NCBI GenBank assembly: GCA_030447525.1 | Contig: JAUJOR010000010.1 | Coordinates: 141,113 to 205,112 of the forward strand | Length of the DNA stretch: 64,000 bases | From: Chloroflexota bacterium | GTDB lineage: Bacteria; Chloroflexota; UBA11872; UBA12225 | Reading direction: 5' to 3' | In this document: in pieces, positions 1 through 64,000 of the stretch | Layout of the letters: the number at the start of each line of letters is the position of its first letter | Numbering within the stretch: the stretch's first letter is position 1 | Program-made: the position numbers and the translations under genes | The notes under the pieces: model-generated | What the model saw: only the letters and a program-made list of their open reading frames with translations | Told to the model about the DNA's origin: nothing | The model's database searches: none

Positions 1-601
1 TGGAGGCATGCAGCTCCACCGGCAAGGCCGACTGCCAGGCATGGGGACCCATCTCCGCCACCGCCTGCGCCCGAGACAGCAGGGGCACCGCCTGGGGGTG
101 CTCCCGGTGCAGCCAGGTGCCGTAGTGGCCGCTGGCCTTGTTGTGGCTGCAGGTCAGGTGTGCCTCCTGGAAGCCGTAGTAGGGGCCGTGCCAGCCCCCC
201 TTGCCCCCCGAGGCCATGGCCTCCGGGGTGTCCCATCCCTCGAACGAGTCGGGGGACTGCGGCAGGTGGTGCACGTCCAGGTGCCCCTTGCCGACGATGC
301 CGGTGCGATAGCCGTGCGCCGCGAGGGCGGTAGCCAGGGTCCACGTCTGGGGGGGGAAGCGGACGCCGTTGTCCCACAGGCCGTGGGCGTGGGGCCAGCG
401 TCCAGTCAGCACGCTGGCTCGCGCCGGCATGCAGATCGGGCTGGAGGTGTAGCAGCGCGCGAAGCGCACCCCCTCGCGCGCCAGCCGGTCGAGGTGGGGC
501 GTCCTGACGTGAGGGTTGCCCTGGGCGCCGATGGCGTCCCAGCGCAGCTGGTCGGCCATGATCAGGAGGACGTTGGGCCGCCTTGCTCGCTGTGTATCCA
601 C
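1..601 (-). CDS. Sulfatase, N-terminal part only; the gene continues beyond the window start
   Basis: The reverse-strand translation reads VDTQRARRPNVLLIMADQLRWD...YTSSPICMPARASVLTGRW, which is the sulfatase N-terminus with the CxPxR formylglycine motif. A GTG start at 601 is preceded by AAGGGAGG 5 nt upstream. It is absent from the ORF track because it has no in-window stop. Confidence 0.75.
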   Translation of the reverse strand, partial: MDTQRARRPNVLLIMADQLRWDAIGAQGNPHVRTPHLDRLAREGVRFARCYTSSPICMPARASVLTGRWPHAHGLWDNGVRFPPQTWTLATALAAHGYRTGIVGKGHLDVHHLPQSPDSFEGWDTPEAMASGGKGGWHGPYYGFQEAHLTCSHNKASGHYGTWLHREHPQAVPLLSRAQAVAEMGPHAWQSALPVELHAS

Positions 602-657
602 GTCCCCTCCCTTTCCCGTCTCCGCTCCCGTCTCCGGGCGGGGGCCGTCCCCAGTCC

Positions 658-2391
658 TCAGCGCAGGTACTGCTGCATGGCGTCTTTGCTGGAGTCGAAG
701 ATGGGGGTGTAGTCCCACAGGGTGCCGTTGCGGCGCATCGCCTCCCGGATCATCATACGGGAGGCGATGCTGCGCCGGACGTCCGCCTCGATCCGCTCGA
801 AGTCGAAGCGCTCCGCGATGGCCCCCCGCAGCTCCCGCTCCACGGGGGCGTGCTGAGGCTTTCCGATCAAGTTGTCCCACTCCCCCGGATCGGTCTCCAA
901 GTCGAACAGCTGGGCGTCCACCCCGACCATCAGGTTCAGCTTGAAGCGCCCGCGCCGGACCATAAAGCACGGCACCGGGTTGTCCTCGACGTGCATCTCG
1001 GCGAAGGTCGTCCGGGGGGCCGTGTCCGAGCCGCCGAGCAGGCCCAGCAGGCTCCGGCCATCCAGGGGCAGGCGGGCCTCATCTGGGACGCCGGCCAGGT
1101 CGAGGAACGTCGGCAGCAGGTCGATCAGGTTCACCGGCTGGCGCACCACCGTCCCGGCGTGGGCGTCCCCGGGGAAGCGGGCGATCAAAGGCACGCGGCT
1201 GGAGGGATCATAGAAGATGCGCTTTTGCACCATCCCCTTCTCGCAGAGCATGTCCCCGTGGTCGGAGCTAAAGACCACTACCGTGTCTTCCCACAGGTTG
1301 TGCTCCTGCAGGGTGGCGATCAGCTCGCCCACCTTGCGGTCGATATACGTGATCAGGGCGTAGTAGGCCCGCCGCACGCGGTACAGGCTCTCCGGGCTGC
1401 GCAGCTCCTCCTGGAAGTGGCGCACGCCGTGGTTGGCGTTGAGCCAGCGGTCCATCGCCGAGTAGCGAGATTCCAGGTCTTCCGGGAAGTGGGGGAGGGC
1501 GATCTCCTCCCCTTCGTAGAGGTCCCACACATCCTGGGGTGGCCAGAACGGCTCGTGCGGGTGGTGGTAGGAGACGCACAGGAACCAGGGCGCAGGGCGG
1601 CCCCCCGCGCCGGAGGCGTGCTGGCGCTCGGCCGCGCCCTCCTCGGCGCCCAGCGGGCTCTGCCCCAGCTGGCTCTGCTCGCCGTCCGGCCCGGCTCCCC
1701 CGCGCTGCCCGGCTCCCGGCCGGGCGGCCGGCGTCGGACGCCCCCAGCGGCGCTCCGCCATCCCCTTGACTGCCCCCTGGGCGCGGAGATACTCCAGGGC
1801 GCGGAAGTGGGTCTCCTCGTCGTAGCTGAGGTGGTGGTGCCAGCGCCCGACGTGGACGTTGGAGCCGACGTAGTTCCCGGCGTGGCGCCCACGCCCCCGC
1901 TCCGGGCTAAACGCCGCCGGGTCGCGGGCGAGCGCCCAGGGGGAGCGATTGTCCAGCATGTTGAACTCTTCGGCGTAGATGTCCGTGGTCAGCCGGCGCC
2001 GGAAGCCGTGCAGCTGGTCCGGCCCCACGAAGTGCATCTTGCCGGAGAGGACGCAGTCGTAGCCGGCGTTGGTCAAGTAGTGACCGACGGAGGGGATGTC
2101 CGCGGCGAAGAGGGCGGCGTTGTCGTAGACGCGGTTGGTCGAGGTGTACTGGCCGCTGACCAGGCAGGCACGGGCCGGGGCGCACAGGGGCGAGGGGGAG
2201 TAGGCGGCGTCGAAACGCACTCCCCGGCGCACGAGCGCGTCCAGGTTCGGCGTCCGCACCACCGGATGCCCATAGGCGCCGGTGAGGGTGGCCACCAGCT
2301 CGTCGGCCATGATCAGCAGGATGTTGGGGGCGCCCGGAGCGGCCAGGGCGCCGGGGACGGTGGGATGGGACGCTTCCATCACGTGCTGCAC
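658..2391 (-). CDS. Sulfatase (arylsulfatase / choline-sulfatase-like) with an internal low-complexity Gly/Ala/Pro insertion
   Basis: 577-aa ORF with NILLIMADE, SPLCAPARACLVSGQY (CxPxR) and a C-terminal VVFSSDHGDMLCEKG sulfatase core. The GTG start is preceded by GGAG. Confidence 0.85.
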   Translation of the reverse strand: MQHVMEASHPTVPGALAAPGAPNILLIMADELVATLTGAYGHPVVRTPNLDALVRRGVRFDAAYSPSPLCAPARACLVSGQYTSTNRVYDNAALFAADIPSVGHYLTNAGYDCVLSGKMHFVGPDQLHGFRRRLTTDIYAEEFNMLDNRSPWALARDPAAFSPERGRGRHAGNYVGSNVHVGRWHHHLSYDEETHFRALEYLRAQGAVKGMAERRWGRPTPAARPGAGQRGGAGPDGEQSQLGQSPLGAEEGAAERQHASGAGGRPAPWFLCVSYHHPHEPFWPPQDVWDLYEGEEIALPHFPEDLESRYSAMDRWLNANHGVRHFQEELRSPESLYRVRRAYYALITYIDRKVGELIATLQEHNLWEDTVVVFSSDHGDMLCEKGMVQKRIFYDPSSRVPLIARFPGDAHAGTVVRQPVNLIDLLPTFLDLAGVPDEARLPLDGRSLLGLLGGSDTAPRTTFAEMHVEDNPVPCFMVRRGRFKLNLMVGVDAQLFDLETDPGEWDNLIGKPQHAPVERELRGAIAERFDFERIEADVRRSIASRMMIREAMRRNGTLWDYTPIFDSSKDAMQQYLR

Positions 2392-2679
2392 CTGCTCCGT
2401 TGCAATGTCAGGCGTGTCACTGCTGTGCCTCCTCGCGGGTCATGATCCGCGCCAGGGGGCGGGGCATTGCTTCGTTTGCATCAAGATGCGGCCATGGGGC
2501 CGCATCGTACCTGCAGCGAACGTCGCGCCGCCATCCCGGGCGGTGGCGGACCAGGCGATGAGCGCCGTGAAGGAGACGCCGGCCGCTCGACCAGAGCGAG
2601 CTTACCCGGCGCCGCGCCGACCCGTCGACACCAGCCCCTCAACAGGTGAGATACATAGGAGCGTCACTCACGCCCGCGC

Positions 2680-4071
2680 TCACGGGCGCGGCAGGTTCAT
2701 GATGGACTGCATCTCGCTGTTCAGCTCGCGCAGGAGGCCCGGCTCGACCTTGGCCTGCCCGTCCGTGATCTTGCGCGTGGCGGGGTCGCGGATGGCCTCA
2801 ACTTCCGGGGCGCGGAAGTTGGCCGGGGCGCTGTAGGGCTCCTTGATCTCCTTGATGGAGTCCAGCTGCACCTGCTGCGCCTGCTTCGGGAGTTGCGGGT
2901 GGTTCAAGATGCGCGAATCGGCCCACACGTCCGGCCGGCCGCCCAACGTGGTGGAGCCCTTGGTCTGCAGCCCCAGCGCCACCCCCATCTCCTTGTCGGT
3001 CAGCCACTTCATCAGCTCAAAGGCGGCGTCGGGGGCCTTGGACTGCCTGGCCACCGACTGCGCGTCCCCGGCGAACATCCCGCCGCGCTTCCCGGTCTTG
3101 GTGTGCTTGGGCATCATCGCCCCGTCCCACTTGAACTTGTCGCCCACCTTGGGGAGCAGCTCCACCGTCTTGAAGTTGAAGTACGTGCGCCCGATCATGG
3201 CCACCTTACCCTCCACGAACGCCGCCGCCGCGCCGGGGATGGGATGCATCGTGCGCTCGCGCTGGATCAGGTTCTCGTACCACTGCATCGCCTCCAGCAC
3301 CTGGGGCGAGTCCATCGTGGCCTTGGTGCCGTCCTTGGAATAGGCGTCCCCGTTGAACGCCCGCAGGTGCGCCACGTGCGCTTCGCCCCCCCAGGAGTTG
3401 ACGGCGTAGCCCCACTGTGTGGTCTCCTGGCCCTGGCGCTCGGTAAGCTGCTGCGCCGCCTTGAACAGATCGTCCAGCGACCAGTTGTTGGTGGGGAGTG
3501 GCACGCCGCGCCTCTCGAAGAGGTTGGCGTTGTAGAAGAAGCCGGCGGCGAGCACCTGCCCCTTATAAGGCAGGCCGAACAGCTTGCCGTCGATCTTCAT
3601 GATGTCGATCACCTCGGGGAACCACTGCTTCAGGTCCACCTTGTCGCGCGCCAGCAGGTTGTCGATGTTCAGGAAGGCCCCGGCCGCGGCAAAGTTGTGG
3701 AAGCTCTGGCTGCCCAGGAAGGAGTGCACGTTGTCCGGCAGCGTGTCCGAGGCCGCCATCGTCTGCAGCTTGGCGATCAACTCGCCGCCGGTCACCACCT
3801 CGCGCTCGACCGAGATGTGTGGGAACTGCTCCTTGAAGGCCGGCAGCCGCGCGTCGAGGGCCTGGGACTCCTGGTCGAGACGCTCGATCAGCCGGATCTG
3901 TGCCGGCGCGGTGCCCCTTGCCGCCTGCCCGCCGCCCCCGCCCTCGCCTCCAGACCCGGCGCCCGGCGCGCAGGCGGCGAGCGCCGCCAGACCCGCCGTC
4001 CCACTTGCGCCCAGGCGGGCCATCGCCCGCCGCGTGACCCGTTCCGCCACCCACTTGCCCGTTGATTCCAT
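2680..4071 (-). CDS. ABC transporter sugar-binding lipoprotein (family 1 extracellular solute-binding protein)
   Basis: The ATG at 4071 (MESTGKW) is preceded by AAGAGGAG. The N-terminus has a signal/lipobox (LAALAACAPGAG). Typical SBP motifs appear throughout. The longer upstream extension in the ORF track is Arg-rich and is probably not translated. Confidence 0.8.
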   Translation of the reverse strand: MESTGKWVAERVTRRAMARLGASGTAGLAALAACAPGAGSGGEGGGGGQAARGTAPAQIRLIERLDQESQALDARLPAFKEQFPHISVEREVVTGGELIAKLQTMAASDTLPDNVHSFLGSQSFHNFAAAGAFLNIDNLLARDKVDLKQWFPEVIDIMKIDGKLFGLPYKGQVLAAGFFYNANLFERRGVPLPTNNWSLDDLFKAAQQLTERQGQETTQWGYAVNSWGGEAHVAHLRAFNGDAYSKDGTKATMDSPQVLEAMQWYENLIQRERTMHPIPGAAAAFVEGKVAMIGRTYFNFKTVELLPKVGDKFKWDGAMMPKHTKTGKRGGMFAGDAQSVARQSKAPDAAFELMKWLTDKEMGVALGLQTKGSTTLGGRPDVWADSRILNHPQLPKQAQQVQLDSIKEIKEPYSAPANFRAPEVEAIRDPATRKITDGQAKVEPGLLRELNSEMQSIMNLPRP

Positions 4072-4308
4072 GCCATGATCTCCTCTTACGCTGGTCATGC
4101 TTGCATCCCTCCCTGGGAGACCTCTCCCAGTCAGACCAGGCCCCATCAGTGTGCCCGAGGACGCGCAGCCACCGGCCGGGCTTCTCGCCTCAGGCTGACC
4201 GACGGCCCGGACTTCCAGTGCCAGCTGCAAGAGGGCATCAAGCCGTTGCTGCCCAACCGCGCCTCGGTGGCGCAGGCGGTACGTGAGCTGCGCCGGATGT
4301 TGGAGCCG

Positions 4309-4336
4309 CAAGTCCGTAGTTACGTAGTTACGTAGT
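4309..4336. promoter_or_regulatory. AT-rich tandem repeat (GTAGTTAC x3, containing palindromic TACGTA cores) abutting the start codon of the glycoside-hydrolase gene
   Basis: CCGTAGTTACGTAGTTACGTAGTATGG stands out in a 70% GC background. It lies in the divergent SBP / GH intergenic region. Confidence 0.3.
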
Positions 4337-5449
4337 ATGGAAGAAAGTATGACAGCCGACAGGCTAGACCGATTTGGCGGCTGGACCGCCGTTCAAGCTG
4401 ACGCGACGGGGTTCTTCCGGGTAGCAGAGGTGGCCGGCCGGTGGTGGTTCATCACTCCGGAAGGGCATGGGTTCCTCTCGCTGGGTGTGAACCACATCGA
4501 CTCGTCGGCGCTGAAGTACCCGGATAACCACGCTGTCTGGAAGGGGCGCTTCGGGGACGAGGAGACGTTCCTAAAGCACGGAGTCTACCGGGATCTCACC
4601 GGGTGGGGTTTCAACACTATTGGATGGTCCCAGGAGGTGGTGGTGCCCGGCCGGACACACACCCCTCCTTGGGGCCATCACCAGTACCGGTGGGCCGGCC
4701 TCCCGTACTGTCACCTCCTCCCATTCAGTGAGATGGAGCTGTGGAACAAGTATCCAAGGTATCCCGACGTCTTCAGTACCGAGTTCGCGGATTGGTGTGA
4801 CTATGTAGCCCGCGCATCTTGCGCGGACATGGCCGACGATCCGTTCCTCATCGGCTACTTCTACGCCGATGTTCCTGCCTGGGGAGGGCACCCCGGGGGG
4901 CAGCAGTGGCCCGGCGCAGCGGAGGGGGATGCGGCCGGCCAGCCGGCTGATCTTCAGCACATTGCCGAGCGTTATTACCAGACCATTCACGACGCTGTGC
5001 GCCGGTACGATCCAAACCATCTCCTTCTGGGAGACCGGTACGAGGGTCGGGCACCCCTGCCGAAGGTGGTCTTAGACGCCATGGTCCCCACCGTAGACGT
5101 GGTGAGCATGCAGTATTTCCCGCCACTCGACGGTCTGCTTGATCTGGTGCAAGAATGGCATGGCGCTACGGGGAAGCCGGTCCTGCTCGCCGACAGCGCC
5201 TTCCACCTGCATAACCGACGCATGGCCATTGCCGGTCAGGCCGAGCGCGGCCGGCTGTACGCCGAATGGACGGAGCGCTGTTTCCAGGTCCCCTGCTTTA
5301 TCGGCTGGCACTGGTGTGCGTACATTGAGAATCTGTGCCGCCGCGCAGGGCTGAAGGACCGCTTCGATGAGCCATATGGTGAAGCGATCGGACCGATGAG
5401 CGAGGCTAATCGTCGCGTCTATCGGGTGGCTACCGGCACGCAGGCATGA
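4337..5449 (+). CDS. Putative glycoside hydrolase, TIM-barrel GH5-like / DUF4038-like family (family not resolved)
   Basis: 370-aa ORF with a WWFITPEGHGFLSLGVNHI cellulase-like N-terminal segment and a Trp/acidic-rich barrel. It is divergent from the SBP gene, and an AT-rich repeat sits at its start. Confidence 0.45.
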   Translation: MEESMTADRLDRFGGWTAVQADATGFFRVAEVAGRWWFITPEGHGFLSLGVNHIDSSALKYPDNHAVWKGRFGDEETFLKHGVYRDLTGWGFNTIGWSQEVVVPGRTHTPPWGHHQYRWAGLPYCHLLPFSEMELWNKYPRYPDVFSTEFADWCDYVARASCADMADDPFLIGYFYADVPAWGGHPGGQQWPGAAEGDAAGQPADLQHIAERYYQTIHDAVRRYDPNHLLLGDRYEGRAPLPKVVLDAMVPTVDVVSMQYFPPLDGLLDLVQEWHGATGKPVLLADSAFHLHNRRMAIAGQAERGRLYAEWTERCFQVPCFIGWHWCAYIENLCRRAGLKDRFDEPYGEAIGPMSEANRRVYRVATGTQA

Positions 5450-5474
5450 CGATCAATCTGCCGAGCCTTGTGCC

Positions 5475-5927
5475 CTACGCTTGCCTCAGGCTGGCGTGGA
5501 ACTCGTGGAAGTCCTCCAGCTTGTTCAGGGTCACGGCGTCCTTGATCGAGCCGTCGTCAGGCAGGCCCACGACGCTGAGGATGGACTGCCGCGTGCTGTC
5601 ATCATGGATGTACCCGGCGATGGCAGCGTTGTGGCGCTCAATGGCCGTCGGGTCGATCTGACCCCCCTTTTGCTGGCGTACCCACTGCTCGAACTGCGGG
5701 TACGTCGGGAACTCGGTCTTGAGGTACCCAATGGTCTGCTCGCGGTCGAGGCCCAGCCCGTCCAACGTCATCTGGTCGAAGCCCCTGCCACACTCGTCGT
5801 ACCCTTCGTGGAGCATCCCCTTGCTGCTCAGGAGCACCTTCTGCCACAGCCGCGGCAGGTGCATTGCCCCCAGCGGCCCCTTCACGTCAGAGCTGATCAA
5901 CGGCACCATCTTCTGCCCGGCCATCAC
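5475..5927 (-). CDS. DUF5069-family small protein
   Basis: 150 aa. The pattern VPLISSDVKGPLGAMHLPRLW...YPQFEQWV...GLPDDGSIKDAVTLNKL matches my recollection of the DUF5069 consensus. Confidence 0.5.
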   Translation of the reverse strand: MMAGQKMVPLISSDVKGPLGAMHLPRLWQKVLLSSKGMLHEGYDECGRGFDQMTLDGLGLDREQTIGYLKTEFPTYPQFEQWVRQQKGGQIDPTAIERHNAAIAGYIHDDSTRQSILSVVGLPDDGSIKDAVTLNKLEDFHEFHASLRQA

Positions 5928-6172
5928 ACCTCCCCTTCGTCGTCACGCCCCGGCAACCCGTTCGCCGGCGGCCCGTACATGGGGATGCGCCGGCCCCCGA
6001 GGCGGAGACAATGTAATCGGCCGGCGGCGCCGTGTCAAAGACCGGACCCGTCGTCGAGCGGACGCCATCGTCGCTTCGTGGGGCACGAAGGCGTTCGAGG
6101 CCCAGGGCCAGCGTGCGCTGCTCTACCAGTGAGCCACTCTCCCTATCCCGCTATCGTAGGGCAATAGCCTCC

Positions 6173-7075
6173 TCAATCGCCCTGACGCCACCGCTCATCG
6201 GCATCGGTCAGCAGGTGCCGCAGGTAGCTGTCTCGGTTCGTCAGAAAGTCGTGCGTGATCCGGAAGTACTCGGTGTCTTCGTACGCGACCGGCACGATGC
6301 TCGCCGCCGTGAGCTGGTAGATCCGAGCGGTAGGGTAGGCCAGCAAGACCGGCGAGTGCGTGGCGATCACGAACCGGGAGTCGCGGCGCCGGACGTGCTC
6401 ATCGAGCAGCGGGAGCAAGGCCAGCTGGCGGGCGGGAGAGAGGGCGGCCTCCGGTTCGTCCAGGAGGTAAAGGCCGTTCCCGCGGAAGCGGTGCGTTGCC
6501 AAGGCGAGAAACGCCTCGCGCCGGCCAAAGCTGCGCGCCGGCGCGGTGGTCTGGATTGCCAGCTCCATCAGAGGCCCAACTGTGTCCGCATTGGGGGGTT
6601 CATCGGTGTTGTGGCTCGGGGCTCGTTCAACTAAGTGCTTCAGGGTCGAAGCGGCGATGAAGCGCCGGAACGAGATGGAGGAGAGGCCGGCCAGGGCGCA
6701 CACGGCATCGCCCGGGAGGACCGGAATGGCGACGATCACGAACAGCCAGAGGCCGCCCCGTGCCGCCAGCACCCCGGTATAGCGCTCGATAGTCTGAGGC
6801 TTCAGCAGGCGCCGTACCAGTGGTTTCCCCCAGCGACGGGCGAGCGCAAACACCACCATCGAGCCAGCTGCTACGCCGCCCAGGGTGAGCGCGAGCGCCA
6901 TCCAGGGGCCGAAGGCCAGGGCGCCAACGGCAGGCAGCAGGCCGCCGGGGAGCGGCGAGAGGATCACCTGGGCGGCCTCGACGAGGAAGTAGGCCAGCGG
7001 CGCCAGGAGGCCAAACTCCTCGCCTGGCCACGCTCGCCCAGCGGGAGCGCCAGGTGACCCTGACGCGCGGGGCAC
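6173..7075 (-). pseudogene. Chimeric ORF: a TVP38/DedA-like membrane segment (about 6610-7075) fused to the C-terminal Walker-B/H-loop part of a COG3910-type AAA/ABC-like ATPase (about 6173-6610)
   Basis: The N-terminal half (LLAPLAYFLVEAAQVILSPLPGG...GKPLVRRLL) resembles the VTT/DedA domain. The C-terminal half (GLYLLDEPEAALSP...FVIATHSPVLLAYP) is an ATPase lacking its Walker A and signature motif. One frame spans two unrelated partial genes. Confidence 0.5.
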
Positions 7076-7443
7076 AGCGAGGACTGCCGGCCGCGGTGGC
7101 CGACCGCCAGCGCCTCGTGCAGGTGCTGCTCAACCTGGTGCGCAACGCCGTGGCGTACACGCCGGAAGGCGGTATAGTCGCCGTCACCGCCGAGCGCTCC
7201 GACCCCGGACAGGTGGCGTTCACGGTCGTCGACACCGGCGTGGGCATTGCACCGGAGGACCTGCCGCACGTCTTCGAGCGCTTCTACCGCGCCGACCCAT
7301 CACGCACGCGGGCGAGCGGTGGCTTTGGCCTCGGCCTCGCCATCGTGCGTGACCTGGTCAGGGCGGTGGGAGGAGCAGTGGAGCTCGAGAGCGTGGAGGG
7401 CGAAGGGACGCGCTTCCGCGTTCTGTTGCCGGCGGCGCCCTGA
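7054..7443 (+). pseudogene. Sensor histidine kinase remnant: only the HATPase_c C-terminal domain remains
   Basis: The sequence DRQRLVQVLLNLVRNAVAYTPEGG...VDTGVGIAPEDLPHVFERFYRAD...GLGLAIVRDLV carries the N, G1 and G2 boxes. No HisKA or sensor part lies upstream, which is instead occupied by the opposite-strand chimera. Confidence 0.65.
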
Positions 7444-7485
7444 CATCACCTGCTTCGATAGACAGCGGCCGGCGCACGGAAGCAG

Positions 7486-8106
7486 ATGGCACGCATTCTG
7501 ATCGTCGAGGACGAGGTCGATCTCTCCAACCTGCTGCGCTCGCACCTGGAGCAGGATGGTCACGAGGTGGTGCAGGCGTTCGACGGACCAACAGGTCTGG
7601 CGCAGGTGGAGCAGCACAATCCGCAGCTGGTGATCCTGGACTGGATGCTCCCCGGGCTAGACGGATTGGCGGTCTGCCGGCGCATCCGGGAGCGCCACCT
7701 GGTGCCGGTGATCATGCTCACGGCGCGGAACGAGGAGATCGACCGCGTGCTGGGCCTGGAGGCGGGGGCCGATGACTATGTCCCTAAGCCGTTCGGGATC
7801 CGCGAGCTCCTGGCCCGCGTGCGGGCCGCGCTGCGCCGTGGCGCGCTCGGCACGGGCGCGGCCACCAGCGTGGGCGCCCTGCACTCGACGAACGCTGCGA
7901 GGGCGTCCGCTCCGGCCTCGCGCGGCGGATCGGAGCTCCCGGCGGCGCCGGGTCCGGTGGTGCGGGGGTCGCTCCGCATCGATCCGGCGGCCCGCACCGT
8001 CTCAGTCCAAGCCAACCAGGTGGACTTGACCCGCACGGCGCAGGCGAAAAGTGCCAGTCCTCGTGCCGCGCTGGGAAGGTCATCAGCCAGGAACCTGTGC
8101 GGTTGA
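7486..8106 (+). pseudogene. OmpR-family response regulator with an intact receiver domain and a truncated or missing winged-helix DNA-binding domain
   Basis: MARILIVEDEVDL...LDWMLPGLDG...DDYVPKPF is a complete REC domain. The linker reaches the point LRIDPAARTVSVQANQVDLTRT where the wHTH should begin, but the downstream sequence is unrelated in every frame. Confidence 0.6.
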
Positions 8107-8218
8107 TCGTCGGCGGCGCGTCCAGTGGGGTGACTAAGGAACCACTGGGCCGGCGCCCCTTGGACGGGCACGTACTCTTCTTGGCTCGGCGTGCCTGGAC
8201 GCGTATCCGGCTTGCGTG

Positions 8219-8650
8219 TTACTGGGACATGGGCAGGTCAAGAAGGTCGAGCCCGCTGTGATCATCTTGGACACGGCCAACATGCACGTCTTCCGTGCGC
8301 AGCCACACTTCGAGCGTGGGGTACACCGTGGCCTCCTCCACATGACCGCCCAGGACGGTGAAGTCCCGGCGGCTGAACACACCGTGCAGGTGCAGGTGGG
8401 GCTGGCCTCCCTTGCGCGAGGCATTCCCCTGGAAGCTCACCACTTCCATGTTCTCCTCCACGTCGCGGTATTCATAAGCGCGAGTTGCCGCATTCCAGTA
8501 GCCCAGGCGCACGCTCCGCACTGCCCCGACAGCGCTCAGGTTGGCGAACTCCACGTCCTCGGCGCGCAGAAACGCGAGGAGCGTCTCCTTGAGCGGCTCT
8601 TCCCGTTCAATCCGCACGATGTATCGATCCCCAAATCGACGAAAACGCAT
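8219..8650 (-). CDS. PPC (DUF296) domain protein, predicted DNA-binding (PD1-like) protein
   Basis: 143 aa. The pattern MRFRRFGDRYIVRIEREEPLKETLLAFLRAEDVEFANLSAVGAV...LHLHGVFSRRDFTVLGGHVEEATVYPTLEVWL is typical of this family. Confidence 0.6.
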   Translation of the reverse strand: MRFRRFGDRYIVRIEREEPLKETLLAFLRAEDVEFANLSAVGAVRSVRLGYWNAATRAYEYRDVEENMEVVSFQGNASRKGGQPHLHLHGVFSRRDFTVLGGHVEEATVYPTLEVWLRTEDVHVGRVQDDHSGLDLLDLPMSQ

Positions 8651-9084
8651 GTCAGTCTCCCTGTGGCTGTATCGGCTGCACGGGTACTTGGTTCGGGACC
8701 TGGCTCATGGTCCGCGGTGCCGCACCACGTCAGGTCACTGGTCGTGCCGCGAGCGGGTCGGATCTATGAGCGCTTTGGGCTTCCCAGATCGCCGGCGAGG
8801 GTGCGGTGAGCGCCGAGCCGATGATGCTACGCCTTGCACCGGTGGGGCGGGGCCCTGAGGAGATATCGCGACCACACCCTTGAGGAATGCTCCCCAAGAT
8901 GTCTCCGGTCACGCCCGGAACTCCCTCCCTCTCACGATCCTACCGTCTGTTCAGTGCTGCACGTGCGCCGGCTGCGCGTGGGTTCGGAGCGGCACCGGAG
9001 CGGGCGCGGGCGGCATACTAGAGGTGGAGCACTGCTGTTGCTGTACCGAGGGCCCGTCGAGCGCGCCCCCATTGCCTGACGCCG

Positions 9085-9636
9085 ATGACCATTGTCTTGC
9101 CGACGACGCTGTTGCTCGTCCGCCACGGTCACGTGACCGACAACACACCCGGCGCCGGGGCCCGCCTGTGCGGCTGGACCGACCCGCCGCTGAGTCCGCT
9201 CGGCCTCCGCCCGCGGTGGCGGGCGGCCCGGCGCGAGATCGGCTGCGGCGAGCTGGACGGCTGGATAGTGGAGGACGTGCGCCAGCACTTCCCGACCCTG
9301 TGGGCGGCCAACACACGCCAGGAGGACGCGGGGTTCCGTTGGCCGGGGAGCGAGAGCTACCGCGCCCTCCGCCGGCGAGTGCTGCGGGCGCTCAGGGGCA
9401 TCGCCGGCGCCCACCCGGGCCGGCGGGTGCTCGTGGTGACCCACGCCGGGGCGATCACGCAGGTGCTGGGCGCCCTCGCCGGGACGAGCCCTGCCCCCTG
9501 GGAGGCGTTCCGCGCCGGCAACGCCAGCATCACCGAGCTGCGCTGGCACGCCGGTGGAGGCGCACTCGTCCGCTTTGACGGCCGCGGCCACCTGGCGGGC
9601 GTGGCGGGCGACCCCGAGGCGCCGCTGCCGGCCTAA
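9085..9636 (+). CDS. Histidine phosphatase family protein (phosphoglycerate-mutase-like)
   Basis: It has LLLVRHGHVTDN (the RHG motif), GWTDPPLSPLG and VVTHAGAI. At 183 aa it is rather short for the family. Confidence 0.55.
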   Translation: MTIVLPTTLLLVRHGHVTDNTPGAGARLCGWTDPPLSPLGLRPRWRAARREIGCGELDGWIVEDVRQHFPTLWAANTRQEDAGFRWPGSESYRALRRRVLRALRGIAGAHPGRRVLVVTHAGAITQVLGALAGTSPAPWEAFRAGNASITELRWHAGGGALVRFDGRGHLAGVAGDPEAPLPA

Positions 9637-10760
9637 CGGCGCCAGCAGGCGTCGGCGCGGTGGACGACGCGCAGGTAGGCACGGGCCGCCCGCGCGGCGT
9701 CGGCGCGCGCCCGCGGCCCCGGACTCCGCCACCCGTCCGCCACGGCCAGGTGGTAGCGGAGGGTGCCGGCCAGGGCGTTGCAGGCGCCGGCGAACCAGTA
9801 CCCGTCCCGCAGGTCGCGGTCGAGCCGGTCGGGCAGGGCGCGGGCGTAGAGATACCGGCGCAGCAGCGTGTCGTGGCGCCGCGCCGCCTCCGGCTCCCAC
9901 AGCCCCAGGGACTGCAACCAAGAGCTGACGTCCTCCAGCGGAGACCCGCGCCGGACGCGCCCCCAGTCGAGGAGCACCAGCCGCAGGCACCCGCCGCGCC
10001 GGGCGACGACGACGTTGCCCGGATGGACGTCGCCGTGGATCGGGCCCGGTTCGAGCCCCGGCGACGGGGCCTCCAGCAGCCGGCGCCGGACGGCCGGCAG
10101 GGCGGCGACAACGCGCCTCATCTCCGGCACGGCCGGCCGGAAGGATGCCCACTCTCCCTTCGCCGTCACGGTTTCCAGGGCTTCGAGAGTCGTGGCGGCC
10201 GATTCTCGCAGCTCGACCTCGTAGTCCCAGTCGGCCCCCGGTGCGTGACCGACGGTCGCCAGCGCCGCGTGGAGCCGCGCCAGTTCCTCCAGCGTCCGGC
10301 CGGCCAGAGTGGTGTCTCCCCAAGGCCAGCGGCGCCAGGGGCGGACATACTCTAGGTACAGGTCGCAGCCCCCGCCGCGGCGCTGGACGTGCAGGAGCCG
10401 TGGCGTGAGGGGCGGACCGTCCAGCCCGGCCAGCGCCTCGTAGACCGCCGCTTCACGTGTGGCACCATCACTTCTCACGTGCTTCACCACGAATTCGGTC
10501 GAGTCCGCCGGGCGCGCTGCGCCTGCCCGGCGGACTCGGACGTGGGCCACGGTCGCGGCCTGCAGCCCGCCCCGCAATGGGCGGATGTCCAGCCCCACGC
10601 TTCCCAGCCCGCCGAGCGCGCCGGTGGTGTGCCGCGCCGTGAACGTCACCAACGCGCCCCGGTCAAGTCCCCCATCGACGTCCCCATCGGCGTCCTCGTC
10701 GGCCAGCGTCCGTGCCATCGCGTCCGCCATCACGTCGCCACCTGATCTGGTACCCGTCAT
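9633..10760 (-). CDS. Phosphotransferase-family kinase (APH / choline-kinase-like fold)
   Basis: 375 aa with the HGD catalytic motif (GPIHGDVHPGNVVV) and LVLLDWGRVRRG (Asp of the DFG-like motif). Confidence 0.65.
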   Translation of the reverse strand: MTGTRSGGDVMADAMARTLADEDADGDVDGGLDRGALVTFTARHTTGALGGLGSVGLDIRPLRGGLQAATVAHVRVRRAGAARPADSTEFVVKHVRSDGATREAAVYEALAGLDGPPLTPRLLHVQRRGGGCDLYLEYVRPWRRWPWGDTTLAGRTLEELARLHAALATVGHAPGADWDYEVELRESAATTLEALETVTAKGEWASFRPAVPEMRRVVAALPAVRRRLLEAPSPGLEPGPIHGDVHPGNVVVARRGGCLRLVLLDWGRVRRGSPLEDVSSWLQSLGLWEPEAARRHDTLLRRYLYARALPDRLDRDLRDGYWFAGACNALAGTLRYHLAVADGWRSPGPRARADAARAARAYLRVVHRADACWRR

Positions 10761-10802
10761 GCCACCTGTCCCTCTCGCCCCGATCCAGGGCCGATGGCAA
10801 GT

Positions 10803-11141
10803 CTAGCGACTGTTCTGGGCTGCACGTGCGCCACCGCCTGCATCCCGGCCCCGCGCGGTCTCCTCCTCGTCCAGGATCTGCAGCAAGAGGTCAGACTCCC
10901 CTGCCACCACGCCAGGGACGAACGCCCCCAGCAGACCGAGCTGGGCCGCCAGGTAGGCCGTTCCCAGGGCCACGGCGACCACCGCCAGCAGGAACAACTC
11001 CCGGCTGCGTAAGGCCGCCACGCGCTCGAAGAGCCAGGGGAAGAGGCGCAGCCCCACTGGTCCCAGGCTCGCCAGCAGGGCGGCTGCGACGCATGCGGCG
11101 CCGGAGGCCACGGCCAGGTTGACCAGGAGGGTGCCGCTCAC
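10803..11141 (-). pseudogene. Internal fragment of a CPA2-type cation:proton antiporter (KefB/KefC-like)
   Basis: SRELFLLAVVAVALGTAYLAAQLGLLGAFVPGVVAGESDL matches the central TM region of Kef-type antiporters. Only about 110 aa are present, with no N- or C-terminus. Confidence 0.45.
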
Positions 11142-11753
11142 GCGCCGCTCGTGGCAGTCGTATTGGTAGTGGTATTGATGCTCCTCTTAATGTCAAGCGG
11201 CACAGCCGGCCGGTGCTGGGGGGAGGGAGGGCCCGGATGGGCCGGAGGCGCTCGGCGCGGCGGGCGCGGTTTCGCAGGCAGCCGCGTCCGGCCACGCGGG
11301 GTGAGCCCGTGCGGCGGGGGCGCCTTGCTGCTGGGCATCGCCGGCCGGCGGTCAGCGGGGCGGCGGGCTGTCCGGCGCCGGCGGCGGCGGCGTGCTCCTC
11401 CTTGTGGGTGTCTACCCCGCCGACGATCCCTACGTCCGGCACGTCGGGCACGGTTTCGGGCACCGTCTGCACCGGTCGGCCCGTTACTCCGCTCATGGCG
11501 CTGCCTTCCTCCCTCACGGGACTGCGAACGGCACCCTAGCGTCGCGACGGGCGGACAGGACACTGACGGGGCCGCCCCGCGCGGGGACGGCGGCCACGAC
11601 GGGCGGGTGCACGACACACCAGCGGGCCGCCGGCCGGGGCGGACGGATCAACACGAGGACACGCAGTGGTCGGCCCGGTTTTGGGGTCACACCCCGGCGC
11701 AGCGGCCCACTAGAATCATCACTGACGCAATACCACCAGGGAGGGTGATACGT

Positions 11754-12296
11754 ATGGCAGCACAGAGCTTGGGTCCGCGGCTCACCGCCATTGGACAGAG
11801 GCTGGGGAATGATCTGGGCCAATGGCTGGGGCGCGCGGACTACCGCTGGGGGGTGCGCAACAGGCAACTCGCGGCGGGCGCCGCCGGCGTGGGCATAGCC
11901 AGCATGGCCGCCACGTCGCTTCTGCAGCTGGGGGTGGTGAAGCACCTCCCCGATCCACCGCTGCCGGGATTCGACTCCGACAAGGTGAACCTCTCGCCAC
12001 ACGCGTTCCCGTTCGGCATGCCAGACGGGCCGCTGGCTCTGGGTGCGTACATCACGGCGCTGGCGCTGGCTGCCTGGGGGCCCGCAGACCGGGCGAAGAC
12101 CCAGCCGTGGGTGCCGCTGGCGGCCGGGGGCCAGGCCGCGTTGCTGGCGGCGGTGTCCGGGTACTACTTCTATTCGATGCCGGCGAAAGAGCATGCCTGG
12201 TGCGGGTACTGCATTGTGGCCGCTCTGGCCAGTCTCGCCATCTTCGGGTTGGTCCTGCCGGAGGCGCGGCTGGCGGCCAGGGAGGTGCGTGGCTAG
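11754..12296 (+). CDS. Membrane protein with a CxxC motif in a TM helix, resembling the vitamin K epoxide reductase family (tentative)
   Basis: The ATG at 11754 is preceded by GGAGGGTGA. The protein is 180 aa with 4-5 hydrophobic helices and has KEHAWCGYC. The long Arg-rich upstream extension in the ORF track was ignored. Confidence 0.4.
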   Translation: MAAQSLGPRLTAIGQRLGNDLGQWLGRADYRWGVRNRQLAAGAAGVGIASMAATSLLQLGVVKHLPDPPLPGFDSDKVNLSPHAFPFGMPDGPLALGAYITALALAAWGPADRAKTQPWVPLAAGGQAALLAAVSGYYFYSMPAKEHAWCGYCIVAALASLAIFGLVLPEARLAAREVRG

Positions 12297-12339
12297 TCGC
12301 GCCTCACGGGATCGGGGAGTCGCGTGGCGTCCTCGGCGA

Positions 12340-13149
12340 TCAGGCGCGCTCTCGGTCTTCCAGTACTGCGCGGGCGGCGGCTCGTCCTGGTACCGCGGAC
12401 ACGCCACCGCCGAGGAACGTTCCCGCGCCGCTGAGGTAGAGGCCGGGCACCGGCCCCCAGTGGTGCGCTAGCTCGCGGTCGGGGCGGAACAGGGGCATCT
12501 GGTCCGGCGTCATGTCCAGGTGCATCGGGTGCCCCCCGAGGAGGCCGATCTCCTCTTCCCAGTCCTCTGCGTGCCGCCAGGCGACGCCCGTGACCGCATC
12601 TTTGAATCCCGGCGCCCGGGCTTCCACCGCGTCCAGCAGGCGCCCCGCCTCCCGCTCGCCGTTCTCCCGCCAGGAGGCGCCGTCCGCGAACCGCGCCGGG
12701 TAGGACGCGCACGCCACGTAGGCGCCGTGCTTCCCTGGCGGCGCCACCGACGCATCGATCGCCGAAGGGGTGAAGATGTAGACACCCGGCTCAGAAGGAG
12801 AAATACCTGCCTCGGCCTGCAGGAAATTCTTCCGTACTTGCTCCGCCGAGGCGGTCACCGATTGCACGCCGTTCCATGCGTCCGAGCGGGCGGGGTCACC
12901 GTGCTCGTGCCCGCGCCAAGGCGGCAGCCGGTCCAGCGCTGCGTGGACCACGAACTGCACCGCGTTGGAGCGGTGGCGCGCCTGCACCCGCCGCGCGAGC
13001 GCGGGCGTGAGGCCCACGTACATCGCGGCCGGCACTGTCTCGCCGCGCAGCGAGCCGTGCGCCCATGCTCCCAGGCCCGCCGCGGCGACCAGCGCCATGA
13101 CCGGGGTGAGGCTCCGGGCCCCCGTGAGCGCGGCGCCTGGCACGCACAA
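12340..13149 (-). pseudogene. C-terminal 270 aa of a CrtI-like FAD-dependent oxidoreductase (phytoene-desaturase family); the N-terminal FAD-binding half is absent
   Basis: It ends PGLYLSGAGTFLGGGVSAVPGRAAARAVLED, which is the family C-terminus. No Rossmann GxGxxG region lies upstream. Confidence 0.5.
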
Positions 13150-13543
13150 TGCACAGAGGAATCGCGATCGCGTGGCAGGTCAGGGGATGCAAAGAGTGCC
13201 GCATGTCCCAACGATCGGCGCATGACCACCTTCAGTCCTACCTACCAGCAAGCACAGCCTGCGACGGCCCGCGGCGGACGCACGAGCGGCCACCCCTCAG
13301 CGCCCGCCCGCGGGCGCCTTCATGTTCGCTACGGGAATCGAGTGCAGCTGTCCGCCTCTGCCCAAGACAAGAACGGCGAACGCCTCCGCCACGACGGCCG
13401 GTGGCAGCGCCGTATCCGTCTTTCAGAACGTACGTGAACCGAGAACAGAGTTTCGCCCCTGCCGACGTGGGGCACCTGGAAGCGAGTGCCGGTGACGTCA
13501 CAGCGGCGTCACAGTGCGCACGCAACGTGCCCGAGGGCGTGCG

Positions 13544-14120
13544 ATGCAAGTCGCCGGCGCCGACTCTCCCCATGCGCTGGGCGTGCTCCCCACGCCGCCC
13601 GCTCCCTTCGCCGCGCTCAGGCGCTTCCCGCGATGCGCGCTCATCGTGCGAGCGGAGTCGCCCGCCCGCAGCGTGTACGTCGTTGGGTCGGGATACGTCC
13701 GCGTCTACTTCCTAGCGGAAACGGGTGAGGAGACCTCGCTGGCCTTGCTCGGTCCCGGCCAGGTCTTCGGCATCGCGGCGCTGCTGGGGTTCCCCACCTG
13801 CCGCGTCTTCGCCGAGGCGCTGACCGCGATCGAGTTGTGGGAGCTGCCGGTGGAGCGGCTGCGCCGGGCGCTGCCGGAGGACACGGCCGTCCTCGGTCTC
13901 CTGGTGGGCGCCCTCGGACGCCGGCTCGCCGCGGCAGAGGCGCTGCTGCGCGACGTCGCGCTGCTGCCCGTGTCCGCCCGCGTATCGGGCCTGCTGGGGC
14001 GCCTCTCCGCCTCTCTGGGCGGCGAGCCGCCGCGGCTGACCAACGAGTACCTCGCGCGCTCGTCGGCGCGCGCCAGACGGTGAGCCGCGCCGGCGCGCGC
14101 CGTTCGCACGGCCGGCGCCA
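13544..14120 (+). pseudogene. Crp/Fnr-family regulator with cNMP-binding domain, frameshifted in the C-terminal HTH
   Basis: The cNMP domain is in frame (YVRVYFLAETGEETSLALLGPGQVFG). The HTH starts RLTNEYLAR and then continues in another frame (LVGARQTVSRA). Confidence 0.5.
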
Positions 14121-14156
14121 CATAAGGCGCGGCCGGCGCGCGGAGTCGCGGATGCC

Positions 14157-14879
14157 ATGGATGGAGGTTCAGGAAGTACGGCCGCTGGCGACCCGGGTGA
14201 GGAGAAGACGTGGTACCTGCGCCGGGTAGACGTCTTCCGCGCCTGTCCGACGACGAGATCGAGCAGGCTCGGAGCGATGCTGGAGGCTCGGGTCTTCTCT
14301 GCGGGCGAGCCTGCTGGTCGCCCTCGACACGCCGCGGCGGCAGGTGTACGTCGTGAAGACCGGGGCCGTTCGGCTGTTCCACCGCGGACCGGACGGGCGG
14401 GTGATCACGGCCGGCACGGTGGAGCGCGGCGGTCTGCTCGGCGTCTCATCGCTCTTCAACGGCACTGCGCAGGACGGCTTCCTCCTGGCCGAGGCGGCCA
14501 GCGAGGTCGTGGCGTGCTTGGGCGACGGCTGGAGCTTCCTGCGCGCTATCACCCGGTGGCCGTCCGTGCTGCTCACGCTGGCCGAGCAGGCTGGGCGCGC
14601 AGGCTCGTGCAGGTGGAGCAGCAGATCGGCGCGGTGGCAGCTGCGGACGCGCGTACCCGCCTCGCCCGCGCGCTGTACCACCTGGCCCGCGATGCGGGCG
14701 AGAGCCTGCCGGGGGACGGACGGCTTATCCGGCTGACGCCGACGCACGCCACGCTGGCCGCGCACATCGGCGCCAGCCGGGAGACGGTCACCCGCGCCCT
14801 TGCGGCGCTCGAGGCGGGCGGGGCTACATCCGGCGCCATGGGCGCCGCACGGTGCTGCCCAACCCCGCGCGGCTGGTGA
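14157..14879 (+). pseudogene. Second Crp/Fnr-family regulator, split over at least two frames
   Basis: The cNMP domain (MYVVKTGAVRLFHRGPDGRVITAGTVERGGLLG) is in frame 14344. The HTH (TRLARALYHLARDAGE...RLTPTHATLAAHIGASRETVTRAL) is in frame 14157. Confidence 0.5.
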
Positions 14880-14919
14880 CTGACTTCGGTCTCCCCGGCG
14901 GCGACTGACTACATCCAGG

Positions 14920-16618
14920 GGGCCTGTTGCCAAAGTCGGGTATGGTGGTCAGGAGGAGCACGGTGCGGGGTACGCGCGCCCCGTGCACGCGACGGGAACG
15001 GCCGCTGGGCCGGACCGGAGCTCGAACCGGGGACAGGCCCGCTTGAGAAGGGGGAGGGGCCCAACGCCGCACCCCCCATGGCCGGGCTGGGGGCGCGCCG
15101 TTGGGCCAGCTTCTTGACGTCGTACGCGATGGCGCGCCCAGCGCCTGGATCAGCACCTTGTCTCGCCCCCGACACTGCGCCCGCCGCAGCCCGTGACGGT
15201 CCTTCAGTTCGGCGTTGGCCGTCTCGACCCAGTACGCGCGCGGCGCCGGCTGCGCTTGGCGGGTGGCGTGCGGAGATAGGCGACGACTCGGTCGCGCAGT
15301 CCCCCATCGTCCGGGCGCACGAGGGTGCGGGCCGCCGGGCCGCAGCAGCACTGCGCCTTGACCGGGCACGCCCCGCAGACCTTCGGCCGCCTGCGGTAGA
15401 TCAGGCCACCGGCCGCCCCGGCAGTGCGCGAGGAGCCCTGGCGGGTGAGGAGCGTTCGGTGGGACACCGATAGCGATTAGCGATCGGCGGCGAACTCGTA
15501 CACGAAGCGGTCGGCAGAGTAGTCACCCCGGTCGCTCATGGTGCTGTGGGGCGGGATGCTCGCCCGGATGCCCTGCTGCTCCAGCGCCACGTAGTTGGCG
15601 TAGGTCCCGTACTTGGTATCCGCCACCACTTCGGCCACCGTACGCCCGGTCGTGCCTCGATGCTCCTTGAGCAGCCGGTCCAGCAGGTGCTCGTCGGCAA
15701 CCTCGCCCGGAGTCACGTCCAGCGCGGTGATGAGACGCGCCCGCCCGCCGTCCACGCCGACGTGCGCCTTGTAATAGAAGGCGTAGGGAGACCCCCTCGC
15801 GCTTGACCAGCCCCGCGTCGGGATCGGTGCGACTGGTCACCAAGGCGTTCACCGGCCCCCTGGTCCCCGTTGGGCACGTCCTCCGGACCGGCCACGTGCA
15901 GCGACGGGCGCGCCGCGCGCGTTCGCCGTGAGGCCACCGGCCGAGTCCGGCGCCGGCTGCTCCCCCTCGCCGGGAGGGCCGGCGGCGGCGTGGGATCGGA
16001 GACGGGATTCTCCTGCCACACCGTCGCGACGTACCCGGCCGCGCTCGGCAGCTGAGTGAGCAGCGCCCGCGCGCCGGCCGACCCAAGACTGGCATTGGCC
16101 TTGACCAGCGTGCTGTCCACGTAGAGGACGTCGCCCCGCACCAGGCCGGCCCGCTCGCGTTTCCACCACCTCGGTGAAAAGCCGCCTGGTACACGGGCAG
16201 GCCGAAGCGCGCCCGCGCCTTGGACAGCATCGAGTGGTCCGGCGCGTCTCGTCGAGGTCGTACCCCAAGAACCAGCGGAAGGCCAGGTGCAGGCGCGCCT
16301 CCTCGGCCAGCCGCCGCTCCGACGTGATGCCGTAGAGGTACCCGAGCAGCATCAGCTTGAACAGCACCACCGGATCGACCCCCGGCCGGCCGGTGTGGCT
16401 GTAGAACCGCGCCGTCAGCCGCCGCACAAAGCTGAGGTCGAGCGCCGCCCCGATGCGCCGCAGCAAGTGGTCGCTCGGGACCTGCGCTTCTAGCGAGAAC
16501 TCGTAGAAGCGCTTCGGCGTGAATTCCTTACGGCCCAACATCGTGCCCCACCTCGAACAGGGAGCCACCATCCTACTCAGACCTCGGCCGGTCCGGCCAG
16601 AGTTTGGCAACAGGCCCC
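14920..16618 (-). mobile_element. IS1182-family (IS5 superfamily) insertion sequence, copy A, with the transposase reading on the minus strand and frameshifted
   Basis: The 1699-bp element is bounded by terminal inverted repeats GGGGCCTGTTGCCAAA. Transposase pieces are FYEFSLEAQVPSDHLLRRI...GYLYGITSERRLAEEARLHLAFRWFLGYDLDE, VLYVDSTLVKANASL, DTKYGTYANYVALEQQGIRASIPP and the C-terminal CPVKAQCC...ETANAELKDRHGLRRA, spread over three or more frames. Confidence 0.8.
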
Positions 16619-16887
16619 AGGGAGGTGCTGCAAGACACCGCCGGGAGCGTCCGCCTCAGCTTGACCTCGCCCGCTGGAGTCGCGGGGTGGGAACATGTCT
16701 GGCGGAATGCGCCCGAGCACACCGTGTGCCGCCGTTTTGGAATGGCGGGAGCCATTGGGGGGGATGCGTATTTCCGATGCAGACGCGGTTGTGACGAATG
16801 TGACGGAATCGGTGCCGGCAACGGCCTACGATGGCTTCAACCCCAGGGGACTCACTCTTCCCGTGCCCTGGGGCAGAGGGGGGCATC

Positions 16888-19281
16888 ATGAGCAAGCGGA
16901 ACACCATGGCGACGGCGGGCAAGACTCTCCCCAGGCTTCTGGCGGCCGCAGGGCTGACGTTCGTGCTGGTCATCCCGCCGGCCGTGCTGGCGGCCGGCAG
17001 CGCCGCCCCTGAGGCCGCGCCTGGGGCCGCTACCGGGGCGTCGGCAAGCGCGCAACTCGCGTCTTCGCCGGGATTCCCGCTGGTGCAGTTGCCGCCCGGG
17101 TTCATGATCGAGAAGGTGGTGGACGGTCTGACCTACACCACGGGCATGACGTGGGACGATCAGGGACGCATGTACGTGCTGGAGGCGGGCGGCCAGTTCG
17201 TGGAAGAGGAGCCGCCCTCGCGCATCCTCCGCATCGAGCCCGGCCGCGCCACCGAGGTAGCGGATTTGGCCGCTATGGGCGTCGCTGATTCCGCGGTGGG
17301 CATCACCTGGCACAACGGCGCCTTCCTGGTGACGCACCGCGACAGCCGAGACCGCTCCGGCGCCGTCTCTCGTGTGACGCTGGACGGTCAGCGCACGCAG
17401 CTCTTCAGCGGGATCATGGACAGCCAGTCCGAGCACCAGATCAACGACGTCAAGATCGGCCCGGACGGCCGCGCCTACGTTGCTGTGGGACCGGCTAGCA
17501 ATGCGGGCGTGGTCGGCATCGACCTGGCGCCGTTCACGATGCGCAGCCCGGGCGTGCACCACCACCCGTGCCAGGAGATCGTGCTCACCGGGCGCAACTA
17601 CCGCACGCCGGACTTCCGCTCCAGGGAGGTGCAGGGCGACCTTGCTAACACGGGCGCCTTCGTGCCCTTCGGCACGCCGACCGAGCCGGGGCAGGTGATC
17701 AAGGGCACCAACAAGTGCGGCGGCGCCATCCTGGTGTTTGACCCGGCCAGTCCGGCCAGTGCCGAGGCCACCCTGCGCCCCTACGCGCACGGCTTCCGCA
17801 ACGTCATCGGCGTGGCCTGGACGACGCGGGGTGAGATGTACGCTGGAGTCAACGGCTATGACATCCGCGGCTCGCGCTCCGTCAGGGATGAGTGGGATGC
17901 AACCTACCGTGTCCAGGAGGGGGTGTGGTACGGCTGGCCGGACTTCTCGGCAGCGCTGGAGCCGGTGACCGAGCGTAAGTTCGAGGTGCCGGACGCGAAC
18001 CAGGCACCGGTTTTCATGCGGGGCGTGGCGCAGGGCAAGGACCTGGGGTTCGTCATCGACCACGCGGCGAGCGGCCTGATGCCACCCGATCGTTCGCTGG
18101 TGGCCGGGCTGCACCTGTGGAACTCCTCGCCGTCCATGCTTGACGTGGCGCCGGCGTCCTGGGGCGACATGGCCGGGCAGTTGTTCGTCGCTGAGTGGGG
18201 CGACCTGGCGCCGCCCACCAATCCGCTTGCCGGTAGCCCCTCCGGCTACCAGATCACGCGCATCGACCCCGCCTCCAAGCGTGCGATGCCCTTCGCCCGC
18301 AATGCCAAGCTCGGGCCGGCCTCGGCGCAGGGCGCGCCGGGAATGGGGCTCGAGCGGCCGTTCGACGTGAAGTTCGGGCCCGACGGCGCGATGTACATCT
18401 CTGACTACGGTGTGGCGCGCATCAACCCGGCGCGCACGGCGGAGGGCAAGCCGCCCTACGAGTTCCCGGTAGGGACGGGCGCCATCTGGAAGATCAGCCG
18501 CACCGCCGCGGGGCCGGGCGAGTTCCCGCACGCCATTGACGGGCGCACGATCTTCGACGAGCCCATGCCGACCCAGGTCCAGTTCCGCGCGGTGTACGGT
18601 GGGCGCACGCTCGAGGAGTGGGCGGCCCAGCACACCGCCGAGCTCCGCGCCGCCCGGAGTGATCGGGGAAGCGCCACCTACCGCGTCACCATCGAGAACC
18701 TCACCCAGGGCCAGCCCTTCTCGCCGCCGGTACTGGCGGCCCACGGCGGCGGCTTCGACATGTTCGAGGTGGGCCGCGCCGCCTCGGACGAGCTCGCCGC
18801 CATCGCCCAGGACGGTGAGCCGGGGCCGATGTTCCTCGCCGCCAGGGCCTCCGGGAGCGTCACCGAGGCGGTGAATGCCGGCGCGGCGGTGCCGCCCAAG
18901 GGGATGCTGAGGCGGGAGATCCGGGCGAACCACGGCGACCGGCTGTCCATCGCCTCGATGCTCGTCTGCACCAACGACGGGTTCTGGGCCCTGGACGCCG
19001 TGGCCCTCCCGGCGCAGGGAGCGCAGTCCTTCATGGCCACCGGGTACGACGCCGGACGCGAGCAGAACACCGAGCAGAGCGAGCACATCGTCGATACGTG
19101 CAGCATCCCACGGCCCCTGCCGGGCGACAACGACGGCAACATGAACCGGCCCGTGGCATCCAACCCGGTGGAGCCTATCCGGGACCATCCCGGCGTCAAG
19201 GGCACGGGCGAGCTCGATCCCGGCTTCCATGGATTCGCCAATCCTGTGGCCAGGATCACCGTCGAGCGCGTCGGCGCATAA
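16888..19281 (+). CDS. Secreted two-domain protein: SGL/sorbosone-dehydrogenase-like six-bladed beta-propeller fused to a C-terminal spondin-N (reeler-like) domain
   Basis: The ATG at 16888 is preceded by AGAGGGGGG. The N-terminus has a signal peptide (LLAAAGLTFVLVIPPAVLAAGSAAPEA). Propeller motifs include DVKFGPDGAMYISDYG. The C-terminus (ATYRVTIENLTQGQPFSPPVLAAHGGGFDMFEVGRAASDELAAIAQDGEP...MLVCTNDGFWALD) matches spondin_N. Confidence 0.6.
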   Translation: MSKRNTMATAGKTLPRLLAAAGLTFVLVIPPAVLAAGSAAPEAAPGAATGASASAQLASSPGFPLVQLPPGFMIEKVVDGLTYTTGMTWDDQGRMYVLEAGGQFVEEEPPSRILRIEPGRATEVADLAAMGVADSAVGITWHNGAFLVTHRDSRDRSGAVSRVTLDGQRTQLFSGIMDSQSEHQINDVKIGPDGRAYVAVGPASNAGVVGIDLAPFTMRSPGVHHHPCQEIVLTGRNYRTPDFRSREVQGDLANTGAFVPFGTPTEPGQVIKGTNKCGGAILVFDPASPASAEATLRPYAHGFRNVIGVAWTTRGEMYAGVNGYDIRGSRSVRDEWDATYRVQEGVWYGWPDFSAALEPVTERKFEVPDANQAPVFMRGVAQGKDLGFVIDHAASGLMPPDRSLVAGLHLWNSSPSMLDVAPASWGDMAGQLFVAEWGDLAPPTNPLAGSPSGYQITRIDPASKRAMPFARNAKLGPASAQGAPGMGLERPFDVKFGPDGAMYISDYGVARINPARTAEGKPPYEFPVGTGAIWKISRTAAGPGEFPHAIDGRTIFDEPMPTQVQFRAVYGGRTLEEWAAQHTAELRAARSDRGSATYRVTIENLTQGQPFSPPVLAAHGGGFDMFEVGRAASDELAAIAQDGEPGPMFLAARASGSVTEAVNAGAAVPPKGMLRREIRANHGDRLSIASMLVCTNDGFWALDAVALPAQGAQSFMATGYDAGREQNTEQSEHIVDTCSIPRPLPGDNDGNMNRPVASNPVEPIRDHPGVKGTGELDPGFHGFANPVARITVERVGA

Positions 19282-19386
19282 TCACCGCACGGGGTCTGCT
19301 CTGGGAGACCTCGCGGCGCAGACGGAATGGAACCTGCCAAGGTGGAGACACAGACGCATGGGGGGGTGTCCGGTTGGACTGACATT

Positions 19387-20640
19387 ATGGCCCCACGGAA
19401 CGGTGAACACCGGGGTAGCCGGCATGGGGCCTTCATGTTCGCTACGGGAATCGAGTGCAGCTACCCCGTCATTGCGAAGGATGGAAGGTCGCACCGGCAG
19501 GATTCGCTGGAGAAGGGCGGCCACTACCGGTATTGGCGCGAGGACCTGCGCCTCGTCCGCGAGGAGCTGGGGCTCACCTACCTGCGCTACGGCACGCCGC
19601 TGCACCGCGTGTTCATTGGTCCCGGCCGCTACGACTGGGCCTTCACAGACGACGTACTTGCAGAGATGGAGCGGCTGGGCATCGTGCCCATCGTGGACCT
19701 GTGCCACTTCGGGCTGCCGGACTGGCTGGGCAACAGCTTCCAGAACCCGGACGTGCCCCGCCACCTGGCGGAGTACGCCCGCGCGTTTGCCCGGCGGTTT
19801 CCCCGGGTGCACCTCTACACACCGGTGAACGAGATCTACGTCTGCGCCAAGTTCTCCGGCCTGACCGGCTGGTGGAACGAGCGCCTGGCGAGCGAGCGCG
19901 GCTTCGTCACCGCGCTCAAGCACCTGTGCCTCGCCTCCCTGGACATGATGGAGCAGATCCTGGCGGTGCGGCCGGACGCCGTCTTCGTCCAGAGCGAATC
20001 CAGCGAGCAGTTCCACCGCTCCTGCCCCTCACCGGAAGCCGGCGAGCTCACCGCCTTCGAGAACGAGCGGCGCTTCCTGGCGCTGGACGCGCTCTATGCG
20101 CGGCCGCTCAGCGCCCGCATGGAGCGCCACGTCCTGGAACACGGCGTCACGCGCGCCGACCTGGACCGCTTCATGAACAACACGCTGGGCGAGCGCTGCA
20201 TCATGGGCAACGACTACTACGCGACCAACGAGCACATGGTCATGAGCGACCTGTCCATCCGCGCGGCCGGGGAGGTCTTCGGCTGGTACCTGGTGACACG
20301 CCAGTACTACGCGCGCTACCGCCGGCCGGTGATGCACACCGAGACCAACACCCTCAACTGCAGCACGGACCCATCGGACTGGCTGTGGAAGCAGTGGCAC
20401 AACGTGCAGCACATGCGCAGCGAGGGCGTGCCGGTCCTGGGCTTCACCTGGTACTCGCTGACGGACCAGGTGGACTGGGACAGCGCCCTGCGCGAGGACA
20501 ACGGCACCGTCAACGAGATCGGGTTATTCGACCTGGACCGCAAGATCCGGCCCGTCGGGCGCGAGTACCGCGAGCTGGTGCGCCTCTTCGGCGCGGTTCC
20601 GCTTGTGCCCAAAGCGCCATTCCTGGGAGCAGGTTTGTGA
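19387..20640 (+). CDS. GH1-like (family 1 glycosylhydrolase-related) protein of the FMFATGIE subgroup
   Basis: The family N-terminus AFMFATGIECSYP is present with a TIM-barrel-like remainder. An alternative start is the ATG at 19435. The stop TGA overlaps the next gene's GTG start (GTGA). Confidence 0.55.
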   Translation: MAPRNGEHRGSRHGAFMFATGIECSYPVIAKDGRSHRQDSLEKGGHYRYWREDLRLVREELGLTYLRYGTPLHRVFIGPGRYDWAFTDDVLAEMERLGIVPIVDLCHFGLPDWLGNSFQNPDVPRHLAEYARAFARRFPRVHLYTPVNEIYVCAKFSGLTGWWNERLASERGFVTALKHLCLASLDMMEQILAVRPDAVFVQSESSEQFHRSCPSPEAGELTAFENERRFLALDALYARPLSARMERHVLEHGVTRADLDRFMNNTLGERCIMGNDYYATNEHMVMSDLSIRAAGEVFGWYLVTRQYYARYRRPVMHTETNTLNCSTDPSDWLWKQWHNVQHMRSEGVPVLGFTWYSLTDQVDWDSALREDNGTVNEIGLFDLDRKIRPVGREYRELVRLFGAVPLVPKAPFLGAGL

Positions 20641-22055
20641 CCGTAAGCGCAGTGCAGGGGTCGCGCGTGGCAATCGCCCATACCGTGGAGAAGCACCGCT
20701 CGCCCGAGCGCGTCGAGAGGCTGGTGAAGGAGGCGCTGCAGCACCTCGGCGGCATTTCTGCCTTCGTCGCACCCGGAGACACCGTGTTCATCAAGCCTAA
20801 CCAGACGGTCTTCTACTCCGCTGAGGAGGGCTGCACCACCGATCCGCTGGTGGTGGGGGCGCTCATCCGGCTCTGCAAGCGCGCCGGCGCGGGCCGGGTG
20901 CAGGTGGGCGAGTCCAGCGGCGACTTCTTCGATTCCATCAAGAACATGCACATCACCGGCATGGCGCAGGTGGCGGAGAAGCACGGCGCGGAGCTCCTGG
21001 ACCTGGGGAGCGACGACGTGCCCAACCGCACCGTCCCCATCCCGCGCGGCGCCGTCATCAAGGCCGTGCCCCTTCCCACGCCTCTGCTGGACGCGGACGT
21101 GATCATTGACGTCCCCAAGGCCAAGAACCACCACATCGAGCCCATCTCCGGCGCGCTCAAGAACTGGGTGGGGGCCGTCAACCGCAGGTGGCGCGCCCAC
21201 AACCACGGCGACGAGGACATGACCGAGCGGTTCATGGACATCATGACCGTCTCCCGGCCGCACCTGTGCGTGGTGGACGCCCTGATCTGCGGCGAGGGGG
21301 ACGGCCCCATCGCCAACCAGCCCCACTGGTGCGGCGCCATCCTCGCCTCGGACGATCCCGTGGCGACGGACGTGGCCATCGCCCGCCTGATGGGGCATGA
21401 CTGGACGAAGCTGCGCTTCGCTGAGGAGGCCGAGAAGCGCGGGCTGGGCACCCGCACCCACATCGAGTACCTCGGCGTGCCACTGGACTCCATCGCCTTC
21501 GAAGCGTGGGCGGGGCACCACGGTTACGGCTACCTGCCGGTGAATTTCTTGGTCGGCGACGGGGTCACGCTGGAGGGTACCGTCGGCCACGTCAAGAGCG
21601 CGCTGGACAGCCTGCTGCGGCGCGGCGAACTGGCCGAGGTGATCTGGCTCAAGGGGACGCCGACCCTGATGATCGGGCGGATCGAGGACCCGCACTTCGA
21701 GGAGCACCTCAAGGAGGGGCCGTACGTCGTCTTCGACGACGCCGCGCTGCCTAGGTACAAGGAAGACCCGCGCGTCACGTTCATCCCCGGCCACCCCGTG
21801 CTGCGCGAGGGCATGCCGGGGCTGATGAAAGGACTGGGGGTGAAGGTGCCCGGCCAGACGGTGATGCAGTGGCAGCAACTCCAGCGCTGGGGCATGCACC
21901 TGCTGGAGTACGGCTCGGGGAAGCAGATCGCGCGGGCGGCCGGAAAGACGGCCGTGGGTGTGGGGCTGGGGGCGGCCGGGCTGGCGGCGGCGGTGATTGG
22001 CGCCAGAAGGCTGTCTGGATTGGCCGGAACCGCCGGAGGCGTCAATCGTGGATGA
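20637..22055 (+). CDS. DUF362 domain protein
   Basis: The GTG start overlaps the upstream stop. VFIKPNQTVF...DPLVVGALIRLCKRAGAGRVQVGESS matches the DUF362 core. The C-terminus is hydrophobic and Gly/Ala-rich. The gene lies inside a spurious 866-aa ORF-track frame. Confidence 0.55.
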   Translation: MTVSAVQGSRVAIAHTVEKHRSPERVERLVKEALQHLGGISAFVAPGDTVFIKPNQTVFYSAEEGCTTDPLVVGALIRLCKRAGAGRVQVGESSGDFFDSIKNMHITGMAQVAEKHGAELLDLGSDDVPNRTVPIPRGAVIKAVPLPTPLLDADVIIDVPKAKNHHIEPISGALKNWVGAVNRRWRAHNHGDEDMTERFMDIMTVSRPHLCVVDALICGEGDGPIANQPHWCGAILASDDPVATDVAIARLMGHDWTKLRFAEEAEKRGLGTRTHIEYLGVPLDSIAFEAWAGHHGYGYLPVNFLVGDGVTLEGTVGHVKSALDSLLRRGELAEVIWLKGTPTLMIGRIEDPHFEEHLKEGPYVVFDDAALPRYKEDPRVTFIPGHPVLREGMPGLMKGLGVKVPGQTVMQWQQLQRWGMHLLEYGSGKQIARAAGKTAVGVGLGAAGLAAAVIGARRLSGLAGTAGGVNRG

Positions 22056-22608
22056 GACAGGCGACGGCTCGGCGGTGGAGCAGGTGCGGCGCTTCCTCTT
22101 CTCGGGCTACGCGCACGAGCACCGGCCGCTGGGCGCCTACGCTACTCTAGTGGCGCTCTTCAACGCCCTCTTCGCTGGGTTTCTGCTCACCACCAAAGCG
22201 GCTGACCGGCGCATCCCGGAGCGCGTGTCCGCAGGAGATATCGTGCTGCTGGGGGTCGCCACCCACAAAGCGAGTCGCCTGCTGTCGCGGGACTGGGTGA
22301 CCAGCTTTCTGCGCGCGCCGTTCACGCGCTTCGAGGGCAAGGGCGAGCTTCCCGCGGAGGTGAGCGAGGAGCCGCGCGGCCGGGGCTTCCGGTACGCCAT
22401 GGGCGAGCTGCTGACCTGCCCTTATTGCGTGGGGCAGTGGCTGGCGGCGTTCTTTGCGTACGGGCTGGTATTCAAGCCGCCGGCAACGCGGCTGGTGGGC
22501 AGCGTGTTCGCCATACTCACCATTGCCGACTTCTTGCACCTGGCGTACGTCATCGCGGAAGAGCAGACCGAGCCGGACACGTCCACGCCTTCGGAAGCCA
22601 TACCATGA
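22051..22608 (+). CDS. DUF1360 family membrane protein
   Basis: The GTG start overlaps the upstream stop. LLTCPYCVGQWLAAFFAYGL is the DUF1360 signature, with two or three TM segments. Confidence 0.55.
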   Translation, partial: DETGDGSAVEQVRRFLFSGYAHEHRPLGAYATLVALFNALFAGFLLTTKAADRRIPERVSAGDIVLLGVATHKASRLLSRDWVTSFLRAPFTRFEGKGELPAEVSEEPRGRGFRYAMGELLTCPYCVGQWLAAFFAYGLVFKPPATRLVGSVFAILTIADFLHLAYVIAEEQTEPDTSTPSEAIP

Positions 22609-23864
22609 GGGACGATTGCTTCGGGGGAAGCACCGCCACACAGCGTCCATGCGCCCACAGCACAGGAGTATCGCGCCCATGGCACCCGCCGCCTCCCCCA
22701 ACTCCCCCCAATTCACTCGCTTCTCCTGCGTCGCGCACCTTCCCCCGGCGCACCGCCCTTGGCTCCCTGGGCGCCCTCGCCGCGCTGGGTAGCGCCGCGT
22801 GCGGCCAGGCTTCGCAGGCGCCAGCCGGCACGCGGCGCCCATTCGAGGGTCGATCGCTGACCATCTTCGTCTACACCGGCATCTGGGAGAAGTGGTACCG
22901 CGAGCTCTTCGTGCCCGCGTTCGAGGCGGAAACCGGTGCCAAAGTCATCGTTGATGCCGGCTGGTGGGACGCGCTGCCCAAGCTCAAGATCGCTCCGCCG
23001 GACCAGCCACCGTTCGATCTGATGCTGACCGACCCAACGCAGGGGTTCCCCGCCATCCGAGATGGGCTGGCCGCCAAGCTCAACCTGAGCAACATTCCCA
23101 ACGTGAAGCGCTTCGCACCCAAGGTGCTCGACGCGTCAGTCTTCAAGGATGGCTGGGGCGTGCCGCACATCTCCTCCCCCATGACGCTGGCCTGGGATAA
23201 GGAAGCGCTTCCCGCTGGACTCAAGGGCTGGGGTGACCTGCTGGAAGCGCCGGCGCGGGGCAATTTCACGGCCTACGGCTCCTACTACATGGGACCCTTC
23301 ACCTTTGCGGCCATCAAGGCAGCGCGGGAAGGCAAGGCGGGCCAGGCCCGCCAGATGGTGGAGAACGACCTGGATGGGGTGCTCAATTACGCCAAGGAGC
23401 ACCGTGACGCGGTGAAGTACTGGTGGTCGGCGACGACCGACGCAGTGCAGGCATTCCTGAACAAGAACGTCGTGGCCGGATCGCTGCACGGGAACGGGCT
23501 GCTTGCCCCGCTGCGCGACAAGAAGCCGATCGACTTCGTCATCCCGGAGCGCGATCGTGCCTACGTGCAGCTCTTCTGGCTGGTGCCCAAGGGATCCAGG
23601 AACAAGGACGTGGCCGAAACGGCGCTGAACCACATTACCGGCAGCACCTTCCAGTGGAACCTGGCCAGCAAGAGCGGCGAGCTGGCGACGCACCACCCGG
23701 AGGCTGCGGAGCAGATCGGGGCGCAGGACAAGCTGTGGGGCCGCGTCTACCCGTCCGCCGCGCCCGACTGGGCCAACCTCAGCTACTACCCCTACGAGTT
23801 CTACGACAAGAACGACAAGAAGATCGCGGACTTTTGGAACCGGGAGGTTCTGCGCAAGGGATGA
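22605..23864 (+). CDS. ABC transporter substrate-binding protein (PotD / iron(III)-type SBP fold)
   Basis: The ATG at 22605 overlaps the upstream stop (ATGA). It has a Tat/lipoprotein-like [20 protein letters not shown] and SBP-like domains. Confidence 0.6.
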
Positions 23865-24564
23865 TGCCGCCGGCCGTCGCGCTGGCTGAGGTCTCCAGGC
23901 GCTACGCCCCCGGCGCGCCGCCTGCGCTGGACCACCTCACGCTTGAAGCGCGCGAGGGCGAGTTCCTCTTTCTCCTGGGACCGAGCGGCTCCGGCAAGAC
24001 GACGGCGCTGCGCCTGATCGGCGGGTACGAGCGCCCCGATTGTGGCGAAGTGCGGCTGGGCGGCGTGCTGGCCAACCCCACGCCATCGGCCTGGCGCACG
24101 CCATGTGGACGCTGCCGCTCGCCTTTCTCGCGCTGCGCGCCGCGTTGGCCACGGTGGACCGGCGCCTGGAGGAGGCGGCGCGTGGACTGGGCGCGCATCC
24201 GGCGCGCGCCTTCATGTTGGTCACGCTGCCCCGTCTCTGGCCCGCCATCGAGGCCGCGGCGTTCCTGTGCGCCGTGATGTCGCTGAACGAGCTGCCCACG
24301 GCGCTCTTCCTGTCCACTCCCGCGGGGCGCACACTGCCCACGCTGATCTGGCCGCAGCTGCGCTACAACCTCACGCCGCTCGTCGACGCCGCGTCTGGGC
24401 TGCTCCTGCTCCTCACCGTGGGCGGTCTGGGCCTGTCCGGGCTGCTCGGCTCGCGCCGGTGGCGCCGCGGGTCGGACGAGACACCGGCTGCCCGCGCTGC
24501 CCGTGCGGCGCCAAACGAGACTGACCATGGATCGCTCGCCGTTCTCGTTTCGCGCCCTGCTTGA
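23861..24564 (+). pseudogene. Deletion remnant: ABC ATPase N-terminus (Walker A) joined to the C-terminus of an ABC permease
   Basis: [68 protein letters not shown] is followed, after a frame change near 24070, by the permease tail [56 protein letters not shown]. Confidence 0.6.
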
Positions 24565-26125
24565 GGCGCAGGCGGCACGCGAGGGCGCGCGGCCGTTCTT
24601 CACCTTTGGTGGGCACACTTGGACCGCTGCTGAGATGGATGCCGGCGCCAACCGCCTGGCCAACGTGCTGCGGGATGCGGGAATTGGACGCCGCGACCAT
24701 GTGGCCGTGCTGCTGCCCAATGGCCCGGAGATCGTCTGGTGTTGGTGGGGGCTGGCCAAGCTGGGCGCCGTGTACGTCCCTGTCAACACGCAGCTCGTCG
24801 GCGAGAGCCTGGCGCACGTGTTGACCCATTCTGAGGCCGTGGCGCTGGTCACCACCGACCCGTTGCTTGCCCAGGCCCGCGCGGCGCTGCCCGCCTGGCC
24901 CGCCGCCCTGCGGCACGTCCTCTCCGGCGCCGGCCTGTCCGGGCGCGTGGCTGCCGCCTCGCCCGCGCCACCGCCCGCGGTGGACGAGCGGCCCGAAGAC
25001 CCAGCCCTCATCATCTACACCTCGGGCACCACCGGTGCGCCCAAGGGTGTGCTCTGGAGCCGTCGGGCGCAAACGCACCACGCGCGCCGCTACGCCGCGG
25101 AGCTCAACTGCGCCGAACCGGGCGAATCGGTCTACACGTGCCTGCCCTTCTTCCACGTCACGTCGATCGGCGTCTCCATCTCCAGCTACTTGCGCGGTGC
25201 GCGCGTCGCCGTCGATTCGGCTTTCGACCCGTTCTCTCACTGGCAGCGCATCCGTGAAGAGCGCGCGGTGCTCTTCCCGTACGTTGGCGCCATCTTGAGC
25301 CTGCTGCACAAGCGCCCGCCGCGCCCAGACGACGCCGACAACCCGGTGCGCTGGGCGATGGGTGCCGCCGCCCCAAAGGAGATCTGGGAGCCGGTGGAAC
25401 GTCGCTTCGGCCTGCGCCTGGTGGAGACGTACGGCCAGACCGAGTTTGCCGGCCACTGGCTGATGCGTCCCCTAGCCGACCGCACCGTCGGCGGCAAACC
25501 CGGCACCGTCGGGAAACCGCCGGCGCGGCTGGCGGTGAAGCTAGTGGACGAGCAAGGCCGGGAGATCATCGCCCCGGACGTGCCGGGTGAGCTCGCCGTC
25601 CGCGCCGCCAGCGCGCATCTGCTGATGGAGGGCTACTATAAGCAGCCAGACGCGTCCGCGCGCGCTTTCCGCGACGGCTGGTACTCCACCGGGGACCGCC
25701 TCTCGCGCGACGCGGACGGCTATTTCACCTATCACGGCCGCCTAAAGGACTTCATCCGCCACCGCGGCGAGAACGTGTCCGCGTTCGAGGTCGAGCTGAC
25801 CGTCTCGCAGCACCCGGCGGTACTCGAATGCGCCGCCGTGGGCCTACCGTCGGACCTGGGCGAAGAAGACGTGCTGCTCTGCGTCGTTCCGCGCGACACC
25901 GCCGCACAGGACGCGCAGGATACCCAGAACACGCGTGATCCCGAAGCGCTCTACGCCTGGTGTCGCAGACGCCTGGCGCCGTTCATGCTGCCGCGCTACA
26001 TCCTCTACCTGGAGGCGCTGCCCAAGACCGCCACTCAGCGCGTGCGCAAGTTCCTGCTCGCGGAGCGCGGCGCTGCCGGCGCCTGGGACCGGCAGCATCC
26101 CTGGCCAGGTCAGCGCCGGCGCTGA
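24527..26125 (+). CDS. AMP-dependent synthetase/ligase (acyl-CoA synthetase family)
   Basis: It has IIYTSGTTGAPKGV (AMP-binding motif I), YGQTEF, WYSTGDRLSRDADGYFTYHGRLKD and a C-terminal LPKTATQRVRK motif. The ATG lies at 24527. Confidence 0.8.
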   Translation: MDRSPFSFRALLEAQAAREGARPFFTFGGHTWTAAEMDAGANRLANVLRDAGIGRRDHVAVLLPNGPEIVWCWWGLAKLGAVYVPVNTQLVGESLAHVLTHSEAVALVTTDPLLAQARAALPAWPAALRHVLSGAGLSGRVAAASPAPPPAVDERPEDPALIIYTSGTTGAPKGVLWSRRAQTHHARRYAAELNCAEPGESVYTCLPFFHVTSIGVSISSYLRGARVAVDSAFDPFSHWQRIREERAVLFPYVGAILSLLHKRPPRPDDADNPVRWAMGAAAPKEIWEPVERRFGLRLVETYGQTEFAGHWLMRPLADRTVGGKPGTVGKPPARLAVKLVDEQGREIIAPDVPGELAVRAASAHLLMEGYYKQPDASARAFRDGWYSTGDRLSRDADGYFTYHGRLKDFIRHRGENVSAFEVELTVSQHPAVLECAAVGLPSDLGEEDVLLCVVPRDTAAQDAQDTQNTRDPEALYAWCRRRLAPFMLPRYILYLEALPKTATQRVRKFLLAERGAAGAWDRQHPWPGQRRR

Positions 26126-26201
26126 CCTGGCCAGGGGGGTGAGTTACAGCCATGCACACGTCTACCGGCTATTGACCGGCGTACGTGAGTACGTGAGTAC
26201 G

Positions 26202-27485
26202 ATGCCTCCATCCGCCGCCGGTCCGTTGCGCCGCGCTGTGATCACCGGGATAGGCGCGGTCACGCCACTGGGACTGTCAATGCCGGAGACGTGGCGCCGC
26301 CTGGTGGCCGGCGAGAGTGGCATTGGACCCATTACGCTCTTCGACGCCGCCGCCGTGGGGACGGAGACGCGCATCGCCGGTGAGGTGAAGGGCTTCGACC
26401 CCGGCGCGTTCATGGACGCGAAGGCCGCCCGGCGCATGGACCGTTTTACGCAGTTCGCCGTCGCCGCCGCCGGCATGGCGCTGCACGACGCGCGATTCAC
26501 CATCGACGACTCCAACCGCGACGACGTCGCCGTGCTAGTCGCCACCGGCGCGGGCGGTCTGGCCAGCATCACCGAGACTGAGCACGTACTCATGGAGCGC
26601 GGGCCGAAGCGTGTCAGCCCGTTCTCCGTGCCGATGCTGATGTCCAACGCCGCCGCGGGGCAGATCGGCATCCAGTTCGGCGCGCGCGGCATGGGCGGTG
26701 CCTTCGTCTCCGCCTGCGCCAGCGCCAATGACGCCATCGGGCTGGCTCTGATGGCGATCCAGACCGGGCGCGCCACTGCCGTCATCGCCGGCGCCAGCGA
26801 AGCGTGCGTTACCCCGCTGTGCGTCGCCTGCTTCGACCAGGCCGGCGCCCTCTCCAAGACGCACAATGACGACCCAACGGCGGCATCGCGCCCCTTCGAC
26901 AAAAACCGCGATGGGTTCGTGCTGTCGGAGGCGGCCACCGTGCTGATCGTGGAGGAGCTGGACGCGGCCCGGGCGCGCGGCGCCACCATCTGGGCCGAGC
27001 TGGCGGGGTACGGTGCGAGCATGGATGCCTTTCACCTCACCGCCCCACCACCGGGTGGCGAGGGCGCGGTGCGCGCCATGCGCGCTGCGCTGCGGTCGGC
27101 CGGCATGCGCCCGGACGATGTGGACTACGTCAGCGCCCATGGCACCAGCACGCCGCTGAACGACAAGACCGAGACGCTTGCCATCCGCACCGTCTTCGGC
27201 GCGCACGCCGACCGGCTGCTGGTCAGCAGCCTCAAGAGCATGGTGGGGCACTCCGCCGGCGCGTGCGGGGCGCTGGAAGCCGCCGCCTGTGCGTACACCA
27301 TCCGAAAAGGGATCGTGCCGCCGACCATCAACTACGGCACCTCCGATCCCGACTGCGACCTGGACTACGTACCCAACCAGGCGCGGCGCGCCCCAGTGCG
27401 GACCGCGCTCTCTAATTCCTTTGGTTTCGGCGGCCACAACTCGTGCCTGGTGCTGCGGGCGTGGCGTGACCGGCACCGTTGGTGA
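26202..27485 (+). CDS. fabF: Beta-ketoacyl-ACP synthase II (KAS II)
   Basis: 427 aa with the active-site Cys region GMGGAFVSACASANDAIG and the His-His pair (VSAHGTSTPLND, MVGHSAGACG). A tandem GTACGTGAGTAC x2 sits immediately 5' of the ATG. Confidence 0.8.
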   Translation: MPPSAAGPLRRAVITGIGAVTPLGLSMPETWRRLVAGESGIGPITLFDAAAVGTETRIAGEVKGFDPGAFMDAKAARRMDRFTQFAVAAAGMALHDARFTIDDSNRDDVAVLVATGAGGLASITETEHVLMERGPKRVSPFSVPMLMSNAAAGQIGIQFGARGMGGAFVSACASANDAIGLALMAIQTGRATAVIAGASEACVTPLCVACFDQAGALSKTHNDDPTAASRPFDKNRDGFVLSEAATVLIVEELDAARARGATIWAELAGYGASMDAFHLTAPPPGGEGAVRAMRAALRSAGMRPDDVDYVSAHGTSTPLNDKTETLAIRTVFGAHADRLLVSSLKSMVGHSAGACGALEAAACAYTIRKGIVPPTINYGTSDPDCDLDYVPNQARRAPVRTALSNSFGFGGHNSCLVLRAWRDRHRW

Positions 27486-27571
27486 GGCCGGCGCCGCGCT
27501 AGATGCTTCCACCGAGTTGTTGCGAGCGAATCCGGCTTCCCCGATCTGGGTCGGACCTGCAGGTACCCCAA

Positions 27572-29274
27572 GGGGCCTGTTGCCAAACTCTGGCCGGACC
27601 GGCCGAGGTCTGAGTAGGATGGTGGCTCCCTGTTCGAGGTGGGGCACGATGTTGGGCCGTAAGGAATTCACGCCGAAGCGCTTCTACGAGTTCTCGCTAG
27701 AAGCGCAGGTCCCGAGCGACCACTTGCTGCGCGCATCGGGGCGCGCTCGACCTCAGCTTTGTGCGGGCGGCTGACGGCGCGGTTCTACAGCCACACCGGC
27801 CGGCCGGGGGTCGATCCGGTGGTGCTGTTCAAGCTGATGCTGCTCGGGTACCTCTACGGCATCACGTCGGAGCGGCGGCTGGCCGAGGAGGCGCGCCTGC
27901 ACCTGGCCTTCCGCTGGTTCTTGGGGTACGACCTCGACGAGACGCCGCCGGACCACTCGATGCTGTCCAAGGCGCGGGCGCGCTTCGGCCTGCCCGTGTA
28001 CCAGGCGGCTTTCACCGAGGTGGTGCGCAGTGCGAGCGGGCCGGCCTGGTGCGGGGCGACGTCCTCTACGTGGACAGCACGCTGGTCAAGGCCAATGCCA
28101 GTCTTGGGTCGGCCGGCGCGCGGGCGCTGCTCACTCAGCTGCCGAGCGCGGCCGGGTACGTCGCGACGGTGTGGCAGGAGAATCCCGTCTCCGATCCCAC
28201 GCCGCCAGCGGCCCTCCCGGCGAGGGGGAGCAGCCGGCGCCGGACTCGGCCGGTGGCCTCACGGCGGCGCGCGCGCGCGCCCGTCGCTGCACGTGGCCGG
28301 TCCGGAGGACGTGCCCAACGGGGACCAGGGGCCGGTGAACGCCTTGGTGACCAGTCGCACCGATCCCGACGCGGGGCTGGTCAAGCGCGAGGGGGGTCCC
28401 CTACGCCTTCTATTACAAGGCGCACGTCGGCGTGGACGGCGGGCGGGCGCGTCTCATCACCGCGCTGGACGTGACTCCGGGCGAGGTTGCCGACGAGCAC
28501 CTGCTGGACCGGCTGCTCAAGGAGCATCGAGGCACGACCGGGCGTACGGTGGCCGAAGTGGTGGCGGATACCAAGTACGGGACCTACGCCAACTACGTGG
28601 CGCTGGAGCAGCAGGGCATCCGGGCGAGCATCCCGCCCCACAGCACCATGAGCGACCGGGGTGACTACTCTGCCGACCGCTTCGTGTACGAGTTCGCCGC
28701 CGATCGCTAATCGCTATCGGTGTCCCACCGGGCGTGGCACCCTCACCCGCCAGGGCCTCCTCGCGCACTGCCGGGGCGGCCGGTGGCCTGATCTACCGCG
28801 GGCGGCCGAAGGTCTGCGGGGCGTGCCCGGTCAAGGCGCAGTGCTGCGGCCCGGCGGCCGCCCGCACCCTCGTGCGCCCGGACGATGGGGGACTGCGCGA
28901 CCGAGTCGTCGCCTATCTCCGCACGCCACCCGCCAAGCGCAGCCGGCGCGCCGCGCGTACTGGGTCGAGACGGCCAACGCCGAACTGAATGGACCGTCAC
29001 GGGCTGCGGCGGCGCAGTGTCGGGGGCGAGACAAGGTGCTGATCCAGGCGCTGGGCGCGCCATCGCGTACGACGTCAAGAAGCTGGCCCAACGGCGCGCC
29101 CCCAGCCCGGCCATGGGGGTGCGCGTTGGGCCCCTCCCCCTTCTCAAGCGGGCCTGTCCCCGGTTCGAGCCTCCGGTCCCGGCCCAGCGGGCCGTTCCCG
29201 TCGCGTGCACGGGGCGCGCGTACCCCGCACCGTGCTCCTCCTGACCACCATACCCGACTTTGGCAACAGGCCCC
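27572..29274 (+). mobile_element. IS1182-family insertion sequence, copy B (plus orientation), transposase frameshifted
   Basis: The 1703-bp element has the same terminal repeats and internal sequence as copy A but in inverted orientation. Its indels differ from copy A (for example DLDETPPDHSMLSKARARFG reads through here). Confidence 0.8.
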
Positions 29275-29425
29275 AAGGAAGCACTTAGTGGGTCACGTTG
29301 CATTTAACTGGCGATGACCTGACCTGGTGAGCAAACCATTTATCTGCGGGTGGTGATTATATACTTGACGCAGTAGGAAACCTGTGAGACAATGTACTGG
29401 AACAAGAGTCCTAAGGTTGCCTACG

Positions 29426-30413
29426 ATGCCGAAGGCGAAGCCGGTTGATCCGCTCGAACTGACCACCAGCAGCATCGCGAAGTTCTTCTCTACGGAAGAG
29501 GACGCGTGGCTGATGGTGGAGCGGCTGCGCTGGCCTACGGGCACGGTCTGCCCGCACTGCGGCGTGATCGGCAATGCGACCTACCTCACGCCGAAGTCCG
29601 GCTATCGGACGACGCGGGCGGGCAACACGTCCTACCGTCGCGTATGGCAGTGCCGTGAGCGGGAATGCGGGCAACAGTTCAGCGTGCTCGTGAACACGGT
29701 GATGGAAGACACCAAGATCCCGGTGAGCAAGTGGCTGCTGGCGATGCACATGCTGTCCGCCGGCAAGAACGGCGTCTCCGCCCACGAGCTGCACCGGACG
29801 CTCGGCATCACCTACAAGAGCGCGTGGTTCATGGCCCACCGCATCCGCTACGCGATGGCGGAACCGGCGCGCGTCCTGTTGGGCGGCGTCGTAGAGGCCG
29901 ACGAGACCTACGTCGGCGGGCGCATCAAGCGGGCGCACGGTACCCCTAAGTCAAACAAGACTCCCGTCGTGACGCTGGTGAGCCGCGACGGCGAGGCGCG
30001 CTCCCAAGTCATGCACGCCGTGACGGGCGCGAACATCGGGCGGGTGCTCACGGAGCACGTTGCGCCGAGTGCCACGCTGATGACCGATGAGGCTTCCTTA
30101 TAGAGCCGGGTCGCGGGTTCGCCGGCCACGAGACGGTCAACCACAGCGCCGACGAGTATGTACGCGGGAGCGCCTACACCAACACCGTCGAAGGGTTCTT
30201 CAGCCAGCTGAAGCGCAGCATCGACGGGACGCACCACCACGTCAGCGAGTGGCACCTACACCGCTACTTGGCCGAATTTGACTTCCGCTACAATGCGCGC
30301 AAGATCAAGGACGGCGAGCGCACGGAACGTGCCTTTCAACAGGTGGCTGGAAAGCGGTTGATGTACCGGGACTCGTTGGGCGCCGCCGGATCGCCGCTGT
30401 CACGGTAGCGGCG
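29426..30413 (+). pseudogene. IS1595/ISXO2-like transposase with a single frameshift near 30100
   Basis: The N-terminal Zn-ribbon is WPTGTVCPHCGV...WQCRERECGQQF, followed by VEADETYVGG. After LMTDEASL there is a stop, and the protein continues in the +2 frame as FAGHETVNHSADEYVRGSAYTNTVEGFFSQLKRSIDGTHHHVSEWHLHRYLAEFDFRYNARK. Confidence 0.7.
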
Positions 30414-30428
30414 GGGGAGTGGACGCGC

Positions 30429-30635
30429 ATGGCGAAGCAAATCGGGCTGCATTTGGAGGGGGGCATGATATCTGCCCAGGTCTACCACCAGAAGGTGGGG
30501 GATTTCCTCGACATGCTCCGTGCCATAGACCGGAACGTTACCGAGGATATGGCTCCTGAATCCGATGCCCAGACCTCTATTACGTGGCTCGTGGAGAACG
30601 TGAGGAAGGGCAGCCTCGATCTGGCGCTCCAATGA
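30429..30635 (+). CDS. Hypothetical small protein, passenger of the IS1595-like element
   Basis: 68-aa ORF with no recognisable family. It overlaps the next ORF by a few nucleotides. Confidence 0.25.
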   Translation: MAKQIGLHLEGGMISAQVYHQKVGDFLDMLRAIDRNVTEDMAPESDAQTSITWLVENVRKGSLDLALQ

Positions 30636-30639
30636 CGGC

Positions 30640-31173
30640 GTGCTGGCGGCAGCCGTTGTCACTCCGCAAAAGCGCATTGTGCTCACCGACGACGTGAGAA
30701 CGAACCTGAACCGGTTCCTCCGTCCGGTGTTCTCTCACTATGGCTCCATTGAGGGCATCCTAGAGATGGTTTCCGTCGCCGGTGGCCCGCATTTCACTAT
30801 CCGTGATCGATTGAGCGGGCGGTCTATCCGATGCACAGTCCAGCAGGGCCGCGCGCGGGAAGTCGCCGGATTCTTGGAGCAGCGGGTCAGCGTAACCGGC
30901 CGCGTGCGAACTAACGAACTTGGTGGCGTGGTCAACGTGACGATGGAGGAAATTGAGCCGATCTCTCGTTCGAGGAAGCGGTTAAGCGGCTGCTCCAGGC
31001 GCCGCCCGTCTCGAACGAGGAACTGCTGGAAAAGACACGCCGCCCCCGGCGCAAGAATGCCGATCCGCGTCCGAACTAGCCCCCTCTGGTACTGTGTCAA
31101 GTATATAATCACCAGCCAACACGCTGCAGGCGGCCCTGGCGTTGATCATCCCGGCCCGCAAGTCGCAGTTTGA
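30640..31173 (+). CDS. Hypothetical protein, passenger of the IS1595-like element; the 3' end is uncertain
   Basis: 177-aa ORF whose last about 20 codons run through the right inverted repeat. It may form one product with the 30429 ORF after frameshift or coupling. Confidence 0.25.
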   Translation: MLAAAVVTPQKRIVLTDDVRTNLNRFLRPVFSHYGSIEGILEMVSVAGGPHFTIRDRLSGRSIRCTVQQGRAREVAGFLEQRVSVTGRVRTNELGGVVNVTMEEIEPISRSRKRLSGCSRRRPSRTRNCWKRHAAPGARMPIRVRTSPLWYCVKYIITSQHAAGGPGVDHPGPQVAV

Positions 31174-31411
31174 TGCCTGGACGAAGATCGCACCGGGCAA
31201 GAACCTCAAGAGCGCGCTACCCACCGACGTCGCCCGGCCGGACCCGGGCGCGGGGTGGCCCAGGGCCGCCGAGGTCAGCGCCGCGTCAATCCCATCATGC
31301 AGAATCTCTTCGATAAGATAAGAAGGAGATCTCGGTGCCGGATGCCCTCAAGCAGGCCCAGGACGCGAAGGTGGGCATCCTCGGCCCGGCGGCGGGCAAG
31401 TAGCGGGGGAG
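31114..31411 (+). pseudogene. C-terminal remnant of a sugar ABC SBP gene truncated by the IS insertions
   Basis: SBP-tail motifs in two frames (TLQAALALIIPARKSQFDAWTKIAPGKNLKSALP, then VPDALKQAQDAKVGILGPAAGK with a stop). There is no 5' part. Confidence 0.4.
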
Positions 31412-33103
31412 ATGCGCCTGCTGATAACGGGTGGTCAGAGCATGCTGGCGGGGGCCCTGGCCGACACGCTCGCCGGGGAGCACGGTGTACGACTCGTCGC
31501 TACCGAACACGCCGCCCTCGACGTCGCGCCCGGCGACCATGAGCTGCTGCGCGGCGATCTACGGGACTCCGGCTTCGCCCAGCGCGCGGTGGAGGGGGTC
31601 GACGCCATTCTGCACCTGGCGCCGCTGTGGTCGGGGCTCCCGCCGGACACAGCGGACGAGGTGCGGATCGATTGCGCCACGCGCGGGACGTACGTCCTGC
31701 TCAACGCCGCCGTCGCGGCCGGGGTGCGGCGAGTGGTGCTCGCCAGCACGCTCGACCTCTTCGCCGCCTACCCCAGCGACTGGTACGTGGGCGAGTCGTG
31801 GCGGCCCCGCCCCACAACCGATGTGACGCAGCTGGCGGCCTCGCTGGCGGAGGCCTCGGCCCGCGAGATCAGCCGGGTCGAGCCGCTGCACACCGTCTGC
31901 CTGCGCCTCGGGGAGGTCGTCGACGACCAGGACGTGGCAGGCACGCCGTACGACCCGCGGTGGCTGCACGTGGCCGACGCGGTACAGGCCTTCCGGCGCG
32001 CGCTGGCGTTCGGACTCGGCTCACGACAGTTCGCCACCACCGGTCCGCCGCTGCACGGCTGGTGGGTCTTCCACATCCCCGGCGGCGGCGCGCGGACGCA
32101 GGTGCCGCTGGCCTGGGCGCGCCACGAGCTGTTCGGGTACGCGCCCCAGCACACCTTCGCCTCTTCTCAAGACCAGATCGCGCCGCAGAACACCGCCCGC
32201 TCCTGGGGCGCCGCGGGCGCTCCTGACTCCTCGGCCACGCCGCCTCACGTGACGCGAGGTGTACCTCGCAAGACGACCGCGTCCCGTCCTATCCGCCGTG
32301 TCGTGGTCTTCGGCGCGGGCGGGCCGCTGGCCGCGGCCACGACGCCGCTGCTGACCGCTTCATACACGCTGCGGGCGACCGACCTGCGGTCGCTGCACGC
32401 CATCGCCGCTGACCCCAGGACGGCGGCGCCCGGGCGGCCGGTGCCGCCACTCCTGGCGCCACCGCACGAGATGCGCCAGGTGGACGTGACCGATCCGGCG
32501 CAGGTCATGGCGGCGTGCGCCGGGATGGACGCCATCGTGAACTGCTCGGTGGTGCGCCCCCACCCGGTGAACGCCTTTCTGGTCAACACCATCGGCGCGT
32601 ACAACATCGCCCGCGCCGCCGTGGCGCACGACATCCGGCGGGTGGTGCAGACGGGGCCGCAGCAGGTGACGATGGACCGCCCCGGCGGGTACTGGTGGGA
32701 CTTCGACGTGCCAGACGACGCGCCGGCGCGCCCGGGATCGCTGCTCTACAGCCACAGCAAGTACCTGGGGCAGGAGATCCTACGGATCTTCGCCGAGAAC
32801 CACGGCCTGGAGGTCCCGGTGCTGCTCTTCTCGCGCTTCGTAGATCCCGAGGTGAACCGTCCCAACATTGACGGCATGTTCCCGATGACGGTGTCGTGGC
32901 GGGACGCCGCCCTCGCCATCCGCTGCGCCTTGGAGGTGCCATCGCTGCCGGCGCCGTGCGAGGTGTTCCACATCCTGGCCGATCTACTGCACGGGAAGTA
33001 CCGCAACGAGAAGGCCAAACGGCTGCTGGGCTGGCAGCCCCGGGACACGCTGGAGCACCTCTGGGGCCGCCGTCACACCCTGGAAGAAGAAGCGGCCCGC
33101 TGA
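31412..33103 (+). CDS. Tandem fusion of two NAD-dependent epimerase/dehydratase (extended SDR) domains
   Basis: 563 aa. Domain 1 (MRLLITGGQSMLAGALADTL...) has a Rossmann fold. Domain 2 starts at about aa 290 (RRVVVFGAGGPLAAA...) and has the YxxxK catalytic motif YSHSKYLGQE. The start is preceded by GGGGGAG. Confidence 0.55.
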   Translation: MRLLITGGQSMLAGALADTLAGEHGVRLVATEHAALDVAPGDHELLRGDLRDSGFAQRAVEGVDAILHLAPLWSGLPPDTADEVRIDCATRGTYVLLNAAVAAGVRRVVLASTLDLFAAYPSDWYVGESWRPRPTTDVTQLAASLAEASAREISRVEPLHTVCLRLGEVVDDQDVAGTPYDPRWLHVADAVQAFRRALAFGLGSRQFATTGPPLHGWWVFHIPGGGARTQVPLAWARHELFGYAPQHTFASSQDQIAPQNTARSWGAAGAPDSSATPPHVTRGVPRKTTASRPIRRVVVFGAGGPLAAATTPLLTASYTLRATDLRSLHAIAADPRTAAPGRPVPPLLAPPHEMRQVDVTDPAQVMAACAGMDAIVNCSVVRPHPVNAFLVNTIGAYNIARAAVAHDIRRVVQTGPQQVTMDRPGGYWWDFDVPDDAPARPGSLLYSHSKYLGQEILRIFAENHGLEVPVLLFSRFVDPEVNRPNIDGMFPMTVSWRDAALAIRCALEVPSLPAPCEVFHILADLLHGKYRNEKAKRLLGWQPRDTLEHLWGRRHTLEEEAAR

Positions 33104-33192
33104 CCACCTGGCGCAGCTCTCTGAGTCCCAGAGCGGGGAGGTGCGTATCCTAAGGGCCATCCAGCCGATGCGCTGCGTGGGGAGGAACCGAA

Positions 33193-34533
33193 TTGAGACG
33201 GGGTGATGGCCAGACGATCGCCGAGCCGGCGCGGTCGGTGCCGGTGTACGGGAGCTGCGACGTGCTGGTGGTCGGCGGCGGCCCGGCCGGGTTCGCGGCG
33301 GCGGTGGCCGCCGCCCGCGAGGGGGCGGACGTGGTGCTCATCGAGCGCTACGGCCACCTCCGCGGGCTGGCCACCGGCGGGCTGGTCTTCTGGATCGACC
33401 GCATGACCGACTGGGGCGGCCACCTGGTGGTGGCCGGCATCGGGCAGGAGCTGATGGACCGCTGTGGCCAGGACGCCATCCTGGGACCGCCGCGGGAGCT
33501 GTGGGGGTCCGGCGACAAGGAGGCGGTGGCCTACTGGGGCATCCGCGCCAGCGCCCACCGCGGGGTGGTCACCTGGGCCCCCACCGTCGACCCGGAGCTG
33601 ATGAAGTGCGTCTCCAACGACATGGTGCGCGAGGCCGGCGTGCACACCCTCTTCCACTGCTGGGCCGTCGCCGCCATCCACGACGCCGGGCGCGTCCGGG
33701 GCGCAATCTTCGAGAGCAAGGAGGGGCGCTTCGCCCTGCTGGCGCGGGTGACGATCGACGCCTCGGGCGACGGCGACGTCTTCGCCGCCGCCGGCGCGGA
33801 CTACGAGAGCGACTTCGACAGCCAGACCATCCACGCCCGGGTGAACACCAGCTTCCGCTTCGGCAACGTGGACATGCCTCGCTACCTGGACTTCAAGCTG
33901 AACCAGGCGTCGGAGCACAACGAGCTGCTGCGTCGAGGGGCCGCCGCGGGGGTGGAGCTGCGCGTCCACGCCACGGCCTACGACTCCGTGGCCCTGTTCA
34001 TGACCCCCAAGTTCTCGGGGTACTCGGCGCTCAAGGTGGCCGATCTGACGGCGGTGGAGTTCCGCTCGCGCGACGCCATGCGCCAGGGCCTGGCCTGGTT
34101 CCGCGCCCACGTCCCCGGGTTCGAGCGGGCCTGGATCCTGGACACGGCGCCCCAGGTGGGCACGCGCCACACACGCCGCCTGGCCGGCGTCACGCGGGTG
34201 ACCCTTGACCACTGGCGGGCGAGCGGGCGCTACCCGGACGCCATCGGCCTCTGCCCCGGACTGACGCCCGAGTTCCCGACGCTGGAGATCCCCTACGGCT
34301 GCCTCGTGCCCCAGCGCCTGGACGGCGTCCTGGCCGCCGGGCGGAACCTCTCCGCCGACCCGCCGTCGCACAACCCGCTGCGCGAGGTGCCGGAGTGCTG
34401 GGTGATGGGCCAGGGTGCGGGTCTGGCCGCCGCCCTGGCCGTGCGGAATGACGTCTCCCTGCGCGACGTGCCCATGTCCGAACTCCAGCAGAAGCTCCGC
34501 CGGCAGGGCGCCGTCGTCGACCCGCCGGCCTGA
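33193..34533 (+). CDS. FAD-dependent oxidoreductase (pfam12831-like, typical of polysaccharide-utilisation loci)
   Basis: DVLVVGGGPAGFAAAVAAAREGADVVLIER is a dinucleotide-binding motif. The TTG start is preceded by GGGAGGA. Length is 446 aa. Confidence 0.65.
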   Translation: MRRGDGQTIAEPARSVPVYGSCDVLVVGGGPAGFAAAVAAAREGADVVLIERYGHLRGLATGGLVFWIDRMTDWGGHLVVAGIGQELMDRCGQDAILGPPRELWGSGDKEAVAYWGIRASAHRGVVTWAPTVDPELMKCVSNDMVREAGVHTLFHCWAVAAIHDAGRVRGAIFESKEGRFALLARVTIDASGDGDVFAAAGADYESDFDSQTIHARVNTSFRFGNVDMPRYLDFKLNQASEHNELLRRGAAAGVELRVHATAYDSVALFMTPKFSGYSALKVADLTAVEFRSRDAMRQGLAWFRAHVPGFERAWILDTAPQVGTRHTRRLAGVTRVTLDHWRASGRYPDAIGLCPGLTPEFPTLEIPYGCLVPQRLDGVLAAGRNLSADPPSHNPLREVPECWVMGQGAGLAAALAVRNDVSLRDVPMSELQQKLRRQGAVVDPPA

Positions 34534-34777
34534 CGCGCCGGGGTTTTTGGCCGGTGCCTGGATCGGCCGGTGCCTGGATCACTCAACGTCCCATCGGAAG
34601 GCCACGTCAGTGGCTGTCTTGAGCACCCCGGGCCACGATCTGTAGTACGCTCGAGCCGCTGTCCGCCCGGGCGCTGAAACGGGGAGACCGCGCCGCACGT
34701 GAGCGGCGGGCGACCGGCGCCGCTTGTGGCCGGCGCTGTCCGGGGGCACAATGCCTCAAGAGAGGGGCACCACATCC

Positions 34778-36115
34778 ATGAACCGGATCGAGCAGCAGAT
34801 GAAACGACACCTGAGTCGCCGGAAGGCCATTGGCGGCGCAGCGGCGATGGCGGGCGTTATCGGCGCCGCCTGCACGGGTACGGCCGGCCCGGAATCGAGA
34901 GCGACCGGGAGTGAGACCGAAGCCGGTGAGGTGGAGTGGTCGCAGTGGGGGAGCAACGCCGACTTCGCCATTGCGCAGGCGCAGGTCGACGCCTACAACG
35001 CCACGCGGCCGAAGCTGCCGGTGCGCGCCAACCTCCTCACCGGCAACTACCTCGAGAAGCTGCGGGCCATGGTGTCCGCCGGCAGCCCTCCGGACCTCCA
35101 GCACCACAACTCCGGCCAGTTCGAGGCGCTCTCCGCCACCAAGGCCTTTTTCGACCTGGACCCCCTGATCAAGCGCGACAAGTACCGTCTGGACGACATC
35201 TACCCTGCCTTCCAGGACGGCGTGAAGTTCGGGGGCAAGATGTTCGCCCTGCCCACCACGGGCGCCAACATCCTGCTGTTCTACAACCGCACCCTGTTCG
35301 ACAAGGCCGGCCGGAAGTACCCCACGCCAGAGTGGGGCTGGCGCGACCTGGAGGAGGCGGCACGGGCGCTCACCAACTCCGCCGGCGCCGACCAGACGTG
35401 GGGGTTCCACGTGCGCAACTCCGTCTCCAACTGGGCGTCCACCATCTGGCAAAACGGAGGCGAGATCTGGAACGCCGACATGACTCGGTGCCTGATCAAC
35501 GAGCCGGCCGCGGTGGAGGCGTTGGAGTTCTTCTACGGCCTCAAGACCAGGCACAATGCCTCCCCGCCGCCGGACGTGCTCACGGCCGGCGGGGGCGAGC
35601 GGGGCCTGTTCATGGCCGGCAAGCTGGCCATCAACCCCACCGGGGCCCACCAGCGCTTCGAGTACGTGGCCATCGACGGCTTCCAGTGGGACCTGCAAGT
35701 GCTGCAGCAGGGAAAGAAGCGCACGAACATCCTGTTCACCGACATGGAGGCGATCGACGCCGGCACGACACGCCCGCAAGCAACCTGGGAGTTCCTGAAG
35801 TGGCTCGTGGCCGACCCGGGGCAGGAGATCCGGGCGGACAAGGTGCGGGCCATCCCCTCCAGCCGCAAGTACGTGGAGACGGCGGCCTTCCGCAACAACC
35901 CGGCGGGGAAGAACAACAAGGCTATCGCCGACGACATGCCCCACGGGCGCGTCCCGCCGAACGCCAACTCACTGTTCTTTGAGCTCAACGAGCGCTGGAA
36001 CCCGGAGCTCCTGGCGCTCTACAACGGCACCAGGCCGGCCAAGGCCGTGGCCGAGGCGATGGCGGAGCAGACGAACGCCCTGCTCAAGACGTCAGGGGGC
36101 AAGGCCCTAAAGTAA
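34778..36115 (+). CDS. ABC transporter sugar-binding protein (Tat-lipoprotein)
   Basis: MNRIEQQMKRHLSRRKAIGGAAAMAGVIGAACTG is a Tat/lipobox signal, with AGAGAGGGG as SD. The protein has the family-1 SBP fold. Confidence 0.8.
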   Translation: MNRIEQQMKRHLSRRKAIGGAAAMAGVIGAACTGTAGPESRATGSETEAGEVEWSQWGSNADFAIAQAQVDAYNATRPKLPVRANLLTGNYLEKLRAMVSAGSPPDLQHHNSGQFEALSATKAFFDLDPLIKRDKYRLDDIYPAFQDGVKFGGKMFALPTTGANILLFYNRTLFDKAGRKYPTPEWGWRDLEEAARALTNSAGADQTWGFHVRNSVSNWASTIWQNGGEIWNADMTRCLINEPAAVEALEFFYGLKTRHNASPPPDVLTAGGGERGLFMAGKLAINPTGAHQRFEYVAIDGFQWDLQVLQQGKKRTNILFTDMEAIDAGTTRPQATWEFLKWLVADPGQEIRADKVRAIPSSRKYVETAAFRNNPAGKNNKAIADDMPHGRVPPNANSLFFELNERWNPELLALYNGTRPAKAVAEAMAEQTNALLKTSGGKALK

Positions 36116-36141
36116 GGCCAAGCCGCGCGACCGCGTAGGAA

Positions 36142-37461
36142 ATGCGAGAGGAGTCGAAGTTGACAGACCGCATCATGCACCGCCGGGGGATACTGGGTCT
36201 GCTCGCCAGCGCGCCGATCATCGCCGCCTGCGGCACGGCGGACGGGCCACGGGCACCCACGGCCGCGCGCCGCCCGGCGACTCTGGACTTCCTTCACGCC
36301 GATGGCCCGCCCCAGAAAGAGAAGCTGGAGCGCATCGCCGAGGGCTTCAAGGCCAAGAACGCCGGCTCGCAGATCAATGTCATCTACACGCCGTGGGGCG
36401 AGTTCGAGACCAAGATCGTCGCCTTGCACACCGCCGGCACGCCGCCGGACTTCCACCAGATCGACGACGACGCCGTCCCCTTCTTCGCCATGCGCGACCT
36501 CCTCCTGCCGGCAGACGCGCTCCTGAAGGAGCACGCCATCAACCGCGGCGACTACCACAAGATGATCTGGGACCTGACCACGGTACAGGGCAAGGTGATG
36601 GCCCTCACCCTGGCCCTCAAGCCGCGGGCCTACCTCTACAACCGCGACCTGTTCGACCAGGCGGGCATCAAGGCCCCCACTACCTGGGCGCAGGCCTGGT
36701 CGGCCGACCAGCTGCAAGAGCACGCCCGCAAGCTCACCCAGGGCGACGTGTGGGGCTACATGTGGGACTATTGGATCTGGGACTCCATCCCAGCCATGAA
36801 CGGCGGCGACCATTTCTCGCCGACCTGGACGGAGTACCTCATCCCCCGCTACGCCGACGCCTACCAGTGGATCGCCGACCTGGCCTACAAGCAGCGCGTC
36901 GCCCCGCCGCCGGACGTGCGCCGGCAGCCCGGCGGGGAGCGCCAGATGTTCACCAACGGGAAGCTGGCCATCTGGAACACCACCATCTCGGTGGCCCGGC
37001 AGCTCAACGACGCCAAGGACCTGCGCTGGGACGTCATGCCCGTGGCCAAGCTGCTGCAGAGTGCCAAGGCCGAGGCCAGCCTGTTCACCTTCTCCATGGC
37101 CAAGGCGACCAAAGACCCGGCCGGGACGGCGGCGTTCGCGTCCTACTTCATGACCGACGCGGCGCAGGAGATCATGGCCGAGGGCGGCGACCTGATGCCG
37201 GTGAAGACCAGCGTCCAGAACTCCAAGGCCTTCCTCGATCCGGCCCGGCAGCCGCAGCAGGCCAAGGTGTGGATCGAGTCGCTCGAGCACCAGGGGCGCT
37301 GGCCCTTCCTCTACAACGGCATCGAGCTGCGGGACGAGGTCCGGCCGGCGGTGGACCTGATCTGGAACGGCCAGGCGCAGGCCAAGGAGGCCCTGGAGGG
37401 GGTGCGTCCCAGGATCATGGAGCTGCTCAAGGTCTCCCAAGAAAAGATGAATCGGCGCTGA
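36142..37461 (+). CDS. ABC transporter sugar-binding protein
   Basis: It has a lipoprotein signal (ILGLLASAPIIAACG) and SBP motifs. An alternative TTG start at 36161 has a better SD. Confidence 0.75.
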   Translation: MREESKLTDRIMHRRGILGLLASAPIIAACGTADGPRAPTAARRPATLDFLHADGPPQKEKLERIAEGFKAKNAGSQINVIYTPWGEFETKIVALHTAGTPPDFHQIDDDAVPFFAMRDLLLPADALLKEHAINRGDYHKMIWDLTTVQGKVMALTLALKPRAYLYNRDLFDQAGIKAPTTWAQAWSADQLQEHARKLTQGDVWGYMWDYWIWDSIPAMNGGDHFSPTWTEYLIPRYADAYQWIADLAYKQRVAPPPDVRRQPGGERQMFTNGKLAIWNTTISVARQLNDAKDLRWDVMPVAKLLQSAKAEASLFTFSMAKATKDPAGTAAFASYFMTDAAQEIMAEGGDLMPVKTSVQNSKAFLDPARQPQQAKVWIESLEHQGRWPFLYNGIELRDEVRPAVDLIWNGQAQAKEALEGVRPRIMELLKVSQEKMNRR

Positions 37462-37529
37462 GGCACCCGCCTGACGCCCTGGTCCCTGGTGGACGCACCC
37501 ACCTGAATCCTCCAACGGAGAGTACGGCC

Positions 37530-38705
37530 ATGACAGCGAATGCCCAGTTTCCGGCGCCCTTCTCGTTCGGCACGCCGGCGGAGGTGGTCTTCGGCATGGG
37601 GACGGTGCGCGCCGCCGGCCAGCGCGTAGCCGCCCTCGGCGTGCGCCGGGCGCTCTTCCTGGTCGATCAGGGCGTCCTGGCCGGCGGCCTGACGACGCCG
37701 GTCGAGGACTCCCTGCGGGCCGCCGGTGTGGAGTGGGAGACGTTCGACGGCGTCACCGGCGAGCCGACGGACCGCTCCGTGCAGGCGGCGCTCGACCGCG
37801 CGGACAGCCTCCGCCCGGATGGGATCGTCGCCATGGGGGGCGGCTCGGCGCTGGACACCGCCAAGGCCGTGGCGCTCGTCGGCGCCAACGGCGGGACGGT
37901 GCTGGAGTACCTCAACCGGGAGCGCACGGCCGAGCGGGCGGGTGTCCCCGTTGTGGCCATTCCGACGACGTCGGGCACCGGGGCCGAGGTCACGCCCATC
38001 TCCGTGATCATCGACGTCGACCGGCGCTTCAAAGGGGGCATCTCCGGGCCCCAGCTGATGCCCCGGCTGGCCGTCTGCGATCCCGAGCTGACGCTGGGAC
38101 TCCCTCCCAGCGTGACCGCCAATAGCGGCATCGACGCCCTGACGCACTGCCTGGAGTGCTACGCCAACACCGCCTTCCACCCCTACGCCAAGCTGCTGGC
38201 CCTGGAGGGCGTCCGCGTCATCGGCCGGCACCTGCGCCGCGCCGTGGTCCACGGCGGCGACCCGGCGGCCCGCTGGGGGATGATGTGGGGCGCCAACCTG
38301 GGCGGGCTGTGCATCGCCCGCGCCGGCACCGGGGACGTCCACGCCTTCGCCGGGCCGGTGAGCGGGATGTTCGGCGTGCCCCACGGGCGGGCTAACGCCA
38401 TCCTGCTGCCCCACGTCATGGCCTTCAGCCTGCCCGGGGCGATCGAGCCGTACGCAGACGTGGCAGCGGCGCTCGGCGAGCCCATTGCCGGGCTCTCGCG
38501 GGTCGCCGCCGCCGAGCGGGCGGTGGACGCCGTGCGGCGCCTGATCGCCGACGCTGGCGGGCCCCTGCGCCTCGCCGATTGCGGCGTCCAGGAGGGTGAC
38601 CTGGCCGCGCTCGCCCGCGACGGCTTCGGGCGTGGCAACCGTGCCATCAACCCGCGCGTCGCCACCGAGGAGGACGTCGCCGCCATCTACCGCGCCGCGC
38701 TGTGA
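37530..38705 (+). CDS. Iron-containing alcohol dehydrogenase family protein
   Basis: GGGSALDTAKA and the His-rich metal site (ALTHCLECY, HGRANAILLPHV) are present. The ATG at 37530 is preceded by GGAGAG. It lies inside a spurious longer ORF-track frame. Confidence 0.75.
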   Translation: MTANAQFPAPFSFGTPAEVVFGMGTVRAAGQRVAALGVRRALFLVDQGVLAGGLTTPVEDSLRAAGVEWETFDGVTGEPTDRSVQAALDRADSLRPDGIVAMGGGSALDTAKAVALVGANGGTVLEYLNRERTAERAGVPVVAIPTTSGTGAEVTPISVIIDVDRRFKGGISGPQLMPRLAVCDPELTLGLPPSVTANSGIDALTHCLECYANTAFHPYAKLLALEGVRVIGRHLRRAVVHGGDPAARWGMMWGANLGGLCIARAGTGDVHAFAGPVSGMFGVPHGRANAILLPHVMAFSLPGAIEPYADVAAALGEPIAGLSRVAAAERAVDAVRRLIADAGGPLRLADCGVQEGDLAALARDGFGRGNRAINPRVATEEDVAAIYRAAL

Positions 38706-38707
38706 AC

Positions 38708-38730
38708 GGCGCCACGTGCAATGGCGCTGG
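38708..38730. terminator. Candidate bidirectional stem-loop between the convergent Fe-ADH and SDR genes
   Basis: GGCGCCAcgtgcaaTGGCGCt has a 6-7 bp GC stem. No clear U-tract, as expected in a high-GC genome. Confidence 0.2.
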
Positions 38731-38790
38731 GGCACCCACCTTGAACGGGGGGCTACATCGTCGAGCGCCGCACTGTGAGCGCTGCGCCCT

Positions 38791-39597
38791 TCAACGGCGC
38801 AGCAGCCCACCACCGTCGAAGACGTAGGTGCCGCCGACGGCGAAGCTGGCGTCGTCTGAGCACAAGAACGCGATCGCCCGGGCGAGCTCGACGGCCTCGG
38901 CCGTGCGCCCCAGCCAGCGGGGGTCGAAACGCTCCTCGATGTCCGCCCGCGTCTTGCCCTCCAGGGCCAGACGTTTCTCGGTCAGGCCGGTGTAGACGGC
39001 GCCGGGGCAGACGCAGTTCACGCGGATGCCGTCGGCGACGTAGTCGATGGCCATCTCACGCGAGAGCGTCAGCACCCCACCCTTGGAGGCGGCGTACGGG
39101 GCGTTGTGCTTCAACGGCGTGAAGGCCTGCACCGAGGAGATGTTGACCACGGCCCCGCCGCGGACACGCAGGTGCGGGATGGCGTACTTACTGACCAGGT
39201 ATGTCCCTTTGAGATTGACGCCCAGGACGTGATCCCACTCGTCTTCCTCGGTGCTCTCGACTGTATGGTTGGGCAGCCCGATGCCGGCGGCGTTGACCAG
39301 GATGTCGATCCCGCCGAACGTTTCGCAGGCCGCTTGCGCCAGGCGCTCGGCATCGGCGCGCTTGGACACGTCGACGCGGACGAAGCGGGCGCGGCCACCA
39401 CGCCCCTCGATCCCGGTGACGACCCGCTCCCCGGCTTCCACGGTCCAGTCGCCGATGACGACGGCCGCCCCTTCGACGGCGAACAACTCGGCGGTGGCGC
39501 GGCCGATCCCAGAGGCGCCACCGGTGACGACCGCCACCCGGCCGGCGAACCGCGCCCGTACGCCTGACAGTCCCGACTGTGCCGTTGTCTCGTCCAT
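38791..39597 (-). CDS. SDR-family oxidoreductase
   Basis: It has the cofactor-binding motif VTGGASGIGRA, NAAG, and the catalytic YAASK triad. Confidence 0.8.
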   Translation of the reverse strand: MDETTAQSGLSGVRARFAGRVAVVTGGASGIGRATAELFAVEGAAVVIGDWTVEAGERVVTGIEGRGGRARFVRVDVSKRADAERLAQAACETFGGIDILVNAAGIGLPNHTVESTEEDEWDHVLGVNLKGTYLVSKYAIPHLRVRGGAVVNISSVQAFTPLKHNAPYAASKGGVLTLSREMAIDYVADGIRVNCVCPGAVYTGLTEKRLALEGKTRADIEERFDPRWLGRTAEAVELARAIAFLCSDDASFAVGGTYVFDGGGLLRR

Positions 39598-39854
39598 GCG
39601 TCGCGAGTATACGCCCTCCGCTGGGCCGGGAATTTGGCTCTGGGGGACGACGTAGGGCTGGAAGAGGAGTAGCTTCTTTTCTGTGGGGGGTGCCCCCCAC
39701 GCCCCATGCTCCTAAGCCCGCCGCCTGCGGCCTCGATCCCGAGCGCCAGGGCGGGCTCAGTCGGAGAGATCAATCACCACTGCCTCTCCAGCCTCGCCCT
39801 TATCGCCTTGCCGGCCGGGCCTCCGGGCTGGGAGTGCCGTTGACGAGGAAGGAG

Positions 39855-39874
39855 TGTTAGTGCAGAATAACACG
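39855..39874. promoter_or_regulatory. Candidate operator: inverted repeat GTGTTA-N8-TAACAC in the divergent SDR / IclR intergenic region
   Basis: Perfect 6-bp arms, AT-rich relative to the 70% GC background, lying just 5' of the IclR gene. Confidence 0.3.
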
Positions 39875-39944
39875 CGTGACAGCCCGTTCAATCCCGGTTA
39901 TTTCGAATGCCGCGCGAAATGGCCAGGCGGAAGGGGACGGCGTC

Positions 39945-40712
39945 GTGCCGCGGGCGCAGACGCGCAGCCTGCAGCGGGGGCTGGCGACGCTGGAGTACGT
40001 GGCGCAGGCGGGCGAGGTCAGCGTGTCGGAGGTGGCGGCGGCGCTGGGGTTGCCCCGCCCCTCGGCCCACATCCTCCTGCGTACCCTGACGGAGGCCGGG
40101 TACCTGCGCCAGGCCCGGCGCCGCGGGCGCTACCGCCCGGACCTGCGCGTGCTACAGGTGGCGCGAGACGTCTTAGCGCGGCTGGCCGTGCGGGAGCGGG
40201 CGGCCCCTCTGCTGCACGAGCTGGCCCAGGCGACGGGGCTCAGCGTCTACCTGGCTGTCCTCGCGCGGGGAGAGGCGATGACGGTAGACCGTGTCGTCCC
40301 CAAGCCCCGCCCGGCGGCGCGGGCGGACATCGGCGTGACCAACCCGGCCTACGCCTCGGCCATGGGCAAAGCGCTCCTGGCGTACCTCCCGCCGGCGGAG
40401 CTGGAGGGCTACCTGACTACGGTGCGCCTGGAGCCGGTGACCGAGCGGACGATCACCTCCGTGGCCGCCCTGCGGCGGGAGCTGGCCCGCGTGCTGGAGC
40501 AAGGCTACGCCCTCAGCGAAGGGGAGCACCGCCCGGGCGTGCGCAGCGTCGCCGCGCCGGTGTTCACCCACACCGGGGAGGCGGTGGCCGCCCTCTGCGC
40601 GCGCCACGACACTCCCGCCAGCGAGCCCCCGCCGGAGGCGCTCATCCGCAGCGTTGTGGAGGCCGCCGAGCGCATCTCGCACACCCTGGGCTACGGCGCC
40701 TTGCTCGAATGA
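39945..40712 (+). CDS. IclR-family transcriptional regulator
   Basis: The N-terminal HTH is SLQRGLATLEYVAQAGEVSVSEVAAALGLPRPSAHILLRTL and the C-terminal domain is the effector-binding domain. The GTG at 39945 is preceded by GAAGGGGA. An alternative GTG lies at 39876. Confidence 0.65.
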   Translation: MPRAQTRSLQRGLATLEYVAQAGEVSVSEVAAALGLPRPSAHILLRTLTEAGYLRQARRRGRYRPDLRVLQVARDVLARLAVRERAAPLLHELAQATGLSVYLAVLARGEAMTVDRVVPKPRPAARADIGVTNPAYASAMGKALLAYLPPAELEGYLTTVRLEPVTERTITSVAALRRELARVLEQGYALSEGEHRPGVRSVAAPVFTHTGEAVAALCARHDTPASEPPPEALIRSVVEAAERISHTLGYGALLE

Positions 40713-40826
40713 GCCTCCCGCCGGTGGGCCCGCCCGGTGTCCCCCCGCTCCGCAGGCGCTCGCCACCTCCGGCACAGCGGCGTTGCAGGCGTAGTGCCAT
40801 GACGTGGTGGTGGCTTGGTGGTGGCG

Positions 40827-41877
40827 CTACTTGGGGGCGATCACCGCCTCCACCTGGGCGCGGACGCGGGTCAGCCCGTCCTTCGCCGTGACCACGCCGT
40901 CCCAGATCTCGTTCAGGTTGTTGCCCCGGTAGAGCAGGCGCGCCCCCTGCGTGTCCAGGGTCTGGTTCGGCTGCGTCTGGTGGTTGAAGGACTCCACGAT
41001 CAGCTCCATGTTCGCCGGCGGTTTCCCCTAGTTCGCCGCGATGTAGTCCTTGGCGCAGGTCTTCTTCGCCAGAATGACGTTAGCCGTTGTCGATGAAGAT
41101 GCGGGCGACGTCCTCGTCGGTGAAGAACTGCAGCAAGCGCCAGCCGTTGTCCGGGTGCTTGGCCCCCATCGCCAGGGCGTAGGTCTGGATGCTGGCCTCC
41201 ATCATGCGCTTCGCCGGCATCGGCGTCGGCGTTACGTCCCAGGCGCAGGCGGTGTCGCGGCGCAGGCGGTTGATCGAGCCGGTGTTGGCGAACCACATCG
41301 CCAGCTGCTCGTTGACGAACATGTCGTTCCCCCCCTTGAGCTCGTTCGCCACCTGCCGGGTCGGCTGCACGCGGTGCCGGTTGGTCAGATCGGCGATCCA
41401 CTGCATGGCCTCGTGGCCGGGCGGGTCGGCCAGGGTGAACTGGCGCCCGTCCTTGCTGAAGATCCCGCTGGGGCTGCCGTTGTTCATCGAGAACGTCTGC
41501 TCGTTCCCGGTGTCGACGTAGAGGGAGGCGCCGTAGACCCCCGGTGGGGTCTGGGGGCGAGTCAACTGGCGCGCCGTCTCGACGAGGTCGTCGAACGTCC
41601 AGCCGGAGGGCTCCCACTTTGCCGGAGGCAGGGGGATGCCTCCTTCTTGAACAGGTCGGCGTTGTAGAAGATCAGGCGCGGGTTGGCGCCGAAGAACCAG
41701 GAGTAGTGCTTCCCGTCGTAGACGGGAAAGTCGTAGACGGCGGGAGAGAAGTCCGCGCAACGAATCATCGCCTCCCTCGCGCGCGGCGTTGCCGCCGGGC
41801 GTCCTCGCCGTTCTCGCTGCAGGCGCGCCCAAACACGCGCGAGCGAGGGTCTCCCCGCCCTGCGGCGCCCTGCTCAT
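40827..41877 (-). pseudogene. Sugar ABC SBP, N-terminally truncated and with at least two frameshifts
   Basis: SBP segments occur in three frames (YNADLFKKE; GWTFDDLVETARQL...LAMWFANTG; the C-terminal NEIWDGVVTAKDGLTRVRAQVEAV). No signal peptide is present. Confidence 0.55.
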
Positions 41878-42143
41878 TCCGAATAGCGCCCAGGGTACGC
41901 CGTGGCACCATACCTATCATGTACGGGAAGTATATGAGGTCGCCGGACGAGGGCGTCTGTCGTCTGGCCTTCCCTGCTGCTGTGACCGGCCACAGGGCCG
42001 GTTGCTTCGGAAGAGCGCCGTTTGACCGAGCCGGCGGGCTGAACTACCATGCCGGTCGAGGGGGGCTCGTTTGACGGACTCGCGCGCGGCTGAGGAGCGA
42101 TGTCCCGTTTGAGCCGACGAGATTGACACGGGGAGGGAGCACC

Positions 42144-43529
42144 ATGAGCCCGAAACAGGAACCGGTAGCCAGCACGGTGGGGCGGGCGACCCGCCGCGGG
42201 GTGGTACGCGTCGGCGCCGGGCTGGCCGGGCTCGGCGTCTTCGCCGCCTGCGGGCAGGCGGGGGGCTCTCCCGGGGCGGCCAGGCCGGCGCTGTTCAAGG
42301 AGCGTACGGTGCTGCGCTACCAGAGCTACAAGAACCCCGAGGAGCTGGCCGTCTTCCAGCAGGGCGTGCAGCGCTGGGTGGAGCGCGTCGGCAATGTGGA
42401 GGTCCAGACCGACATCGTCCCCCAGGGAGAGTACATCGAGAAGCTGCTGGTGCGCATCAGTGGGGGCGACCCGCCGGACATGATGGAGGTCAACGACCGC
42501 ATGTCCAGCGACTTCATCATGCGCGGTACGCTCCTCGAACTGACCGACCGCATCAAGCGCGACGGCAAGGAGGTCGACCTCGACGACGTCTTCCCGGCCT
42601 ACCGTGACGTGCTGCTCTACAAGGGCAAGCGCTACGGCATCCCGGACTACTGCGGCCCGACGGTGATGTACGTCAACAAGCTGTTCTTCCAGCAGGCCGG
42701 GCAGCCCCTGCCGGACGACTCCTGGGACTGGGACAAGTTCCTGGAGGTGGGGCGGATCCTCACCAAAGACACCAACGGCGATAAAGTGCCCGATCAGTTC
42801 CTGACCACCAACTCCCTGGGTGGCAGCCCCTCCTGGACGCCGATGCTGTGGTGGAGCTTCGGCGGCGACATGATCAAAGGGCCGGGGCCGCACCATCCGA
42901 ATGAGACGGAGTGGCTGCTCGACCGCCCGCCGGAGACCGCCCGGGCCAACGCGGCGGCGGTGGAGTACTGGGGTTCGCTCATCTACCGGCACAACGTCAT
43001 CCCGCAGCCGGGGCAGCGGGGGGACTTCCAGCGCACAGCCAACATCGCCACCGAGATCGCCGGGCGCTGGCTGGTGCCCATCTACCGCACGCTCGACTTC
43101 GTGCAGCAGGGCTACCTGACCATGGTGCTGCCGCCCAAGGGGCCCAAGGGACGCAAGGTGCGCAACTCGACCTTGAACGCCACCATCCCGATCAACGCCA
43201 AGCGCCCGGACGAGGCGTGGGAGCTGGTCAAGTTCCACACCGGCCCGGAGGGCATGTCGGTGGCGGTGGAGGGCCAGCGCACCAACTCCACCCGCAAGAG
43301 CGTGATGGAGGCGTTCAAGAAGTCCCTCCTGCCGTGGGAGAGCTATGACGTCTACGCCAAGGCCAACGAGCTGTTCACGCAGCCGATGCCCATGACCTAC
43401 AACTGGACGCTGGCGGAGCGGACGCTCAGCGATGGCTTGAACGCCGCCTACCGGGGCGAGAAGTCGGCCGGGCAGGCGCTCAAGGAACTCCAGGTGCAGC
43501 TCGACGAGCTGATGAAGCGCGGCCTGTAG
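42144..43529 (+). CDS. ABC transporter sugar-binding protein (Tat-lipoprotein)
   Basis: The ATG is preceded by GGAGGG. The signal is RATRRGVVRVGAGLAGLGVFAACG. Confidence 0.8.
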   Translation: MSPKQEPVASTVGRATRRGVVRVGAGLAGLGVFAACGQAGGSPGAARPALFKERTVLRYQSYKNPEELAVFQQGVQRWVERVGNVEVQTDIVPQGEYIEKLLVRISGGDPPDMMEVNDRMSSDFIMRGTLLELTDRIKRDGKEVDLDDVFPAYRDVLLYKGKRYGIPDYCGPTVMYVNKLFFQQAGQPLPDDSWDWDKFLEVGRILTKDTNGDKVPDQFLTTNSLGGSPSWTPMLWWSFGGDMIKGPGPHHPNETEWLLDRPPETARANAAAVEYWGSLIYRHNVIPQPGQRGDFQRTANIATEIAGRWLVPIYRTLDFVQQGYLTMVLPPKGPKGRKVRNSTLNATIPINAKRPDEAWELVKFHTGPEGMSVAVEGQRTNSTRKSVMEAFKKSLLPWESYDVYAKANELFTQPMPMTYNWTLAERTLSDGLNAAYRGEKSAGQALKELQVQLDELMKRGL

Positions 43530-43571
43530 GGGACCTGTTGCCCGTCGGGCCTCTCCAGCGAGGAGGATGTC

Positions 43572-43871
43572 ATGGCCGGTACACCTATGGAGAGGGGAGG
43601 GCGCAACGGCTGGACACGGCGCAGCGTGGTGGCGGGGCCGGCGGTGCTGCCGCTGGTCGGGAGCGCCCTGGCCGCCTGCAGTCCGCCGGGCTCGTCGGCC
43701 CCGGCCGCGGGGGCTACTCCGGCGACGCGGGGCCCGCTGACCATCGAGGTGCTGACCCGCGCTGGGGTGGGCAAGCCGACCGGCCACAGCCAAGGCCGTC
43801 CAACGCGCCGGCACCGTCCTGGCAGCGTAGGTGGCAGGGGCAGCATCGCCCAGATCATGCACCTCCCGTAG
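43572..43871 (+). pseudogene. N-terminal fragment of an SBP lipoprotein (Tat signal only)
   Basis: WTRRSVVAGPAVLPLVGSALAACS is followed by about 40 residues of SBP-like start and then non-homologous sequence. Confidence 0.35.
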
Positions 43872-43935
43872 CTCCGGGAACTGGACGACCGTGTGCCGCT
43901 GCCGCGCGATGGGCACAGGCGCCCGGCGTCCTCTC

Positions 43936-45246
43936 TCAGCCGCCGAGCAGCGCGGTGACTTCGCGCTCGATGTTCAGCGCGGCGTCCCTGGCCGAAATCT
44001 TCTGGTCGAGCAGGTCGGCGCGCTGGCGGGAGACGATGGCGTTCATCTCGTCCCAGGGCTTGACCAGCGGCTGCTGCTTCGCTTCCTTGGCGGCGTCCAA
44101 CCAGCGCTGCTTGTTGAGGTTCAGCACGTTGCGCTGCAAGAAGACGGTCTCCGCCACCGGCCGGTACCCGGGGATGTCGAACCCCCCGGCTCGCTCGACG
44201 TACGTGGCGCCCTCCGTCCCGGCGAAGGCCATGAATTCCCACGCCGCATCCTTTACTTTGGAGCTGGACCACATGGCGTAGCAGTCGGTGTACCAGCGGT
44301 GGAAGCGGGGCTTGGGGCCGATGGGACGGAGGACGAGCTCCGGCTGGAAGTCGAGGTTCTCCCACTGGGCCAGGATGTACGGACCGGCGTTGCCGAACAC
44401 CGCCTGCCGCCCGGCCCGCCACATGTCCACGCCCTGCGGTCGGTCGCCGCCGGTGCGGCGGGGCTGCACCCGGTGCGTGTGGGTGAGGTCGGACCAGAAC
44501 TGCAGCGCCTGCGACCCGCCGGGCGTCTGGTTGACCACGCTCTTCTTCTTGTCTTTGTCGAGGAACTCTGCCCCGAAGTCCCACCACAGGGGCCACGTCT
44601 CGGTGTAGTCGACCCCCCAGGTGTCGAGGTTGCCCTGAGCGTCCTGCTTGGCCACACGCTTGAGCACGTCCAGGAAGTCCTGGTGGGTCCAGGTCTTGTC
44701 GAAGTCCGGCCTGAGCGTCACCCCCGCCTTGTCCAGCAGCGCGCGGTTGATCGCCAGCACTCCGGCGCCCCACCCCTGGCTCACGCCGTACAGTCTGCCG
44801 CCCACTGACTGCTCGTCTATGGCCAGGGGGTAGAACTGCTCCGTCTTGAGCTTGGAGCGAGTGTAGAGCGGGGTGAGGTCTGCGAGCCCGCCAGCGCTCT
44901 GGAAGGGGATGATCCGCCGGGTGGTAGTCCAGATCACGTCGGGCGCCGACCCGCCGGCGAAGGCGGTGATCAGCTTGGCACCGTAGTCCGTCTCCGACCC
45001 GGAGTCGTTCGTCGCCTCAATCTTGTGATGGGGGAATCGCTTGCCGTACTCCGTGGCGGCGGCCTGCACCTTCTCCCATCCCGCCTGGTACAGGTTGCAC
45101 CAGTAGACGATCGTGGCAGGACCTCGGCCGGCACCCTGGGCAGGCTCGTCCTGCTGTGTCCGATCGGCGGCACACGCCGCTGCCAAGCTGCTCCCGGCCA
45201 CCGCCAGCATCGCCAGCACCGCTCGCCGCGTCGTGCCCTGCGCCAT
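43936..45246 (-). CDS. ABC transporter sugar-binding protein (Tat-lipoprotein)
   Basis: TRRAVLAMLAVAGSSLAAACA signal, with a full-length SBP fold. Confidence 0.8.
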   Translation of the reverse strand: MAQGTTRRAVLAMLAVAGSSLAAACAADRTQQDEPAQGAGRGPATIVYWCNLYQAGWEKVQAAATEYGKRFPHHKIEATNDSGSETDYGAKLITAFAGGSAPDVIWTTTRRIIPFQSAGGLADLTPLYTRSKLKTEQFYPLAIDEQSVGGRLYGVSQGWGAGVLAINRALLDKAGVTLRPDFDKTWTHQDFLDVLKRVAKQDAQGNLDTWGVDYTETWPLWWDFGAEFLDKDKKKSVVNQTPGGSQALQFWSDLTHTHRVQPRRTGGDRPQGVDMWRAGRQAVFGNAGPYILAQWENLDFQPELVLRPIGPKPRFHRWYTDCYAMWSSSKVKDAAWEFMAFAGTEGATYVERAGGFDIPGYRPVAETVFLQRNVLNLNKQRWLDAAKEAKQQPLVKPWDEMNAIVSRQRADLLDQKISARDAALNIEREVTALLGG

Positions 45247-45318
45247 ATCCACCATACCCTCCTTACGCCGCGAGTAGCGCACGCGCCGGTGCTGCTGTCA
45301 ACCTCTGCCGAGCGGGCG

Positions 45319-46485
45319 TCAGTCCGCGGCGGGCGGGGCCACGGGGGCGGTCTCCCAGGCCGCCGCCGCGGGCGACGCTTCCCACGCCGCCAGATCGAGC
45401 AGGCCCAGGCCGCGCCCGTACCCCGCCTCGTCGCCCTGGCGGTTGACCATGAATGCCAGCCAGCGCCCGTCCGGGCTGACGTTAGAGTTCGTCGCCCGCC
45501 AGGGGAAGCGCTCCACCATGCGTGTCAGGCGCACCCGCCGGCCCGAGCCGTCCAGCTTGAGCTTCCAGAGGTCGATGTTCTGGCCGTACGGCGGCGGCGT
45601 GTCCACGGAGCACTCCAGGCAGATGTGCTCGTGGTCGGGGAAGATCCCCTCGCACTCGTTGTGCACCCCGCCCTCGTACACGTACGTGCGCACCGCTCCC
45701 GTCTCCAGCTCCACGCCCTTCACGATGCACTTGGGCCGTGGAGACCCCCCCTCCCCTCCCACGTGGCGGTGGCGCACGTACTCGGCCATGATCACCTCCG
45801 CGTCCTCGCGTCCGCCGCGGTGGCGGAAGTCCTGCGGCTCAGGCGCCAGGTTGCTGCCGGACTCGGCGCGGTAGATGACGCGGTCTGCTCCCAGCCGCGC
45901 CACGCCGCCCTGCCCGCACTCCAGATCGGTCACGTGGCACTCGAACACGTCGGGCGCGCCGAGTGAGGGGTCGTTGCGTCCGCTCACCGCATAGGTGATC
46001 CGAGGCGCCACGGCCGAGACGCCGATGCCCTCGAAGATGCGCCGACCCAGCGGCAGCGGCGGGCGCAGCGCGCGAGCGTCCATCCACCACAGCTCGGACT
46101 CGACGCGCCGGCTGGTGTCGCGGTCCTTGAACTCGGCCGGGCCGATGAGCAGATAGTCGCCGGTAGGCAGGAACAGGACGCGCAGGAACGAGTGGAAGGT
46201 ACCCAGGTCGCGCGTAAGGTGGCGCAGCGCCCGTGTCTCGAGGTCGATCTCGCAGACGTCGCCGTAGTTCTTCTCGATGAACGCGATCCGCCGCCCATCG
46301 GGAGACCAGGCGGGGCGTTCCCCGAAGTCGGTCAGCTTCTGGTGCCAGGGAGGCGGGTCGTCCAGCGGGTGGGGTGTGCCCGGCGCGTCCGGCTGGTTGG
46401 GCCCGGCATACCCTGTGAAGTCGGGCGATGGCCATGCCCTGGCCGTCAGTCCGGCCCGGTCGTGCTGGGGGGGCTGTTGCGTCAT
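45319..46485 (-). CDS. TolB/PD40-like beta-propeller protein, possibly an oligogalacturonide lyase (PL22-like)
   Basis: 388 aa, the same length as PL22 Ogl. It has SPDGRRIAF / SPDGRWLAF propeller repeats and a His/Cys/Glu-rich central region. Confidence 0.4.
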   Translation of the reverse strand: MTQQPPQHDRAGLTARAWPSPDFTGYAGPNQPDAPGTPHPLDDPPPWHQKLTDFGERPAWSPDGRRIAFIEKNYGDVCEIDLETRALRHLTRDLGTFHSFLRVLFLPTGDYLLIGPAEFKDRDTSRRVESELWWMDARALRPPLPLGRRIFEGIGVSAVAPRITYAVSGRNDPSLGAPDVFECHVTDLECGQGGVARLGADRVIYRAESGSNLAPEPQDFRHRGGREDAEVIMAEYVRHRHVGGEGGSPRPKCIVKGVELETGAVRTYVYEGGVHNECEGIFPDHEHICLECSVDTPPPYGQNIDLWKLKLDGSGRRVRLTRMVERFPWRATNSNVSPDGRWLAFMVNRQGDEAGYGRGLGLLDLAAWEASPAAAAWETAPVAPPAAD

Positions 46486-46547
46486 TCCTGTCCCTCGTGC
46501 GGGTGGTGTCGTGGGTGCCTCTGGGCCGGCGCCCGCCGGTCATCGGA

Positions 46548-48152
46548 TCAGGGGAGCGCCTCGTAGGCGGGCAGCGTCAGGAACTCCGGGAAGTCCTCCG
46601 CCATCGCCACCTGCTCGAACACGCGCGCCGCCTCGTCGAGCCGGCTCTTGGCGACCAGCGCCGCACCCCACGCCCCGCGCAGCTTCTGGACCTCATCCTC
46701 CTGGAGGCGACGCACCAGGTCGCGCGTGACGGCGGGGCCCTCCTCGAGCCGGACGCCGTGGCGGACCCACTGCCAGACCTGCGCGCGCGAGATCTCGGCC
46801 GTGGCGGCGTCCTCCATCAGGTTGTTGATCGCCGCCGCACCCACGCCGCGCAGCCAGGATTCGATGTACTGGACGCCGACGCTGATGTTCGTCCGCACGC
46901 CGGCTTCGCTCACCGCGCCGCCGGGCACGGCGAAGTCAAGGAGGTCGGCAGCCGTGACGCTCACCTCCGGGCGCTGTTTCCCGAGCTGGTTGGGACGGTC
47001 GCCCAGGGCCTGGTCGAACACCTCGAGGGCCACCGGTACCAGATCGGGGTGTGCCACCCAGGTGCCGTCGAAGCCGTCGCGCGACTCGCGCTCCTTGTCC
47101 TCGCGCACCCGCGCCAGCGCGAGCTCGTTCACCTGCGGGTCGCGCCGGGAGGGGATAAAGGCGGCCATGCCGCCCATGGCGAAGGCCCCCCGCCGGTGGC
47201 ACGTCTTGACCAGCAGCTCGCTGTAGGCGCGCATGAACGGCACGGTCATGCTCACCTGCCCCCGGTCGGGCAGGACCTTGTCCGGCCGGTTCCGCAGCTT
47301 CTTGATGGCGCTGAAGATGTAGTCCCAGCGCCCGGCGTTGAGCCCGGCCGAGTGGTCCCGCAGCTCGTAGAGGATCTCCTCCATCTCGAAGGCCGCCGGC
47401 AGCGTCTCGACCAGCACCGTCGCCTTGATGCTCCCCTGGGGGAGGCCCACCCGCTCCTGGGCGAAGACGAAGACCTCGTTCCAGAGCCGCGCCTCGAGAT
47501 GACTCTCCAGCTTGGGCAGGTAGAAGTACGGCCCCGAGCCGCGATCCAGCAAGCGCCTGGCGTTGCGGCAGAAGTAGAGACCGAAGTCGAAGAGGCTCGC
47601 GCTCACCGGCCGCCCGTCCACCAGCAGGTGCTTCTCGTGCAGGTGCCAGCCGCGCGGCCGGACGAGCATAGTGGCCACCTGCTCGTTCAGCCGGTACACC
47701 CGGCCGTCGCCCTGGTCGAAGGAGATGGTGCGCTCAATGGCGTCGGTGAGGTTGATCTGCCCTTCGATCAAGTTCTCCCACGTGGGAGCGAGCGAGTCCT
47801 CGAAGTCCACCATGTAGCCGGGGGCGCCGGAGTTGAGCGCGTTGATCATCATCTTGCGCTCGACAGGGCCGGTGATCTCCACGCGCCGATTCTGGAGGTC
47901 GGCCGGCACCGGCGCCACGCGCCATTCCGCTTCGCGCACGCTGCGGGTCTCGGGCAGGAAGTCCGGCAGGCGGCCGGCGTCGAACGCCTCCTGCCGCTCC
48001 GCCCGGCGCGCGAGCAGGCGCTCCCGCGCGGGACCGAAGCGGCGCTGCAGCTCGGCGACGAACGCGAGGGCCTCGGGCGCGAGCACCTGTGCGTGGCGCT
48101 CGCCGACCGGGGCGCGGAGCTCGATCCCGGGTGCGCTGGACAGCTGAGTCAT
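46548..48152 (-). CDS. aceB: Malate synthase A
   Basis: 534 aa that align along their length with the malate synthase A family (for example [33 protein letters not shown] and the [17 protein letters not shown] catalytic region). Confidence 0.85.
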
Positions 48153-48189
48153 CTGAAGCTCTCCTTGTACGGGTGCGGCGGGGAACGCC

Positions 48190-49335
48190 TCACGCGCCCC
48201 CTAGGGGCAGGGGCACGCTCTGGCCGGTCTCCACCGAGCGGTAGGCGGCGAGCACCAGCTCCAGGGACCGGCGCCCTTCTTCGCCCGGCACCGGCACCGG
48301 GCGCCCCTCGGCGATGGCGCGCAGGAGCGCGTCGATGGCCCCGGCGAAGCCACGGGGCGGCTGGGCCCCGGCGCCGGAAGGGGGCTGGAGCTGCACCTCC
48401 ACCGTCCCGTACAGCGGCGGCAGCCCCGCGGTCAGGGCGGCCCCGCCGGGCTCTGCCGCCGAACCCTCCAGCAGGGGCCGGGCGCTCTTGTAGGAGAAGA
48501 CGCGGATGCGGTCCTCCAGGTCCATCTGGACGGAGCCGTCCTCGCCGAAGAGCTGCAAGGGCATCAGGCCCCAGTTGGCGGCCATGCGCGGGTCGCGCAG
48601 CACGTACGACACCGTGCTTTCGGCGATGGCGCCGTTCCGGAACCGCAGCAGCACGATCCCGCTGTCTTCCGTGCGCCGGCTTTCCCCCAGCAGCCGGCTG
48701 GTGCCGGCGATGGCGGAGACGCTCTCCACGTCCCCTAGGAGCCAGCGCAGCATGTCCAGGGTGTGGATGGCGATGCCCCCGATCACGCCGTCGTGCTTCC
48801 AGTACGTCCGCTTCCGCCCGGGCTCCATGTGCTCCCAGGAGTAGGTGATGTCCTGGGGATACGCGCTCTTGGCCACGATAGGGCGCCCGATAACGCCCGC
48901 CTCGATCAGCTCCTTGATCTTCTGGTGGCGCGGCTCGAAGCGCTTGGTCTGGTCGACCATCAGCTGCACGCCCGCCTCACGCGCCGCGGCGATCATCGCG
49001 TCCGCCTCGTCCAGCGTGTTGGCGATCGGCTTCTCGACGAACACGTGCTTGCCGGCGCGTGCCGCCCCGATGGAGACCGGCGCGTGCAGGTCGTGGGGCA
49101 GACACACGTCCACCACGTCGACGTCGTCACGCGCCACCGCCTCCTCCCAGGAGGTCTCCCACCGCCCGGCGCCGTAGCGCCCGGCTGCCCGCTGCGCCAC
49201 CTCCGGACGCAGGTCCACGCACGATACCAGCCTCGCCAGCGGGTGCTCCTGGTACGCGGCAAGATGCGATCCGGAGACGCCGCCGCAGCCGACGACGCAC
49301 ACCCGCAGCGGCCGCGGGTCTGTCTGTCCCATCAC
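48190..49335 (-). CDS. Gfo/Idh/MocA-family NAD(P)-dependent oxidoreductase
   Basis: It has an N-terminal Rossmann fold ([16 protein letters not shown]) and the EKP motif (HVFVEKPIA). Confidence 0.8.
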
Positions 49336-49350
49336 GAATGCCCTTCCCGT

Positions 49351-50250
49351 CTACCGCGCTCCCGCGCTCGTCGGCACGGGCGCCGTGGCCCCATCGTCTG
49401 TGTTGGCGAGCACGCTCTTGAGGTACCCGACCGCCCAGGCCGTGCCGATCTCCTGCCGGCGCTCCGGCTCCACTTTGGGCAGGTGCTCGGGGCAGATGGG
49501 GCCGGCGTACCCCAGGTCGCGCAGCGCGCGCAGGCAGCGGTCCGGACGCACCTCGCCGTCGCCGAGGAACACCTCCTCGGTCTCCGCGTCCGGCGTCCAG
49601 GGCCGCTGGGTCATGCGCACGTCGCGCACGTGGACGAAGAAGATGCGCTCCAGCAGCGGGCGCGCGGCGCGGATCACGTCGTCGCCGGCCATGTGCAGGC
49701 AGCCGAAGCAGAAGACGAGGCCGTTCTCGGCGTCGGGCACGGCGTCGAAGAGCGAGTCGAACTCGCGCTCGCCCCACAGCCCCTTCTCCGGCGGCCAAGG
49801 GCTGTGCGTGGCCAGGCGCACGCCGGCCCCGCGGGCTCGCTCGCAGGCGCGGGCGTAGAAGTCGGCGTTGCGCGCGAACTGGTCGGCCGCCTCCTGCCCC
49901 GTCCGCGCGCCGTCGAGCGGCGGGTGCAGCGTGACCGTCGGGATGCCGGCCTCCCCCGCCGCGTCCAGCGTGCGGGCGAAGGCTTCGAAGTCGCGCCGTC
50001 CATCCTCGGTTTCGGGCATCGCCCAGCCGCACGACTCGCGCACCGGCGCCAGCGCCACCACGGCGATCCCGGCGTCGTCGAAGCGCCGCCGGTGCGCCCG
50101 CAGCTCCGGGCCGCTGGGGTAGCCCCGCTCGGCCGCCGCCGGGATGGTGGAGGCCGCCTCCTGCACCGCGTCGAAGCCCACCTGGCGGCAGTAGCGCACC
50201 CGTGCAGCCGGTTCGTTGGTGACCATCCCTGCCTTCAGCGTGATCTGCAC
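49351..50250 (-). CDS. Xylose-isomerase-like TIM-barrel protein (sugar phosphate isomerase/epimerase; distant similarity to mannonate dehydratase UxuA)
   Basis: The GTG start at 50250 is preceded by GAAAGGA. AP-endonuclease-2-like TIM-barrel motifs are present (FVHVRD, HSPWPP). The longer upstream ORF-track extension is not supported. Confidence 0.5.
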   Translation of the reverse strand: MQITLKAGMVTNEPAARVRYCRQVGFDAVQEAASTIPAAAERGYPSGPELRAHRRRFDDAGIAVVALAPVRESCGWAMPETEDGRRDFEAFARTLDAAGEAGIPTVTLHPPLDGARTGQEAADQFARNADFYARACERARGAGVRLATHSPWPPEKGLWGEREFDSLFDAVPDAENGLVFCFGCLHMAGDDVIRAARPLLERIFFVHVRDVRMTQRPWTPDAETEEVFLGDGEVRPDRCLRALRDLGYAGPICPEHLPKVEPERRQEIGTAWAVGYLKSVLANTDDGATAPVPTSAGAR

Positions 50251-50288
50251 TCTTGGTCCTTTCTCGTTTCTCGTCTTCCTGGGTCTGT

Positions 50289-52997
50289 TCAGCGTGTAGC
50301 CGTGGCGAGTGCCGCCGCTTGGCGCAGGAGGTAGTAGGGGCGGCCGGTCAGGTCGGGTCCCAGGCCTGGCGAGAGCCACGCGGCGCCTTGCGCACCGCGC
50401 ACGTCGAAGAAGTACTGGAGTGGGTACGGCGAGTCGGTGTACGCGGCGGGGATGGCGGCCCGGTAGCCATCGCCGTTGCGCTCCATCTCCACCACCTCGT
50501 ACCGCTCGGCCTGGTTCGCGTGCCGGTAGTGGAGGCGCACGCCCGCGACCTGCTCCTCCTGGGCTCCGTCCGCCGCCACGCGGATCGATACCGCCTCGCC
50601 CCGCCGAAACGGTCCCGGCGGCGTGTGGGCGAGCGGGCCACCGCGGCGCGCTATTTCCAGCTCGGCCAGCGTGACGGGAGCACGACTCGTCGTCTGGCCA
50701 GGCTTGCCACCTCCAGCGGCGGCGCCGTCCAGCAGGCCGGTCATGGCGGCCGCGTCCTCGTCGATCGCCGCCAGGCGATCGCGCCAGGTGCCGCGCAGCC
50801 AGTGATCCGGCCCGAAGGTCAGGTCGTCCAGGTAGACGGCGTCGCCGGCCGCCGCCGCGGCGGCGAACGCGGCGCGGGCGTCCCCGTACGCGGCCAGCCC
50901 TTGCTCCAGCAGGGAGCGGGAGCCGGTCCGCTCGTACAGCGCGTGCGCCGTTCCGGCGCGCAGCTTGGCGGCGAAGAAACGTCCCAGCGCCGCCTGGATC
51001 GTGACGTCTGTCTGCCAGCGGCGGGATTCCGCGTCCGCGTTAGGGTCGCCACCGGCGCCGGTCACGGGAGCTCCGGCCGTCCAGCGGCCGAGCGCCGCCT
51101 CCGCCGTCGCCGCCAGCTGGTCTAGCCAGCGCGCCACGTCGAGGGGCGAGTACCGCCCGCTTGGCTGTCTGGCGATGGATTCGTCGGCGAACTGCTCCAC
51201 GGTGGAGAAGAGCGCCGGATCGAGCGGGCTGACGGTGCCGAACCGCTTTGGCGCAGGGGTGTCGCCGTACGGCCGCGCCGGCATGGGCGCCACGATGGGG
51301 ACGTCGGTGTACATCTCGGGCCAGTAGTGGTAGTTCGCCGCCGACGGATGGTGGGCGACGGTGATCAGCGGCAGGATGCGTGACGCGCTGGCGAGCGCCT
51401 CCTCGGCCGCGGGCGCGTTCTGGCCGAACTGGCGGCGCAGCGTGCGGCGCCACTGGTCCGGGTCAGCGTCCGGGTTATAGAGGCACCGGCCCAGCAGCCG
51501 GTACGTGTAGCGGTACTTGGCCCAGTCTCCCTGCGGCGACTGGAGCGATTCCTGCGCATAGCCGCCGCGGTGCCCCGGCACGCCGGAGCCCTTGCGCCCC
51601 TTGAAGGAGAGCGGCTCGAAGAACTCGGTGCCGAGCGCGCCGCCGAACTGCGCCGCGCGCCCATAGCCGGCGGCGAAGCGGGGATCGCCCCACAGCAGGA
51701 GGCGCTGGGTGCCGGGCCAGACGCGCCAGATCAGGCCGTACTCCCGGTCCTCGCGCAGCACGTCGCCGTAGCCGTAGCGGATGAAGCGGCGCAACGCCTC
51801 GGAGAGCGCCATCCACCGGCCGTGATCGCCCGTGGGCTCGCGGGGCTGCTCCAGCTCGCGGATCTCTGCCTGGTGGTAGGGCAGGCCCAGGTGCTCCGCC
51901 CAGTACTTGGGCGAGACGTTCACGCCCGCGCCCGTGCCGGCCGCGAGGGCGTTGCCGATCATGCGCTCGTCGATGCCCTTGGCGTGCAGGTCCAGCTCCA
52001 CCGGGCGGCCGCACGAGGCCACGCCCTCGAACACGGTCTTCCAGAAGTCGTAGGACTGCTCCGGCACGCCGCTCTCGCCGTGGATGCGGAAGGTGACGCC
52101 GTCGATGGTGGGCACCTCCTGGAGCAGCAGGCGCACGGCGTCGCGGCAGTATGCGGCGTGCGTCTCGTTCGTGAGGCCTTCGATGGTGTGGTTCGCCTCG
52201 GGCGAGTCCTGCCACTGGTAGGCGTGGGTCCACAGGCCGAGCTGGAAGTGCAGCCCGCGCCGCTTCACCTCCTCCCCGATGAAGCGCAGCGACGCCAGGT
52301 TGCGCTCCCGCTCCCCCTCCGGCAGGGCCGTGACGCGCACGGCAAAGCCCGGTACCTCCAGGAGGAAGGGGTAGGGGAAGTAGAAGTACGCATCCTGGAT
52401 GGTCCGTGGGAAGTCGTAGCCCAGCCCCAGCGCCAGGTTGAAGCGGTTGAACCGGTGCGTCACCAACTCCGTCAGGTACGTCGCCCACCAGGAGCGGTCG
52501 TGGAACCAGCCTTTGTCGTGGACGTCGCTGGAGAACAGACGCATGATGCTGCGCACGGCGTTGGCCGGGCGCTCGACCACGGGGCCGGGCACGTCCAGCG
52601 CGGCGAGGGGGTCGCCGGCATGCCGCACGCGGTCGACAAGCTCCAACAGGGCATAGACGAGGCCACGCGCGTCCGCGCCGGCGGCCAGGGTGACCGGCCG
52701 GCCGTTGGCGCTTCCGGTGGCGAGGGCCAGCGCCTCGGGCTCGACCGGAAGCGCCGCGCCCACCGCGGTGAGGAGGTCGCGGGCGGCACGTGATTCGGGG
52801 CCGCCCGCGAGCACGACGCGGCCGCGCGCGGACGCTGGAATCCCCCTGCTGGTCTGCGCCGCAACGCCGCGCCGCCCCAGGGCTTCACGCAGCTCGGCGG
52901 CGGCCCAGCCGACGGCGGGCGCCGCCGCGGTGGGTTCTGCCTGATCCAGGACGATGGTGACGCTGCCGGCGGCGGTTTCGGTCACGGCTGTCTCCAA
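50289..52997 (-). CDS. Large (902 aa) glycoside-hydrolase-like protein, with a GH20/GH67-type N-terminal alpha/beta domain plus a TIM barrel; the family is unresolved
   Basis: One intact long ORF, the first gene of a minus-strand operon ending with the SBP at 43936. Trp-rich barrel motifs occur (GLWTHAYQW). It is cytoplasmic, with no signal peptide. Confidence 0.3.
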   Translation of the reverse strand: METAVTETAAGSVTIVLDQAEPTAAAPAVGWAAAELREALGRRGVAAQTSRGIPASARGRVVLAGGPESRAARDLLTAVGAALPVEPEALALATGSANGRPVTLAAGADARGLVYALLELVDRVRHAGDPLAALDVPGPVVERPANAVRSIMRLFSSDVHDKGWFHDRSWWATYLTELVTHRFNRFNLALGLGYDFPRTIQDAYFYFPYPFLLEVPGFAVRVTALPEGERERNLASLRFIGEEVKRRGLHFQLGLWTHAYQWQDSPEANHTIEGLTNETHAAYCRDAVRLLLQEVPTIDGVTFRIHGESGVPEQSYDFWKTVFEGVASCGRPVELDLHAKGIDERMIGNALAAGTGAGVNVSPKYWAEHLGLPYHQAEIRELEQPREPTGDHGRWMALSEALRRFIRYGYGDVLREDREYGLIWRVWPGTQRLLLWGDPRFAAGYGRAAQFGGALGTEFFEPLSFKGRKGSGVPGHRGGYAQESLQSPQGDWAKYRYTYRLLGRCLYNPDADPDQWRRTLRRQFGQNAPAAEEALASASRILPLITVAHHPSAANYHYWPEMYTDVPIVAPMPARPYGDTPAPKRFGTVSPLDPALFSTVEQFADESIARQPSGRYSPLDVARWLDQLAATAEAALGRWTAGAPVTGAGGDPNADAESRRWQTDVTIQAALGRFFAAKLRAGTAHALYERTGSRSLLEQGLAAYGDARAAFAAAAAAGDAVYLDDLTFGPDHWLRGTWRDRLAAIDEDAAAMTGLLDGAAAGGGKPGQTTSRAPVTLAELEIARRGGPLAHTPPGPFRRGEAVSIRVAADGAQEEQVAGVRLHYRHANQAERYEVVEMERNGDGYRAAIPAAYTDSPYPLQYFFDVRGAQGAAWLSPGLGPDLTGRPYYLLRQAAALATATR

Positions 52998-53049
52998 TGG
53001 TGCGCCGGTTCGGGGGCGACGGTGTGAGGCTGCGTGGCCACGGCGGCCG

Positions 53050-54492
53050 CTACATGCCGCCGGCGTTGGCCTGGGTGAGCTGCGTGTTCTCGCGGATCAG
53101 GTCCTCGAGCTGCGGCTTGATTGCCGCCGCCATCTGCGCGGCGGCGGCTTTTCCGGTCAGCAGCTCCTTCTGGTAGGCGTCCGCGATCAGCTTGTCCATG
53201 TCCGGGAACTTGATGATCTCGTGCTCGGGGTGGCTGAACTTCTCGGCCGCGTCGACGAACACCTTCCAGTCCTGCTTGGCGCCTGGGGTGAGCCATGCCT
53301 CGGACAACGCCACCTTCCGGTTGGCCGGCAGCCCCCGGTGCAGCTCTGCCATCGCTTTCTGGCCAGGCTCCCCGGCCAGATACTCGATCAGCTGCCAGGA
53401 GTCGTCCGCCTTCTTGGCGCCGTTGTTCTTGGAGATGGTGATGTTCAGCTGCGGGTTGCGCGTCCAGGGCTGGGTCGTCCGCCGCGGCGTGGGAGCGATA
53501 TCCCAGTGGAGATCTTTCTGCGCCGCGAGCGTGGGGGCCGCCGACGTGATGGAGGCGAACATGCCCAGCTTGCCGGCGAAGAGCATCCCATTGGTGCCGC
53601 CCTGCGTCAGCCGCCGGTCGTCCGCAGTGGGGTTCACCTTGTGGCGCAGGCGCAGGTCGGCCACCCACTGGAAGGCCTCCACCACTGGCCTGGTGTCGAT
53701 CTGCACCTTGGTGTGGTCCTTCGAGAGCAGCTCGCCGCCGTTGGACCAGATGAAGGGCTGCACCGACCACCAGCTGTCGCCGTTGTCATAGCCGAACGTG
53801 GACTGCTCCGGGGACGCGCCCACCTTGGAGAGCCTGCGCGCGGTCTCGAGCAGTGCCTCCCACGTCCACCTGGGGTCGTCCCACTTGTGGGGCGGCTCGG
53901 CGACGCCAGCCCTGGCGAAGACGTCCTTGTTGTAGAAGATCACCAGCGGCGAGTGCGTCAGCGCCAGCGCCAGCACCTTGCCGCGGAAGACGTTCTTGCT
54001 CCATTCCAGTGGGAAGATGTCTTCCTTCTTATAGGTCCTGGAGCGCTTGACGTACTCGTCCAGCGGCAGGAACGTGTCTTTGACCGCCCAGGCAGCCAGG
54101 TTCTTCGTCGTCCACATCATGACCTCAGACTCGCTGCCCGCGGCCAGGAGCGTGTTCATGCGGGTGAAGTGGTCGCCGTCGGGGTTGGTCCGGTATGGCT
54201 CGACGGTGATGCGCCCGCTCTGCCGGCTGAAGTCCTCGCAGAGCTTGTTCCAGATAGCGGCCTCGGCCTCGCTGGCGTAGTAGCCGTACTGGAGCGTCAC
54301 CGGCCCCGTCTGCTTCGGCGCAGTGAGGCCGGCGCCGCGCTCCTGCCCGCACGCGGCCAGCAGGGGAAAAGTAAGCGTCCCGCCCGTGCCAATCCGTGCC
54401 AGAAAGCGGCGCCGGGACAACCCAATTGCGTGGTGGACAGACTCGGATCCGCCGCGCGGATCGTCGGTCGGCTCCGGCATGGCCTTCGGCAT
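53050..54492 (-). CDS. ABC transporter sugar-binding protein (Tat-lipoprotein)
   Basis: SRRRFLARIGTGGTLTFPLLAACG signal, followed by the SBP fold. Confidence 0.8.
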   Translation of the reverse strand: MPKAMPEPTDDPRGGSESVHHAIGLSRRRFLARIGTGGTLTFPLLAACGQERGAGLTAPKQTGPVTLQYGYYASEAEAAIWNKLCEDFSRQSGRITVEPYRTNPDGDHFTRMNTLLAAGSESEVMMWTTKNLAAWAVKDTFLPLDEYVKRSRTYKKEDIFPLEWSKNVFRGKVLALALTHSPLVIFYNKDVFARAGVAEPPHKWDDPRWTWEALLETARRLSKVGASPEQSTFGYDNGDSWWSVQPFIWSNGGELLSKDHTKVQIDTRPVVEAFQWVADLRLRHKVNPTADDRRLTQGGTNGMLFAGKLGMFASITSAAPTLAAQKDLHWDIAPTPRRTTQPWTRNPQLNITISKNNGAKKADDSWQLIEYLAGEPGQKAMAELHRGLPANRKVALSEAWLTPGAKQDWKVFVDAAEKFSHPEHEIIKFPDMDKLIADAYQKELLTGKAAAAQMAAAIKPQLEDLIRENTQLTQANAGGM

Positions 54493-54736
54493 GGCTGTAT
54501 GACCTCCTCTTGCCGTTCGCCGTGTTCGCCCGTTCCGCCTCCAGGTCAGAGCGTACAGAATAGCAAGCACACTCCTACTCGACCACACGTGTTAACTTGA
54601 ACAGCTACATCGGCCTCGCCTGAGTCAGTTCGTGTGCTGTCCCACCAGTGGTTGTGCAATCGGATGCCGGCGAGAGGACGTGCCGCCACCCGGTCCGCCC
54701 ATGCTACACGCCGGACCTGCGGACGCCACGGGGTTG

Positions 54737-55640
54737 GGAGGCTAGGGTTCAATCGTGACGATCTCCCACGTCCGCAATTCCGGCACCACTAGGAGGCCGT
54801 CGCGCACTTCCAGGTCGCGCCGGAGCGCACGGGCGCGCGCTTGCTTCGCCCCGCCGCCAACGCGCAGGCGCAGATCCCGGATGGGTAGGACATCGTGCCG
54901 CACGCCCACCCCGCTGGCCGTATGCAGCGGGAGCGGTTACTCCCCTCCGGGCCGCTGATGTGAGTCTGACGCATCGCCGCTAGGAGCGACCCGGCCCAGC
55001 TCCTGGCGCACGATCCTTGCCCCCGCCACGAGCGTCCGCAGCTTCAGCTCGGCGTTCACCAGCTCCGCCAGGTCAGCCGCGATCTCGAACCGGTCCCGGT
55101 ACGGGCCGCCGTCGGGCTGGATCTGCAGCGCGAACATCAGCGGCCCGGGGCAGGTCACCTTCAAGGGCCGGTCGGTCAGCGTGCGCGCCAGGGCGTACTC
55201 CTCGACGATGCCCAGGCCGGCGGCGGGGAGCGGCCGGGCATCTTCCTGCTCCTCCTGGGGACGCAGCATGATGCGGTCGACGGCGCGATACTGGGGCACC
55301 ATGTCGTAGCCGGCCGAGCCGAGCTTACGCGCCACGCCCAGCGGCTGGAGCCCGGCCAGGCAGCCGTAAAACCCCTGCACGAAGTGCAGCCGGCGCATCT
55401 CGCCGTCGCTGATCACGTCGACGCCGGCCTGCTCCATGTCCTGCATCGCCAGGCGCGTGGCGTCGGCGTAGAGCTCCTCCAGGTCGGTGGGGCCGAACTC
55501 GCCCCGCGCCACGGCCTGGCGCGCGACGTGGAGCCAGCCGGGGATGCCGTGGCTGCCGACGACGGTCACCGGCAGGAGCGGCAGCGGTGGGAGGGATGGC
55601 TGCAGCGACGTGGCCCCGGATGCGGCGGCCTCCGTCACGC
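54737..55640 (-). pseudogene. Cobalamin-independent methionine-synthase-like (MetE C-terminal-domain family) protein, frameshifted
   Basis: The N-terminus LPLLPVTVVGSHGIPGWL and most of the barrel are in one frame. The C-terminal segment (GVGVRHDVLP...LVVPELRTW) continues in another frame. Confidence 0.45.
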
Positions 55641-56911
55641 CTCCACACCGTAGCGCTTGATCACGTCCTGGTTGAGCTCCACGCCCAGGCCGGGCTGCTG
55701 TGGGACCGGCAGGCAGCCGTCGGGCTCGATCTTGAACGGCTCGGCCAGGATGTGGTGCGGCACCATGCTGCCGGCCTCGGCGTCGTAGGCCGTCCGCTCG
55801 CGGGTGGACGAGCGCTGCCTGCCGGGCGGGAAGAGCGTGCACTCCTGTGGGCCCCGCGCGTTCGGGACCGCCGCCACCAGTTGCAGCGTGGCCGCCATGC
55901 CGACGTGGATACTAGCCCGGATTATTCACGGGGTTGAGACCGCCCAGATCACAGCGGCCCTTGTGTCTACATGAGCCACCAGGAGGGAAATGGCCCTGTC
56001 TCAGGCACCGTTCCAGGAGTAGCTGGGCTAGCACCGTTACCGTGTATGAATAATCCGGGCTAGTGTCGTGCGGCGTGAACGCCTTGCTGAACGCCTCAGC
56101 CAGGTGCGCGACCTTCTGGCAGGTCAGCAGCCCGCCCGCCTTGATGGGGTCCGGCTGCACCACCTCGCACGCGCCGCGGACGATGGCGTCCTTGTAGCGC
56201 CAGAGCGAGAAGTCCTCTTCGCCGAAGGTGATGGGGATGCTAGTGTGGTGGTTGACGTACGCCAGCGCATCGAGGTCGCGCTCGGGCACCGGCTGCTCGA
56301 GGTGCAGCACGTTGAACGGCTCCAGCGCCTGGCACATGCGCACCGCGCTGGGTGCGGACCACGCGCTGTTCGCGTCCAGCAGCAGGTCGACGCCGTCGCC
56401 GACGGCGGCGCGCACCGCGCGCACACCGTCCAGGGTGGTGTCCGGGCGGGCGTCGAACCCCTGGCGGGTGGAGACCTGCAGCTTCAGAGCGGTGAAGCCG
56501 GCCTCCACCGCCTGCGCCGCGAGATTCGCCTGGGCCGGCGGCGTGTCGCGCGCGATGGTGAGGTACACGCGCACCCGGTCGCGGTAGGCGCCGCCGAGCA
56601 GCTGGTGGACGGGGACCCAGCGCCTTGCCCTTGAGGTCCCACAGCGCCAGCTCCAGGCCGGAGAGGGCGCACATCTGCAGGCGCCCCTCCAGCTTGTAGG
56701 TGCCGATGGCCAGGCGCTCGTGCAGCGCCTCGATGCGCAGCGGGTCTTGCCCAACGGCCAGCGGCGCGAGCGAGTGCTTGAGCGCGGCCACGATCAGCGG
56801 TGCGCTCATCGGGCTGGCCTCGCCGACGCCCGTGACGCCCTCGTCGGTTTCGACCCGTACCAAGACGTAGCGGTCCGCCAGCACGATGGGCGTGACGCGG
56901 GTGATCTTCAC
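55635..56911 (-). pseudogene. Enolase-superfamily (mandelate racemase / sugar-acid dehydratase) gene, interrupted by a MITE and carrying a frameshift near 56630
   Basis: The N-terminus VKITRVTPIVLADRYVLVRVETDEGVTGVGEASP has a GTG start overlapping the upstream stop. The frame changes after WDLKGKALG. The body reads ...VAHLAEAFSKAFTPHD, then the 154-bp element, and the authentic C-terminus IHVGMAATLQLVAAVPNA...GLGVELNQDVIKRYGVEA resumes at 55910. Confidence 0.7.
55911..56064. mobile_element. MITE-like non-autonomous element with 18-bp perfect terminal inverted repeats (ACTAGCCCGGATTATTCA)
   Basis: 154 bp, AT-richer than its flanks. Removing exactly these bases fuses ...FTPHD to IHVGMAATLQLV... 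in frame, restoring a canonical enolase-superfamily C-terminus. Confidence 0.7.
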
Positions 56912-57588
56912 TACTTCACCATGTCCAGCAGGTTCTGGGCCTCGGACGCGGCCTGGCTCAGCGCGTCCTTCACGCCGACCTTGCCGTCGAGGACGCTCTC
57001 CACCGCCTTGTTGATCACCTTGCTGATGTCGTCCCAGGCGGGGCTCTGCGGCATGGCCTGCGACCCTTCCAGGTTCTTGAGCACCACGTCGCTCCAGTAC
57101 GGGTTCAGATCGCGATAGGCCTTCTCCTCGTTGAACTTGCGCACCGCCGCCGGCCGTTTCTGGGCCAGGAGCGCCTTGCGCGCGCCTTCCTCGAGGCTGA
57201 TGTACTTGAGCAAGGTCCAGGCGGGCTCGTGCTGCTGACTGGCCTGCGGGATGGCGTACACCCAGACGTAGTTGGCGACCGTCTTCGACTTCGCCTTGGC
57301 ATTCTTCGAGTTGTACGGCGGCACGGCGGCGCCCAGCGGGAAACCGGGCTCCTCCTCGTCGATGCGAAAGAACATCGAGACGATCTCGGCGCACATGTCC
57401 TCCACCAGCTTGGTGCGCACGCCGTCCCATTCGTGGAAGAGCTCCAGCGTTACCGGCGCGGTGGACGCGGCGCCGCCACCGGGAGCGCCGTCCCTCTGGG
57501 CGCCGCAGGCCGTCCCGAGCAGCGCCAGGAAGCCACCGCCTGAGGTCAGACTGACGCGCAACAAACGCCGCCGTGTCGCCATCGCCAT
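56911..57588 (-). pseudogene. Sugar ABC SBP with an internal deletion (about 200 aa missing)
   Basis: The signal peptide (MAMATRRRLLRVSLTSGGGFLALLGTACG) and the SBP C-terminal tail (PAWDDISKVINKAVESVLDGKVGVKDALSQAASEAQNLL) are joined in a 225-aa ORF. Confidence 0.5.
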
Positions 57589-57871
57589 CCCTCCCCCAGT
57601 CCTTTATGCCGTTCCGGCATCTGGCCACATCCAGTGAGTGTCCGGCGCGGATGCGCCTCCATAACGCCGCTCCTACGACTTCGATATGGTGGTTATTCGG
57701 AACGGGACTACAGGGAATCCATCCTTCTGGAGACCGACTTGAACCTGCCAGATCGGCAATCTTAGGCGTGGCGGCGACGGACCTCGCGCTCGCTGCATCT
57801 CCGTCGGGCGCGACCGGCTCCGTGGCAGTCGGCCGGCACGCCGTCCACGGTCGGTCGGCTGCCAGGTGCGG

Positions 57872-58954
57872 CTAACTGCTCCCGCCGATGCCTCCGAGCG
57901 TGACCCTGCCGGCGCTGGCGCAGAACTCCGTCCCGTACGTTTTCGAGCACGCGCGCATCTGCGTCACAATCTCGGCGCCCGCACCGTCCGCCGGATTGAG
58001 CGGCGCCGGGTCGTTCGCATCGTCGCGCCGCAGCGGGATGACCGCCACCTCGGCCAGCGTCCGGTCGCGCATGGCGCACCGCACCAGCAGGCCATCCAGG
58101 CTCTGGCCCCGCATCTTCGTCCAATCGAAGGCGAAGTTGCCCAGGCTGTAGAAGACCGGGCGCTGGCCGCCCGGTCCCTGGAACAGCTCGACACCCTGCA
58201 GCACGTGCGGGCCATGGCCGATCACCACGTCCGCACCTGCCTCGACCGCCACTCTGCCGATCGCCCGCTGGTACTCGCACGTCTGGCTGCTGCCCGACAC
58301 CCCCCAGTGGCACGAGACGACGACCAGGTCCACCTGCTCGCGCAGCCGCCGCACGTCCGTCTGCATCGCCGCCAGCTCGCCGGCGTCGGGCCAGGTGACC
58401 ACCTCCGGCGGGCCGCCGGGCATCTCGTGCAGGCGCCGGTTGGGCAGGTAGGCGGTATGCGCCCTGATCGTCGCCACGCCGGGCGTGCGCTCAGTGGCGG
58501 CGTGCCCCGCGGGCCAGAAGACCGACGTGTACGAGAGGAAGCCGAAGCGCACGCCCCTGCGCTCGACCACCACCGGAGCGCGCGCCTCGTCGCGCGTGCG
58601 CCCGCCCCCGGCGTGCCGGATGCCCGCCTCGTCCAGCACGGCGAGGCTGCGCAGCATCGCCTCGGGCGGATAGGTGACGTTGTTGGCGCAGCCCACGACG
58701 TCGACGCCGGCCGCGACGAGGCCGCGCACCATGCGCGGCTCGGAGTGGCGCCAGCCCGCCTTGTGCGGGATGTCCGGCGCCGCCGGGTTCTCGGCAGGGC
58801 CGGCGAGCGGTCCCTCGAGGTTGACGAAGCGTACGTCCACGTCCCGGAATAGGGGCAGGACGTGCCGGAAGGCGCCGGACGGGTCCTCACGGAACTGGAG
58901 ATTGGTGTCCCCCGCCAGGAGCAGCGTGACGGCGGCGCGGGCGTCTGAGGCCAC
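57872..58954 (-). CDS. CapA-family metallophosphoesterase (poly-gamma-glutamate biosynthesis CapA-like)
   Basis: The pattern LLLAGDTNL...NLEGPL...VVGCANN...GHGPHVLQGVE is typical of the CapA/PgsA fold. Confidence 0.65.
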   Translation of the reverse strand: MASDARAAVTLLLAGDTNLQFREDPSGAFRHVLPLFRDVDVRFVNLEGPLAGPAENPAAPDIPHKAGWRHSEPRMVRGLVAAGVDVVGCANNVTYPPEAMLRSLAVLDEAGIRHAGGGRTRDEARAPVVVERRGVRFGFLSYTSVFWPAGHAATERTPGVATIRAHTAYLPNRRLHEMPGGPPEVVTWPDAGELAAMQTDVRRLREQVDLVVVSCHWGVSGSSQTCEYQRAIGRVAVEAGADVVIGHGPHVLQGVELFQGPGGQRPVFYSLGNFAFDWTKMRGQSLDGLLVRCAMRDRTLAEVAVIPLRRDDANDPAPLNPADGAGAEIVTQMRACSKTYGTEFCASAGRVTLGGIGGSS

Positions 58955-58957
58955 GGC

Positions 58958-60073
58958 TCAGGCTCCCGCGCCGCCGGCGAGCAGGCGCTTGATCAGGTGC
59001 TCGCGCCACGGGACGCCCAGGCCGGGCTCGTCCGACAGCGTCATGTGGCCGTCCGCGACGGCGGGCGGATCGTACAGGTCGTTGGAGTGGTCCTGCTCCA
59101 GCCGGGGCCGGTACTCCACGATCAGGGAGTTGGCAACGGCGGCCACGCAGTTCGCTCCCGAGTACACGTTGCCGTGCGGCGCCATCGGCAGGTGGTACGC
59201 CGAGGCAAACGCTGCGATCTTGAGCCACTCGGTGATGCCGCCGCAGGTGCGGGGGTCGTCTTGGACGATGTCCACGCCCTGCGCGCCGATCAGGTCGCGG
59301 AAGCCCCAGCGCGTGAACTCGTTCTCGCCGCTGGCCACCGGGATGTCCAGCGCGGCGCACAGGGCCGCCTGGCCGCGGTAGTCGTCGGGCTTGATCGGCT
59401 CCTCGAACCAGTACGGCTCGTAGCGCTCGATCATCCGGGCGAAGCGCAGGGCGGTGGTGAAGTCCCACGCGTTGTTCGCGTCGACCATCACGTCCACGTC
59501 TGGTCCCACGGCCTCGCGCACCACCCGCACCCGCTCGGCGTCCTGCTGCAGGCCCGCTCCCGGCCAGCCGACCTTCATCTTCACCGCGCGGTAGCCGGCG
59601 TCGAGGATGCCCTCCATCTCAGTGGCCAGCTCACGCAGGCCCTTGTCCTCGCCATAGTAGCCTCCGGCGCCGTAGATGGGCAGCCGGTTGCGGTGGCCGC
59701 CCAGCAGCTTCCAGACGGGCTGGCCCAGCGCCTTGCCCCGCAGGTCCCAGAGCGCGACGTCCAGCTTGCCGAGAGAGGAGATGTACTCCCCCTTCGCCAC
59801 GGGCTTGCGGTTGTGGGCGTACAGGCGGTCCCAGCACGCCTCGGCGTTGAGCGGATCCTGCCCGATCAGCAGGTCGCGCAGACGGCCCAACACGGTGGCG
59901 TCGGCCTCGAAGCCGTAGCCGGTCACCCCCTCGTCGGTGCGCACCTCCAGCCGCGTGCCGAAACGCGGGCTCGACCCGTCAGAACGCTCCTGATGGACGA
60001 TCGAGTTCCAGGTAGGGGCAATCGTCTGCGGCGGAAGCGGGACGCGCGTCGCTGTGATGTCCGTGATCTTCAT
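58958..60073 (-). CDS. Enolase-superfamily enzyme (mandelate racemase / muconate lactonizing family; sugar-acid dehydratase-like), intact
   Basis: 371 aa with KMKVGWPG, the metal ligands DANNAW...EEP...D, and the C-terminal PHGNV...LIVEY. Confidence 0.75.
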   Translation of the reverse strand: MKITDITATRVPLPPQTIAPTWNSIVHQERSDGSSPRFGTRLEVRTDEGVTGYGFEADATVLGRLRDLLIGQDPLNAEACWDRLYAHNRKPVAKGEYISSLGKLDVALWDLRGKALGQPVWKLLGGHRNRLPIYGAGGYYGEDKGLRELATEMEGILDAGYRAVKMKVGWPGAGLQQDAERVRVVREAVGPDVDVMVDANNAWDFTTALRFARMIERYEPYWFEEPIKPDDYRGQAALCAALDIPVASGENEFTRWGFRDLIGAQGVDIVQDDPRTCGGITEWLKIAAFASAYHLPMAPHGNVYSGANCVAAVANSLIVEYRPRLEQDHSNDLYDPPAVADGHMTLSDEPGLGVPWREHLIKRLLAGGAGA

Positions 60074-60297
60074 GCCGTCCTCTCCCTCTCACGCTGGCAC
60101 TCTGGCAGGTACTCGACCCGGGCGCCGATCCACAGGCCGCGGCAGCTCGGCGAAGGGACGGCTCACGACACGCTGGCGTGAGGTGCTTCCCTCCTGGACG
60201 ACTAGGCCCGCCGTGCTGGGCGGTCGGCGCGAACACCTCGCGCATGCCGGGGACGCGGTGTGGGTGTCCGTCATCGCCGTCGCCGTCCTGGTGGCCA

Positions 60298-61803
60298 TTA
60301 CGCTCCTCTCGCCTGTTCCCGCGCCGGCAGCTCCGGCAGCGCCAGCGCGTCGTTCGTGGCCCGCTGCCAGGCGCGCAGGCGGTCGAGCAGGTCCGTGGCG
60401 ATCCCCGCATTGCCGGCGTCGTGGAAGGCGTTGTGCAGCTCGCCCGGGTCGGCGACCAGGTCGTAGAGCTCGAACTCGCGCGTGGCGTGGACGTTGAGCT
60501 TCCAGCGCCCGCGGCGGATGGTGCGGGCGTCCACCGACCGCAGCTTCGTCTCCGCGTCGCGCGTGGTGTTCACCTCGCCGCTGCCGGCGATCTGGCGCGG
60601 CAGTCCGTTCCACTCGATCACCACCTCGGCCTCGTCGGGCGCCGTGTCCCCCCCGGCGAGCAGCGGGACGAGGCTGCTGCCCTGCACGTGCTCCGGCTCC
60701 GGCTGTTCCAGCAGCTCGAGCAGCGTGGGCGTCAGGTGGACCTGGCTCACCGGCGTCGTGATGCGCCTGAGAGCCAGGCCTGGCGCGCGCACGATCAAGG
60801 GCACGTGGGTGGCGCCCTCGTACGGCACGCTCTTCTGGAGCAGGCGGTGCTCCCCCATCATGTCGCCGTGGTCGGTGCTGTACACCACGACGGTGTCATC
60901 CGCCAGTCCGAGCGCTTCCAGCCGGTCCAGGATCTGGCCGACGTACTTGTCCACCAGCGTGCAGGAGCCCCAGTAGCGAGCCTTGAGCGCCTTCCAACCG
61001 CGCTCGTCGTCGGTGGAGACCTGCGGGTTGTCGCCGGCGTAGGCCTGGCGGCGCTGGCGGTAGCGTGCCGGCACCGTCTGCTCCATCTCGCGGTACCAGG
61101 ACTCGGGCAGCGGCACGTCCTCCGGCCGGTAGAGGCTATCGAACGGGCTGAAGTAGGGCGGGTGCGGCTCCAGGAAGTTGACCATCAGCAGGAAGGGGCG
61201 CTTGCGGTCGGCGGCGCGCTCGTCCAGGAAGCGGGCGCACTCCGCTGCCTGAAACGCCGGCTTTCCCGCCTCTTCCGGCAGGCGTGCTTCAGTGGGCCGG
61301 CTGAATACCCTGGCGCCGTCACGCGCCTCGTCGGGTGGCTCGTAGCCGCGCGAGACCAGGAAGTGGTGGTAGTCGCTGAACCCCTCGACGGCGCGGTCGC
61401 GCGTGTAGGTGTCCTCGGTACTCACCCAGAAGTCGAAGCCGTGCGTATTGAGCGCCGGCCGGCCCAGCTCGTTCCCCAGATGCCACTTGCCGACGTAGCC
61501 GCACGTGTAGCCGGCGGGCCGCAGCAGCTCGGCCAGTGTCGGCATCTCCGCGGACAGCGGGATGTTGTTCTGCAGCACGCCGTGGGTGTGCGGGTAGAGG
61601 CCGGTCAGCACCGAGGCGCGCGAGGGGCTGCACACCGGCTGGGTGCAGTACGCCTGCTCGAACAGCGCGCCGCCGGCGGCCAGCCGATCGACGTTGGGCG
61701 TGCGCGGCCCGCTGGCGCCCGCCGAGCTGCGGTACGCGCCGATCGTGTCGGGGCGCTGCTGGTCGGTCCAGATGAAGAGGACGTGCTTGGGTGGTTGAGT
61801 CAT
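60298..61803 (-). CDS. Sulfatase
   Basis: It has VLFIWTDQQRPD, QPVCSPSRASVLTG (CxPxR) and VVYSTDHGDMMGEH. Confidence 0.85.
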   Translation of the reverse strand: MTQPPKHVLFIWTDQQRPDTIGAYRSSAGASGPRTPNVDRLAAGGALFEQAYCTQPVCSPSRASVLTGLYPHTHGVLQNNIPLSAEMPTLAELLRPAGYTCGYVGKWHLGNELGRPALNTHGFDFWVSTEDTYTRDRAVEGFSDYHHFLVSRGYEPPDEARDGARVFSRPTEARLPEEAGKPAFQAAECARFLDERAADRKRPFLLMVNFLEPHPPYFSPFDSLYRPEDVPLPESWYREMEQTVPARYRQRRQAYAGDNPQVSTDDERGWKALKARYWGSCTLVDKYVGQILDRLEALGLADDTVVVYSTDHGDMMGEHRLLQKSVPYEGATHVPLIVRAPGLALRRITTPVSQVHLTPTLLELLEQPEPEHVQGSSLVPLLAGGDTAPDEAEVVIEWNGLPRQIAGSGEVNTTRDAETKLRSVDARTIRRGRWKLNVHATREFELYDLVADPGELHNAFHDAGNAGIATDLLDRLRAWQRATNDALALPELPAREQARGA

Positions 61804-61908
61804 GCGGTCGGGCGCTCCTGCGGGCGTGGTCAGGCGAGCGGTCGTGGTCGGGGCACGTGATGGGGACTACACGGGTGTGGGGCTGTCTCTTAGCAGACAC
61901 ACTACCAC

Positions 61909-62021
61909 CGGCTTGATCTATCAGGCGACGGCCGAGGCGGGCTCCTGGCGCCTGAAGGCGAACTCGGCTTGATCTTGCCGGCGACGGCAGCGGCGGTCTC
62001 CTGGCGCCAGAAGGCGAACTC
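61909..62021. repeat. Two tandem copies of an imperfect 56-bp unit (about 85% identical)
   Basis: GGCTTGATCTATCAGGCGACGGCCGAGGCGGGCTCCTGGCGCCTGAAGGCGAACTC is followed by GGCTTGATCTTGCCGGCGACGGCAGCGGCGGTCTCCTGGCGCCAGAAGGCGAACTC. Confidence 0.7.
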
Positions 62022-62808
62022 CGGCGTGTTGTTGACCACCGGCGGGACGAGGAACAGGTTCCGGCCGGCTGGGGTGCCGTCGTCCGGAGCGTCTTCCGCG
62101 GCCCGGGCGTACACGAGCGGACCGTTGAGCGCGAGCACGCCGGCCTGCGCCAGCCGCGGCAGGCCGGCGGCGGTAGTGCCCGGCCAGCCGCTCGGCGGTC
62201 CAGCGGGCGCCGGCGTCGCCGGAGCCGATGTGCTCGTGGTAGAGCACGTCGAACGGCACGTGGTCTCCGGCCAGGGCGGCGTAGCAGCCGCGGAACTCGT
62301 GGACCCACTGCCGCGTCCCCTGCAGCCCGGGGGACTGCCCCTCGTGGGCCAGCCACTCGAAGATGGGCCGCGAGTAGACGACGGCGACCTGAGCGGCCGA
62401 CTCCACGTCGCGGTAGTACGACTCGTGCCGGGCCAGAAAGCGGTACGTCTCCTGGAGGGCCGGCAGCGCGCGCGTGTCGTCCTGTCCCTGCGCGGTGCCG
62501 GAGAGGGCGATCCACGGCTGGCCGCCGCCGGCGGCGATCTGCATCACGTCGTAGGCCAGCTGGCCGGGAGGCTGGCCGGAGCGCCGGCTGCCCTGCAGGC
62601 CGAAGTAGCTGAGCAGCACCGTGATCGGCTGGTTGTGCTGGAAGGTGCGCGCCAGCTGGCACTCCTCGCCCGCCCAGTAAGGCCAGTGCGGGTGCGCGTA
62701 CCAGGGCGCCTCCCCGGCGGCGCCGGCCGCTGTTCGAGCGAGCGACGTTTGACCCACGGCGGTCTCCAACTTACCATAGCCGCGGCCCCCGTCGAGCATG
62801 TCCATCAT
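61921..62808 (-). pseudogene. Protein resembling the trimerisation (M) domain of GH42 beta-galactosidases (class-I glutamine-amidotransferase-like fold); frameshifted near 62150 and with a duplicated C-terminal peptide
   Basis: AAQVAVVYSRPIFEWL...GDHVPFDVLYHEH is the GH42-M hallmark. The tail continues in another frame (LALNGPLVYARAAEDAP...PEFAFWRQETAAAVAGKIK). The last codons are repeated by a 56-bp tandem duplication. No catalytic TIM-barrel domain lies upstream. Confidence 0.35.
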
Positions 62809-62835
62809 GTCCGTAGGGAGGATGTGGAGTCGGAC

Positions 62836-64000
62836 ATGGAGCGCGATACAGAGACCATGGACCGGCCCGCGGGCTGGACTCGTGCGGCCGCGAGTCCCAG
62901 AACGCGCCGCGCCCTGCTCGTCGGCGGCGCCGCCAGCGCGTCCCTGGTACTGGCGTCGTGCCAGGCCGGCGGCGCCGGTGCACCGCCCCCGGCGGCGCTG
63001 CAGCCGGCCGAGCTGAGCTTCATGGTCTCGGTCAACCCGCAGGACTTCGGGCACGACCGGGTGGTGGACCAGTTCCAGAAGGCCTTGCCACAGGTGAAGG
63101 TGGAGCTGGTCCACACGCCCCAGAACTACGACCAGAAGTGGGACTCGATGCTGGCGGCCGGGACTCCGGCCGAGGTGACGCAGATCAACGACGACTTCGT
63201 GCCCAGCCACGGACGCAAGGGCCTGCTGCGCGCCCTGGACCCCTACGTGACGCGTGACAAGATCAGAAAGAGCGACTTCTACGACCTGTTCTGGTCGTTC
63301 CCGGTGGCGGACGGGAAGTGGTTCGCCCCGGCGCTGGGGTTCCGGCCGTCGCTGCTGTACGTCAACGTGGACCTGTTCCAGCGCGCCGGTGTCGCCCTGC
63401 CCGCGCAGGACAAGTGGGAGGTGCCCGGCTGGACCTGGGATGACTTCCTGGCCGCCGCGCGCAAGCTGACCGCCGACACCGACGGCGACGGCAAGATCGA
63501 CCAGTGGGGCGCCAGCCTCTACCACGATACGATCTTCGAGTCGCTCTGGTCCTGGAACAACGGTGGCCCGGGGTGGTGGACCGACGACGCGCTGCGCCTC
63601 GGCCTGGCCGAGCCCAAGGCGACCGAGGCAGTGGAGTGGGTGGTCGACCTCACCTGCCGCCACCAGGTGCAGCCCCCCTGGGACGACCTGCGGCAGACGA
63701 ACGCCGCCACCCTCTTCCAGACCGGGAAGCTGGCGATGATGCTGAGCGCCACGCCCAGCGTGCCGACCTTCCGGCAGCGCGCCACGGGCTTCACCTGGGA
63801 CGTGATCCCCTACCCGCGGCGCGCGGCGCGCGTCAGCTCAGGAGGGCTCTCCACCTACTGTATCCCCGCCGGAACGAAGCTGCCCGACCACGGCTGGGCG
63901 TTCCTGAGCTACGCCATCGGCGACGAGGCGCAGAAGGTGTACTCTGGCGGTGGGGGCATGCTCCCGCCCAGGATCCCCCAGGGCAAGCTGTACGTGGAGG
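62836..64000 (+). CDS. ABC transporter sugar-binding protein (Tat-lipoprotein), 3' end outside the window
   Basis: MERDTETMDRPAGWTRAAASPRTRRALLVGGAASASLVLASCQAGG is followed by SBP motifs to the window end. It is not in the ORF track because it has no stop. The long antisense ORFs listed there (61921..63663 and 61319..62662) are Arg/Gly-rich artefacts. Confidence 0.75.
   Translation, partial: MERDTETMDRPAGWTRAAASPRTRRALLVGGAASASLVLASCQAGGAGAPPPAALQPAELSFMVSVNPQDFGHDRVVDQFQKALPQVKVELVHTPQNYDQKWDSMLAAGTPAEVTQINDDFVPSHGRKGLLRALDPYVTRDKIRKSDFYDLFWSFPVADGKWFAPALGFRPSLLYVNVDLFQRAGVALPAQDKWEVPGWTWDDFLAAARKLTADTDGDGKIDQWGASLYHDTIFESLWSWNNGGPGWWTDDALRLGLAEPKATEAVEWVVDLTCRHQVQPPWDDLRQTNAATLFQTGKLAMMLSATPSVPTFRQRATGFTWDVIPYPRRAARVSSGGLSTYCIPAGTKLPDHGWAFLSYAIGDEAQKVYSGGGGMLPPRIPQGKLYVE

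Follow-up and report, generated by a model that had tools for sequence, protein, structure and literature searches.

MppA-Opp pairs an orphan substrate-binding protein (SBP) with an ABC core encoded at a distance. Another such pairing is the choline/betaine/carnitine importer Cbc of Pseudomonas, whose distant core is used by the orphan SBPs of catabolic operons, with CaiX and BetX as examples (Chen et al. 2010; Thomas 2010, 'Homes for the orphans'; both as cited in PMC8938411). CUT1 sugar systems of the MsiK or MsmX type normally have no local ATPase gene (PMC5730181, PMC7658222), and co-option of SBPs for sensing and chemotaxis is also known (PMC8938411, PMC11113362).

The stretch analysed here (the window; 64 kb, approximately 70% GC) is a segment of a soil Chloroflexota genome. 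As shown in Table 1, it carries eight intact SBP genes, seven of the CUT1 sugar type (S1 and S3 to S8) and one PotD/YdcS-like (S2), an abundance well above chance expectation. All eight pass the Pfam gathering scores of SBP_bac_1/SBP_bac_8, the families listed for them, among which TctC does not figure; the seven CUT1 proteins reach 67-109 bits on SBP_bac_1, where the cut-off is 26. None of the SBPs reaches an NCBIfam equivalog cut-off. At the sequence level, a twin-arginine (RR) motif, a hydrophobic stretch and a lipobox cysteine are predicted in 8/8 intact proteins and in two remnants; in S2, the sole in-frame start lies 47 codons 5' of the RR motif. Frameshifts, truncations and internal deletions are absent from the eight full-length SBPs. 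Pairwise identity between these paralogs is only 24-31%, indicating that they are eight distinct binding proteins and not the product of a recent repeat.

The initial annotation had described these proteins as sugar-binding and had listed four SBP pseudogenes beside them. The label suits the seven CUT1 members; the gene at 22605 (S2) belongs elsewhere, as its profile matches are SBP_bac_8/SBP_bac_11 and its closest solved structures are spermidine/putrescine-type SBPs. The eight intact genes stand, and the pseudogenes reduce to three remnants, the reading frame at 31114 having no SBP similarity (E=31). The open reading frames at 40827 and 41080 are parts of a single frameshifted pseudogene, 44.7% identical to the permease-linked SBP of a more distant relative (locus L021) and likewise fragmented in locus L001. 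The stub at 43572 is 48% identical to the N-terminus of an intact SBP ortholog (L011, 4963-6372), and the gene at 56911 keeps its signal and C-terminal lobe. Further decay in the window affects an MR_MLE gene and a Meth_synt_2 gene, both truncated, and a Crp regulator, which is split.

Table 1. SBP genes, remnants and neighbouring features in the window.
Feature	Coordinates	Strand	Evidence and remarks
Two cytoplasmic sulfatase genes, after S1	658-2391 and 2-559	-	Pfam Sulfatase; without signal peptide
S1, CUT1-type SBP lipoprotein	2680..4071	-	SBP_bac_8 2.5e-25, SBP_bac_1 4.3e-25; RR + LAAC lipobox
S2, PotD/YdcS-like SBP lipoprotein	22605..23864	+	SBP_bac_8 3.7e-19, SBP_bac_11
ABC ATPase N-terminus remnant (Walker A), left side of scar	23861..24091	+	ABC_tran 1-46 of 137, E=5.8e-10; MalK tblastn 1.5e-9
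Permease C-terminus remnant (EAA loop, last helices), right side of scar	24088..24561	+	BPD_transp_1 62-175 of 184, E=4.5e-9
Insertion-sequence remnants (DUF772/IS5-like, IS1595-like transposase fragments)	27759..30103	+	Pfam DUF772, DDE_Tnp_IS1595 (partial), Zn_ribbon_IS1595
Epimerase-like gene and FAD-dependent oxidoreductase, 5' of S3-S4	31442..34533	+	Pfam Epimerase; FAD_oxidored 1.5e-84
S3, CUT1-type SBP lipoprotein	34778..36115	+	SBP_bac_1 4.3e-24; RR + GAAC lipobox
S4, CUT1-type SBP lipoprotein	36142..37461	+	SBP_bac_1 3.2e-18; lipobox IAAC; 26 bp 3' of S3
Fe-alcohol dehydrogenase, 3' of S4	37584-38705		Pfam Fe-ADH
IclR-family regulator	39945..40712	+	IclR_C 4.3e-41
SBP pseudogene, three frames, N-terminus missing	40830..41873	-	Custom SBP HMM positions 132-180, 177-354, 381-442; Pfam SBP_bac_1 partial
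S5, CUT1-type SBP lipoprotein, conserved orphan	42144..43529	+	SBP_bac_1 8.2e-24
SBP N-terminal stub (signal, lipobox, first strand only)	43572..43868	+	Custom SBP HMM positions 4-57
S6, CUT1-type SBP lipoprotein	43936..45255	-	SBP_bac_1 3.7e-24; lipobox AAAC; closes long minus-strand operon
S7-S6 interval, cytoplasmic enzymes: PD40-repeat protein, malate synthase, GFO/IDH/MocA oxidoreductase, xylose-isomerase-like TIM barrel	45319..50250	-	Pfam
902-aa soluble protein, directly 3' of S7	50289..52997	-	No Pfam/NCBIfam match
S7, CUT1-type SBP lipoprotein, conserved orphan, first in operon	53050..54492	-	SBP_bac_1 9.2e-27
SBP with internal deletion of ~240 residues	56911..57588	-	Custom SBP HMM 9-56 and 297-442 only (57-296 deleted); RR + GTAC lipobox
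PGA_cap, MR_MLE dehydratase and sulfatase genes, divergent from S8	57872..61803	-	Pfam
S8, CUT1-type SBP lipoprotein, cut by window end	62836..64000	+	SBP_bac_1 4.7e-31

The SBPs had been reported to lack any intact permease or ATPase gene, a deletion scar being the only translocator component in sight, and every search bears this out. Querying the window by tblastn with MalK, MalG and MalF returned nothing beyond 23936-24097 and 24151-24303; jackhmmer runs with permease and ATPase seeds against all six-frame open reading frames matched the scar alone; and by hydropathy there is no multi-pass transporter, no reading frame of the window having more than three hydrophobic segments. A pair of BPD_transp_1 permease genes next to an SBP gene is absent from the window and from nine related loci and present in the control loci L012 and L021. 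Nor do permeases lie just outside the window beside S8, the sole SBP at an edge, as judged from locus L019 (94.7% DNA identity). There and in L020, the gene after S8 encodes a soluble protein of 766 or 714 aa, and no permease follows. The pair formed by S8 and the 766-aa gene is conserved in relatives, and the sulfatase-S8 order is syntenic in L020.

Partial Pfam profiles, together with comparison to loci L014 and L016, confirm that the scar (23861-24561) is real. Its ATPase and permease remnants lie in different reading frames. The S2 orthologs in the two loci are 83% identical to S2 and have an intact ATPase-permease gene at the position of the scar. Alignment of L014 to the window stops near 24075-24098 and restarts at L014 position 13624, about 2.28 kb being missing. 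By this comparison, S2 was orphaned recently, its fused ATPase-permease partner having been destroyed in this genome by a deletion of that size.

The orphan state of the CUT1 proteins extends to relatives. In 218.6 kb of lineage DNA, a sample centred on SBPs and amounting to a few percent of one genome, 28 intact CUT1 SBPs were counted versus 0 intact CUT1 permeases; the same HMMs detected permeases in control loci L012, L021 and L014. Orthologs of the window CUT1 SBPs in related Chloroflexota contigs (53-98% identity) are likewise without permeases, the state having been traced for S5, S7 and S8. No BPD_transp_1 or ABC_tran match occurs near the S5 orthologs (62-94% identity) of L001, L002 and L006, the S7 orthologs (53-94% identity) of L009, L011 and L022 or the S8 orthologs of L019 and L020, nor nearby in L013. 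All three orphans are intact in relatives over dS values of about 0.5-1.1.

Neighbouring genes are conserved as well. The IclR-family regulator is 68% identical to an IclR gene of L002, near which an S5 ortholog is also found, and the FAD oxidoreductase upstream of S3-S4 has an ortholog in L006 (79-84% identical). Orthologs of the 902-aa protein adjoin the S7 orthologs on the 3' side in L009 (55% identical), L011 (76%) and L022; this protein has no hydrophobic segments and gave a weak PDB match (6hzf, BPa0997, E=0.12). Pairwise dN/dS, computed for S2, S5 and S7 among the SBPs and for the 902-aa protein, is 0.13, 0.26-0.33, 0.11-0.36 and 0.17, respectively, values that average over the whole divergence and are compatible with recent relaxed selection. 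S5, S7 and the 902-aa protein are under purifying selection.

As to origin, L021 has a canonical cluster of SBP, two permeases and GHL6. In L009, the orthologs of this cluster are 49-58% identical, both permeases are lost and a 71-aa C-terminal permease tail is left. Local permease loss is therefore derived. One family, consisting of S8 and the pseudogene at about 41 kb, is closer to the permease-linked SBP of L021; together with the 24-31% divergence among the SBPs, this points to descent from different canonical systems, each of which lost its permeases.

We envisage, at a probability of roughly 0.55, that the CUT1 proteins are working SBPs, co-transcribed with catabolic enzymes, that serve a shared translocator encoded elsewhere. 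The seven genes would give functional, Tat-exported, lipid-anchored binding proteins, each transcribed with cytoplasmic enzymes degrading its substrate. Putative partners of this kind are the sulfatases, the MR_MLE dehydratases, the GFO/IDH/MocA and FAD oxidoreductases and large soluble glycosidase-like proteins. The translocator would be a permease pair with an MsiK-type ATPase, common to many SBPs in a hub-and-spoke arrangement. The SBP genes are indeed co-directional with those of cytoplasmic enzymes in tight operons with gaps of 15-63 bp, as also found between the genes of 45319-50250. Neither the PD40-repeat protein nor the GFO/IDH/MocA oxidoreductase, the two enzymes of that segment examined, has a signal peptide, and the regulators adjoining SBPs (IclR, GntR) are cytoplasmic. 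With co-operonic enzymes lacking signal peptides and regulators residing in the cytoplasm, the substrate must get into the cell. The initial annotation had offered three accounts, namely shared permeases encoded elsewhere, non-transport roles and advanced decay; the first fits best, and we infer from gene context that the SBPs still act in uptake through a distant, shared translocator. The hub is hypothetical, since the approximately 219 kb sampled, centred on SBPs, yielded neither a CUT1 permease nor an MsiK-like ATPase from the lineage. Known SBPs that use one common translocator are usually far more similar than 24-31%, which counts against a shared hub. Signs of decay in the window (the scar, the three remnants, truncated genes and IS fragments) count against it as well.

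The SBP fold could instead have been co-opted, without any translocator, for a surface sensor acting in kinase or chemoreceptor signalling or for a glycan-capture protein. The precedents cited above make this conceivable, the 219 kb yielded no partner transporter, and high paralog divergence is easier to square with the absence of a common docking partner. However, a histidine kinase or chemoreceptor adjoins 0/8 SBPs, so that gene context lends no support to the sensing role put forward in the initial annotation. The sole response regulator (7486-8106) lies in an unrelated, poorly coding stretch, the SBPs adjoin catabolic enzymes and regulators that are all cytoplasmic, and S7, which alone among the CUT1 SBPs was compared with the PDB, has as its closest solved structure a transport protein, the arabino-oligosaccharide SBP 6rjy (8.8e-28). 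We thus regard a non-transport role as unlikely.

Decay could also be underway, with the SBP genes being non-functional leftovers that have so far escaped disabling mutations. The loss of S2's partner, the three remnants, the permease tail in L009, the IS fragments and several truncated genes in the window all fit such a process, as do SBP fragments in L001, L011, L019 and L020. Against it, S5, S7 and S8 have persisted as intact orphans at the distances given above, with low dN/dS for S5 and S7; signal peptide and lipobox are kept in 8/8; and operon partners are conserved. The advanced decay proposed earlier therefore holds for S2 and the remnants and, as judged from S5, S7 and S8, fails for the seven CUT1 SBPs; as a general account it is improbable.

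Still less probable, at long odds, is that the SBPs feed a non-ABC membrane partner in TRAP/TTT-like fashion, be it an MFS protein or an unrecognised class of transporter. MFS genes do occur a few kb from orphan SBPs in L006 and L009, and a number of conserved neighbours fall outside any Pfam family. However, the window contains no MFS or multi-pass protein, the neighbours of 902, 766 and 320 aa without Pfam family are soluble by hydrophobicity, and a family of about 460 aa, also without Pfam match, has no N-terminal signal sequence. We know of no SBP_bac_1-dependent secondary transporter. That permeases were simply missed by gene calling or search, or sit just beyond the window, is largely refuted and barely credible: high-GC DNA does yield many spurious reading frames and S8 is truncated by the window end, but tblastn, six-frame jackhmmer and hydropathy are independent searches in agreement, the searches do find permeases in controls L001, L012, L014, L016 and L021, and sequence past the window end is visible in L019.

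Shared use of a distant translocator has its closest parallel in Cbc, according to the account in PMC8938411: there, as in the window, the SBPs are encoded within catabolic operons that contain no transporter genes, and the SBP gives specificity while a core encoded elsewhere translocates, as we propose for the window. The core of Cbc is known, and its three SBPs are related and take similar quaternary amines, whereas the window, from a monoderm Chloroflexota, has at least seven CUT1 SBPs per 64 kb that are only 24-31% identical, and its core is hypothetical. The canonical CUT1 operons whose ATPase is shared (MsiK of Streptomyces, MsmX of Bacillus) belong to the same SBP_bac_1/SBP_bac_8 family and have the same Tat/lipoprotein anchoring (PMC5730181, PMC7658222). 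In these operons, as in our controls L012 and L021, two permease genes adjoin the SBP gene; the window lacks the permeases too. MsBP of marine Synechococcus is a cluster D/CUT1-like SBP similarly conserved as an orphan outside an ABC operon, encoded by one gene in mreBCD-type surroundings (PMC8938411); the window has, instead, an orphan array in catabolic operons.

In the Bug/TctC systems of Bordetella and Rhodoplanes (TTT), binding-protein genes far outnumber membrane components and mostly lack an adjacent partner, as in the window, and sharing of distant membrane partners is favoured there as well (PMC11452294). Bug proteins are of the TctC family and serve a secondary transporter, whereas the window SBPs are of the ABC type; the Bug excess is documented genome-wide (PMC11452294), whereas that of the window lineage (28 to 0) comes from a local, SBP-centred sample. 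We tentatively extend the parallel, at less than even odds: this soil Chloroflexota lineage may have uncoupled CUT1 SBP genes from permease genes genome-wide, dozens of SBPs about 25% identical docking on a single promiscuous translocator or a small set of them. Local permeases would have been lost independently, each SBP being kept in its own catabolic operon. If so, the accepted limit on divergence among SBPs sharing one permease would be stretched, and the lineage would provide the ABC-importer counterpart of Bug/TTT.

Eight genes of the window, designated S1 to S8 from left to right, pass the Pfam gathering scores for the solute-binding protein (SBP) families SBP_bac_1/SBP_bac_8, which confirms the eight SBP positions given in the initial annotation. 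G+C content is ~70% along the whole window; because plain ORF lists consisted mostly of spurious frames, genes were called by third-position GC, with optimized starts, and annotated with Pfam. All eight SBPs carry a twin-arginine motif, a hydrophobic stretch and a lipobox cysteine, making them probable lipoproteins as proposed. The term "sugar-binding" suits the seven that are of the CUT1 sugar type (in a PDB sequence search, the best solved relative of S7 is the arabino-oligosaccharide binding protein 6rjy, 8.8e-28) but not S2, an SBP_bac_8/SBP_bac_11 member whose nearest structures are spermidine/putrescine-type proteins. Pairwise identity among the eight is only 24-31%, which marks them as old, distinct binding proteins. 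None matches an NCBIfam equivalog that would assign a substrate. Among species-representative genomes, a Chloroflexota MAG is nearest (DAOTTI010000275, contig L006; 69.8% GC), with orthologs at 77-84% protein identity. Named homologs are all labelled "Chloroflexota bacterium"; the remaining ones come from soil-type metagenomes.

Features of the window and of homologous contigs (L numbers; MAGs or metagenomes)
Feature	Contig	Coordinates	Strand	Character
S1	window	2680-4071	-	Pfam SBP; lipobox LAAC
S2	window	22605-23864	+	SBP_bac_8/SBP_bac_11; lipobox SAAC
S3	window	34778-36115	+	Pfam SBP; lipobox GAAC
S4	window	36142-37461	+	Pfam SBP; lipobox IAAC
S5	window	42144-43529	+	Pfam SBP; lipobox FAAC
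S6	window	43936-45255	-	Pfam SBP; lipobox AAAC
S7	window	53050-54492	-	Pfam SBP; lipobox LAAC
S8	window	62836 to window end	+	Pfam SBP; lipobox LASC
SBP pseudogene	window	40830-41873	-	across three frames, N-terminus absent
Its syntenic counterpart	L001	9118-9824	-	likewise fragmented
SBP stub	window	43572-43868	+	signal and lipobox; intact ortholog, L011 4963-6372
Internally deleted SBP	window	56911-57588	-	~240 residues missing inside
Remnant of S2 partner	window	23861-24561		ATPase and permease pieces
S2 partner	L014	11068-14043		fused single ORF
S2 partner	L016	1301-4305		two overlapping ORFs
VTT/DedA and AAA_21 pieces	window	6173-7075		chimeric ORF; AAA_21 C-terminal
Crp-type regulator	window	13496-14083, 14157-14879		split across frames
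DUF772 transposase	window	15849-16610		fragment
Meth_synt_2	window	within 54937-56754	-	fragment, profile positions 1-76 of 324
MR_MLE gene	window	within 54937-56754	-	MR_MLE_C only, profile positions 4-161 of 219
Epimerase/NAD-binding ORF	window	31322-33103	+	553-593 aa
Malate synthase	window	46548-48152	-	S7-to-S6 operon
Malate synthase	L009	1664-3265		near S7 ortholog; 67% identical
902-aa protein	window	50289-52997	-	soluble
~900-aa orthologs	L009	11583-14243
	L011	9965-12766
	L022	11589-14237
Protein after S8 ortholog	L019	3287-5587		start overlaps SBP stop codon
	L020	8793-10937
~460-aa family	L001	7669-9081, 11404-12801
	L002	4407-5837, 8073-9452, 9582-10997
	L009	3326-4714
	L021	13612-14991
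Permease tail	L009	548-760		71 C-terminal residues

The window was searched for transporter components in three ways. With E. coli MalK, MalG and MalF, tblastn matched only a Walker A region (23936-24097) and an EAA loop (24151-24303). Jackhmmer searches of all six-frame ORFs, seeded with eight permeases and five ATPases, returned nothing beyond a scar that follows S2. Among ORFs of at least 100 aa, none exceeds three hydrophobic segments; four reach three (the permease remnant, a VKOR protein, a DedA/VTT fragment and a 127-aa ORF). Altogether, these results indicate that no class of multi-pass transporter is represented by an intact gene in the window, in agreement with the earlier remark that intact permease and ATPase genes are absent.

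The same state prevails in relatives. S5 orthologs (62-94% identity) in L001, L002 and L006 adjoin other SBP genes, with no permease within 10 kb; none was found near the S7 orthologs (53-94% identity) of L009, L011 and L022, nor in the 21 kb of L013, which has four SBPs. S8 is the sole SBP whose downstream side lies beyond the window, where the initial annotation had allowed for permeases; downstream of its orthologs in L019 (94.7% DNA identity) and L020 there is no permease, and the next gene encodes a soluble 766- or 714-aa protein. Scoring ten non-redundant lineage loci (218.6 kb) with SBP, permease and ATPase HMMs gave 29 intact SBPs, of which 28 are CUT1 and the other is S2, together with several remnants. 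No CUT1 permease and no sugar ATPase was intact, and a pst phosphate operon in L001 was the sole intact ABC importer. Hence, local permeases are missing for 28/28 sampled CUT1 SBPs, an outcome with a chance of ~0.2^28 if 80% of CUT1 SBPs adjoin permeases (an illustrative assumption, not a measurement). Nei-Gojobori dN/dS values are 0.26-0.33 for S5, 0.11-0.36 for S7, and 0.17 for both the 902-aa protein encoded next to S7 and an FAD oxidoreductase, which places the tested CUT1 orphans under purifying selection and marks them as conserved rather than decaying. The L011 ortholog of the window's SBP stub has no Pfam match on record, yet is clearly an SBP (HMM E=9e-72); SBP counts from precomputed Pfam data are therefore lower bounds for related contigs.

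Judged from gene content, local permease loss is a derived state. Another Chloroflexota MAG (L012) has the canonical layout, with two BPD_transp_1 genes and an SBP 29% identical to S7. L021 (61% GC), whose SBP is 37% identical to S8, has a PhnD-like gene, the SBP, two permeases, GHL6 and a 459-aa protein without known family. L009 has orthologs of the SBP (49%), GHL6 (58%) and the 459-aa protein (59%) and lacks both permeases apart from a tail ending "...LMAASVVALLPCLIVFFAGQRLFVQGFATTGIKG". In at least this one orthologous cluster, a more distant relative (L021) has kept its permeases. The window pseudogene at 40830-41873 belongs to the L021 SBP orthogroup (44.7% identity to the L021 SBP). Since window SBPs are more distant from each other than the L021 family is from its permease-linked homolog, we infer that the orphans descend from different canonical systems and that permeases were lost more than once.

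The SBP genes lie within tight co-directional clusters with enzyme genes. S1 is followed by two sulfatase genes; an epimerase-like and an FAD oxidoreductase gene precede S3, S4 and an Fe-alcohol dehydrogenase gene. Downstream of S7, with gaps of 15-63 bp, come genes for the 902-aa protein, a xylose-isomerase-like TIM barrel, a GFO/IDH/MocA oxidoreductase, malate synthase and a PD40 protein, then S6. Sulfatase, MR_MLE and PGA_cap genes diverge from S8. The position of malate synthase hints that the S7-S6 pathway ends in glyoxylate. None of the enzymes checked has a signal peptide, and the nearby regulators (IclR) are cytoplasmic. As cytoplasmic catabolism requires import, a shared distant translocator is the most economical explanation. 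Each SBP would provide specificity and be co-regulated with its own catabolic pathway; translocation would be performed by a permease pair and an ATPase encoded elsewhere and common to the SBPs. We give this reading, with its hypothetical hub, a probability of roughly 0.55; the hub is unseen in the sampled DNA, and one translocator common to SBPs this divergent would be unusual. A role of the SBPs in sensing or surface capture is unlikely; no kinase or chemoreceptor gene adjoins any of the eight.

Several neighbours belong to no known family. Orthologs of the soluble 902-aa protein follow every S7 ortholog compared. This protein has no Pfam or NCBIfam family, and the single hint at its function is a marginal match (E=0.12) in a PDB sequence search to BPa0997 (6hzf), which we take to be a GH138 glycosidase; the 902-aa protein may thus belong to a glycosidase family not yet described. 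The 714-766-aa proteins after S8 orthologs are also without family match. The 902-aa, 766-aa and 320-aa neighbours lacking Pfam matches were considered as membrane partners and rejected, all being soluble. Proteins of ~460 aa without Pfam match, often multicopy and 50-60% identical to each other, recur in relatives next to GHL6, malate synthase and SBPs of the orphan kind; neither genes nor remnants of this family are in the window. Having no signal peptide or hydrophobic segment, they do not qualify as divergent SBPs or new permeases and, by these features, are a separate cytoplasmic family. The ORF at 31322-33103 has two Epimerase/NAD-binding matches (residues ~34-152 and ~373-439) and may encode a tandem or fused SDR-type protein.

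General decay of the locus, an option raised in the initial annotation, does account for S2. The ATG at 23861, which overlaps the S2 stop codon, opens an ABC ATPase N-terminus in frame 1 (ABC_tran profile positions 1-46 of 137); from 24088, frame 3 encodes the C-terminal ~158 residues of a permease (BPD_transp_1, 62-175 of 184). A metagenome scan identified S2 orthologs (83% identity) in L014 and L016. In L014, the SBP gene precedes a 991-aa ORF that combines BPD_transp_1 with ABC_tran and TOBE_2; after it comes the AMP-binding gene that the window also has. Window 22836-24098 matches L014 10043-11356, and homology resumes at window 24088 and L014 13624; the window thus lacks ~2.28 kb, with the junction near 24075-24098. 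The deletion scar described earlier is therefore real, and S2 is recently orphaned. Its dN/dS (0.13 versus L014) reflects mostly pre-deletion history and its sole in-frame start lies 47 codons before the RR motif (9 in the ortholog), making its present functionality uncertain. Fused ATPase-permeases are unusual in SBP-dependent importers; given the two ORFs in L016, the single ORF of L014 may be restricted to its lineage or stem from a frameshift.

Decay also explains the SBP remnants. An HMM built from window SBPs and database homologs, run against all six-frame ORFs, found three, matching pseudogenes previously placed at 40827 (one gene with a separately found fragment at 41080), 43572 and 56911; a fourth, at 31114, does not resemble an SBP (E=31). 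This brings the SBP count of the window to eight intact genes and three remnants. The first remnant, upstream of S5, shares 50-57% protein identity and 74% DNA identity over 276 bp with its L001 counterpart. S5 dS between the two genomes is ~1; either this pseudogene is surprisingly old or decay occurred in parallel. Damage to the locus is above average in other genes too: MR_MLE and Meth_synt_2 genes, which separate S7 from the SBP with the internal deletion, are truncated (54.9-56.8 kb), the Crp regulator is split, and there are a VTT/AAA_21 chimera and IS fragments. Pfam gives no N-terminal-domain match for this MR_MLE gene; a short MR_MLE gene also occupies the syntenic spot of L020. At 4300-16800, third-position GC is lower and the coding signal correspondingly weaker; this segment, in which several genes are damaged, may be older or foreign. 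Sequencing error was rejected as the cause of frameshifts: the 825-, 902- and 534-aa genes and all eight SBPs are intact, and disruptions are concentrated in particular genes. However, decay fails for the conserved CUT1 orphans, S5, S7 and S8 having orphan orthologs in relatives and S5 and S7 dN/dS values indicative of selection; as a general explanation it is quite improbable. A non-ABC membrane partner, for which the window offers no support, is very unlikely, and the idea that permeases are present but were missed is hardly credible, as identical jackhmmer searches retrieved every permease and ATPase of the control loci.

Orphan SBPs and multi-SBP importers are already established, and known orphans borrowing a distant ABC core are mostly one to three close paralogs. 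In the open-access literature, we found no description of a lineage-wide CUT1 orphan set or of an orphan-SBP expansion in Chloroflexi/Chloroflexota. If one translocator serves all, the lineage is a natural test of the SBP diversity that one permease pair accepts, and transporter counts based on permease genes would fall far short of the range of substrates that such soil bacteria use; if none exists, the SBP fold has acquired a new, conserved extracellular role. A shared translocator would resemble the Pseudomonas Cbc system, in which the orphan SBPs CaiX and BetX confer specificity on a core encoded elsewhere; PMC8938411 cites this arrangement and its discussion by Thomas (2010). An ATPase common to several CUT1 systems is already normal (PMC5730181, PMC7658222). 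The Bug/TTT orphans offer a further parallel, in that shared distant membrane partners are, there as here, a working hypothesis (PMC11452294).

Follow-up and report, generated by a model that had tools for sequence, protein, structure and literature searches.

The 64-kb stretch of DNA analysed here (the window) contains two copies of one insertion sequence (IS), named IS-L and IS-R, which lie in inverted orientation 10,953 bp apart and enclose a secreted β-propeller protein gene with a spondin domain, GH1-like, DUF362, DUF1360 and SBP_bac_8 genes, an ABC transporter remnant, an acyl-CoA ligase gene and fabF (Table 1). Domain matches confirmed this list of cargo genes, which had been drawn up in the initial annotation, and the 'ABC remnant' named there is a deletion scar in which an ATPase N-terminus (with a Walker A motif; ABC_tran profile positions 1–47 of 137) is joined, in a different frame, to a permease C-terminus (BPD_transp_1 positions 62–175 of 184). 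The flanks are indeed strewn with gene fragments, as had been remarked, including a CrtI-like piece, a GH1 scrap and two broken Crp/FNR genes, a split IS1595 transposase and a truncated SBP gene.

Table 1. Features in and around the IS pair (window coordinates).
Feature	Position	Strand	Remarks
VKOR	homology from 11846, ORF ends 12296	+	left flank, outside the IS pair
CrtI-like C-terminal fragment	12340–13149	−	left flank
GH1 scrap	13313–13349		37 nt, left flank
Crp/FNR 1	13514–14083		left flank, frame-broken
Crp/FNR 2	14157–14908		left flank, more than two frame switches; stop 10 nt before IS-L
IS-L direct repeat	14915–14920 (left), 16617–16622 (partner)		CCAGGG; informative centre AG/AG
IS-L	14919–16618	− (transposase strand)	1,700 bp; 11 transposase frame breaks
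IS-L inverted repeats	14919–14934, 16603–16618		16 bp, perfect
Shared 1-nt deletion	within 15122–15141 (IS-L), 29051–29070 (IS-R)		
Shared 7-bp tandem duplication	15471–15484 (IS-L), 28703–28716 (IS-R)	+ (IS-R)	ATCGCTA twice in tandem, frame-breaking
Propeller-spondin gene	16831–19281	+	cargo gene 1; secreted β-propeller (DUF7133/GSDH-like), C-terminal spondin domain
GH1-like	19327–20640	+	cargo core
DUF362	20640–22055	+	cargo core
DUF1360	21997–22608	+	cargo core
SBP_bac_8	22425–23864	+	cargo core
ABC fusion (deletion scar)	23861–24564	+	ATPase part 23861 to about 24070; permease part 24040–24564
Acyl-CoA ligase	24503–26125	+	cargo
FabF	ORF 25935–27485	+	TIGR03150 fabF match, residues 99–508, 565.6 bits; stop 86 bp before IS-R
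IS-R direct repeat	27568–27573 (partner), 29273–29278 (right)		CCAAGG; informative centre AA/AA
IS-R	27572–29274	+	1,703 bp, same IS as IS-L; 12 transposase frame breaks
IS-R inverted repeats	27572–27587, 29259–29274		16 bp, perfect
IS1595/ISXO2-like element	29352–31113	+	1,762 bp; inverted repeats about 25 bp (GGTGATTATATACTTGAC core)
SBP gene C-terminal remnant	31115–31400	+	residues 361–454; intact in a 90% relative (L065)

Self-BLASTN of the two copies showed 97.5% identity across 1715 columns, and the terminal inverted repeat (IR), GGGGCCTGTTGCCAAA, is perfect over 16/16 bp at all four ends. With up to two mismatches allowed, the 14-nt IR core (GGCCTGTTGCCAAA) occurs four times in the window where 0.29 occurrences are expected (0/100 shuffles reached four), and the identity between the copies drops from 97.5% to approximately 57% exactly where the IRs end. 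The description of two near-identical, inverted 1.7-kb copies with a common terminal repeat was thus borne out, as were the strands and the coordinates of IS-R (27572–29274), while IS-L starts at 14919, one position before the 14920 first assigned to it.

The stitched (frameshift-repaired) transposase scored 331.9 bits against NCBIfam NF033551 (IS1182; cutoff 270), supporting the family assignment made at the outset, and the next best family, IS5, reached 101.8 bits, below its cutoff of 140. DUF772 (PF05598), DDE_Tnp_1 (PF01609) and DDE_Tnp_1_6 (PF13751) domains were all detected above their gathering scores, and the arrangement of an N-terminal DUF772 and a C-terminal DDE domain is also precomputed for 120 homologues. 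IS1182-family elements are reportedly about 1.3–1.95 kb long, a range that includes both copies; the same domain architecture, a length in the family range and short IRs are shared with IS1272, ISBma2 and ISMno9. The closest intact homologues, soil-metagenome sequences of 510–550 aa, were up to 78% identical (76–78%), and a protein database of 5.8 billion clusters, which does include proteins from the same genome as the window, yielded none exceeding 78% identity. Annotated plasmid-borne IS1182 members showed only 33–37% amino acid identity, a search of plasmid DNA returned only 67–71% matches to the N-terminal region and no close named relative, and the IS terminus gave only a chance match in GTDB-representative contigs, inside a low-GC homoserine-kinase gene, so that either the source species or the IS itself is absent from those representatives. 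IS-L and IS-R are copies of a previously undescribed IS1182-family IS of 1.70 kb with 16-bp IRs.

Frame breaks were counted with a custom frameshift-aware aligner, using an intact 78%-identical homologue as the reference; IS-L has 11 and IS-R has 12, at least two of them common to both copies. The earlier observation that the copies carry different transposase frameshifts was therefore correct in that both are frameshifted, but it missed these shared lesions, one of which, the 7-bp tandem duplication, would alone inactivate both transposases. The segments YVDSTLVKANAS, VVADTKYGT and WVETANAELK, which from their conserved motifs we take to hold the catalytic D, D and E residues, are recognisable but non-functional remnants, each in a frame of its own in IS-L and with the E motif broken in IS-R. 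As read from their coding sequences, both transposases are dead, in contrast to those of intact members of the family, and no intact copy of the IS was found within the 64-kb window; the two copies are presumably immobile at present.

The differences between IS-L and IS-R comprise 23 indel events and 12 substitutions, and 20 of the indels are of 1 nt, mostly changes in the length of G/C runs, whereas the usual neutral mutation spectrum is the reverse. This excess, odd for natural decay, would be explained if most of the private frameshifts were assembly or consensus artefacts, arising either from homopolymer errors in unpolished long reads or from a short-read path threading variants of many IS copies, and in that case the two copies would be almost the same and their decay less advanced than the sequence suggests. 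Positions 29293–33621 were reproduced at 100% and without gaps, including the frameshift in the IS1595-like transposase, by an independently assembled Logan short-read contig; the contig ends at the IS boundary, so that this confirmation covers the flank and not the IS interior, which is consistent with such artefacts. However, the exact agreement over this adjacent 4.3 kb with its own frameshifted transposase, the intact long unique ORFs (up to 936 aa), the broken frames of the non-repeat neighbours of IS-L (both Crp/FNR genes) and the shared 7-bp duplication, which is atypical of sequencing error, make an artefactual origin unlikely. The matching repeats on either side of each IS also argue against assembly misjoins.

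Each of these repeats belongs to one IS copy only. Both insertion sites are CCNNGG mini-palindromes with a duplication of 2 bp (up to 6 bp), of which only the central dinucleotide is fully informative, as CC..GG may also represent a target preference or an extension of the IR; the outer CC/GG of the IS-L repeat overlaps the G/C run of the IR. The outer ends of the pair, where a target-site duplication (TSD) would have been expected had the whole unit transposed, do not match (CCAGGG at IS-L, CCAAGG at IS-R), and each IS is instead paired with itself. This pairing, together with the mismatch between the outer ends, indicates two separate insertions. The outer flanks nevertheless differ at just one position (AG vs AA), and a missing outer TSD carries less weight than usual in this family, since transposition of IS1272, another of its members, can leave no TSD (PMC4923244, PMC5678879).

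Some IS1182 members, such as IS1272, are reported to insert into hairpin or palindromic targets. IS-free alleles would join ...CATCCAGGG to AGGTGCTG... and ...CCCCAAGG to AAGCACTT...; the reconstructed empty sites of IS-L and IS-R folded no better than shuffled sequences (z = +0.24 and −0.70), so hairpin targeting as in IS1272 is unsupported at the two window sites. In contrast to the blunt, TSD-less insertion of IS1272 into hairpins, the window copies lie within short CCNNGG duplications at sites without a significant hairpin. At the insertion site in one relative (L067) the fold was significant (z = −2.29), with the IS at the hairpin apex, and three metagenomic relatives lacked clean flanking duplications. 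Neither an IS-free Crp-spondin junction nor an IS-free junction downstream of fabF was found in relatives, and no true empty site was observed.

Intact relatives of the window IS possess a single long ORF that meets no stop codon inside the element and continues across the right IR, as reported for IS1272 (PMC4923244). Translation across the IR as FGNxP was seen in 29 homologues, of which 25 end exactly four residues later, mostly as xGSI-stop, and a GGAWGCAYTTAG-like motif lies immediately outside the right IR at all five junctions examined. The possibility that the 14-nt tail outside the right IR belongs to the element was rejected for the window copies, where identity collapses at the IRs and no duplication lies beyond the tail. 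The copies, 97.5% identical inside, share only 8/14 nt in this tail, which suggests that the motif is part of a favoured target site and does not travel with the element; the transposase ORF of this clade may lack a stop codon of its own and be completed by the target. A scan of viral contigs for further right ends gave two matches, distant or due to chance.

The cargo is compositionally host-like, with tetranucleotide correlations of r = 0.97–0.98 and a GC content of 0.689 compared with 0.69–0.71 in the flanks. A tblastx comparison between cargo and window returned only high-GC noise. Synteny was compared across 60 related metagenomic loci around DUF362. Neither the cargo as a block nor the IS occurred in any of them (0/60); only GH1, DUF362 and DUF1360 co-occurred, their linkage being kept in many loci, and the spondin, SBP, acyl-CoA ligase and FabF genes were never found within 10 kb of DUF362. 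A search for the cargo in another context or free of the IS, as had been proposed, thus recovered this three-gene core alone. In a 77% relative (L002) the propeller-spondin gene is unlinked to the GH1 cluster, and in three loci (L046, L050 and L062) VKOR, which lies outside the IS pair in the window, adjoins the GH1/DUF362/DUF1360 cluster. The 10.95-kb cargo probably belongs to the resident chromosome and would have been a mosaic by the time the IS copies inserted. As an observation in its own right, the GH1-like/DUF362/DUF1360/VKOR cluster is widely conserved and constitutes a minor lead.

These data bear on whether the 11-kb segment moved in as a unit, or could still be mobilised by transposase supplied in trans, as a genuine composite transposon. 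In favour of this, the segment has a copy of one IS on each side and the outer ends are usable, all four 16-bp IRs being intact; the outer flanks agree at three of the four informative positions, and the shared lesions would imply at least one past mobilisation in trans. There are, moreover, precedents in the IS1272-based composite transposons TnSha1 and TnSha2, which carry sh-fabI (Furi et al. 2016, PMC4923244) and likewise combine an IS1182-family element with a fatty-acid-synthesis gene, integrated TnSha2 generally lying between two IS copies, and TSD-less insertion is possible in this family (PMC4923244). TnSha1/2, however, occur at many sites in many strains with an intact transposase and partial deletion of the target hairpin, whereas the window unit has been seen once, with native mosaic cargo, dead transposases and a separate footprint for each IS. 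Similarly, the pair resembles Tn5/Tn10-type compound transposons in its inverted arrangement and intact outer and inner IRs, but differs from them in having no shared outer TSD, functional transposase, other occurrence, or selectable or foreign cargo. Under transposition as a unit, the perfect repeat at each copy would require two coincidences, and the differing outer repeats, the native cargo with its internal scar, the absence of the unit from all 60 related loci, the position of the conserved partner VKOR outside the pair and the failure to find an intact transposase in the window or the 5.8-billion-cluster database likewise oppose it. An intact helper copy was sought in the window and among called proteins, a search that an uncalled copy elsewhere in the genome would escape. 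The 14.4-kb composite transposon with an 11-kb cargo advanced in the initial annotation is therefore very unlikely: the pair is composite-like in geometry only, without evidence that the unit ever moved.

On the right, the IS1595-like element beside IS-R marks the true synteny breakpoint, collinearity with the 90% relative (read set SRR22405824) beginning at the SBP remnant (31115). This neighbour shares Zn_ribbon_IS1595 and DDE_Tnp_IS1595 domains and terminal IRs with the IS1595 family (ISXO2-like), but differs in its length of 1.76 kb with an extra 177-aa ORF, in a transposase split once by a frameshift and in the absence of an 8-bp TSD at its ends, which indicates that one flank was replaced by rearrangement. 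On the left, the orientation of the CrtI-like fragment relative to DUF362 is opposite to that in another relative (L007). Together with the inverted orientation of the IS copies, this would be compatible with a single intramolecular event, either a replicative transposition that placed the second copy in inverse orientation or homologous recombination between the two copies with inversion of the segment. Such an event, however, would split or swap the target duplications, whereas the repeats at each copy still form a matching direct pair, and L007 is only 77% related, with the CrtI gene of the window a truncated fragment displaced by other events; we consider this origin highly improbable. The IS-mediated inversion to which the CrtI/DUF362 orientation had pointed was rejected on the same repeat pattern, and because the swap it would produce is absent, no inversion appears to have occurred since insertion.

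Taken together, the locus probably records two independent IS1182 insertions around resident mosaic DNA that never moved as a unit and is not a composite transposon. On a high-GC chromosome, probably of a member of the Chloroflexota, the IS would have inserted twice between genes and in opposite orientations, 10 nt past a Crp/FNR stop codon and 86 nt past that of fabF, each insertion duplicating the centre of a CCNNGG-type target. Since IS-L and IS-R have two frame-breaking lesions in common, we infer that the parent copy was already defective before the second insertion, in which case at least that insertion would have been catalysed in trans, unless the lesions spread later by gene conversion. 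Both copies would then have decayed further, leaving a region that, with the IS1595-like element and several deletions, is best regarded as a rearrangement scar.

The locus is thus an ordinary case of a scarred genome rather than a novel mobile element, and it offers a worked example that an inverted IS pair around genes does not amount to a composite transposon unless junctions and synteny support that reading. It is a tentative and rather doubtful proposition that the IS1182 clade of the window IS is a sequence-specific inserter and that the indel-dominated decay of the two copies stems, possibly, from an unusual mutational regime in the lineage. The conserved right-flank motif supplying the transposase stop codon would be a minor lead for specialists. 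Beyond annotation the finding has little import, adding to the IS1182 family a defunct new element whose high-GC soil lineage has been little sampled.

The repeat finder, a MAFFT alignment and self-BLASTN all recovered a left (IS-L) and a right (IS-R) inverted copy of one element, 97.5% identical over 1715 aligned columns, so the pair described in the initial annotation stands, with its coordinates right to within one base. The exact sequence GGGGCCTGTTGCCAAA is found at all four ends; the terminal 14-nt core has four matches in the window when ≤2 mismatches are allowed (0.29 expected; four reached in 0 of 100 shuffles), and no further full or partial copies were present in the 64 kb. Three-frame translation of both copies spread the pieces of a long transposase over all frames, and the stitched protein scored 331.9 bits against NCBIfam NF033551 'IS1182 family transposase' (cutoff 270 bits), in agreement with the family originally proposed, and contained the Pfam domains DUF772, DDE_Tnp_1 and DDE_Tnp_1_6. 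Among 5.8 billion protein clusters, >1000 homologues were found, the best of which were intact, 510–550 aa proteins from soil metagenomes with 76–78% identity, whereas annotated plasmid-borne IS1182 transposases showed just 33–37%; the element is thus a new member of the known IS1182 family.

On the plus strand, the junctions read ...CATCCAGGG / GGCC...GGCC / CCAGGGAGG... for IS-L and ...TACCCCAAGG / GGCC...GGCC / CCAAGGAAG... for IS-R, giving each copy its own direct repeat (CCAGGG and CCAAGG, respectively), of which only the central dinucleotide (AG/AG and AA/AA) is strictly informative because the inverted repeat (IR) starts with a G run. A mini-palindromic target is the best reading of the CC..GG context in both repeats. 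Between the copies, identity falls from 97.5% to ~57% exactly where the IRs end, which defines the duplicated unit. Had the 14.4-kb unit (both copies and the DNA between them) transposed as the composite transposon initially suggested, the repeats at its outer ends should match and the inner junctions be unrelated; the reverse was observed, and the differing repeats at the outer ends rule against such an event. Inversion through recombination between the copies and intramolecular replicative transposition would each swap or split the repeats, which was not seen. We consider it probable that a new IS1182-family element inserted here twice, independently, that both copies are now dead, and that they would enclose resident mosaic DNA within an IS-scarred region.

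Profile matches bore out the genes first listed for the 10.95 kb between the copies (the cargo). The GH1-like protein scores only 60.8 bits against a curated GH1 beta-glucosidase cutoff of 478.5. In composition the cargo cannot be told apart from the remainder of the window (tetranucleotide r = 0.97–0.98; GC 0.689 vs 0.69–0.71), the sole outlier in the window being an IS1595-like element (Table). A deletion scar lies within the cargo itself: the N-terminal 70 residues of an ABC ATPase (Walker A) are joined directly, with a change of frame, to the C-terminal half of an ABC permease. A metagenome scan for DUF362 identified 60 related loci, across which only the GH1-like, DUF362 and DUF1360 genes co-occur, and their order varies; genes for the spondin protein, SBP, acyl-CoA ligase and FabF were never within 10 kb of DUF362, so the cargo was not found as a block in these relatives. 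The spondin gene's 77% relative lacks a neighbouring GH1 gene. The three-gene cluster, often with a VKOR-family gene, is conserved, with variable gene order, on dozens of soil-metagenome contigs (L005–L064). VKOR adjoins the DUF362 cluster in loci L046, L062 and L050, the last a close relative (87% nucleotide identity in DUF362, 79% in VKOR). In the window, VKOR lies outside the IS pair, and near it a 37-nt island encoding GAFMFATGIECS, with unrelated sequence on either side, is identical at 36/37 positions (97%) to the start of the conserved GH1-like region in the cargo; this island is probably all that is left of a second GH1 paralogue beside VKOR, as in L046. Flank and cargo thus share parts of a single native neighbourhood.

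Coordinates of features in the window
Feature	Position	Strand	Remarks
Solute-binding-protein genes	2680-4392, 34703-37461, 41080-45297, 53050-54591		41080-41913 appears truncated
VKOR	11846-12296		left of IS-L
CrtI-like C-terminal fragment		opposite strand	left of IS-L; 85% aa identity to intact gene in metagenomic locus L007
37-nt island	13313-13349		matches 19426-19462
Two Crp/FNR genes	13514-14908		left of IS-L; cNMP-binding and HTH domains in different frames
IS-L	14919-16618	- (transposase)	
GH1-like/DUF362/DUF1360 cluster	19327-22608		
ATPase/permease fusion	23861-24564		
IS-R	27572-29274	+	
7-bp tandem duplication	15471-15484 (IS-L), 28703-28716 (IS-R)		common lesion
1-nt deletion	within 15122-15141 (IS-L), within 29051-29070 (IS-R)		common lesion
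Motif outside right IR	14905-14918 (IS-L), 29275-29288 (IS-R)		
IS1595/ISXO2-like element, 1,762 bp	29352-31113		77 bp right of IS-R; IRs ~25 bp
177-aa ORF	30640-31173		no Pfam hit
Truncated SBP gene, last 94 codons	31115-31400		directly adjoins IS1595-like element
GC3 phase changes	54700-57600	-	

From 31115 on, the window is collinear with L065, a 90% relative (90–94% nucleotide identity), which instead carries, upstream of this part, SBP, SBP and cupin genes that are all intact. Because collinearity begins there, it is the IS1595-like element, and not the IS1182 pair, that marks the true synteny break. This element has low GC (0.624), a transposase split by one frameshift and an extra ORF, and no 8-bp target-site duplication was found at its ends. 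The Logan contig L066 (SRR24765285) starts 19 bp outside IS-R, where a k=31 graph would predict a start ~30 nt inside; the sample may contain a further context for the 48 bp immediately right of IS-R.

Frameshift-aware protein-to-DNA alignment against P0001, an intact transposase homologue with 78% identity, revealed that the frame is broken 11 times in IS-L and 12 times in IS-R; in IS-L each of the three catalytic segments falls in a frame of its own, and in IS-R the E motif itself is disrupted. At least two lesions are common to both copies, so their common ancestor was already defective. Mobilisation in trans, or else later gene conversion, would be implied; no intact helper transposase is known, as nothing >78% identical was found in a protein database that holds the source genome's proteins P0121 and P0246 at 100%. 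The copies differ by 12 substitutions and 23 indel events, most of which alter a G/C run by 1 nt. Normal neutral decay has the reverse spectrum, which raises the suspicion that the frameshifts are consensus or assembly artefacts in a repeat. We regard this as improbable and think the decay is real, since L066, an independent short-read contig, matches 29293-33621 gaplessly at 100.000% (covering the IS1595-type frameshift but starting outside IS-R), unique ORFs as long as 936 aa remain unbroken, the non-repeated Crp/FNR genes adjoining IS-L are frame-broken too, and a 7-bp duplication is an atypical read error. Such decay, by 1-nt indels between the IS copies and by frame switches in the Crp/FNR genes, could stem from a mutational regime prone to indels or from leftover assembly error. 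The Crp/FNR genes are inactivated by frame switches, not by stop codons; this is confirmed by Pfam for the second gene, while the displaced HTH of the first was recognised by eye alone.

Named homologues of genes in the window are mostly from Chloroflexota, and the window contains no tRNA genes or Rfam families. On the minus strand, the GC3 frame plot changes phase (1, 0, 1, 2, 1) over ~3 kb with short ORFs only; a further frameshifted gene, or a group of small ones, may account for this. Solute-binding-protein paralogues across the window number at least seven (23–31% mutual identity), many such paralogues being typical of a sugar-scavenging soil organism.

IS1272, of the IS1182 family, inserts at hairpins without any target-site duplication and builds the composite elements TnSha1 and TnSha2 (PMC4923244, PMC5678879). 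Clean duplications were absent at the junctions of three metagenomic relatives (L003, L004 and L067). The reconstructed empty sites of the window copies folded no better than shuffles (z = +0.24 and -0.70); the L067 site folded better (z = -2.29). In L067 (760-800 / 2505-2535) a long hairpin that folds significantly, CCTCGC..CTAAATGC (IS) GCATTTAG..GCGAGG, has the IS at its apex, in agreement with the targeting reported for IS1272. As also reported for IS1272, the transposase ORF of this clade has no internal stop and continues through the right IR; 25 of 29 homologues with the FGNxP read-through stop exactly four residues on, mostly as xGSI. A GGAWGCAYTTAG-like motif lies directly outside the right IR in fixed phase at 5/5 DNA junctions (IS-L, IS-R, L003, L004 and L067) and supplies an in-frame TAG in four of these copies. 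Only 8/14 nt agree between the window copies at this position, so the motif would seem to belong to a preferred target, not to the element. As a tentative and rather doubtful proposal, a target-derived motif would imply that insertion is sequence-specific and that the target completes the transposase ORF.

Follow-up and report, generated by a model that had tools for sequence, protein, structure and literature searches.

Do four genes that follow one another with overlapping stop and start codons on a Chloroflexota contig form one functional unit? The locus lies in a 64,000-nt stretch of DNA (the window), and a preliminary description had read it as a stoichiometric unit of a GH1-like glycosidase, a DUF362 protein, a DUF1360 protein and a solute-binding protein (SBP). 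Our comparisons point, with a probability of roughly 0.55, to a unit of two genes and not four: the GH1-like and DUF362 genes, called the pair below. The features that bear on the question are as follows.

11742..12296, + strand: VKOR-like gene with a CGYC motif (PF07884, 61.2 bits)
14919..16618, − strand: left IS copy, inverted relative to the right copy
19387..20640, + strand: GH1-like gene (PF00232), first member of the pair; ATG start, with an alternative ATG at 19435
20637..22055, + strand: long-form DUF362 gene (PF04015), second member of the pair
22048..22608, + strand: DUF1360 gene (PF07098), small membrane protein with C-P-[FYW]-C
22605..23864, + strand: SBP_bac_8 solute-binding lipoprotein gene (PF13416)
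23861..24277, + strand: truncated ABC ATPase ORF (PF00005)
24040..24564, + strand: C-terminal fragment of an ABC permease (PF00528), read in another frame than the ATPase remnant
27572..29274, + strand: right IS copy, matching the left copy as an inverted repeat and in blastn

Gene junctions, the binding protein and the IS copies

Direct reading of the junctions gave a GTGA overlap between the DUF362 start (GTG at 20637) and the GH1-like stop (TGA, 20640), and an ATGA overlap between the SBP start (ATG at 22605) and the DUF1360 stop (TGA at 22606–22608). These two 4-nt overlaps are as first described. DUF362 and DUF1360 do overlap close to 22051, as also described, but by 8 nt (GTGGATGA): the in-frame start of DUF1360 is the GTG at 22048, the DUF362 stop lies at 22053–22055, and the ATG at 22052 does not belong to the DUF1360 frame. 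Pfam profile searches assigned the GH1-like ORF to PF00232 at 47.5 bits and the SBP ORF to PF13416 at 70.5 bits, and bore out the families proposed for the two middle proteins (PF04015 at 160.5 bits and PF07098 at 110.7 bits).

The chain also has a fifth gene. The ATG of an ABC ATPase ORF at 23861 overlaps the SBP stop, again as ATGA, and in this way one short overlap of the chain opens into a pseudogene. Because the chain runs on into a truncated ATPase, overlap by itself is no mark of a functional unit; short overlaps are the usual operon punctuation at 70% G+C and alone are not beyond chance. The ATPase remnant matches PF00005 profile positions 1–47 of 137 at residues 23–69, which is the Walker-A third only. 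Past that third its reading frame is lost, and what follows is the C-terminal half of a permease, out of frame with it and matched at positions 60–174 of 184 of PF00528. An independent contig, L041, has the same truncated-ATPase arrangement.

The SBP begins with an RR...lipobox-like (Tat/lipoprotein-like) signal, and no in-frame ATG, GTG or TTG besides the ATG at 22605 lies ahead of that signal. The order of SBP_bac_8 lipoprotein, ABC ATPase and permease is that of PotD/YdcS-type ABC importer operons. Unlike in those operons, deletion has removed most of the ATPase and permeases in the window, and elsewhere the importer operon has no link to the enzyme pair. Given the ATGA-overlapping truncated ATPase and the permease fragment downstream, we assign the SBP gene to a decayed importer operon, of which it is the head. 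It is a bystander, co-transcribed but outside the conserved module, and not the part of the unit that it had been taken for. We found no SBP homologues in 26 related loci, and no propeller-spondin, acyl-CoA synthetase or KAS genes in the related loci either.

These results bear directly on the idea that the four proteins make up one stoichiometric machine for glycoside processing or sensing, with the SBP delivering or sensing the ligand. All four genes are indeed chained through stop/start overlaps in the window genome, and the order DUF362-DUF1360-SBP is present again in L041, where this sequence was assembled independently. However, such a machine would have to accommodate an SBP that is missing from all related loci and tied to importer remnants, a closest relative (L028) that has VKOR and not DUF1360-SBP after DUF362, and the absence of any linked sensor kinase or regulator, which also speaks against the proposed sensing role. 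The four-gene reading is largely refuted, and we consider it extremely improbable. With the SBP a bystander and DUF1360 an occasional companion, GH1-like and DUF362 remain as the core.

The two inverted IS copies are 97.6% identical over 1716 columns, with 25 gap openings in blastn, and they bracket a 10.9-kb block that holds the module. The pair and DUF1360 form a single tightly packed operon within this rearranged block. The left copy stands between the module and the window's VKOR ortholog, 7 kb upstream. A Crp-type regulator is split in the window. The locus might accordingly be the scar of rearrangements and retain little function, IS activity and deletions having shuffled the genes and the tight coupling being incidental; the bracketing IS copies, the deleted ABC genes, the displaced VKOR ortholog and the split regulator all fit such a history. 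Yet each of the three core ORFs has its full length and retains all of its family-invariant residues, and they are 88–90% identical to those of an intact relative; we regard a scar as very unlikely.

Pairing of GH1-like and DUF362 genes across genomes

Of 26 non-redundant related loci, 18 have a GH1-like gene no more than 10 kb from a long DUF362 gene, and in 16 of these 18 the two are within 1.6 kb of each other. The paired loci belong to Acidobacteriota, Armatimonadota, Verrucomicrobiota, Kapaibacteria and unassigned metagenome contigs, and overall the two genes are neighbours in six or more bacterial phyla. Both gene orders occur, and at eight loci the candidate starts overlap the preceding stop by 1–10 nt. 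Pairwise identities among the GH1-like proteins correlate with those among their DUF362 counterparts (Mantel r = 0.58, p about 5e-4). The two are also found as natural fusions: P0515 (907 aa) joins a full GH1-like part (58% identity) to a full DUF362 part (48%), and P0367 and P0365 are further examples. We found no description of this pair in the literature.

Adjacency across phyla, overlaps in both orders, correlated divergence and fusions support a genuine functional link between GH1-like and DUF362. The earlier view that coupling reflects a functional unit appears to hold for these two genes, but not for the overlap chain as such, which extends to the truncated ATPase. Three well-flanked Armatimonadota loci (L012, L018 and L026) have no GH1-like gene within 10 kb of DUF362, and close GH1-like orthologs carried by megaplasmids in Deinococcus, Microvirga, Hymenobacter and others have no long DUF362. 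Given such lone DUF362 loci and lone GH1-like orthologs, either enzyme is able to act on its own.

Our impression, formed from about ten neighbourhoods and not from a statistic, is that the pair often lies among stress or metal-resistance genes. Independent stress genes might simply travel together in mobile resistance islands, so that adjacency would reflect co-regulation or co-transfer and not a pathway. The company that the genes keep is consistent with this (copper-resistance genes, M50 and M48 proteases, MsrB, thioredoxin reductase-like genes, GH15 trehalase-like genes, BON, Dps, GroEL and heavy-metal ATPases), as are the megaplasmid orthologs that lack DUF362 and the IS elements flanking the window block. 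However, the fusion of two enzymes into one polypeptide, the 1–10 nt overlaps in either gene order and the correlated divergence are difficult to account for unless the two are directly linked in function, and co-travel as the whole explanation seems unlikely.

Conserved features of the two enzymes

The GH1-like product is 100% identical to a 401-aa database protein (P0121), which implies the start at ATG 19435, and is 51–89% identical to its DUF362-adjoining counterparts at the 18 loci. Neither the acid/base N-E (NEIY) nor the nucleophile E (HTETN) varies, and the two align with NEI and VENG of a canonical 6-phospho-beta-glucosidase. With canonical GH1 enzymes (beta-glucosidases and 6-phospho-beta-glucosidases of the BglA/AscB type) the protein has in common PF00232, the R, H, N-E acid/base and nucleophile E residues, and a C-terminal W...D-W segment that aligns. 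It differs from them in being only about 24% identical, in having FMFATGIE in place of the N-terminal WGxAxxxxQxEG and TETN in place of (I/V)TENG at the nucleophile, in scoring far under all NCBIfam equivalog cut-offs, and in adjoining or being fused to 4-TM proteins and DUF362. The 4-TM protein is fused to or precedes GH1-like in Alphaproteobacteria and Acidobacteria. The alignment supports what had been proposed for this protein, a divergent GH1-like subgroup, and shows its catalytic Glu pair, E149 and E319, to be intact.

The DUF362 product has the same length, 472 aa, as database member P0512 and is 67–90% identical to homologues in at least six phyla. Ordinary DUF362 proteins are about 380–400 aa long and are often named iron-sulfur proteins. 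The long form shares with them the N-terminal PF04015 domain and the conserved K, N, T, K, H, K, H, D and E (K53, N55, T68, K163, H165, K175, H190, D214 and E220, kept in 38–42 of 42 diverse DUF362 proteins). Four things set the long-form clade apart from them: the CxxC...GDC...PGCP Cys4 motif has been lost, a C-terminal helix with a hydrophobic anchor has been added, conservation is unusually high (67–75% identity between phyla), and this is the version linked to GH1-like genes. DUF362 had been described as soluble, which is not right as it stands, for a hydrophobic helix, at residues 438–456 in the window protein, ends 25 of 25 aligned homologues; it was called by a simple hydropathy scan and is flanked by basic residues on both sides, which makes its topology uncertain.

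A Foldseek search with the AlphaFold model of DUF362 (pLDDT 77) returned LarA-type nickel-pincer racemases as top matches (E 7e-7, probability 1.0) and as the sole significant PDB fold matches. These matches span both DUF362 domains, although at TM 0.33–0.40 and 9–15% identity the likeness is one of fold only, and sequence profile searches from DUF362 did not reach LarA. Both families belong to Pfam clan CL0471 (PMC11770544). The His-x9-Lys-x14-His pattern of DUF362 (H165-K175-H190) is spaced almost like H174-K184-H200 of LarA, whose residue roles are described in PMC11770544. Unlike LarA, DUF362 has no obvious counterpart of R75 or H108, carries the extra C-terminal helix and membrane anchor, and is partnered with a glycosidase-like enzyme; lar cofactor-biosynthesis genes were absent from all annotated neighbourhoods examined. 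We know of no glycosidase-like partner for LarA. Overall, DUF362 models as a LarA-like two-domain fold with a C-terminal hydrophobic anchor.

CxxC membrane partners and a possible mechanism

DUF1360 is, as described, a small membrane protein with a conserved CPYC, located at residues 124–127; C124 is invariant and C127 nearly so among 27–30 homologues. Its product is identical to a 186-aa database protein (P0241), and its model (pLDDT 87) has long helices and one beta hairpin. The co-occurrence suggested for GH1-like, DUF362 and DUF1360 holds for the first two, but outside the window DUF1360 accompanies the pair in two loci only, adjoining DUF362 in L027 and GH1-like in L030, and other DUF1360 genes sit in other contexts. 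We consider it an occasional accessory, with fixed membership weakly supported.

The commoner partner is a VKOR-like CxxC membrane protein, which neighbours the pair in 10 loci. In L028 the order is GH1-DUF362-VKOR, and the gene directly 3' of DUF362 there is 78% identical to the VKOR-like gene of the window, where DUF1360 occupies that slot. Both proteins recall bacterial VKOR/DsbB-type thiol oxidoreductases, the VKOR-like neighbour in its TM-embedded CxxC and DUF1360 in its one CxxC at the beginning of a predicted helix. However, the DUF1360 fold shows no similarity to either VKOR or DsbB, and the short VKOR-like proteins have neither the loop cysteine pair nor a fused thioredoxin domain. 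At L042 DUF1360 and VKOR co-occur, in a single operon with SDR and GH15, rather than one replacing the other.

Partners of this kind raise the possibility of a membrane thiol/quinone redox module, in which VKOR-like or DUF1360 proteins, together with SDR, epimerase or cytochrome b561 partners, would pass electrons between quinones and DUF362, and GH1-like would be non-hydrolytic or regulatory. VKOR, DUF1360 (CPxC), cytochrome b561, SDR/epimerase, thioredoxin-reductase-like and MsrB genes do recur near the pair or near GH1-like, and the Cys4 motif of ordinary DUF362 proteins resembles Fe-S sites. But it is the long-form clade that has lost that motif, GH1-like retains both catalytic Glu residues, and CxxC partners are missing at many loci. 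We think such a module quite unlikely.

On balance we favour a membrane-tethered two-step module for processing a glycoside or sugar, the best reading of the pair when its chemistry is taken from the folds. In this reading GH1-like is a cytoplasmic TIM-barrel with an intact retaining-glycosidase catalytic pair, and DUF362 a protein of LarA-type fold tethered through its C-terminal hydrophobic helix. The two might act one after the other on a single glycoside or sugar-type substrate, at the membrane's cytoplasmic face: GH1-like would cleave or transfer a beta-glycoside, and DUF362 would follow with a LarA-like reaction, an isomerisation or redox step by hydride or proton transfer. The small CxxC membrane proteins, usually VKOR-like and in the window genome DUF1360, may be accessories that vary between loci, linking the pair to the membrane and perhaps also to thiol or quinone redox. 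The SBP gene and the ABC remnants downstream are unrelated hitch-hikers. A role of the two-step module in stress adaptation is conceivable. Other 4-TM proteins likewise recur near the pair.

Genetic linkage of the GH1-like and DUF362 genes

We compared the window with 26 non-redundant related loci, collected by a one-genome-per-species scan with the DUF362 protein and from the context of DUF362 homologs. Related loci number a few dozen in all and are mostly metagenome-assembled. Genes were counted per locus by tblastn of the window proteins against all loci. A GH1-like gene was found at 18 of the 26 loci, at 16 of which it lies no more than 1.6 kb from DUF362, in either order. The preliminary description had proposed a functional unit that also included DUF1360 and a binding protein (SBP). 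The co-occurrence holds for GH1-like with DUF362, but DUF1360 was seen only at one DUF362-anchored locus (L027) and on one DUF1360-anchored contig, beside GH1-like (L030). The binding protein was found at none of the 26 loci in this search. The same was true of propeller-spondin, acyl-CoA synthetase and KAS, which were rejected as conserved neighbors on that count. At five of the eight loci without GH1-like, the sequence extends for about 1.5 kb or less from DUF362 in one direction. Three Armatimonadota loci (L012, L018 and L026), where DUF362 is flanked by 10 kb in each direction, contain no GH1-like gene.

At eight loci, representing both gene orders, the candidate start of the downstream gene overlaps the stop of the upstream gene by 1–10 nt. 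Pairwise identities of the GH1-like and DUF362 proteins are correlated over 17 loci (Mantel r = 0.58, p about 5e-4). The long form of DUF362 is 67–75% identical between Acidobacteriota, Armatimonadota, Chloroflexota, Verrucomicrobiota, Planctomycetota and Kapaibacteria, and in two desert-soil contigs it is 87–90% identical to that of the window. The closest named homologs of both window proteins are from Chloroflexota MAGs. One Blastocatellia MAG (L011) has two GH1-like paralogs (7165–8343 and 10365–11546), one on either side of a single DUF362 gene.

An exhaustive phmmer search over 1.84 billion cluster representatives, which placed 6,849 of them in the DUF362 family at E <= 1e-3, also recovered relatives with both enzymes in one polypeptide. 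Database proteins P0367 and P0365 are partial GH1-like/DUF362 fusions. In their cluster-mate P0515 (907 aa) both parts are complete: the GH1-like part is 58% and the DUF362 part 48% identical to the corresponding window protein, and a linker of some 65 residues connects them. The order is GH1 then DUF362, as in the window, and the fusions are without the C-terminal hydrophobic helix of long DUF362. These fusions are the strongest evidence for a link between the two proteins. They also speak against the possibility that the genes merely co-travel in islands, a reading that we disfavor. Adjacency, overlaps, correlated identities and fusions together indicate that the GH1-like/DUF362 link is real; the four-gene module is not.

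State of the window locus

Features of the window discussed in the text (coordinates, strand, description)
11742–12296, +, VKOR-like gene with CGYC; PF07884 61 bits; 78% identical to the gene directly after DUF362 in L028
13496–14083, +, cNMP-binding ORF of a split Crp/Fnr-type regulator
14157–14879, +, HTH ORF of the same regulator
14919–16618 and 27572–29274, inverted IS copies of about 1.7 kb; 97.6% identical over 1716 columns with 25 gap openings
16831–19281, +, secreted propeller-spondin protein of 816 aa, about 105 bp upstream of GH1-like
19387 or 19435 to 20640, +, GH1-like ORF; ATG 19387 is the start in the preliminary description, ATG 19435 that of database protein P0121
20637 (GTG) to 22055, +, DUF362 ORF; GTGA overlap with the GH1-like stop
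22048 (in-frame GTG start), +, DUF1360 ORF; overlaps the DUF362 stop (GTGGATGA)
22605 (ATG) to 23864, +, binding-protein ORF; ATGA overlap with DUF1360
23861 (ATG start), +, truncated ABC ATPase ORF; ATGA overlap with the binding-protein stop
24040–24564, +, C-terminal half of an ABC permease; profile positions 60–174 of 184, in another frame than the ATPase
29369–30408, +, IS1595-family transposase with zinc ribbon and DDE start, directly after the right IS copy
31322–37461, +, separate sugar-type cluster: 593-aa protein, FAD-dependent oxidoreductase and binding-protein genes

Database records agree with these gene calls. P0121 (401 aa) is identical to the window GH1-like protein from ATG 19435, the window DUF362 has the same length (472 aa) as family member P0512, and P0241 (186 aa) is identical to the window DUF1360. 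There is no alternative in-frame start of the binding protein ahead of its RR/lipobox-type signal. The 4-nt overlaps at 20637 and 22605 were described correctly in the preliminary description. The one between DUF362 and DUF1360 is also present, but it measures 8 nt from GTG 22048 rather than 4 nt; ATG 22052 is out of frame for DUF1360.

The chain of overlaps continues past the four genes into the truncated ATPase. This remnant keeps profile positions 1–47 of 137, is cut behind the Walker-A region near 24070, and is joined out of frame to the permease part. The ABC importer at 23861–24564 is decayed, with about 2 kb apparently deleted, and the intact ATPase and permease expected beside the binding protein of a binding-protein-dependent ABC importer are not found there. 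The same decayed arrangement is present in L041, an independent short-read contig from Logan reached via the DUF1360 protein. Short stop/start overlaps are ordinary operon punctuation in high-G+C genomes, and the window has a G+C content of about 70%. Since one overlap runs into a pseudogene, overlaps alone do not define a stoichiometric unit. With the binding protein also missing from the related loci, the stoichiometric four-gene machine is not supported. Scanning the operon for promoters, terminators and Rfam families gave no match.

The closest relative of the window locus, L028, has GH1-like and DUF362 proteins 88–90% identical to those of the window and the gene order GH1-DUF362-VKOR. 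The window ortholog of this VKOR gene lies 7 kb upstream, with the split Crp-type regulator, an IS copy and the propeller-spondin gene in between, and DUF1360 and the binding protein hold the position that VKOR has in L028. The two IS copies, whose transposase frames are each broken into several ORFs, bracket a 10.9-kb block containing the module in a composite-transposon-like arrangement. The displaced VKOR gene and the bracketing IS copies imply that the locus has been rearranged. We nevertheless disfavor the idea that it is only a dead rearrangement scar, given that the ORFs are intact and highly conserved.

Other genes nearby were annotated as follows. The apparent split of the Crp/Fnr-type regulator may reflect a frameshift or an indel in the assembly. 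The propeller-spondin protein combines an N-terminal beta-propeller (DUF7133/ScyE/GSDH-like) with a C-terminal spondin domain. The IS1595-family transposase apparently carries on in a second ORF. In the sugar-type cluster, the 593-aa protein has two Rossmann/epimerase-like halves, the oxidoreductase matches PF12831, and the binding-protein genes are two tandem SBP_bac_1 genes.

Predicted properties of the two enzymes

The domain assignments of the four proteins were borne out in Pfam: PF00232 for GH1-like (47.5 bits, cut-off 22.6), PF04015 for DUF362 (160.5 bits, cut-off 24), PF07098 for DUF1360 (110.7 bits, cut-off 21) and PF13416 for the binding protein (70.5 bits). No curated NCBIfam equivalog suits any of them, and GH1-like scores far under the cut-offs of all NCBIfam GH1 equivalogs.

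The match of GH1-like to PF00232 covers only profile positions 56–245. We aligned the protein with the canonical Pantoea 6-phospho-beta-glucosidase and assessed invariance over 18 sequences. Both members of the catalytic Glu pair proved invariant. The acid/base pair N132-E133 (401-aa numbering; E149 in the 417-aa form), within NEIY, aligns with NEI of the Pantoea enzyme and with NEP of PDB GH1 enzymes. The nucleophile E303 (E319 in the 417-aa form) aligns to the E of VENG, in a motif that has diverged to H-T-E-T-N from the (I/V)-T-E-N-G of GH1. Invariance extends to an upstream Arg and His and to a W...D-W segment in the C-terminal part. The N-terminal glycone-binding Gln segment (WGxAxxxxQxEG) is missing in all members of the GH1-like family, and FMFATGIE stands in its place. 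Neither a signal peptide nor a hydrophobic segment was found. The protein is a glycosidase-type barrel with its catalytic residues intact and putative beta-glycosidase activity.

GH1-like orthologs of over 50% identity occur on megaplasmids of Deinococcus, Microvirga, Hymenobacter, Sphingobium and Phenylobacterium. Their contexts are variable, with no fixed operon; SDRs and genes for stress or metals are among the neighbors. Long DUF362 is absent from the plasmid collection and does not accompany these orthologs. In Alphaproteobacteria (L033 10001–11803, L038 4431–6233), Sabulicella and Methylocystis among them, an unclassified 4-TM protein is fused N-terminally to GH1-like; in Acidobacteria and Kapaibacteria (L011, L014, L017, L022), a separate gene just upstream of GH1-like encodes it. 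A second 4-TM protein, with weak DUF6789 similarity, lies downstream of GH1-like in both groups. These two flanking proteins match no Pfam family.

DUF362 covers the full PF04015 profile (1–199). In a Foldseek search of the PDB with its AlphaFold model (pLDDT 77), the top 19 matches were all nickel-pincer racemases of LarA type and were the only significant ones (E 7e-7 to 6e-4, probability about 1.0, TM 0.28–0.40, identity 9–15%). The model thus predicts the two-domain LarA fold. At the sequence level, Pfam gave PF04015 only for the window protein, with no DUF2088/LarA membership, and neither phmmer nor two profiles reached LarA chains among PDB sequences at E up to 10.

We assessed residue conservation over 42 DUF362 proteins with identities as low as 25%. 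K53, N55, T68, K163, H165, K175, H190, D214 and E220 are conserved across this set, with H165, K175 and H190 kept in 38–40 of the 42. In LarA, His174 is catalytic, Lys184 tethers the cofactor and His200 is a nickel ligand (PMC11770544). Compared by sequence spacing alone, H174/K184/H200 of LarA (10/16) resembles H165-x9-K175-x14-H190 of DUF362 (10/15). We regard this parallel as a lead, not an established equivalence. A comparison at the sequence level identified no DUF362 counterparts of LarA1 R75 and H108, and none of larB, larC and larE is present in the annotated neighborhoods of the loci.

Most DUF362 proteins carry a Cys4 motif, CxxC...GDC...PGCP, in the C-terminal domain; at the positions aligned with window residues 312, 369 and 386, Cys is present in 33 of the 42 members. 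In contrast, all four Cys are replaced in the GH1-linked clade, that of the window having L, T, A and H at 312, 315, 369 and 386. The Cys4 motif bears a weak resemblance to Fe-S sites in subunits of the NuoB/FrhG type, with E values that are not significant. The C-terminus of each of the 25 aligned clade members is a long helix that includes a hydrophobic stretch (438–456 in the window), and we predict that long DUF362 is normally membrane-anchored, the fused forms excepted.

Membrane partners and possible role

Small membrane proteins repeatedly accompany this glycosidase-type barrel and LarA-fold enzyme, which are genetically linked up to fusion. The commonest neighbor of the pair is VKOR-like (10 of the 26 loci by tblastn), sometimes fused to SPW repeats. 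DUF1360 is a small multi-helix membrane protein with predicted hydrophobic helices and a C-P-x-C motif, in which C124 is invariant and C127 at least 90% conserved. Its model (pLDDT 87) has long helices and one hairpin, with C-P-[FYW]-C at a helix start. A VKOR/DsbB-like four-helix bundle was rejected for lack of fold similarity. The idea that DUF1360 replaces VKOR is weakened by contig L042, which carries both in one operon (6001–9841, DUF1360-SDR-VKOR-like-GH15 trehalase-like). The SDR of this operon is 55% identical to the SDR ahead of the GH1-like fusion in Sabulicella L033, and the operon points to a wider guild of co-localized genes. Elsewhere, DUF1360 homologs occur with an SDR (L031) and near dormancy-type regulators (L043).

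In the mechanism that we propose, GH1-like and DUF362 would act one after the other on the same glycoside or sugar-type substrate, probably on the inner side of the membrane, with CxxC membrane partners that may be optional. The module may belong to stress-adaptation gene sets, an impression from neighborhoods rather than a statistic; genes at the loci include copper resistance, proteases, MsrB, GH15 trehalase-like proteins and thioredoxin systems. The system might instead serve primarily in thiol/quinone redox; this reading is weakened by the loss of the Cys4 site in the window DUF362 clade and by the CxxC partners, which appear to be optional. In a bolder reading, to which we give about one chance in four, GH1-like and the membrane-anchored, Cys-less form of long DUF362 would make up a bifunctional enzyme system not recognized before, widespread in soil bacteria and a single polypeptide in some. 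The DUF362 part would be a LarA-like hydride-transfer (possibly pincer-cofactor or metal-dependent) isomerase/oxidoreductase acting on a glycoside-derived substrate at the membrane, a first functional context for DUF362. Interchangeable CxxC partners (VKOR-like, DUF1360) would link it to quinone/thiol redox during stress.

DUF362 and DUF1360 are families of no assigned function, and the GH1-like subgroup is named just "family 1 glycosylhydrolase"; PGAP-type names are equally generic (DUF362 domain-containing protein, DUF1360 domain-containing protein). In full-text searches of the literature, DUF362 came up solely as an outgroup to LarA, and DUF1360 solely in lists of domains. Searches for DUF362, PF04015, DUF1360, SPW repeat/VKOR, and family 1 glycosylhydrolase with general stress response found no functional study; the seeming DUF362 mentions in the TmAT paper are DUF3623. 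The superfamily of each part is known; their pairing and fusion appear to be undescribed, as does the clade of anchored, Cys-less DUF362 proteins. A highly conserved DUF362 clade locked to a catalytically intact glycosidase-like enzyme, up to fusion, offers an experimental handle on these families, as do its retained LarA-like His/Lys/His pattern and lost Cys4 site. If DUF362 uses a LarA-type cofactor on sugar-derived substrates, nickel-pincer or related chemistry would extend beyond 2-hydroxy-acid racemases. Judging by the recurrent membrane CxxC partners and the stress/metal-island contexts, the system may function in the physiology of the envelope or of stress in soil Acidobacteriota, Armatimonadota and Chloroflexota.

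In three Acidobacteriota loci (L001 and L002, both at 574–7432, and L005 at 4745–4927), copper-resistance genes lie directly upstream of the pair; among them are genes for multicopper oxidase, CopB, Csp, YHS, DUF305, a CsoR-type repressor and CusF.

Follow-up and report, generated by a model that had tools for sequence, protein, structure and literature searches.

In a stretch of 64,000 nucleotides of Chloroflexota DNA (the window), a short segment bounded by inverted repeats holds a broken transposase gene and two small open reading frames (ORFs), which raises the question of whether this segment is an insertion sequence with a working gene pair or the residue of a longer element. Quite probably, it is a dead, immobile deletion derivative of a ~2.6-kb transporter IS of the IS1595 family, in whose intact relatives the cargo is most likely a VapBC-like pair.

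Boundaries, family and surroundings of the element

The unit measures 1,762 bp (29352–31113), with its outer limits set by comparison with relatives that bear target duplications (Table 1). Its inverted repeats (29348–29375 and 31090–31117) match at 26 of 28 nucleotides, and their 18-nt core, GGTGATTATATACTTGAC, is found at two sites in the whole window, one in each repeat, against none expected by chance. The GC content is 62.4% for the unit and 69.8% for the window. In these respects, the first-pass annotation, which had described a unit of about 1.76 kb delimited by inverted repeats and richer in AT than its background, is borne out. The persistence of the repeats in other copies, which it had put forward for checking, is also observed: the ends are conserved in the relatives L001, L013, L019 and L020, and matching left ends are present in L001 (GATGATTATATAC), L013 (GGCGATTATATAC) and plasmid pMOC1 of Methylobacterium oryzae (GGCGATTATATCC). 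The sole sigma-70-like match between positions 29250 and 31450 (0.4 expected) is a candidate promoter identified by consensus match only, and L001 and L013 both retain its hexamer regions.

Once its two frames are rejoined, the transposase is of the IS1595/ISXO2 type, with matches to PF12762 (E = 2.2e-36) and to the zinc ribbon PF12760 (E = 4.4e-10). Its nearest database relatives bear the name IS1595 family transposase, and it shares 85% identity with P0167 and 76% with P0168 over 93–98% of the length; the N-terminal product is identical to the database protein P0170. Relative to L001, a 4-bp deletion near position 30103 splits the gene over two frames, with a TAG stop at 30101–30103, in agreement with the earlier description of an IS1595-family element with a frameshifted ISXO2-type transposase. 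The transposase motif NTVEGFFSQLKR corresponds to E-x6-K, and the ends of the element read GGTGATTAT. Ends of the form GGnGATTAT… would fit the ISNwi1 subgroup of IS1595, for which the ISfinder/TnPedia end consensus is ggnnatTAT and the catalytic motif is of the DDEK type. The element shares with IS1595 transporter IS (tIS), putatively those of the ISNwi1 subgroup, a transposase that combines a zinc ribbon with a DDE_Tnp_IS1595 domain, as well as short repeats beginning GGnnATTAT. Unlike active IS1595 tIS, the window copy is inactive and is not enclosed by an 8-bp target duplication, its flanks being CTGCGGGT and AGCCAACA. The missing duplication fits a later rearrangement and is no argument against membership of IS1595.

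The unit had been described as nested next to IS1182 copy B. The nesting is wrong, since copy B lies 73 bp to the left and is a separate insertion with a target duplication of its own. Copy B and the inverted copy A (about 14921–16616; duplication CCCTGG) share 97.6% identity across 1,716 bp. The N-terminal ORF of copy A matches PF05598 (DUF772, E = 3.5e-16), and each of the two copies reads in several frames. The 73-bp spacer has no match to the flanks or the interior of L001 or L013.

On the right-hand side, the adjoining 300 bp had been assigned to the C-terminus of a solute-binding protein (SBP) gene disrupted by the element. This remnant aligns at 50% identity (E = 2.6e-16) with the last 95 aa of the metagenomic protein fragment P0166, its only homologue. 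The link to the SBP family is weak: the N-terminus of P0166 matches SBP_bac_8 positions 221–264 below threshold (E = 0.043), and the remnant has neither a Pfam match nor significant similarity to the three intact SBP genes of the window or to the PDB. Disruption of an SBP gene by the IS1595 insertion is plausible and weakly supported. As the 5′ part of the gene is missing and the flanks carry no target duplication, the event may have been other than a simple insertion into an intact gene. A later deletion or rearrangement at the edge of the element is likely, given the missing duplication and the truncated, frameshifted gene on the right. Rfam and tRNA scans of the region returned no matches. 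The site as a whole is rearranged and rich in pseudogenes, lies upstream of a sugar-uptake locus and has two other decayed IS copies nearby.

Table 1 Features of the element and its immediate neighbours, in window positions.
Feature	Position	Strand	Description
IS1182/IS5-type copy B	27574..29272	+	Separate neighbour; 6-bp duplication CCAAGG at 27568-27573 and 29273-29278
Spacer	29279..29351	.	73 bp, about 49% GC; separates IS1182 copy B from the left end of the IS1595 element
Left terminal inverted repeat	29352..29375	+	GGTGATTATATACTTGACGCAGTA; similarity continues outward to 29348
Promoter-like site	29365..29393	+	TTGACG, 17 nt, TG-n-GACAAT; partly within the left repeat, faces the transposase
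Transposase, N-terminal 225 codons	29426..30103	+	Zinc ribbon, HTH and first part of the DDE domain; premature TAG
Transposase, C-terminal part, -1 frame	30104..30409	+	…HETVNH…NTVEGFFSQLKR…GKRLMYRDS…; natural stop 30407-30409; three-frame translation
ORF2 fragment A ("68-aa ORF")	30429..30628	+	Encodes residues 1-66 of the OB-fold protein (~270 aa); blastn to L001 up to 2059
Deletion 1 junction	30628..30629	+	167 bp (55 codons + 2 nt) of ORF2 gone, frame shifted
ORF2 fragment B (part of "177-aa ORF")	30629..30956	+	OB-fold domain, SNDGVL…VTMEEIE
Deletion 2 junction	30954..30957	+	678 bp gone: last ~40 ORF2 codons, entire PIN gene, first ~22 ORF4 codons
ORF4 remnant	30957..31079	+	Last 40 codons of the gene for the small basic protein, ADLSFEEAVKRLLQAPP…; without start codon
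Right terminal inverted repeat	31090..31113	-	Similarity continues outward to 31117; blastn against L001
Pseudogene remnant	31114..31403	+	C-terminal ~95 codons, probably of a solute-binding protein; across three frames

Cargo remnants and lesions in the window copy

Further coding sequence had been proposed inside the repeats in addition to the transposase and is present there, as remnants of two genes termed ORF2 and ORF4. Mechanical ORF calling returns frames of 68 aa (30429–30635) and 177 aa (30640–31173), which had been taken for two small overlapping passenger genes (68 and 127–177 aa). Alignment with 16 full-length homologues (269–287 aa) reveals that both are pieces of a single gene of ~270 codons, ORF2, broken by a deletion of 167 bp. 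Accordingly, a blastn comparison of the window with L001 yields three blocks, with gaps of 167 bp and 678 bp between them. At the first gap, window position 30629 corresponds to L001 2059 and 30628 to L001 2225, and the 55 residues lost here are present in all 16 of the ORF2 homologues. Fragment B shares 94.5% DNA identity with L001 2225–2550, and its product gives a weak match to the tRNA_anti_2 OB fold (E = 0.02). At the second gap, position 30953 corresponds to L001 2550 and 30969 to L001 3244. The ORF4 remnant matches a 62-aa ORF of L001 (…TDLPFEEAVKRLLQAPPVSNEELLEK…) and a 52-aa ORF of L013. A displaced transposase C-terminus was considered for ORF4 and ruled out, as 12 related transposases end in …GKRLxY… and none has the FEEAVK motif.

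It is very improbable that the two ORFs are small functional genes that act together in this genome for addiction or defence. Both are present mechanically and a purine-rich stretch lies ahead of the ATG of the first, but the two are collinear with one protein that is full-length in the close homologues, and they are joined by a frameshifting deletion. In addition, the second ORF, which starts from a GTG inside the gene, shows no homology past 30956 and continues through the right repeat into the flank, and the conserved PIN partner is missing. Hardly any probability attaches to the alternative that the frameshift and deletions are sequencing or assembly artefacts in a genome whose true element is intact. 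The two nearby IS1182 copies, both multi-frame and with 29 gap positions between them, could hint at indel-prone sequencing. However, a contig from a separate Logan assembly (L012, run SRR24765285) matches 4,329 bp that span the whole element at 100% identity, with no mismatch or gap and with all three lesions included; losses as long as 167 bp and 678 bp are unlike base-calling errors, and the neighbouring genes of 446–563 aa, the longest of which encodes an epimerase-like protein, are intact. With its three lesions (4 bp, 167 bp and 678 bp) and no target duplication, the window copy is a fossil, and because the gene for the PIN partner is deleted, no functional cargo is left in it.

Intact four-gene relatives transpose as one unit

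The intact relatives are 2.6 kb in length and contain genes for a transposase, ORF2, a PIN-domain protein and a basic protein of 52–62 aa. They are located on two metagenome loci and on plasmids of Roseomonas and Methylobacterium. In L001, a 2,614-bp element with matching ends encodes the transposase, a 272-aa ORF2, a 170-aa PIN protein (PF01850, E = 2e-7) and the 62-aa ORF; a target duplication is absent at this locus as well. The element of L013–L018 (2,585 bp; transposase 76% identical; other genes of 274 aa, 176 aa for PIN, and 52 aa) is flanked by a perfect 8-bp duplication, GTGGCGAG. On plasmid p1318-1 of Roseomonas marmotae, a 2,604-bp element with the ends GGGGATTAT… and the target duplication TATCTTTA is annotated as an IS1595 transposase, a hypothetical protein of 266 aa, a PIN domain-containing protein and a hypothetical protein of 61 aa. 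Using hhalign, the 266-aa protein is related to ORF2 (probability 86%, E = 4.9e-6) and the Roseomonas PIN protein to the PIN alignment (96%, E = 3.4e-9). The gene order on pMOC1 of M. oryzae is the same, and there PGAP names the PIN gene "type II toxin-antitoxin system VapC family toxin". In both the L013 and the Roseomonas plasmid elements, perfect 8-bp duplications enclose all four genes: the intact relatives transpose as one unit, which is what characterizes a tIS. As in other IS1595 tIS, genes foreign to transposition move inside the repeats.

As cited in PMC3129680 and PMC7986276, the tIS was defined on the IS1595 family (Siguier et al. 2009). Passengers are thus not unusual in IS1595, where passenger-carrying IS were first defined, and the view of the first-pass annotation that they are uncommon does not hold. 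A cargo of OB-fold, PIN and small basic proteins was not found described for IS1595 in the papers searched, and may already be catalogued in ISfinder or in the 2009 paper.

The intact form has terminal inverted repeats of ~24 bp, the left of which includes a promoter-like site, and four closely packed genes on one strand, for a zinc-ribbon/DDE transposase, ORF2, PIN and the basic protein of 52–62 aa. The whole of this unit moves and produces the 8-bp target duplications. Searches with the ORF2 profile and a 21-nt repeat pattern found no further copies in GTDB species-representative genomes. In JGI metagenomes, the 21-nt pattern has one match, L006, in which the right end is alike and the cargo different. 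No ORF2 relatives were found in IMG/VR, nor in plasmids by tblastn; the Roseomonas and Methylobacterium elements were detected solely through the transposase search. Two Mesorhizobium plasmid loci (L026/L027), with transposases ~43–44% identical, contain no recognisable PIN cargo.

The ORF2–PIN pair and its putative roles

In 12 of 12 independent intact loci (L001, L002, L005, L007, L008, L009, L010, L011, L013, L019, L020 and the L003/L004 pair), a PIN gene lies directly 3′ of ORF2, either abutting it within 3 nt or overlapping it by 4–17 nt. The PIN proteins of the relatives (~170–190 aa, with a start that overlaps or abuts the ORF2 stop) match PF01850 at E values from 2e-7 to 3.6e-12, and residues D7, E53 and D106 are invariant in nine sequences, while a fourth acidic residue is not conserved. 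Given the PIN gene that follows ORF2 at every one of these loci, the pair is most likely a VapBC-like module of toxin and partner, judged from sequence, in which the partner is atypically large. As in VapBC, the relatives encode a PIN protein with conserved D, E and D right after, and overlapping, the gene of its partner, as a bicistronic, translationally coupled pair. Unlike VapBC, the partner has an OB fold and no DNA-binding domain recognisable as of the VapB type, a C-terminal extension of ~40 aa is present on the PIN proteins, the roles in toxicity and neutralisation are putative, and the window copy lacks the PIN gene. Typical VapB antitoxins are 4–5 times smaller than ORF2. In the 250–290-aa partner, searches for a DNA-binding domain of the RHH, AbrB, Phd or HTH type gave no match. 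What the first-pass annotation suspected, a role in addiction or defence, therefore fits the intact relatives, which have a VapC-like PIN gene next to the passenger gene, and fails for the window copy, from which the toxin gene is gone.

ORF2 belongs to a large family: a cutoff of E ≤ 1e-3 retrieves 2,303 cluster representatives, and one of E ≤ 1e-10 retrieves 1,102. Neither ORF2 nor ORF4 has a match in Pfam, NCBIfam, PADLOC or PHROGs, the metagenomic PIN protein is unrecognised by PADLOC, PHROGs and NCBIfam, and the ORF2 profile has no match among PDB sequences. An AF2 model of a homologue (P0001; pLDDT 82, pTM 0.72) has an OB fold that resembles those of the LysRS anticodon-binding domain, SSB and Stn1. 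Model confidence is low for the C-terminal ~40 residues, yet invariant positions are present there. ORF2 is composed of an N-terminal α/β domain, the OB fold and a C-terminal tail that is flexible yet conserved. In the proposed mechanism, the PIN RNase would act as the toxin and ORF2 would restrain it, probably through this tail; the pair would then stabilise the element or its replicon, or serve in abortive infection as a defence.

An anti-phage function is an unlikely alternative in its pure form, namely an abortive-infection system spread by the IS, in which the OB fold senses phage nucleic acid and frees the PIN protein. At L005, genes for type I restriction-modification and for an MqsA-like antitoxin lie beside the pair, as does one for an Mrr-type restriction enzyme at L001, and Foldseek reports a full-length structural likeness to uncharacterised phage proteins (E = 1e-8 to 1e-10) with modest TM scores of 0.37–0.45. 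On the other hand, no PADLOC model matches any component, IMG/VR is without relatives, and the neighbours are ordinary metabolic genes at L002, L009 and L011; moreover, this alternative overlaps with the toxin–antitoxin reading instead of excluding it. The upstream ORFs of L009 and L010 are unrelated, which rules out a third upstream gene as part of the distant ORF2–PIN loci.

Distinctly improbable is a nucleic-acid-processing complex that serves transposition or the regulation of the transposase, with ORF2 as an OB-fold subunit that gives the PIN protein its specificity. Such a role would suit the large size and nucleic-acid-binding fold of ORF2, the packing of four genes on one strand behind the promoter-like site of the left repeat and the restriction of ORF4 to the IS-borne versions; the architecture is also kept across phyla at ~44% transposase identity, which suggests an integral rather than incidental part. 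Against it, the ORF2–PIN pair is widespread without a transposase, many related IS1595 transposases are mobile without such cargo, and a PIN gene coupled to an upstream partner is the classic layout of type II toxin–antitoxin systems. Indeed, as no transposase lies near the pair at L002 and L008–L011, it is not exclusive to the IS.

For the toxin–partner reading, the closest precedent considered is the set of PIN-type toxin–antitoxin pairs that Tn3-family transposons carry (Lima-Mendez et al. 2020, PMC7157771). Here too, a mobile element houses a PIN-type toxin gene and its upstream partner alongside the genes for transposition, and decay is seen in both settings, the toxin gene being truncated and the antitoxin intact in one Tn3-family transposon (PMC7157771). 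In contrast to the Tn3 family, the carrier is a small IS with a DDE transposase of ~320 aa and no resolvase, the partner is an OB-fold protein of ~270 aa in place of an RHH, Phd or AbrB antitoxin, and a third small gene is conserved. The order of decay in the window copy, with the toxin gene entirely lost and fragments of the partner persisting, is one that toxin–antitoxin logic permits.

As a tentative and still doubtful proposal, this IS1595 lineage, with its conserved and integral module of OB-fold, PIN and small basic proteins, may represent an undescribed type of PIN toxin and partner, or of defence, adopted for maintenance of the IS. The same proposal has the lineage extend from Chloroflexota-like metagenome contigs to alphaproteobacterial plasmids, with transposases ~44% identical, and makes the OB-fold protein the founder of a large, unannotated family of atypical PIN partners, with 1,100 or more clusters at 50% identity.

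For this genome, the element is an inactive fossil of little importance. Its wider value lies in a common, unannotated family of ~270-aa OB-fold proteins paired with PIN, one branch of which rides IS1595 as a four-gene unit. If the pair is indeed a toxin with its partner, toxin–antitoxin modules within transposition modules, so far known for Tn3, would extend to small IS, and a new kind of PIN partner would join the known set.

Ends, transposase and lesions of the window copy

Reading of positions 28800–32000 with a repeat finder yielded inverted repeats of 28 nt with 26 matching positions. The 18-nt core of these repeats, GGTGATTATATACTTGAC, occurs at only two sites in the 64-kb window, both of which are repeat arms (chance expectation of 0). 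With its ends set by the register of an intact metagenomic relative (L013–L018), the element is 1,762 bp long, in agreement with the ~1.76-kb repeat-bounded unit of the first-pass annotation, and its GC content of 62.4%, relative to 69.8% for the window, confirms that it is richer in AT than its background. The transposase is of the IS1595/ISXO2 type, based on Pfam matches to PF12762 (E 2e-36) and the PF12760 zinc ribbon. As previously noted, it is frameshifted: three-frame translation places it in two frames, and alignment to an intact relative locates a 4-bp deletion at ~30103. Based on the ISfinder end consensus (ggnnatTAT), the element presumably belongs to the ISNwi1 subgroup. No target duplication is observed, as the flanks CTGCGGGT and AGCCAACA differ.

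The 68-aa ORF was joined to the next frame and searched against a protein database, which returned 16 proteins of 269–287 aa, none with a Pfam domain. In an alignment with these homologues, the window sequence covers residues 1–66, lacks ~55 residues present in all homologues aligned, restarts at "SNDGVL…" and ends after "…MEEIE". Because this alignment is collinear, the 68-aa and 177-aa ORFs, earlier taken for two small passenger genes, are pieces of a single gene, ORF2; the mechanically listed 177-aa ORF has an internal GTG start and crosses the right repeat into flanking DNA. Comparison by blastn with L001, the metagenome contig of the closest ORF2 homologue, gives three collinear blocks. 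Based on the gaps between these blocks, the window copy lacks 167 bp within ORF2, which shifts the frame, and 678 bp covering the tail of ORF2, the entire gene for a PIN-domain nuclease and the start of a small basic ORF (ORF4). The C-terminus of ORF4 persists as a frame-0 tail. Assembly error does not explain these lesions, because the 4,329 bp of window positions 29293–33621 recur without any difference in a Logan contig assembled from run SRR24765285. All functions are lost in this copy, an ordinary, dead representative of an element type already known.

Coordinates of the element, its surroundings and related loci
Feature	Sequence	Position	Remarks
IS1182 copy A, inverted	Window	~14921–16616	6-bp target duplication CCCTGG
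IS1182 copy B	Window	~27574–29272	6-bp target duplication CCAAGG
Spacer, copy B to IS1595 left end	Window	29279–29351	73 bp, ~49% GC
Left inverted repeat	Window	29348–29375	
IS1595-family element	Window	29352–31113	
Transposase, N-terminal 225 codons	Window	29426–30103	ends at TAG
Transposase, remainder	Window	30104–30409	−1 frame
68-aa ORF	Window	30429–30635	
177-aa ORF	Window	30640–31173	
ORF4 tail	Window	30957–31079	"ADLSFEEAVKRLLQAPP…"
Right inverted repeat	Window	31090–31117	
Right flank	Window	31114–31403	
SBP_bac_1 genes, downstream	Window	34724–37461 and 42123–43529	three, intact; two in tandem
IclR regulator, downstream	Window	39876–40712	
blastn block 1	Window / L001	29354–30629 / 777–2059	86.6% identity
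blastn block 2	Window / L001	30628–30953 / 2225–2550	94.5% identity
blastn block 3	Window / L001	30969–31110 / 3244–3385	86.6% identity
Transposase stop region	L001	1740–1860	
PIN ORF	L007	1147–1893	248 aa
ORF2–PIN locus	L005 (JGI Ga0209810_1003175)	599–6588	
Element with different interior	L006 (JGI Ga0214471_10205489)	1–1616	
IS1595 locus	L025 (Salipiger profundus pTPRO6, NZ_CP014802.1)	2492–5140	

Sequence context of the window copy

The IS cluster borders a sugar-uptake region. The two IS1182/IS5-type copies share 97.6% identity in an alignment that has 29 gap positions; each requires several reading frames and looks degenerate, and the N-terminus of copy A matches DUF772. Because each copy keeps its own 6-bp duplication, no inversion between them has occurred since insertion. 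The proposed nesting of the IS1595 element with copy B is not observed, copy B being an independent insertion that lies 73 bp to the left and has a duplication of its own. The spacer has no match in the flanks or interiors of the relatives.

The right flank, which needs three frames to be read, resembles a single metagenomic protein fragment, P0166 (50% identity, E 2.6e-16), and this homology starts precisely where the IS ends. P0166 in turn matches the end of SBP_bac_8 with its N-terminus, but below threshold, and the remnant does not resemble the three intact SBP_bac_1 genes of the window. The 5′ part of the gene is not found beyond the opposite end of the element. Because this part and a target duplication are both missing, simple insertion into an intact gene is less likely than deletion or rearrangement at the IS border. 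The suggested disruption of an SBP gene is therefore plausible only: a truncated remnant adjoins the IS edge, and its identification as SBP is tentative.

Intact and partial relatives

In L001, the same repeats lie 2.6 kb apart and enclose, in order, a transposase, ORF2 (272 aa), a PIN-domain protein (170 aa; PF01850, E 2e-7) and the basic ORF4 (62 aa). At 306 aa against 323 aa in its relatives, the L001 transposase is cut short by ~17–20 codons, and no target duplication flanks the element; this otherwise intact copy may also be decaying. A transposase search identified a single insertion in six related metagenome samples (L013–L018), with a transposase 76% identical to that of the window and the same four genes (323, 274, 176 and 52 aa). 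This 2,585-bp element carries a perfect 8-bp duplication, GTGGCGAG, which fixes the true element ends (GGCGATTATATAC…) and shows that all four genes transpose together as one unit. The repeats are thus conserved in other copies, as L001 and L013–L018 share ends. Both carry the ORF2 cargo as a full-length gene with PIN and ORF4, unlike the window copy.

A further copy, L007, has a degenerate right end, and its PIN ORF carries a long Pro/Ala-rich C-terminal extension that reaches the usual region of ORF4 and may represent a fusion or a frameshifted variant. In L005, the left end is retained in degenerate form, and a transposase stub of 100 codons lies directly 5′ of the ORF2–PIN pair. This pair sits beside type I restriction-modification genes (HsdR-like and HsdS-like), an MqsA-like antitoxin and a DUF2283 protein, a defence-island-like setting. 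L006 has the same right-end repeat (…TACTGTGTCAAGTATATAATCGTC) and a different interior. It encodes a 171-aa protein (phrog_22031, weak MtlR-like match), and its other strand holds a basic ORF of 51 aa in which a similar "…LLKRLWEMPPEP…KK" motif is present. This suggests that the same IS ends occur with alternative cargos.

More distant relatives (≤44% transposase identity) were found in alphaproteobacteria by tblastn against PLSDB. Roseomonas marmotae p1318-1 is annotated with an IS1595 family transposase, a hypothetical protein (266 aa), a PIN domain-containing protein (191 aa) and a hypothetical protein (61 aa), in a 2,604-bp element with ends GGGGATTAT… and a perfect 8-bp duplication, TATCTTTA. 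Profile comparison matches its 266-aa protein to the ORF2 profile (probability 86%, E 4.9e-6) and its PIN protein to the PIN alignment (96%, E 3.4e-9). Methylobacterium oryzae pMOC1 (left end GGCGATTATATCC) has the same gene order, a PIN gene annotated "type II toxin-antitoxin system VapC family toxin" and a small ORF that shares a FEEAVK motif with ORF4. In the distant IS1595 transposases sampled (Pseudosulfitobacter, Azospirillum, ISRm32, Salipiger), the cargo is absent or different. The Salipiger plasmid transposase (L025, 34% identity) directly precedes a 555-aa zinc-ribbon-domain protein, possibly another passenger carried within this IS family.

Nature and proposed role of the cargo

The ORF2 family comprises 2,303 cluster representatives at E ≤ 1e-3 (1,102 at E ≤ 1e-10), and no match to ORF2 was found in Pfam, NCBIfam, PADLOC, PHROGs or PDB sequences. 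An AlphaFold2 model of the homologue P0001 (pLDDT 82, pTM 0.72) combines an alpha/beta domain at the N-terminus with a C-terminal OB fold that matches LysRS anticodon-binding domains, SSB and Stn1; the final ~40 residues are modelled with low confidence and yet include invariant positions. A Foldseek search of this model (m3aa1737120e2) against viral predicted structures gave full-length matches (E 1e-8 to 1e-10, TM 0.37–0.45) to an uncharacterised DUF6575 phage protein, a Myoviridae protein and Leptospira phage LE1 Q6NE06; based on these models, the two-domain architecture may also occur in phages.

A PIN-domain gene directly follows ORF2 in all 12 intact loci examined, which include several distant members without a nearby transposase. 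Its start overlaps the ORF2 stop by 4–17 nt or abuts it within 3 nt, and residues D7, E53 and D106 are retained in the PIN proteins. ORF4 is seen only in IS-borne versions. The gene layout is that of type II toxin-antitoxin systems; however, ORF2 is atypically large and lacks a recognisable antitoxin DNA-binding domain, and the pair is therefore termed VapBC-like rather than assigned to VapBC.

In the intact elements, a promoter-like site lies partly within the left repeat and would drive the four genes as an operon. The DDE transposase moves the entire unit and makes 8-bp duplications, as those found in the Roseomonas plasmid and in L013 show. ORF2 and the PIN nuclease probably form a pair of toxin and partner that would penalise loss of the element or replicon, or serve in defence. 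The closest documented precedent is provided by toxin-antitoxin pairs, including PIN types, inside Tn3-family transposition modules, among them a case with a truncated toxin gene and the antitoxin kept (PMC7157771). In the window, the PIN gene is wholly gone and fragments of its partner are left; a toxin-antitoxin pair can decay in this order. The earlier idea of an addiction or defence module is thus consistent with the arrangement of genes in intact relatives, but not with the window copy.

Passengers had been considered uncommon in the IS1595 family, which is not borne out: where PMC3129680 and PMC7986276 cite Siguier et al. 2009, passenger-carrying IS ("transporter IS") are defined on this very family. 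A search of a literature library returned no link between IS1595 and PIN or VapC cargo, which may nonetheless already be catalogued in ISfinder or in the 2009 paper. What merits following up is the conserved cargo of OB-fold protein, PIN nuclease and small ORF, together with the large, unannotated ORF2 family.
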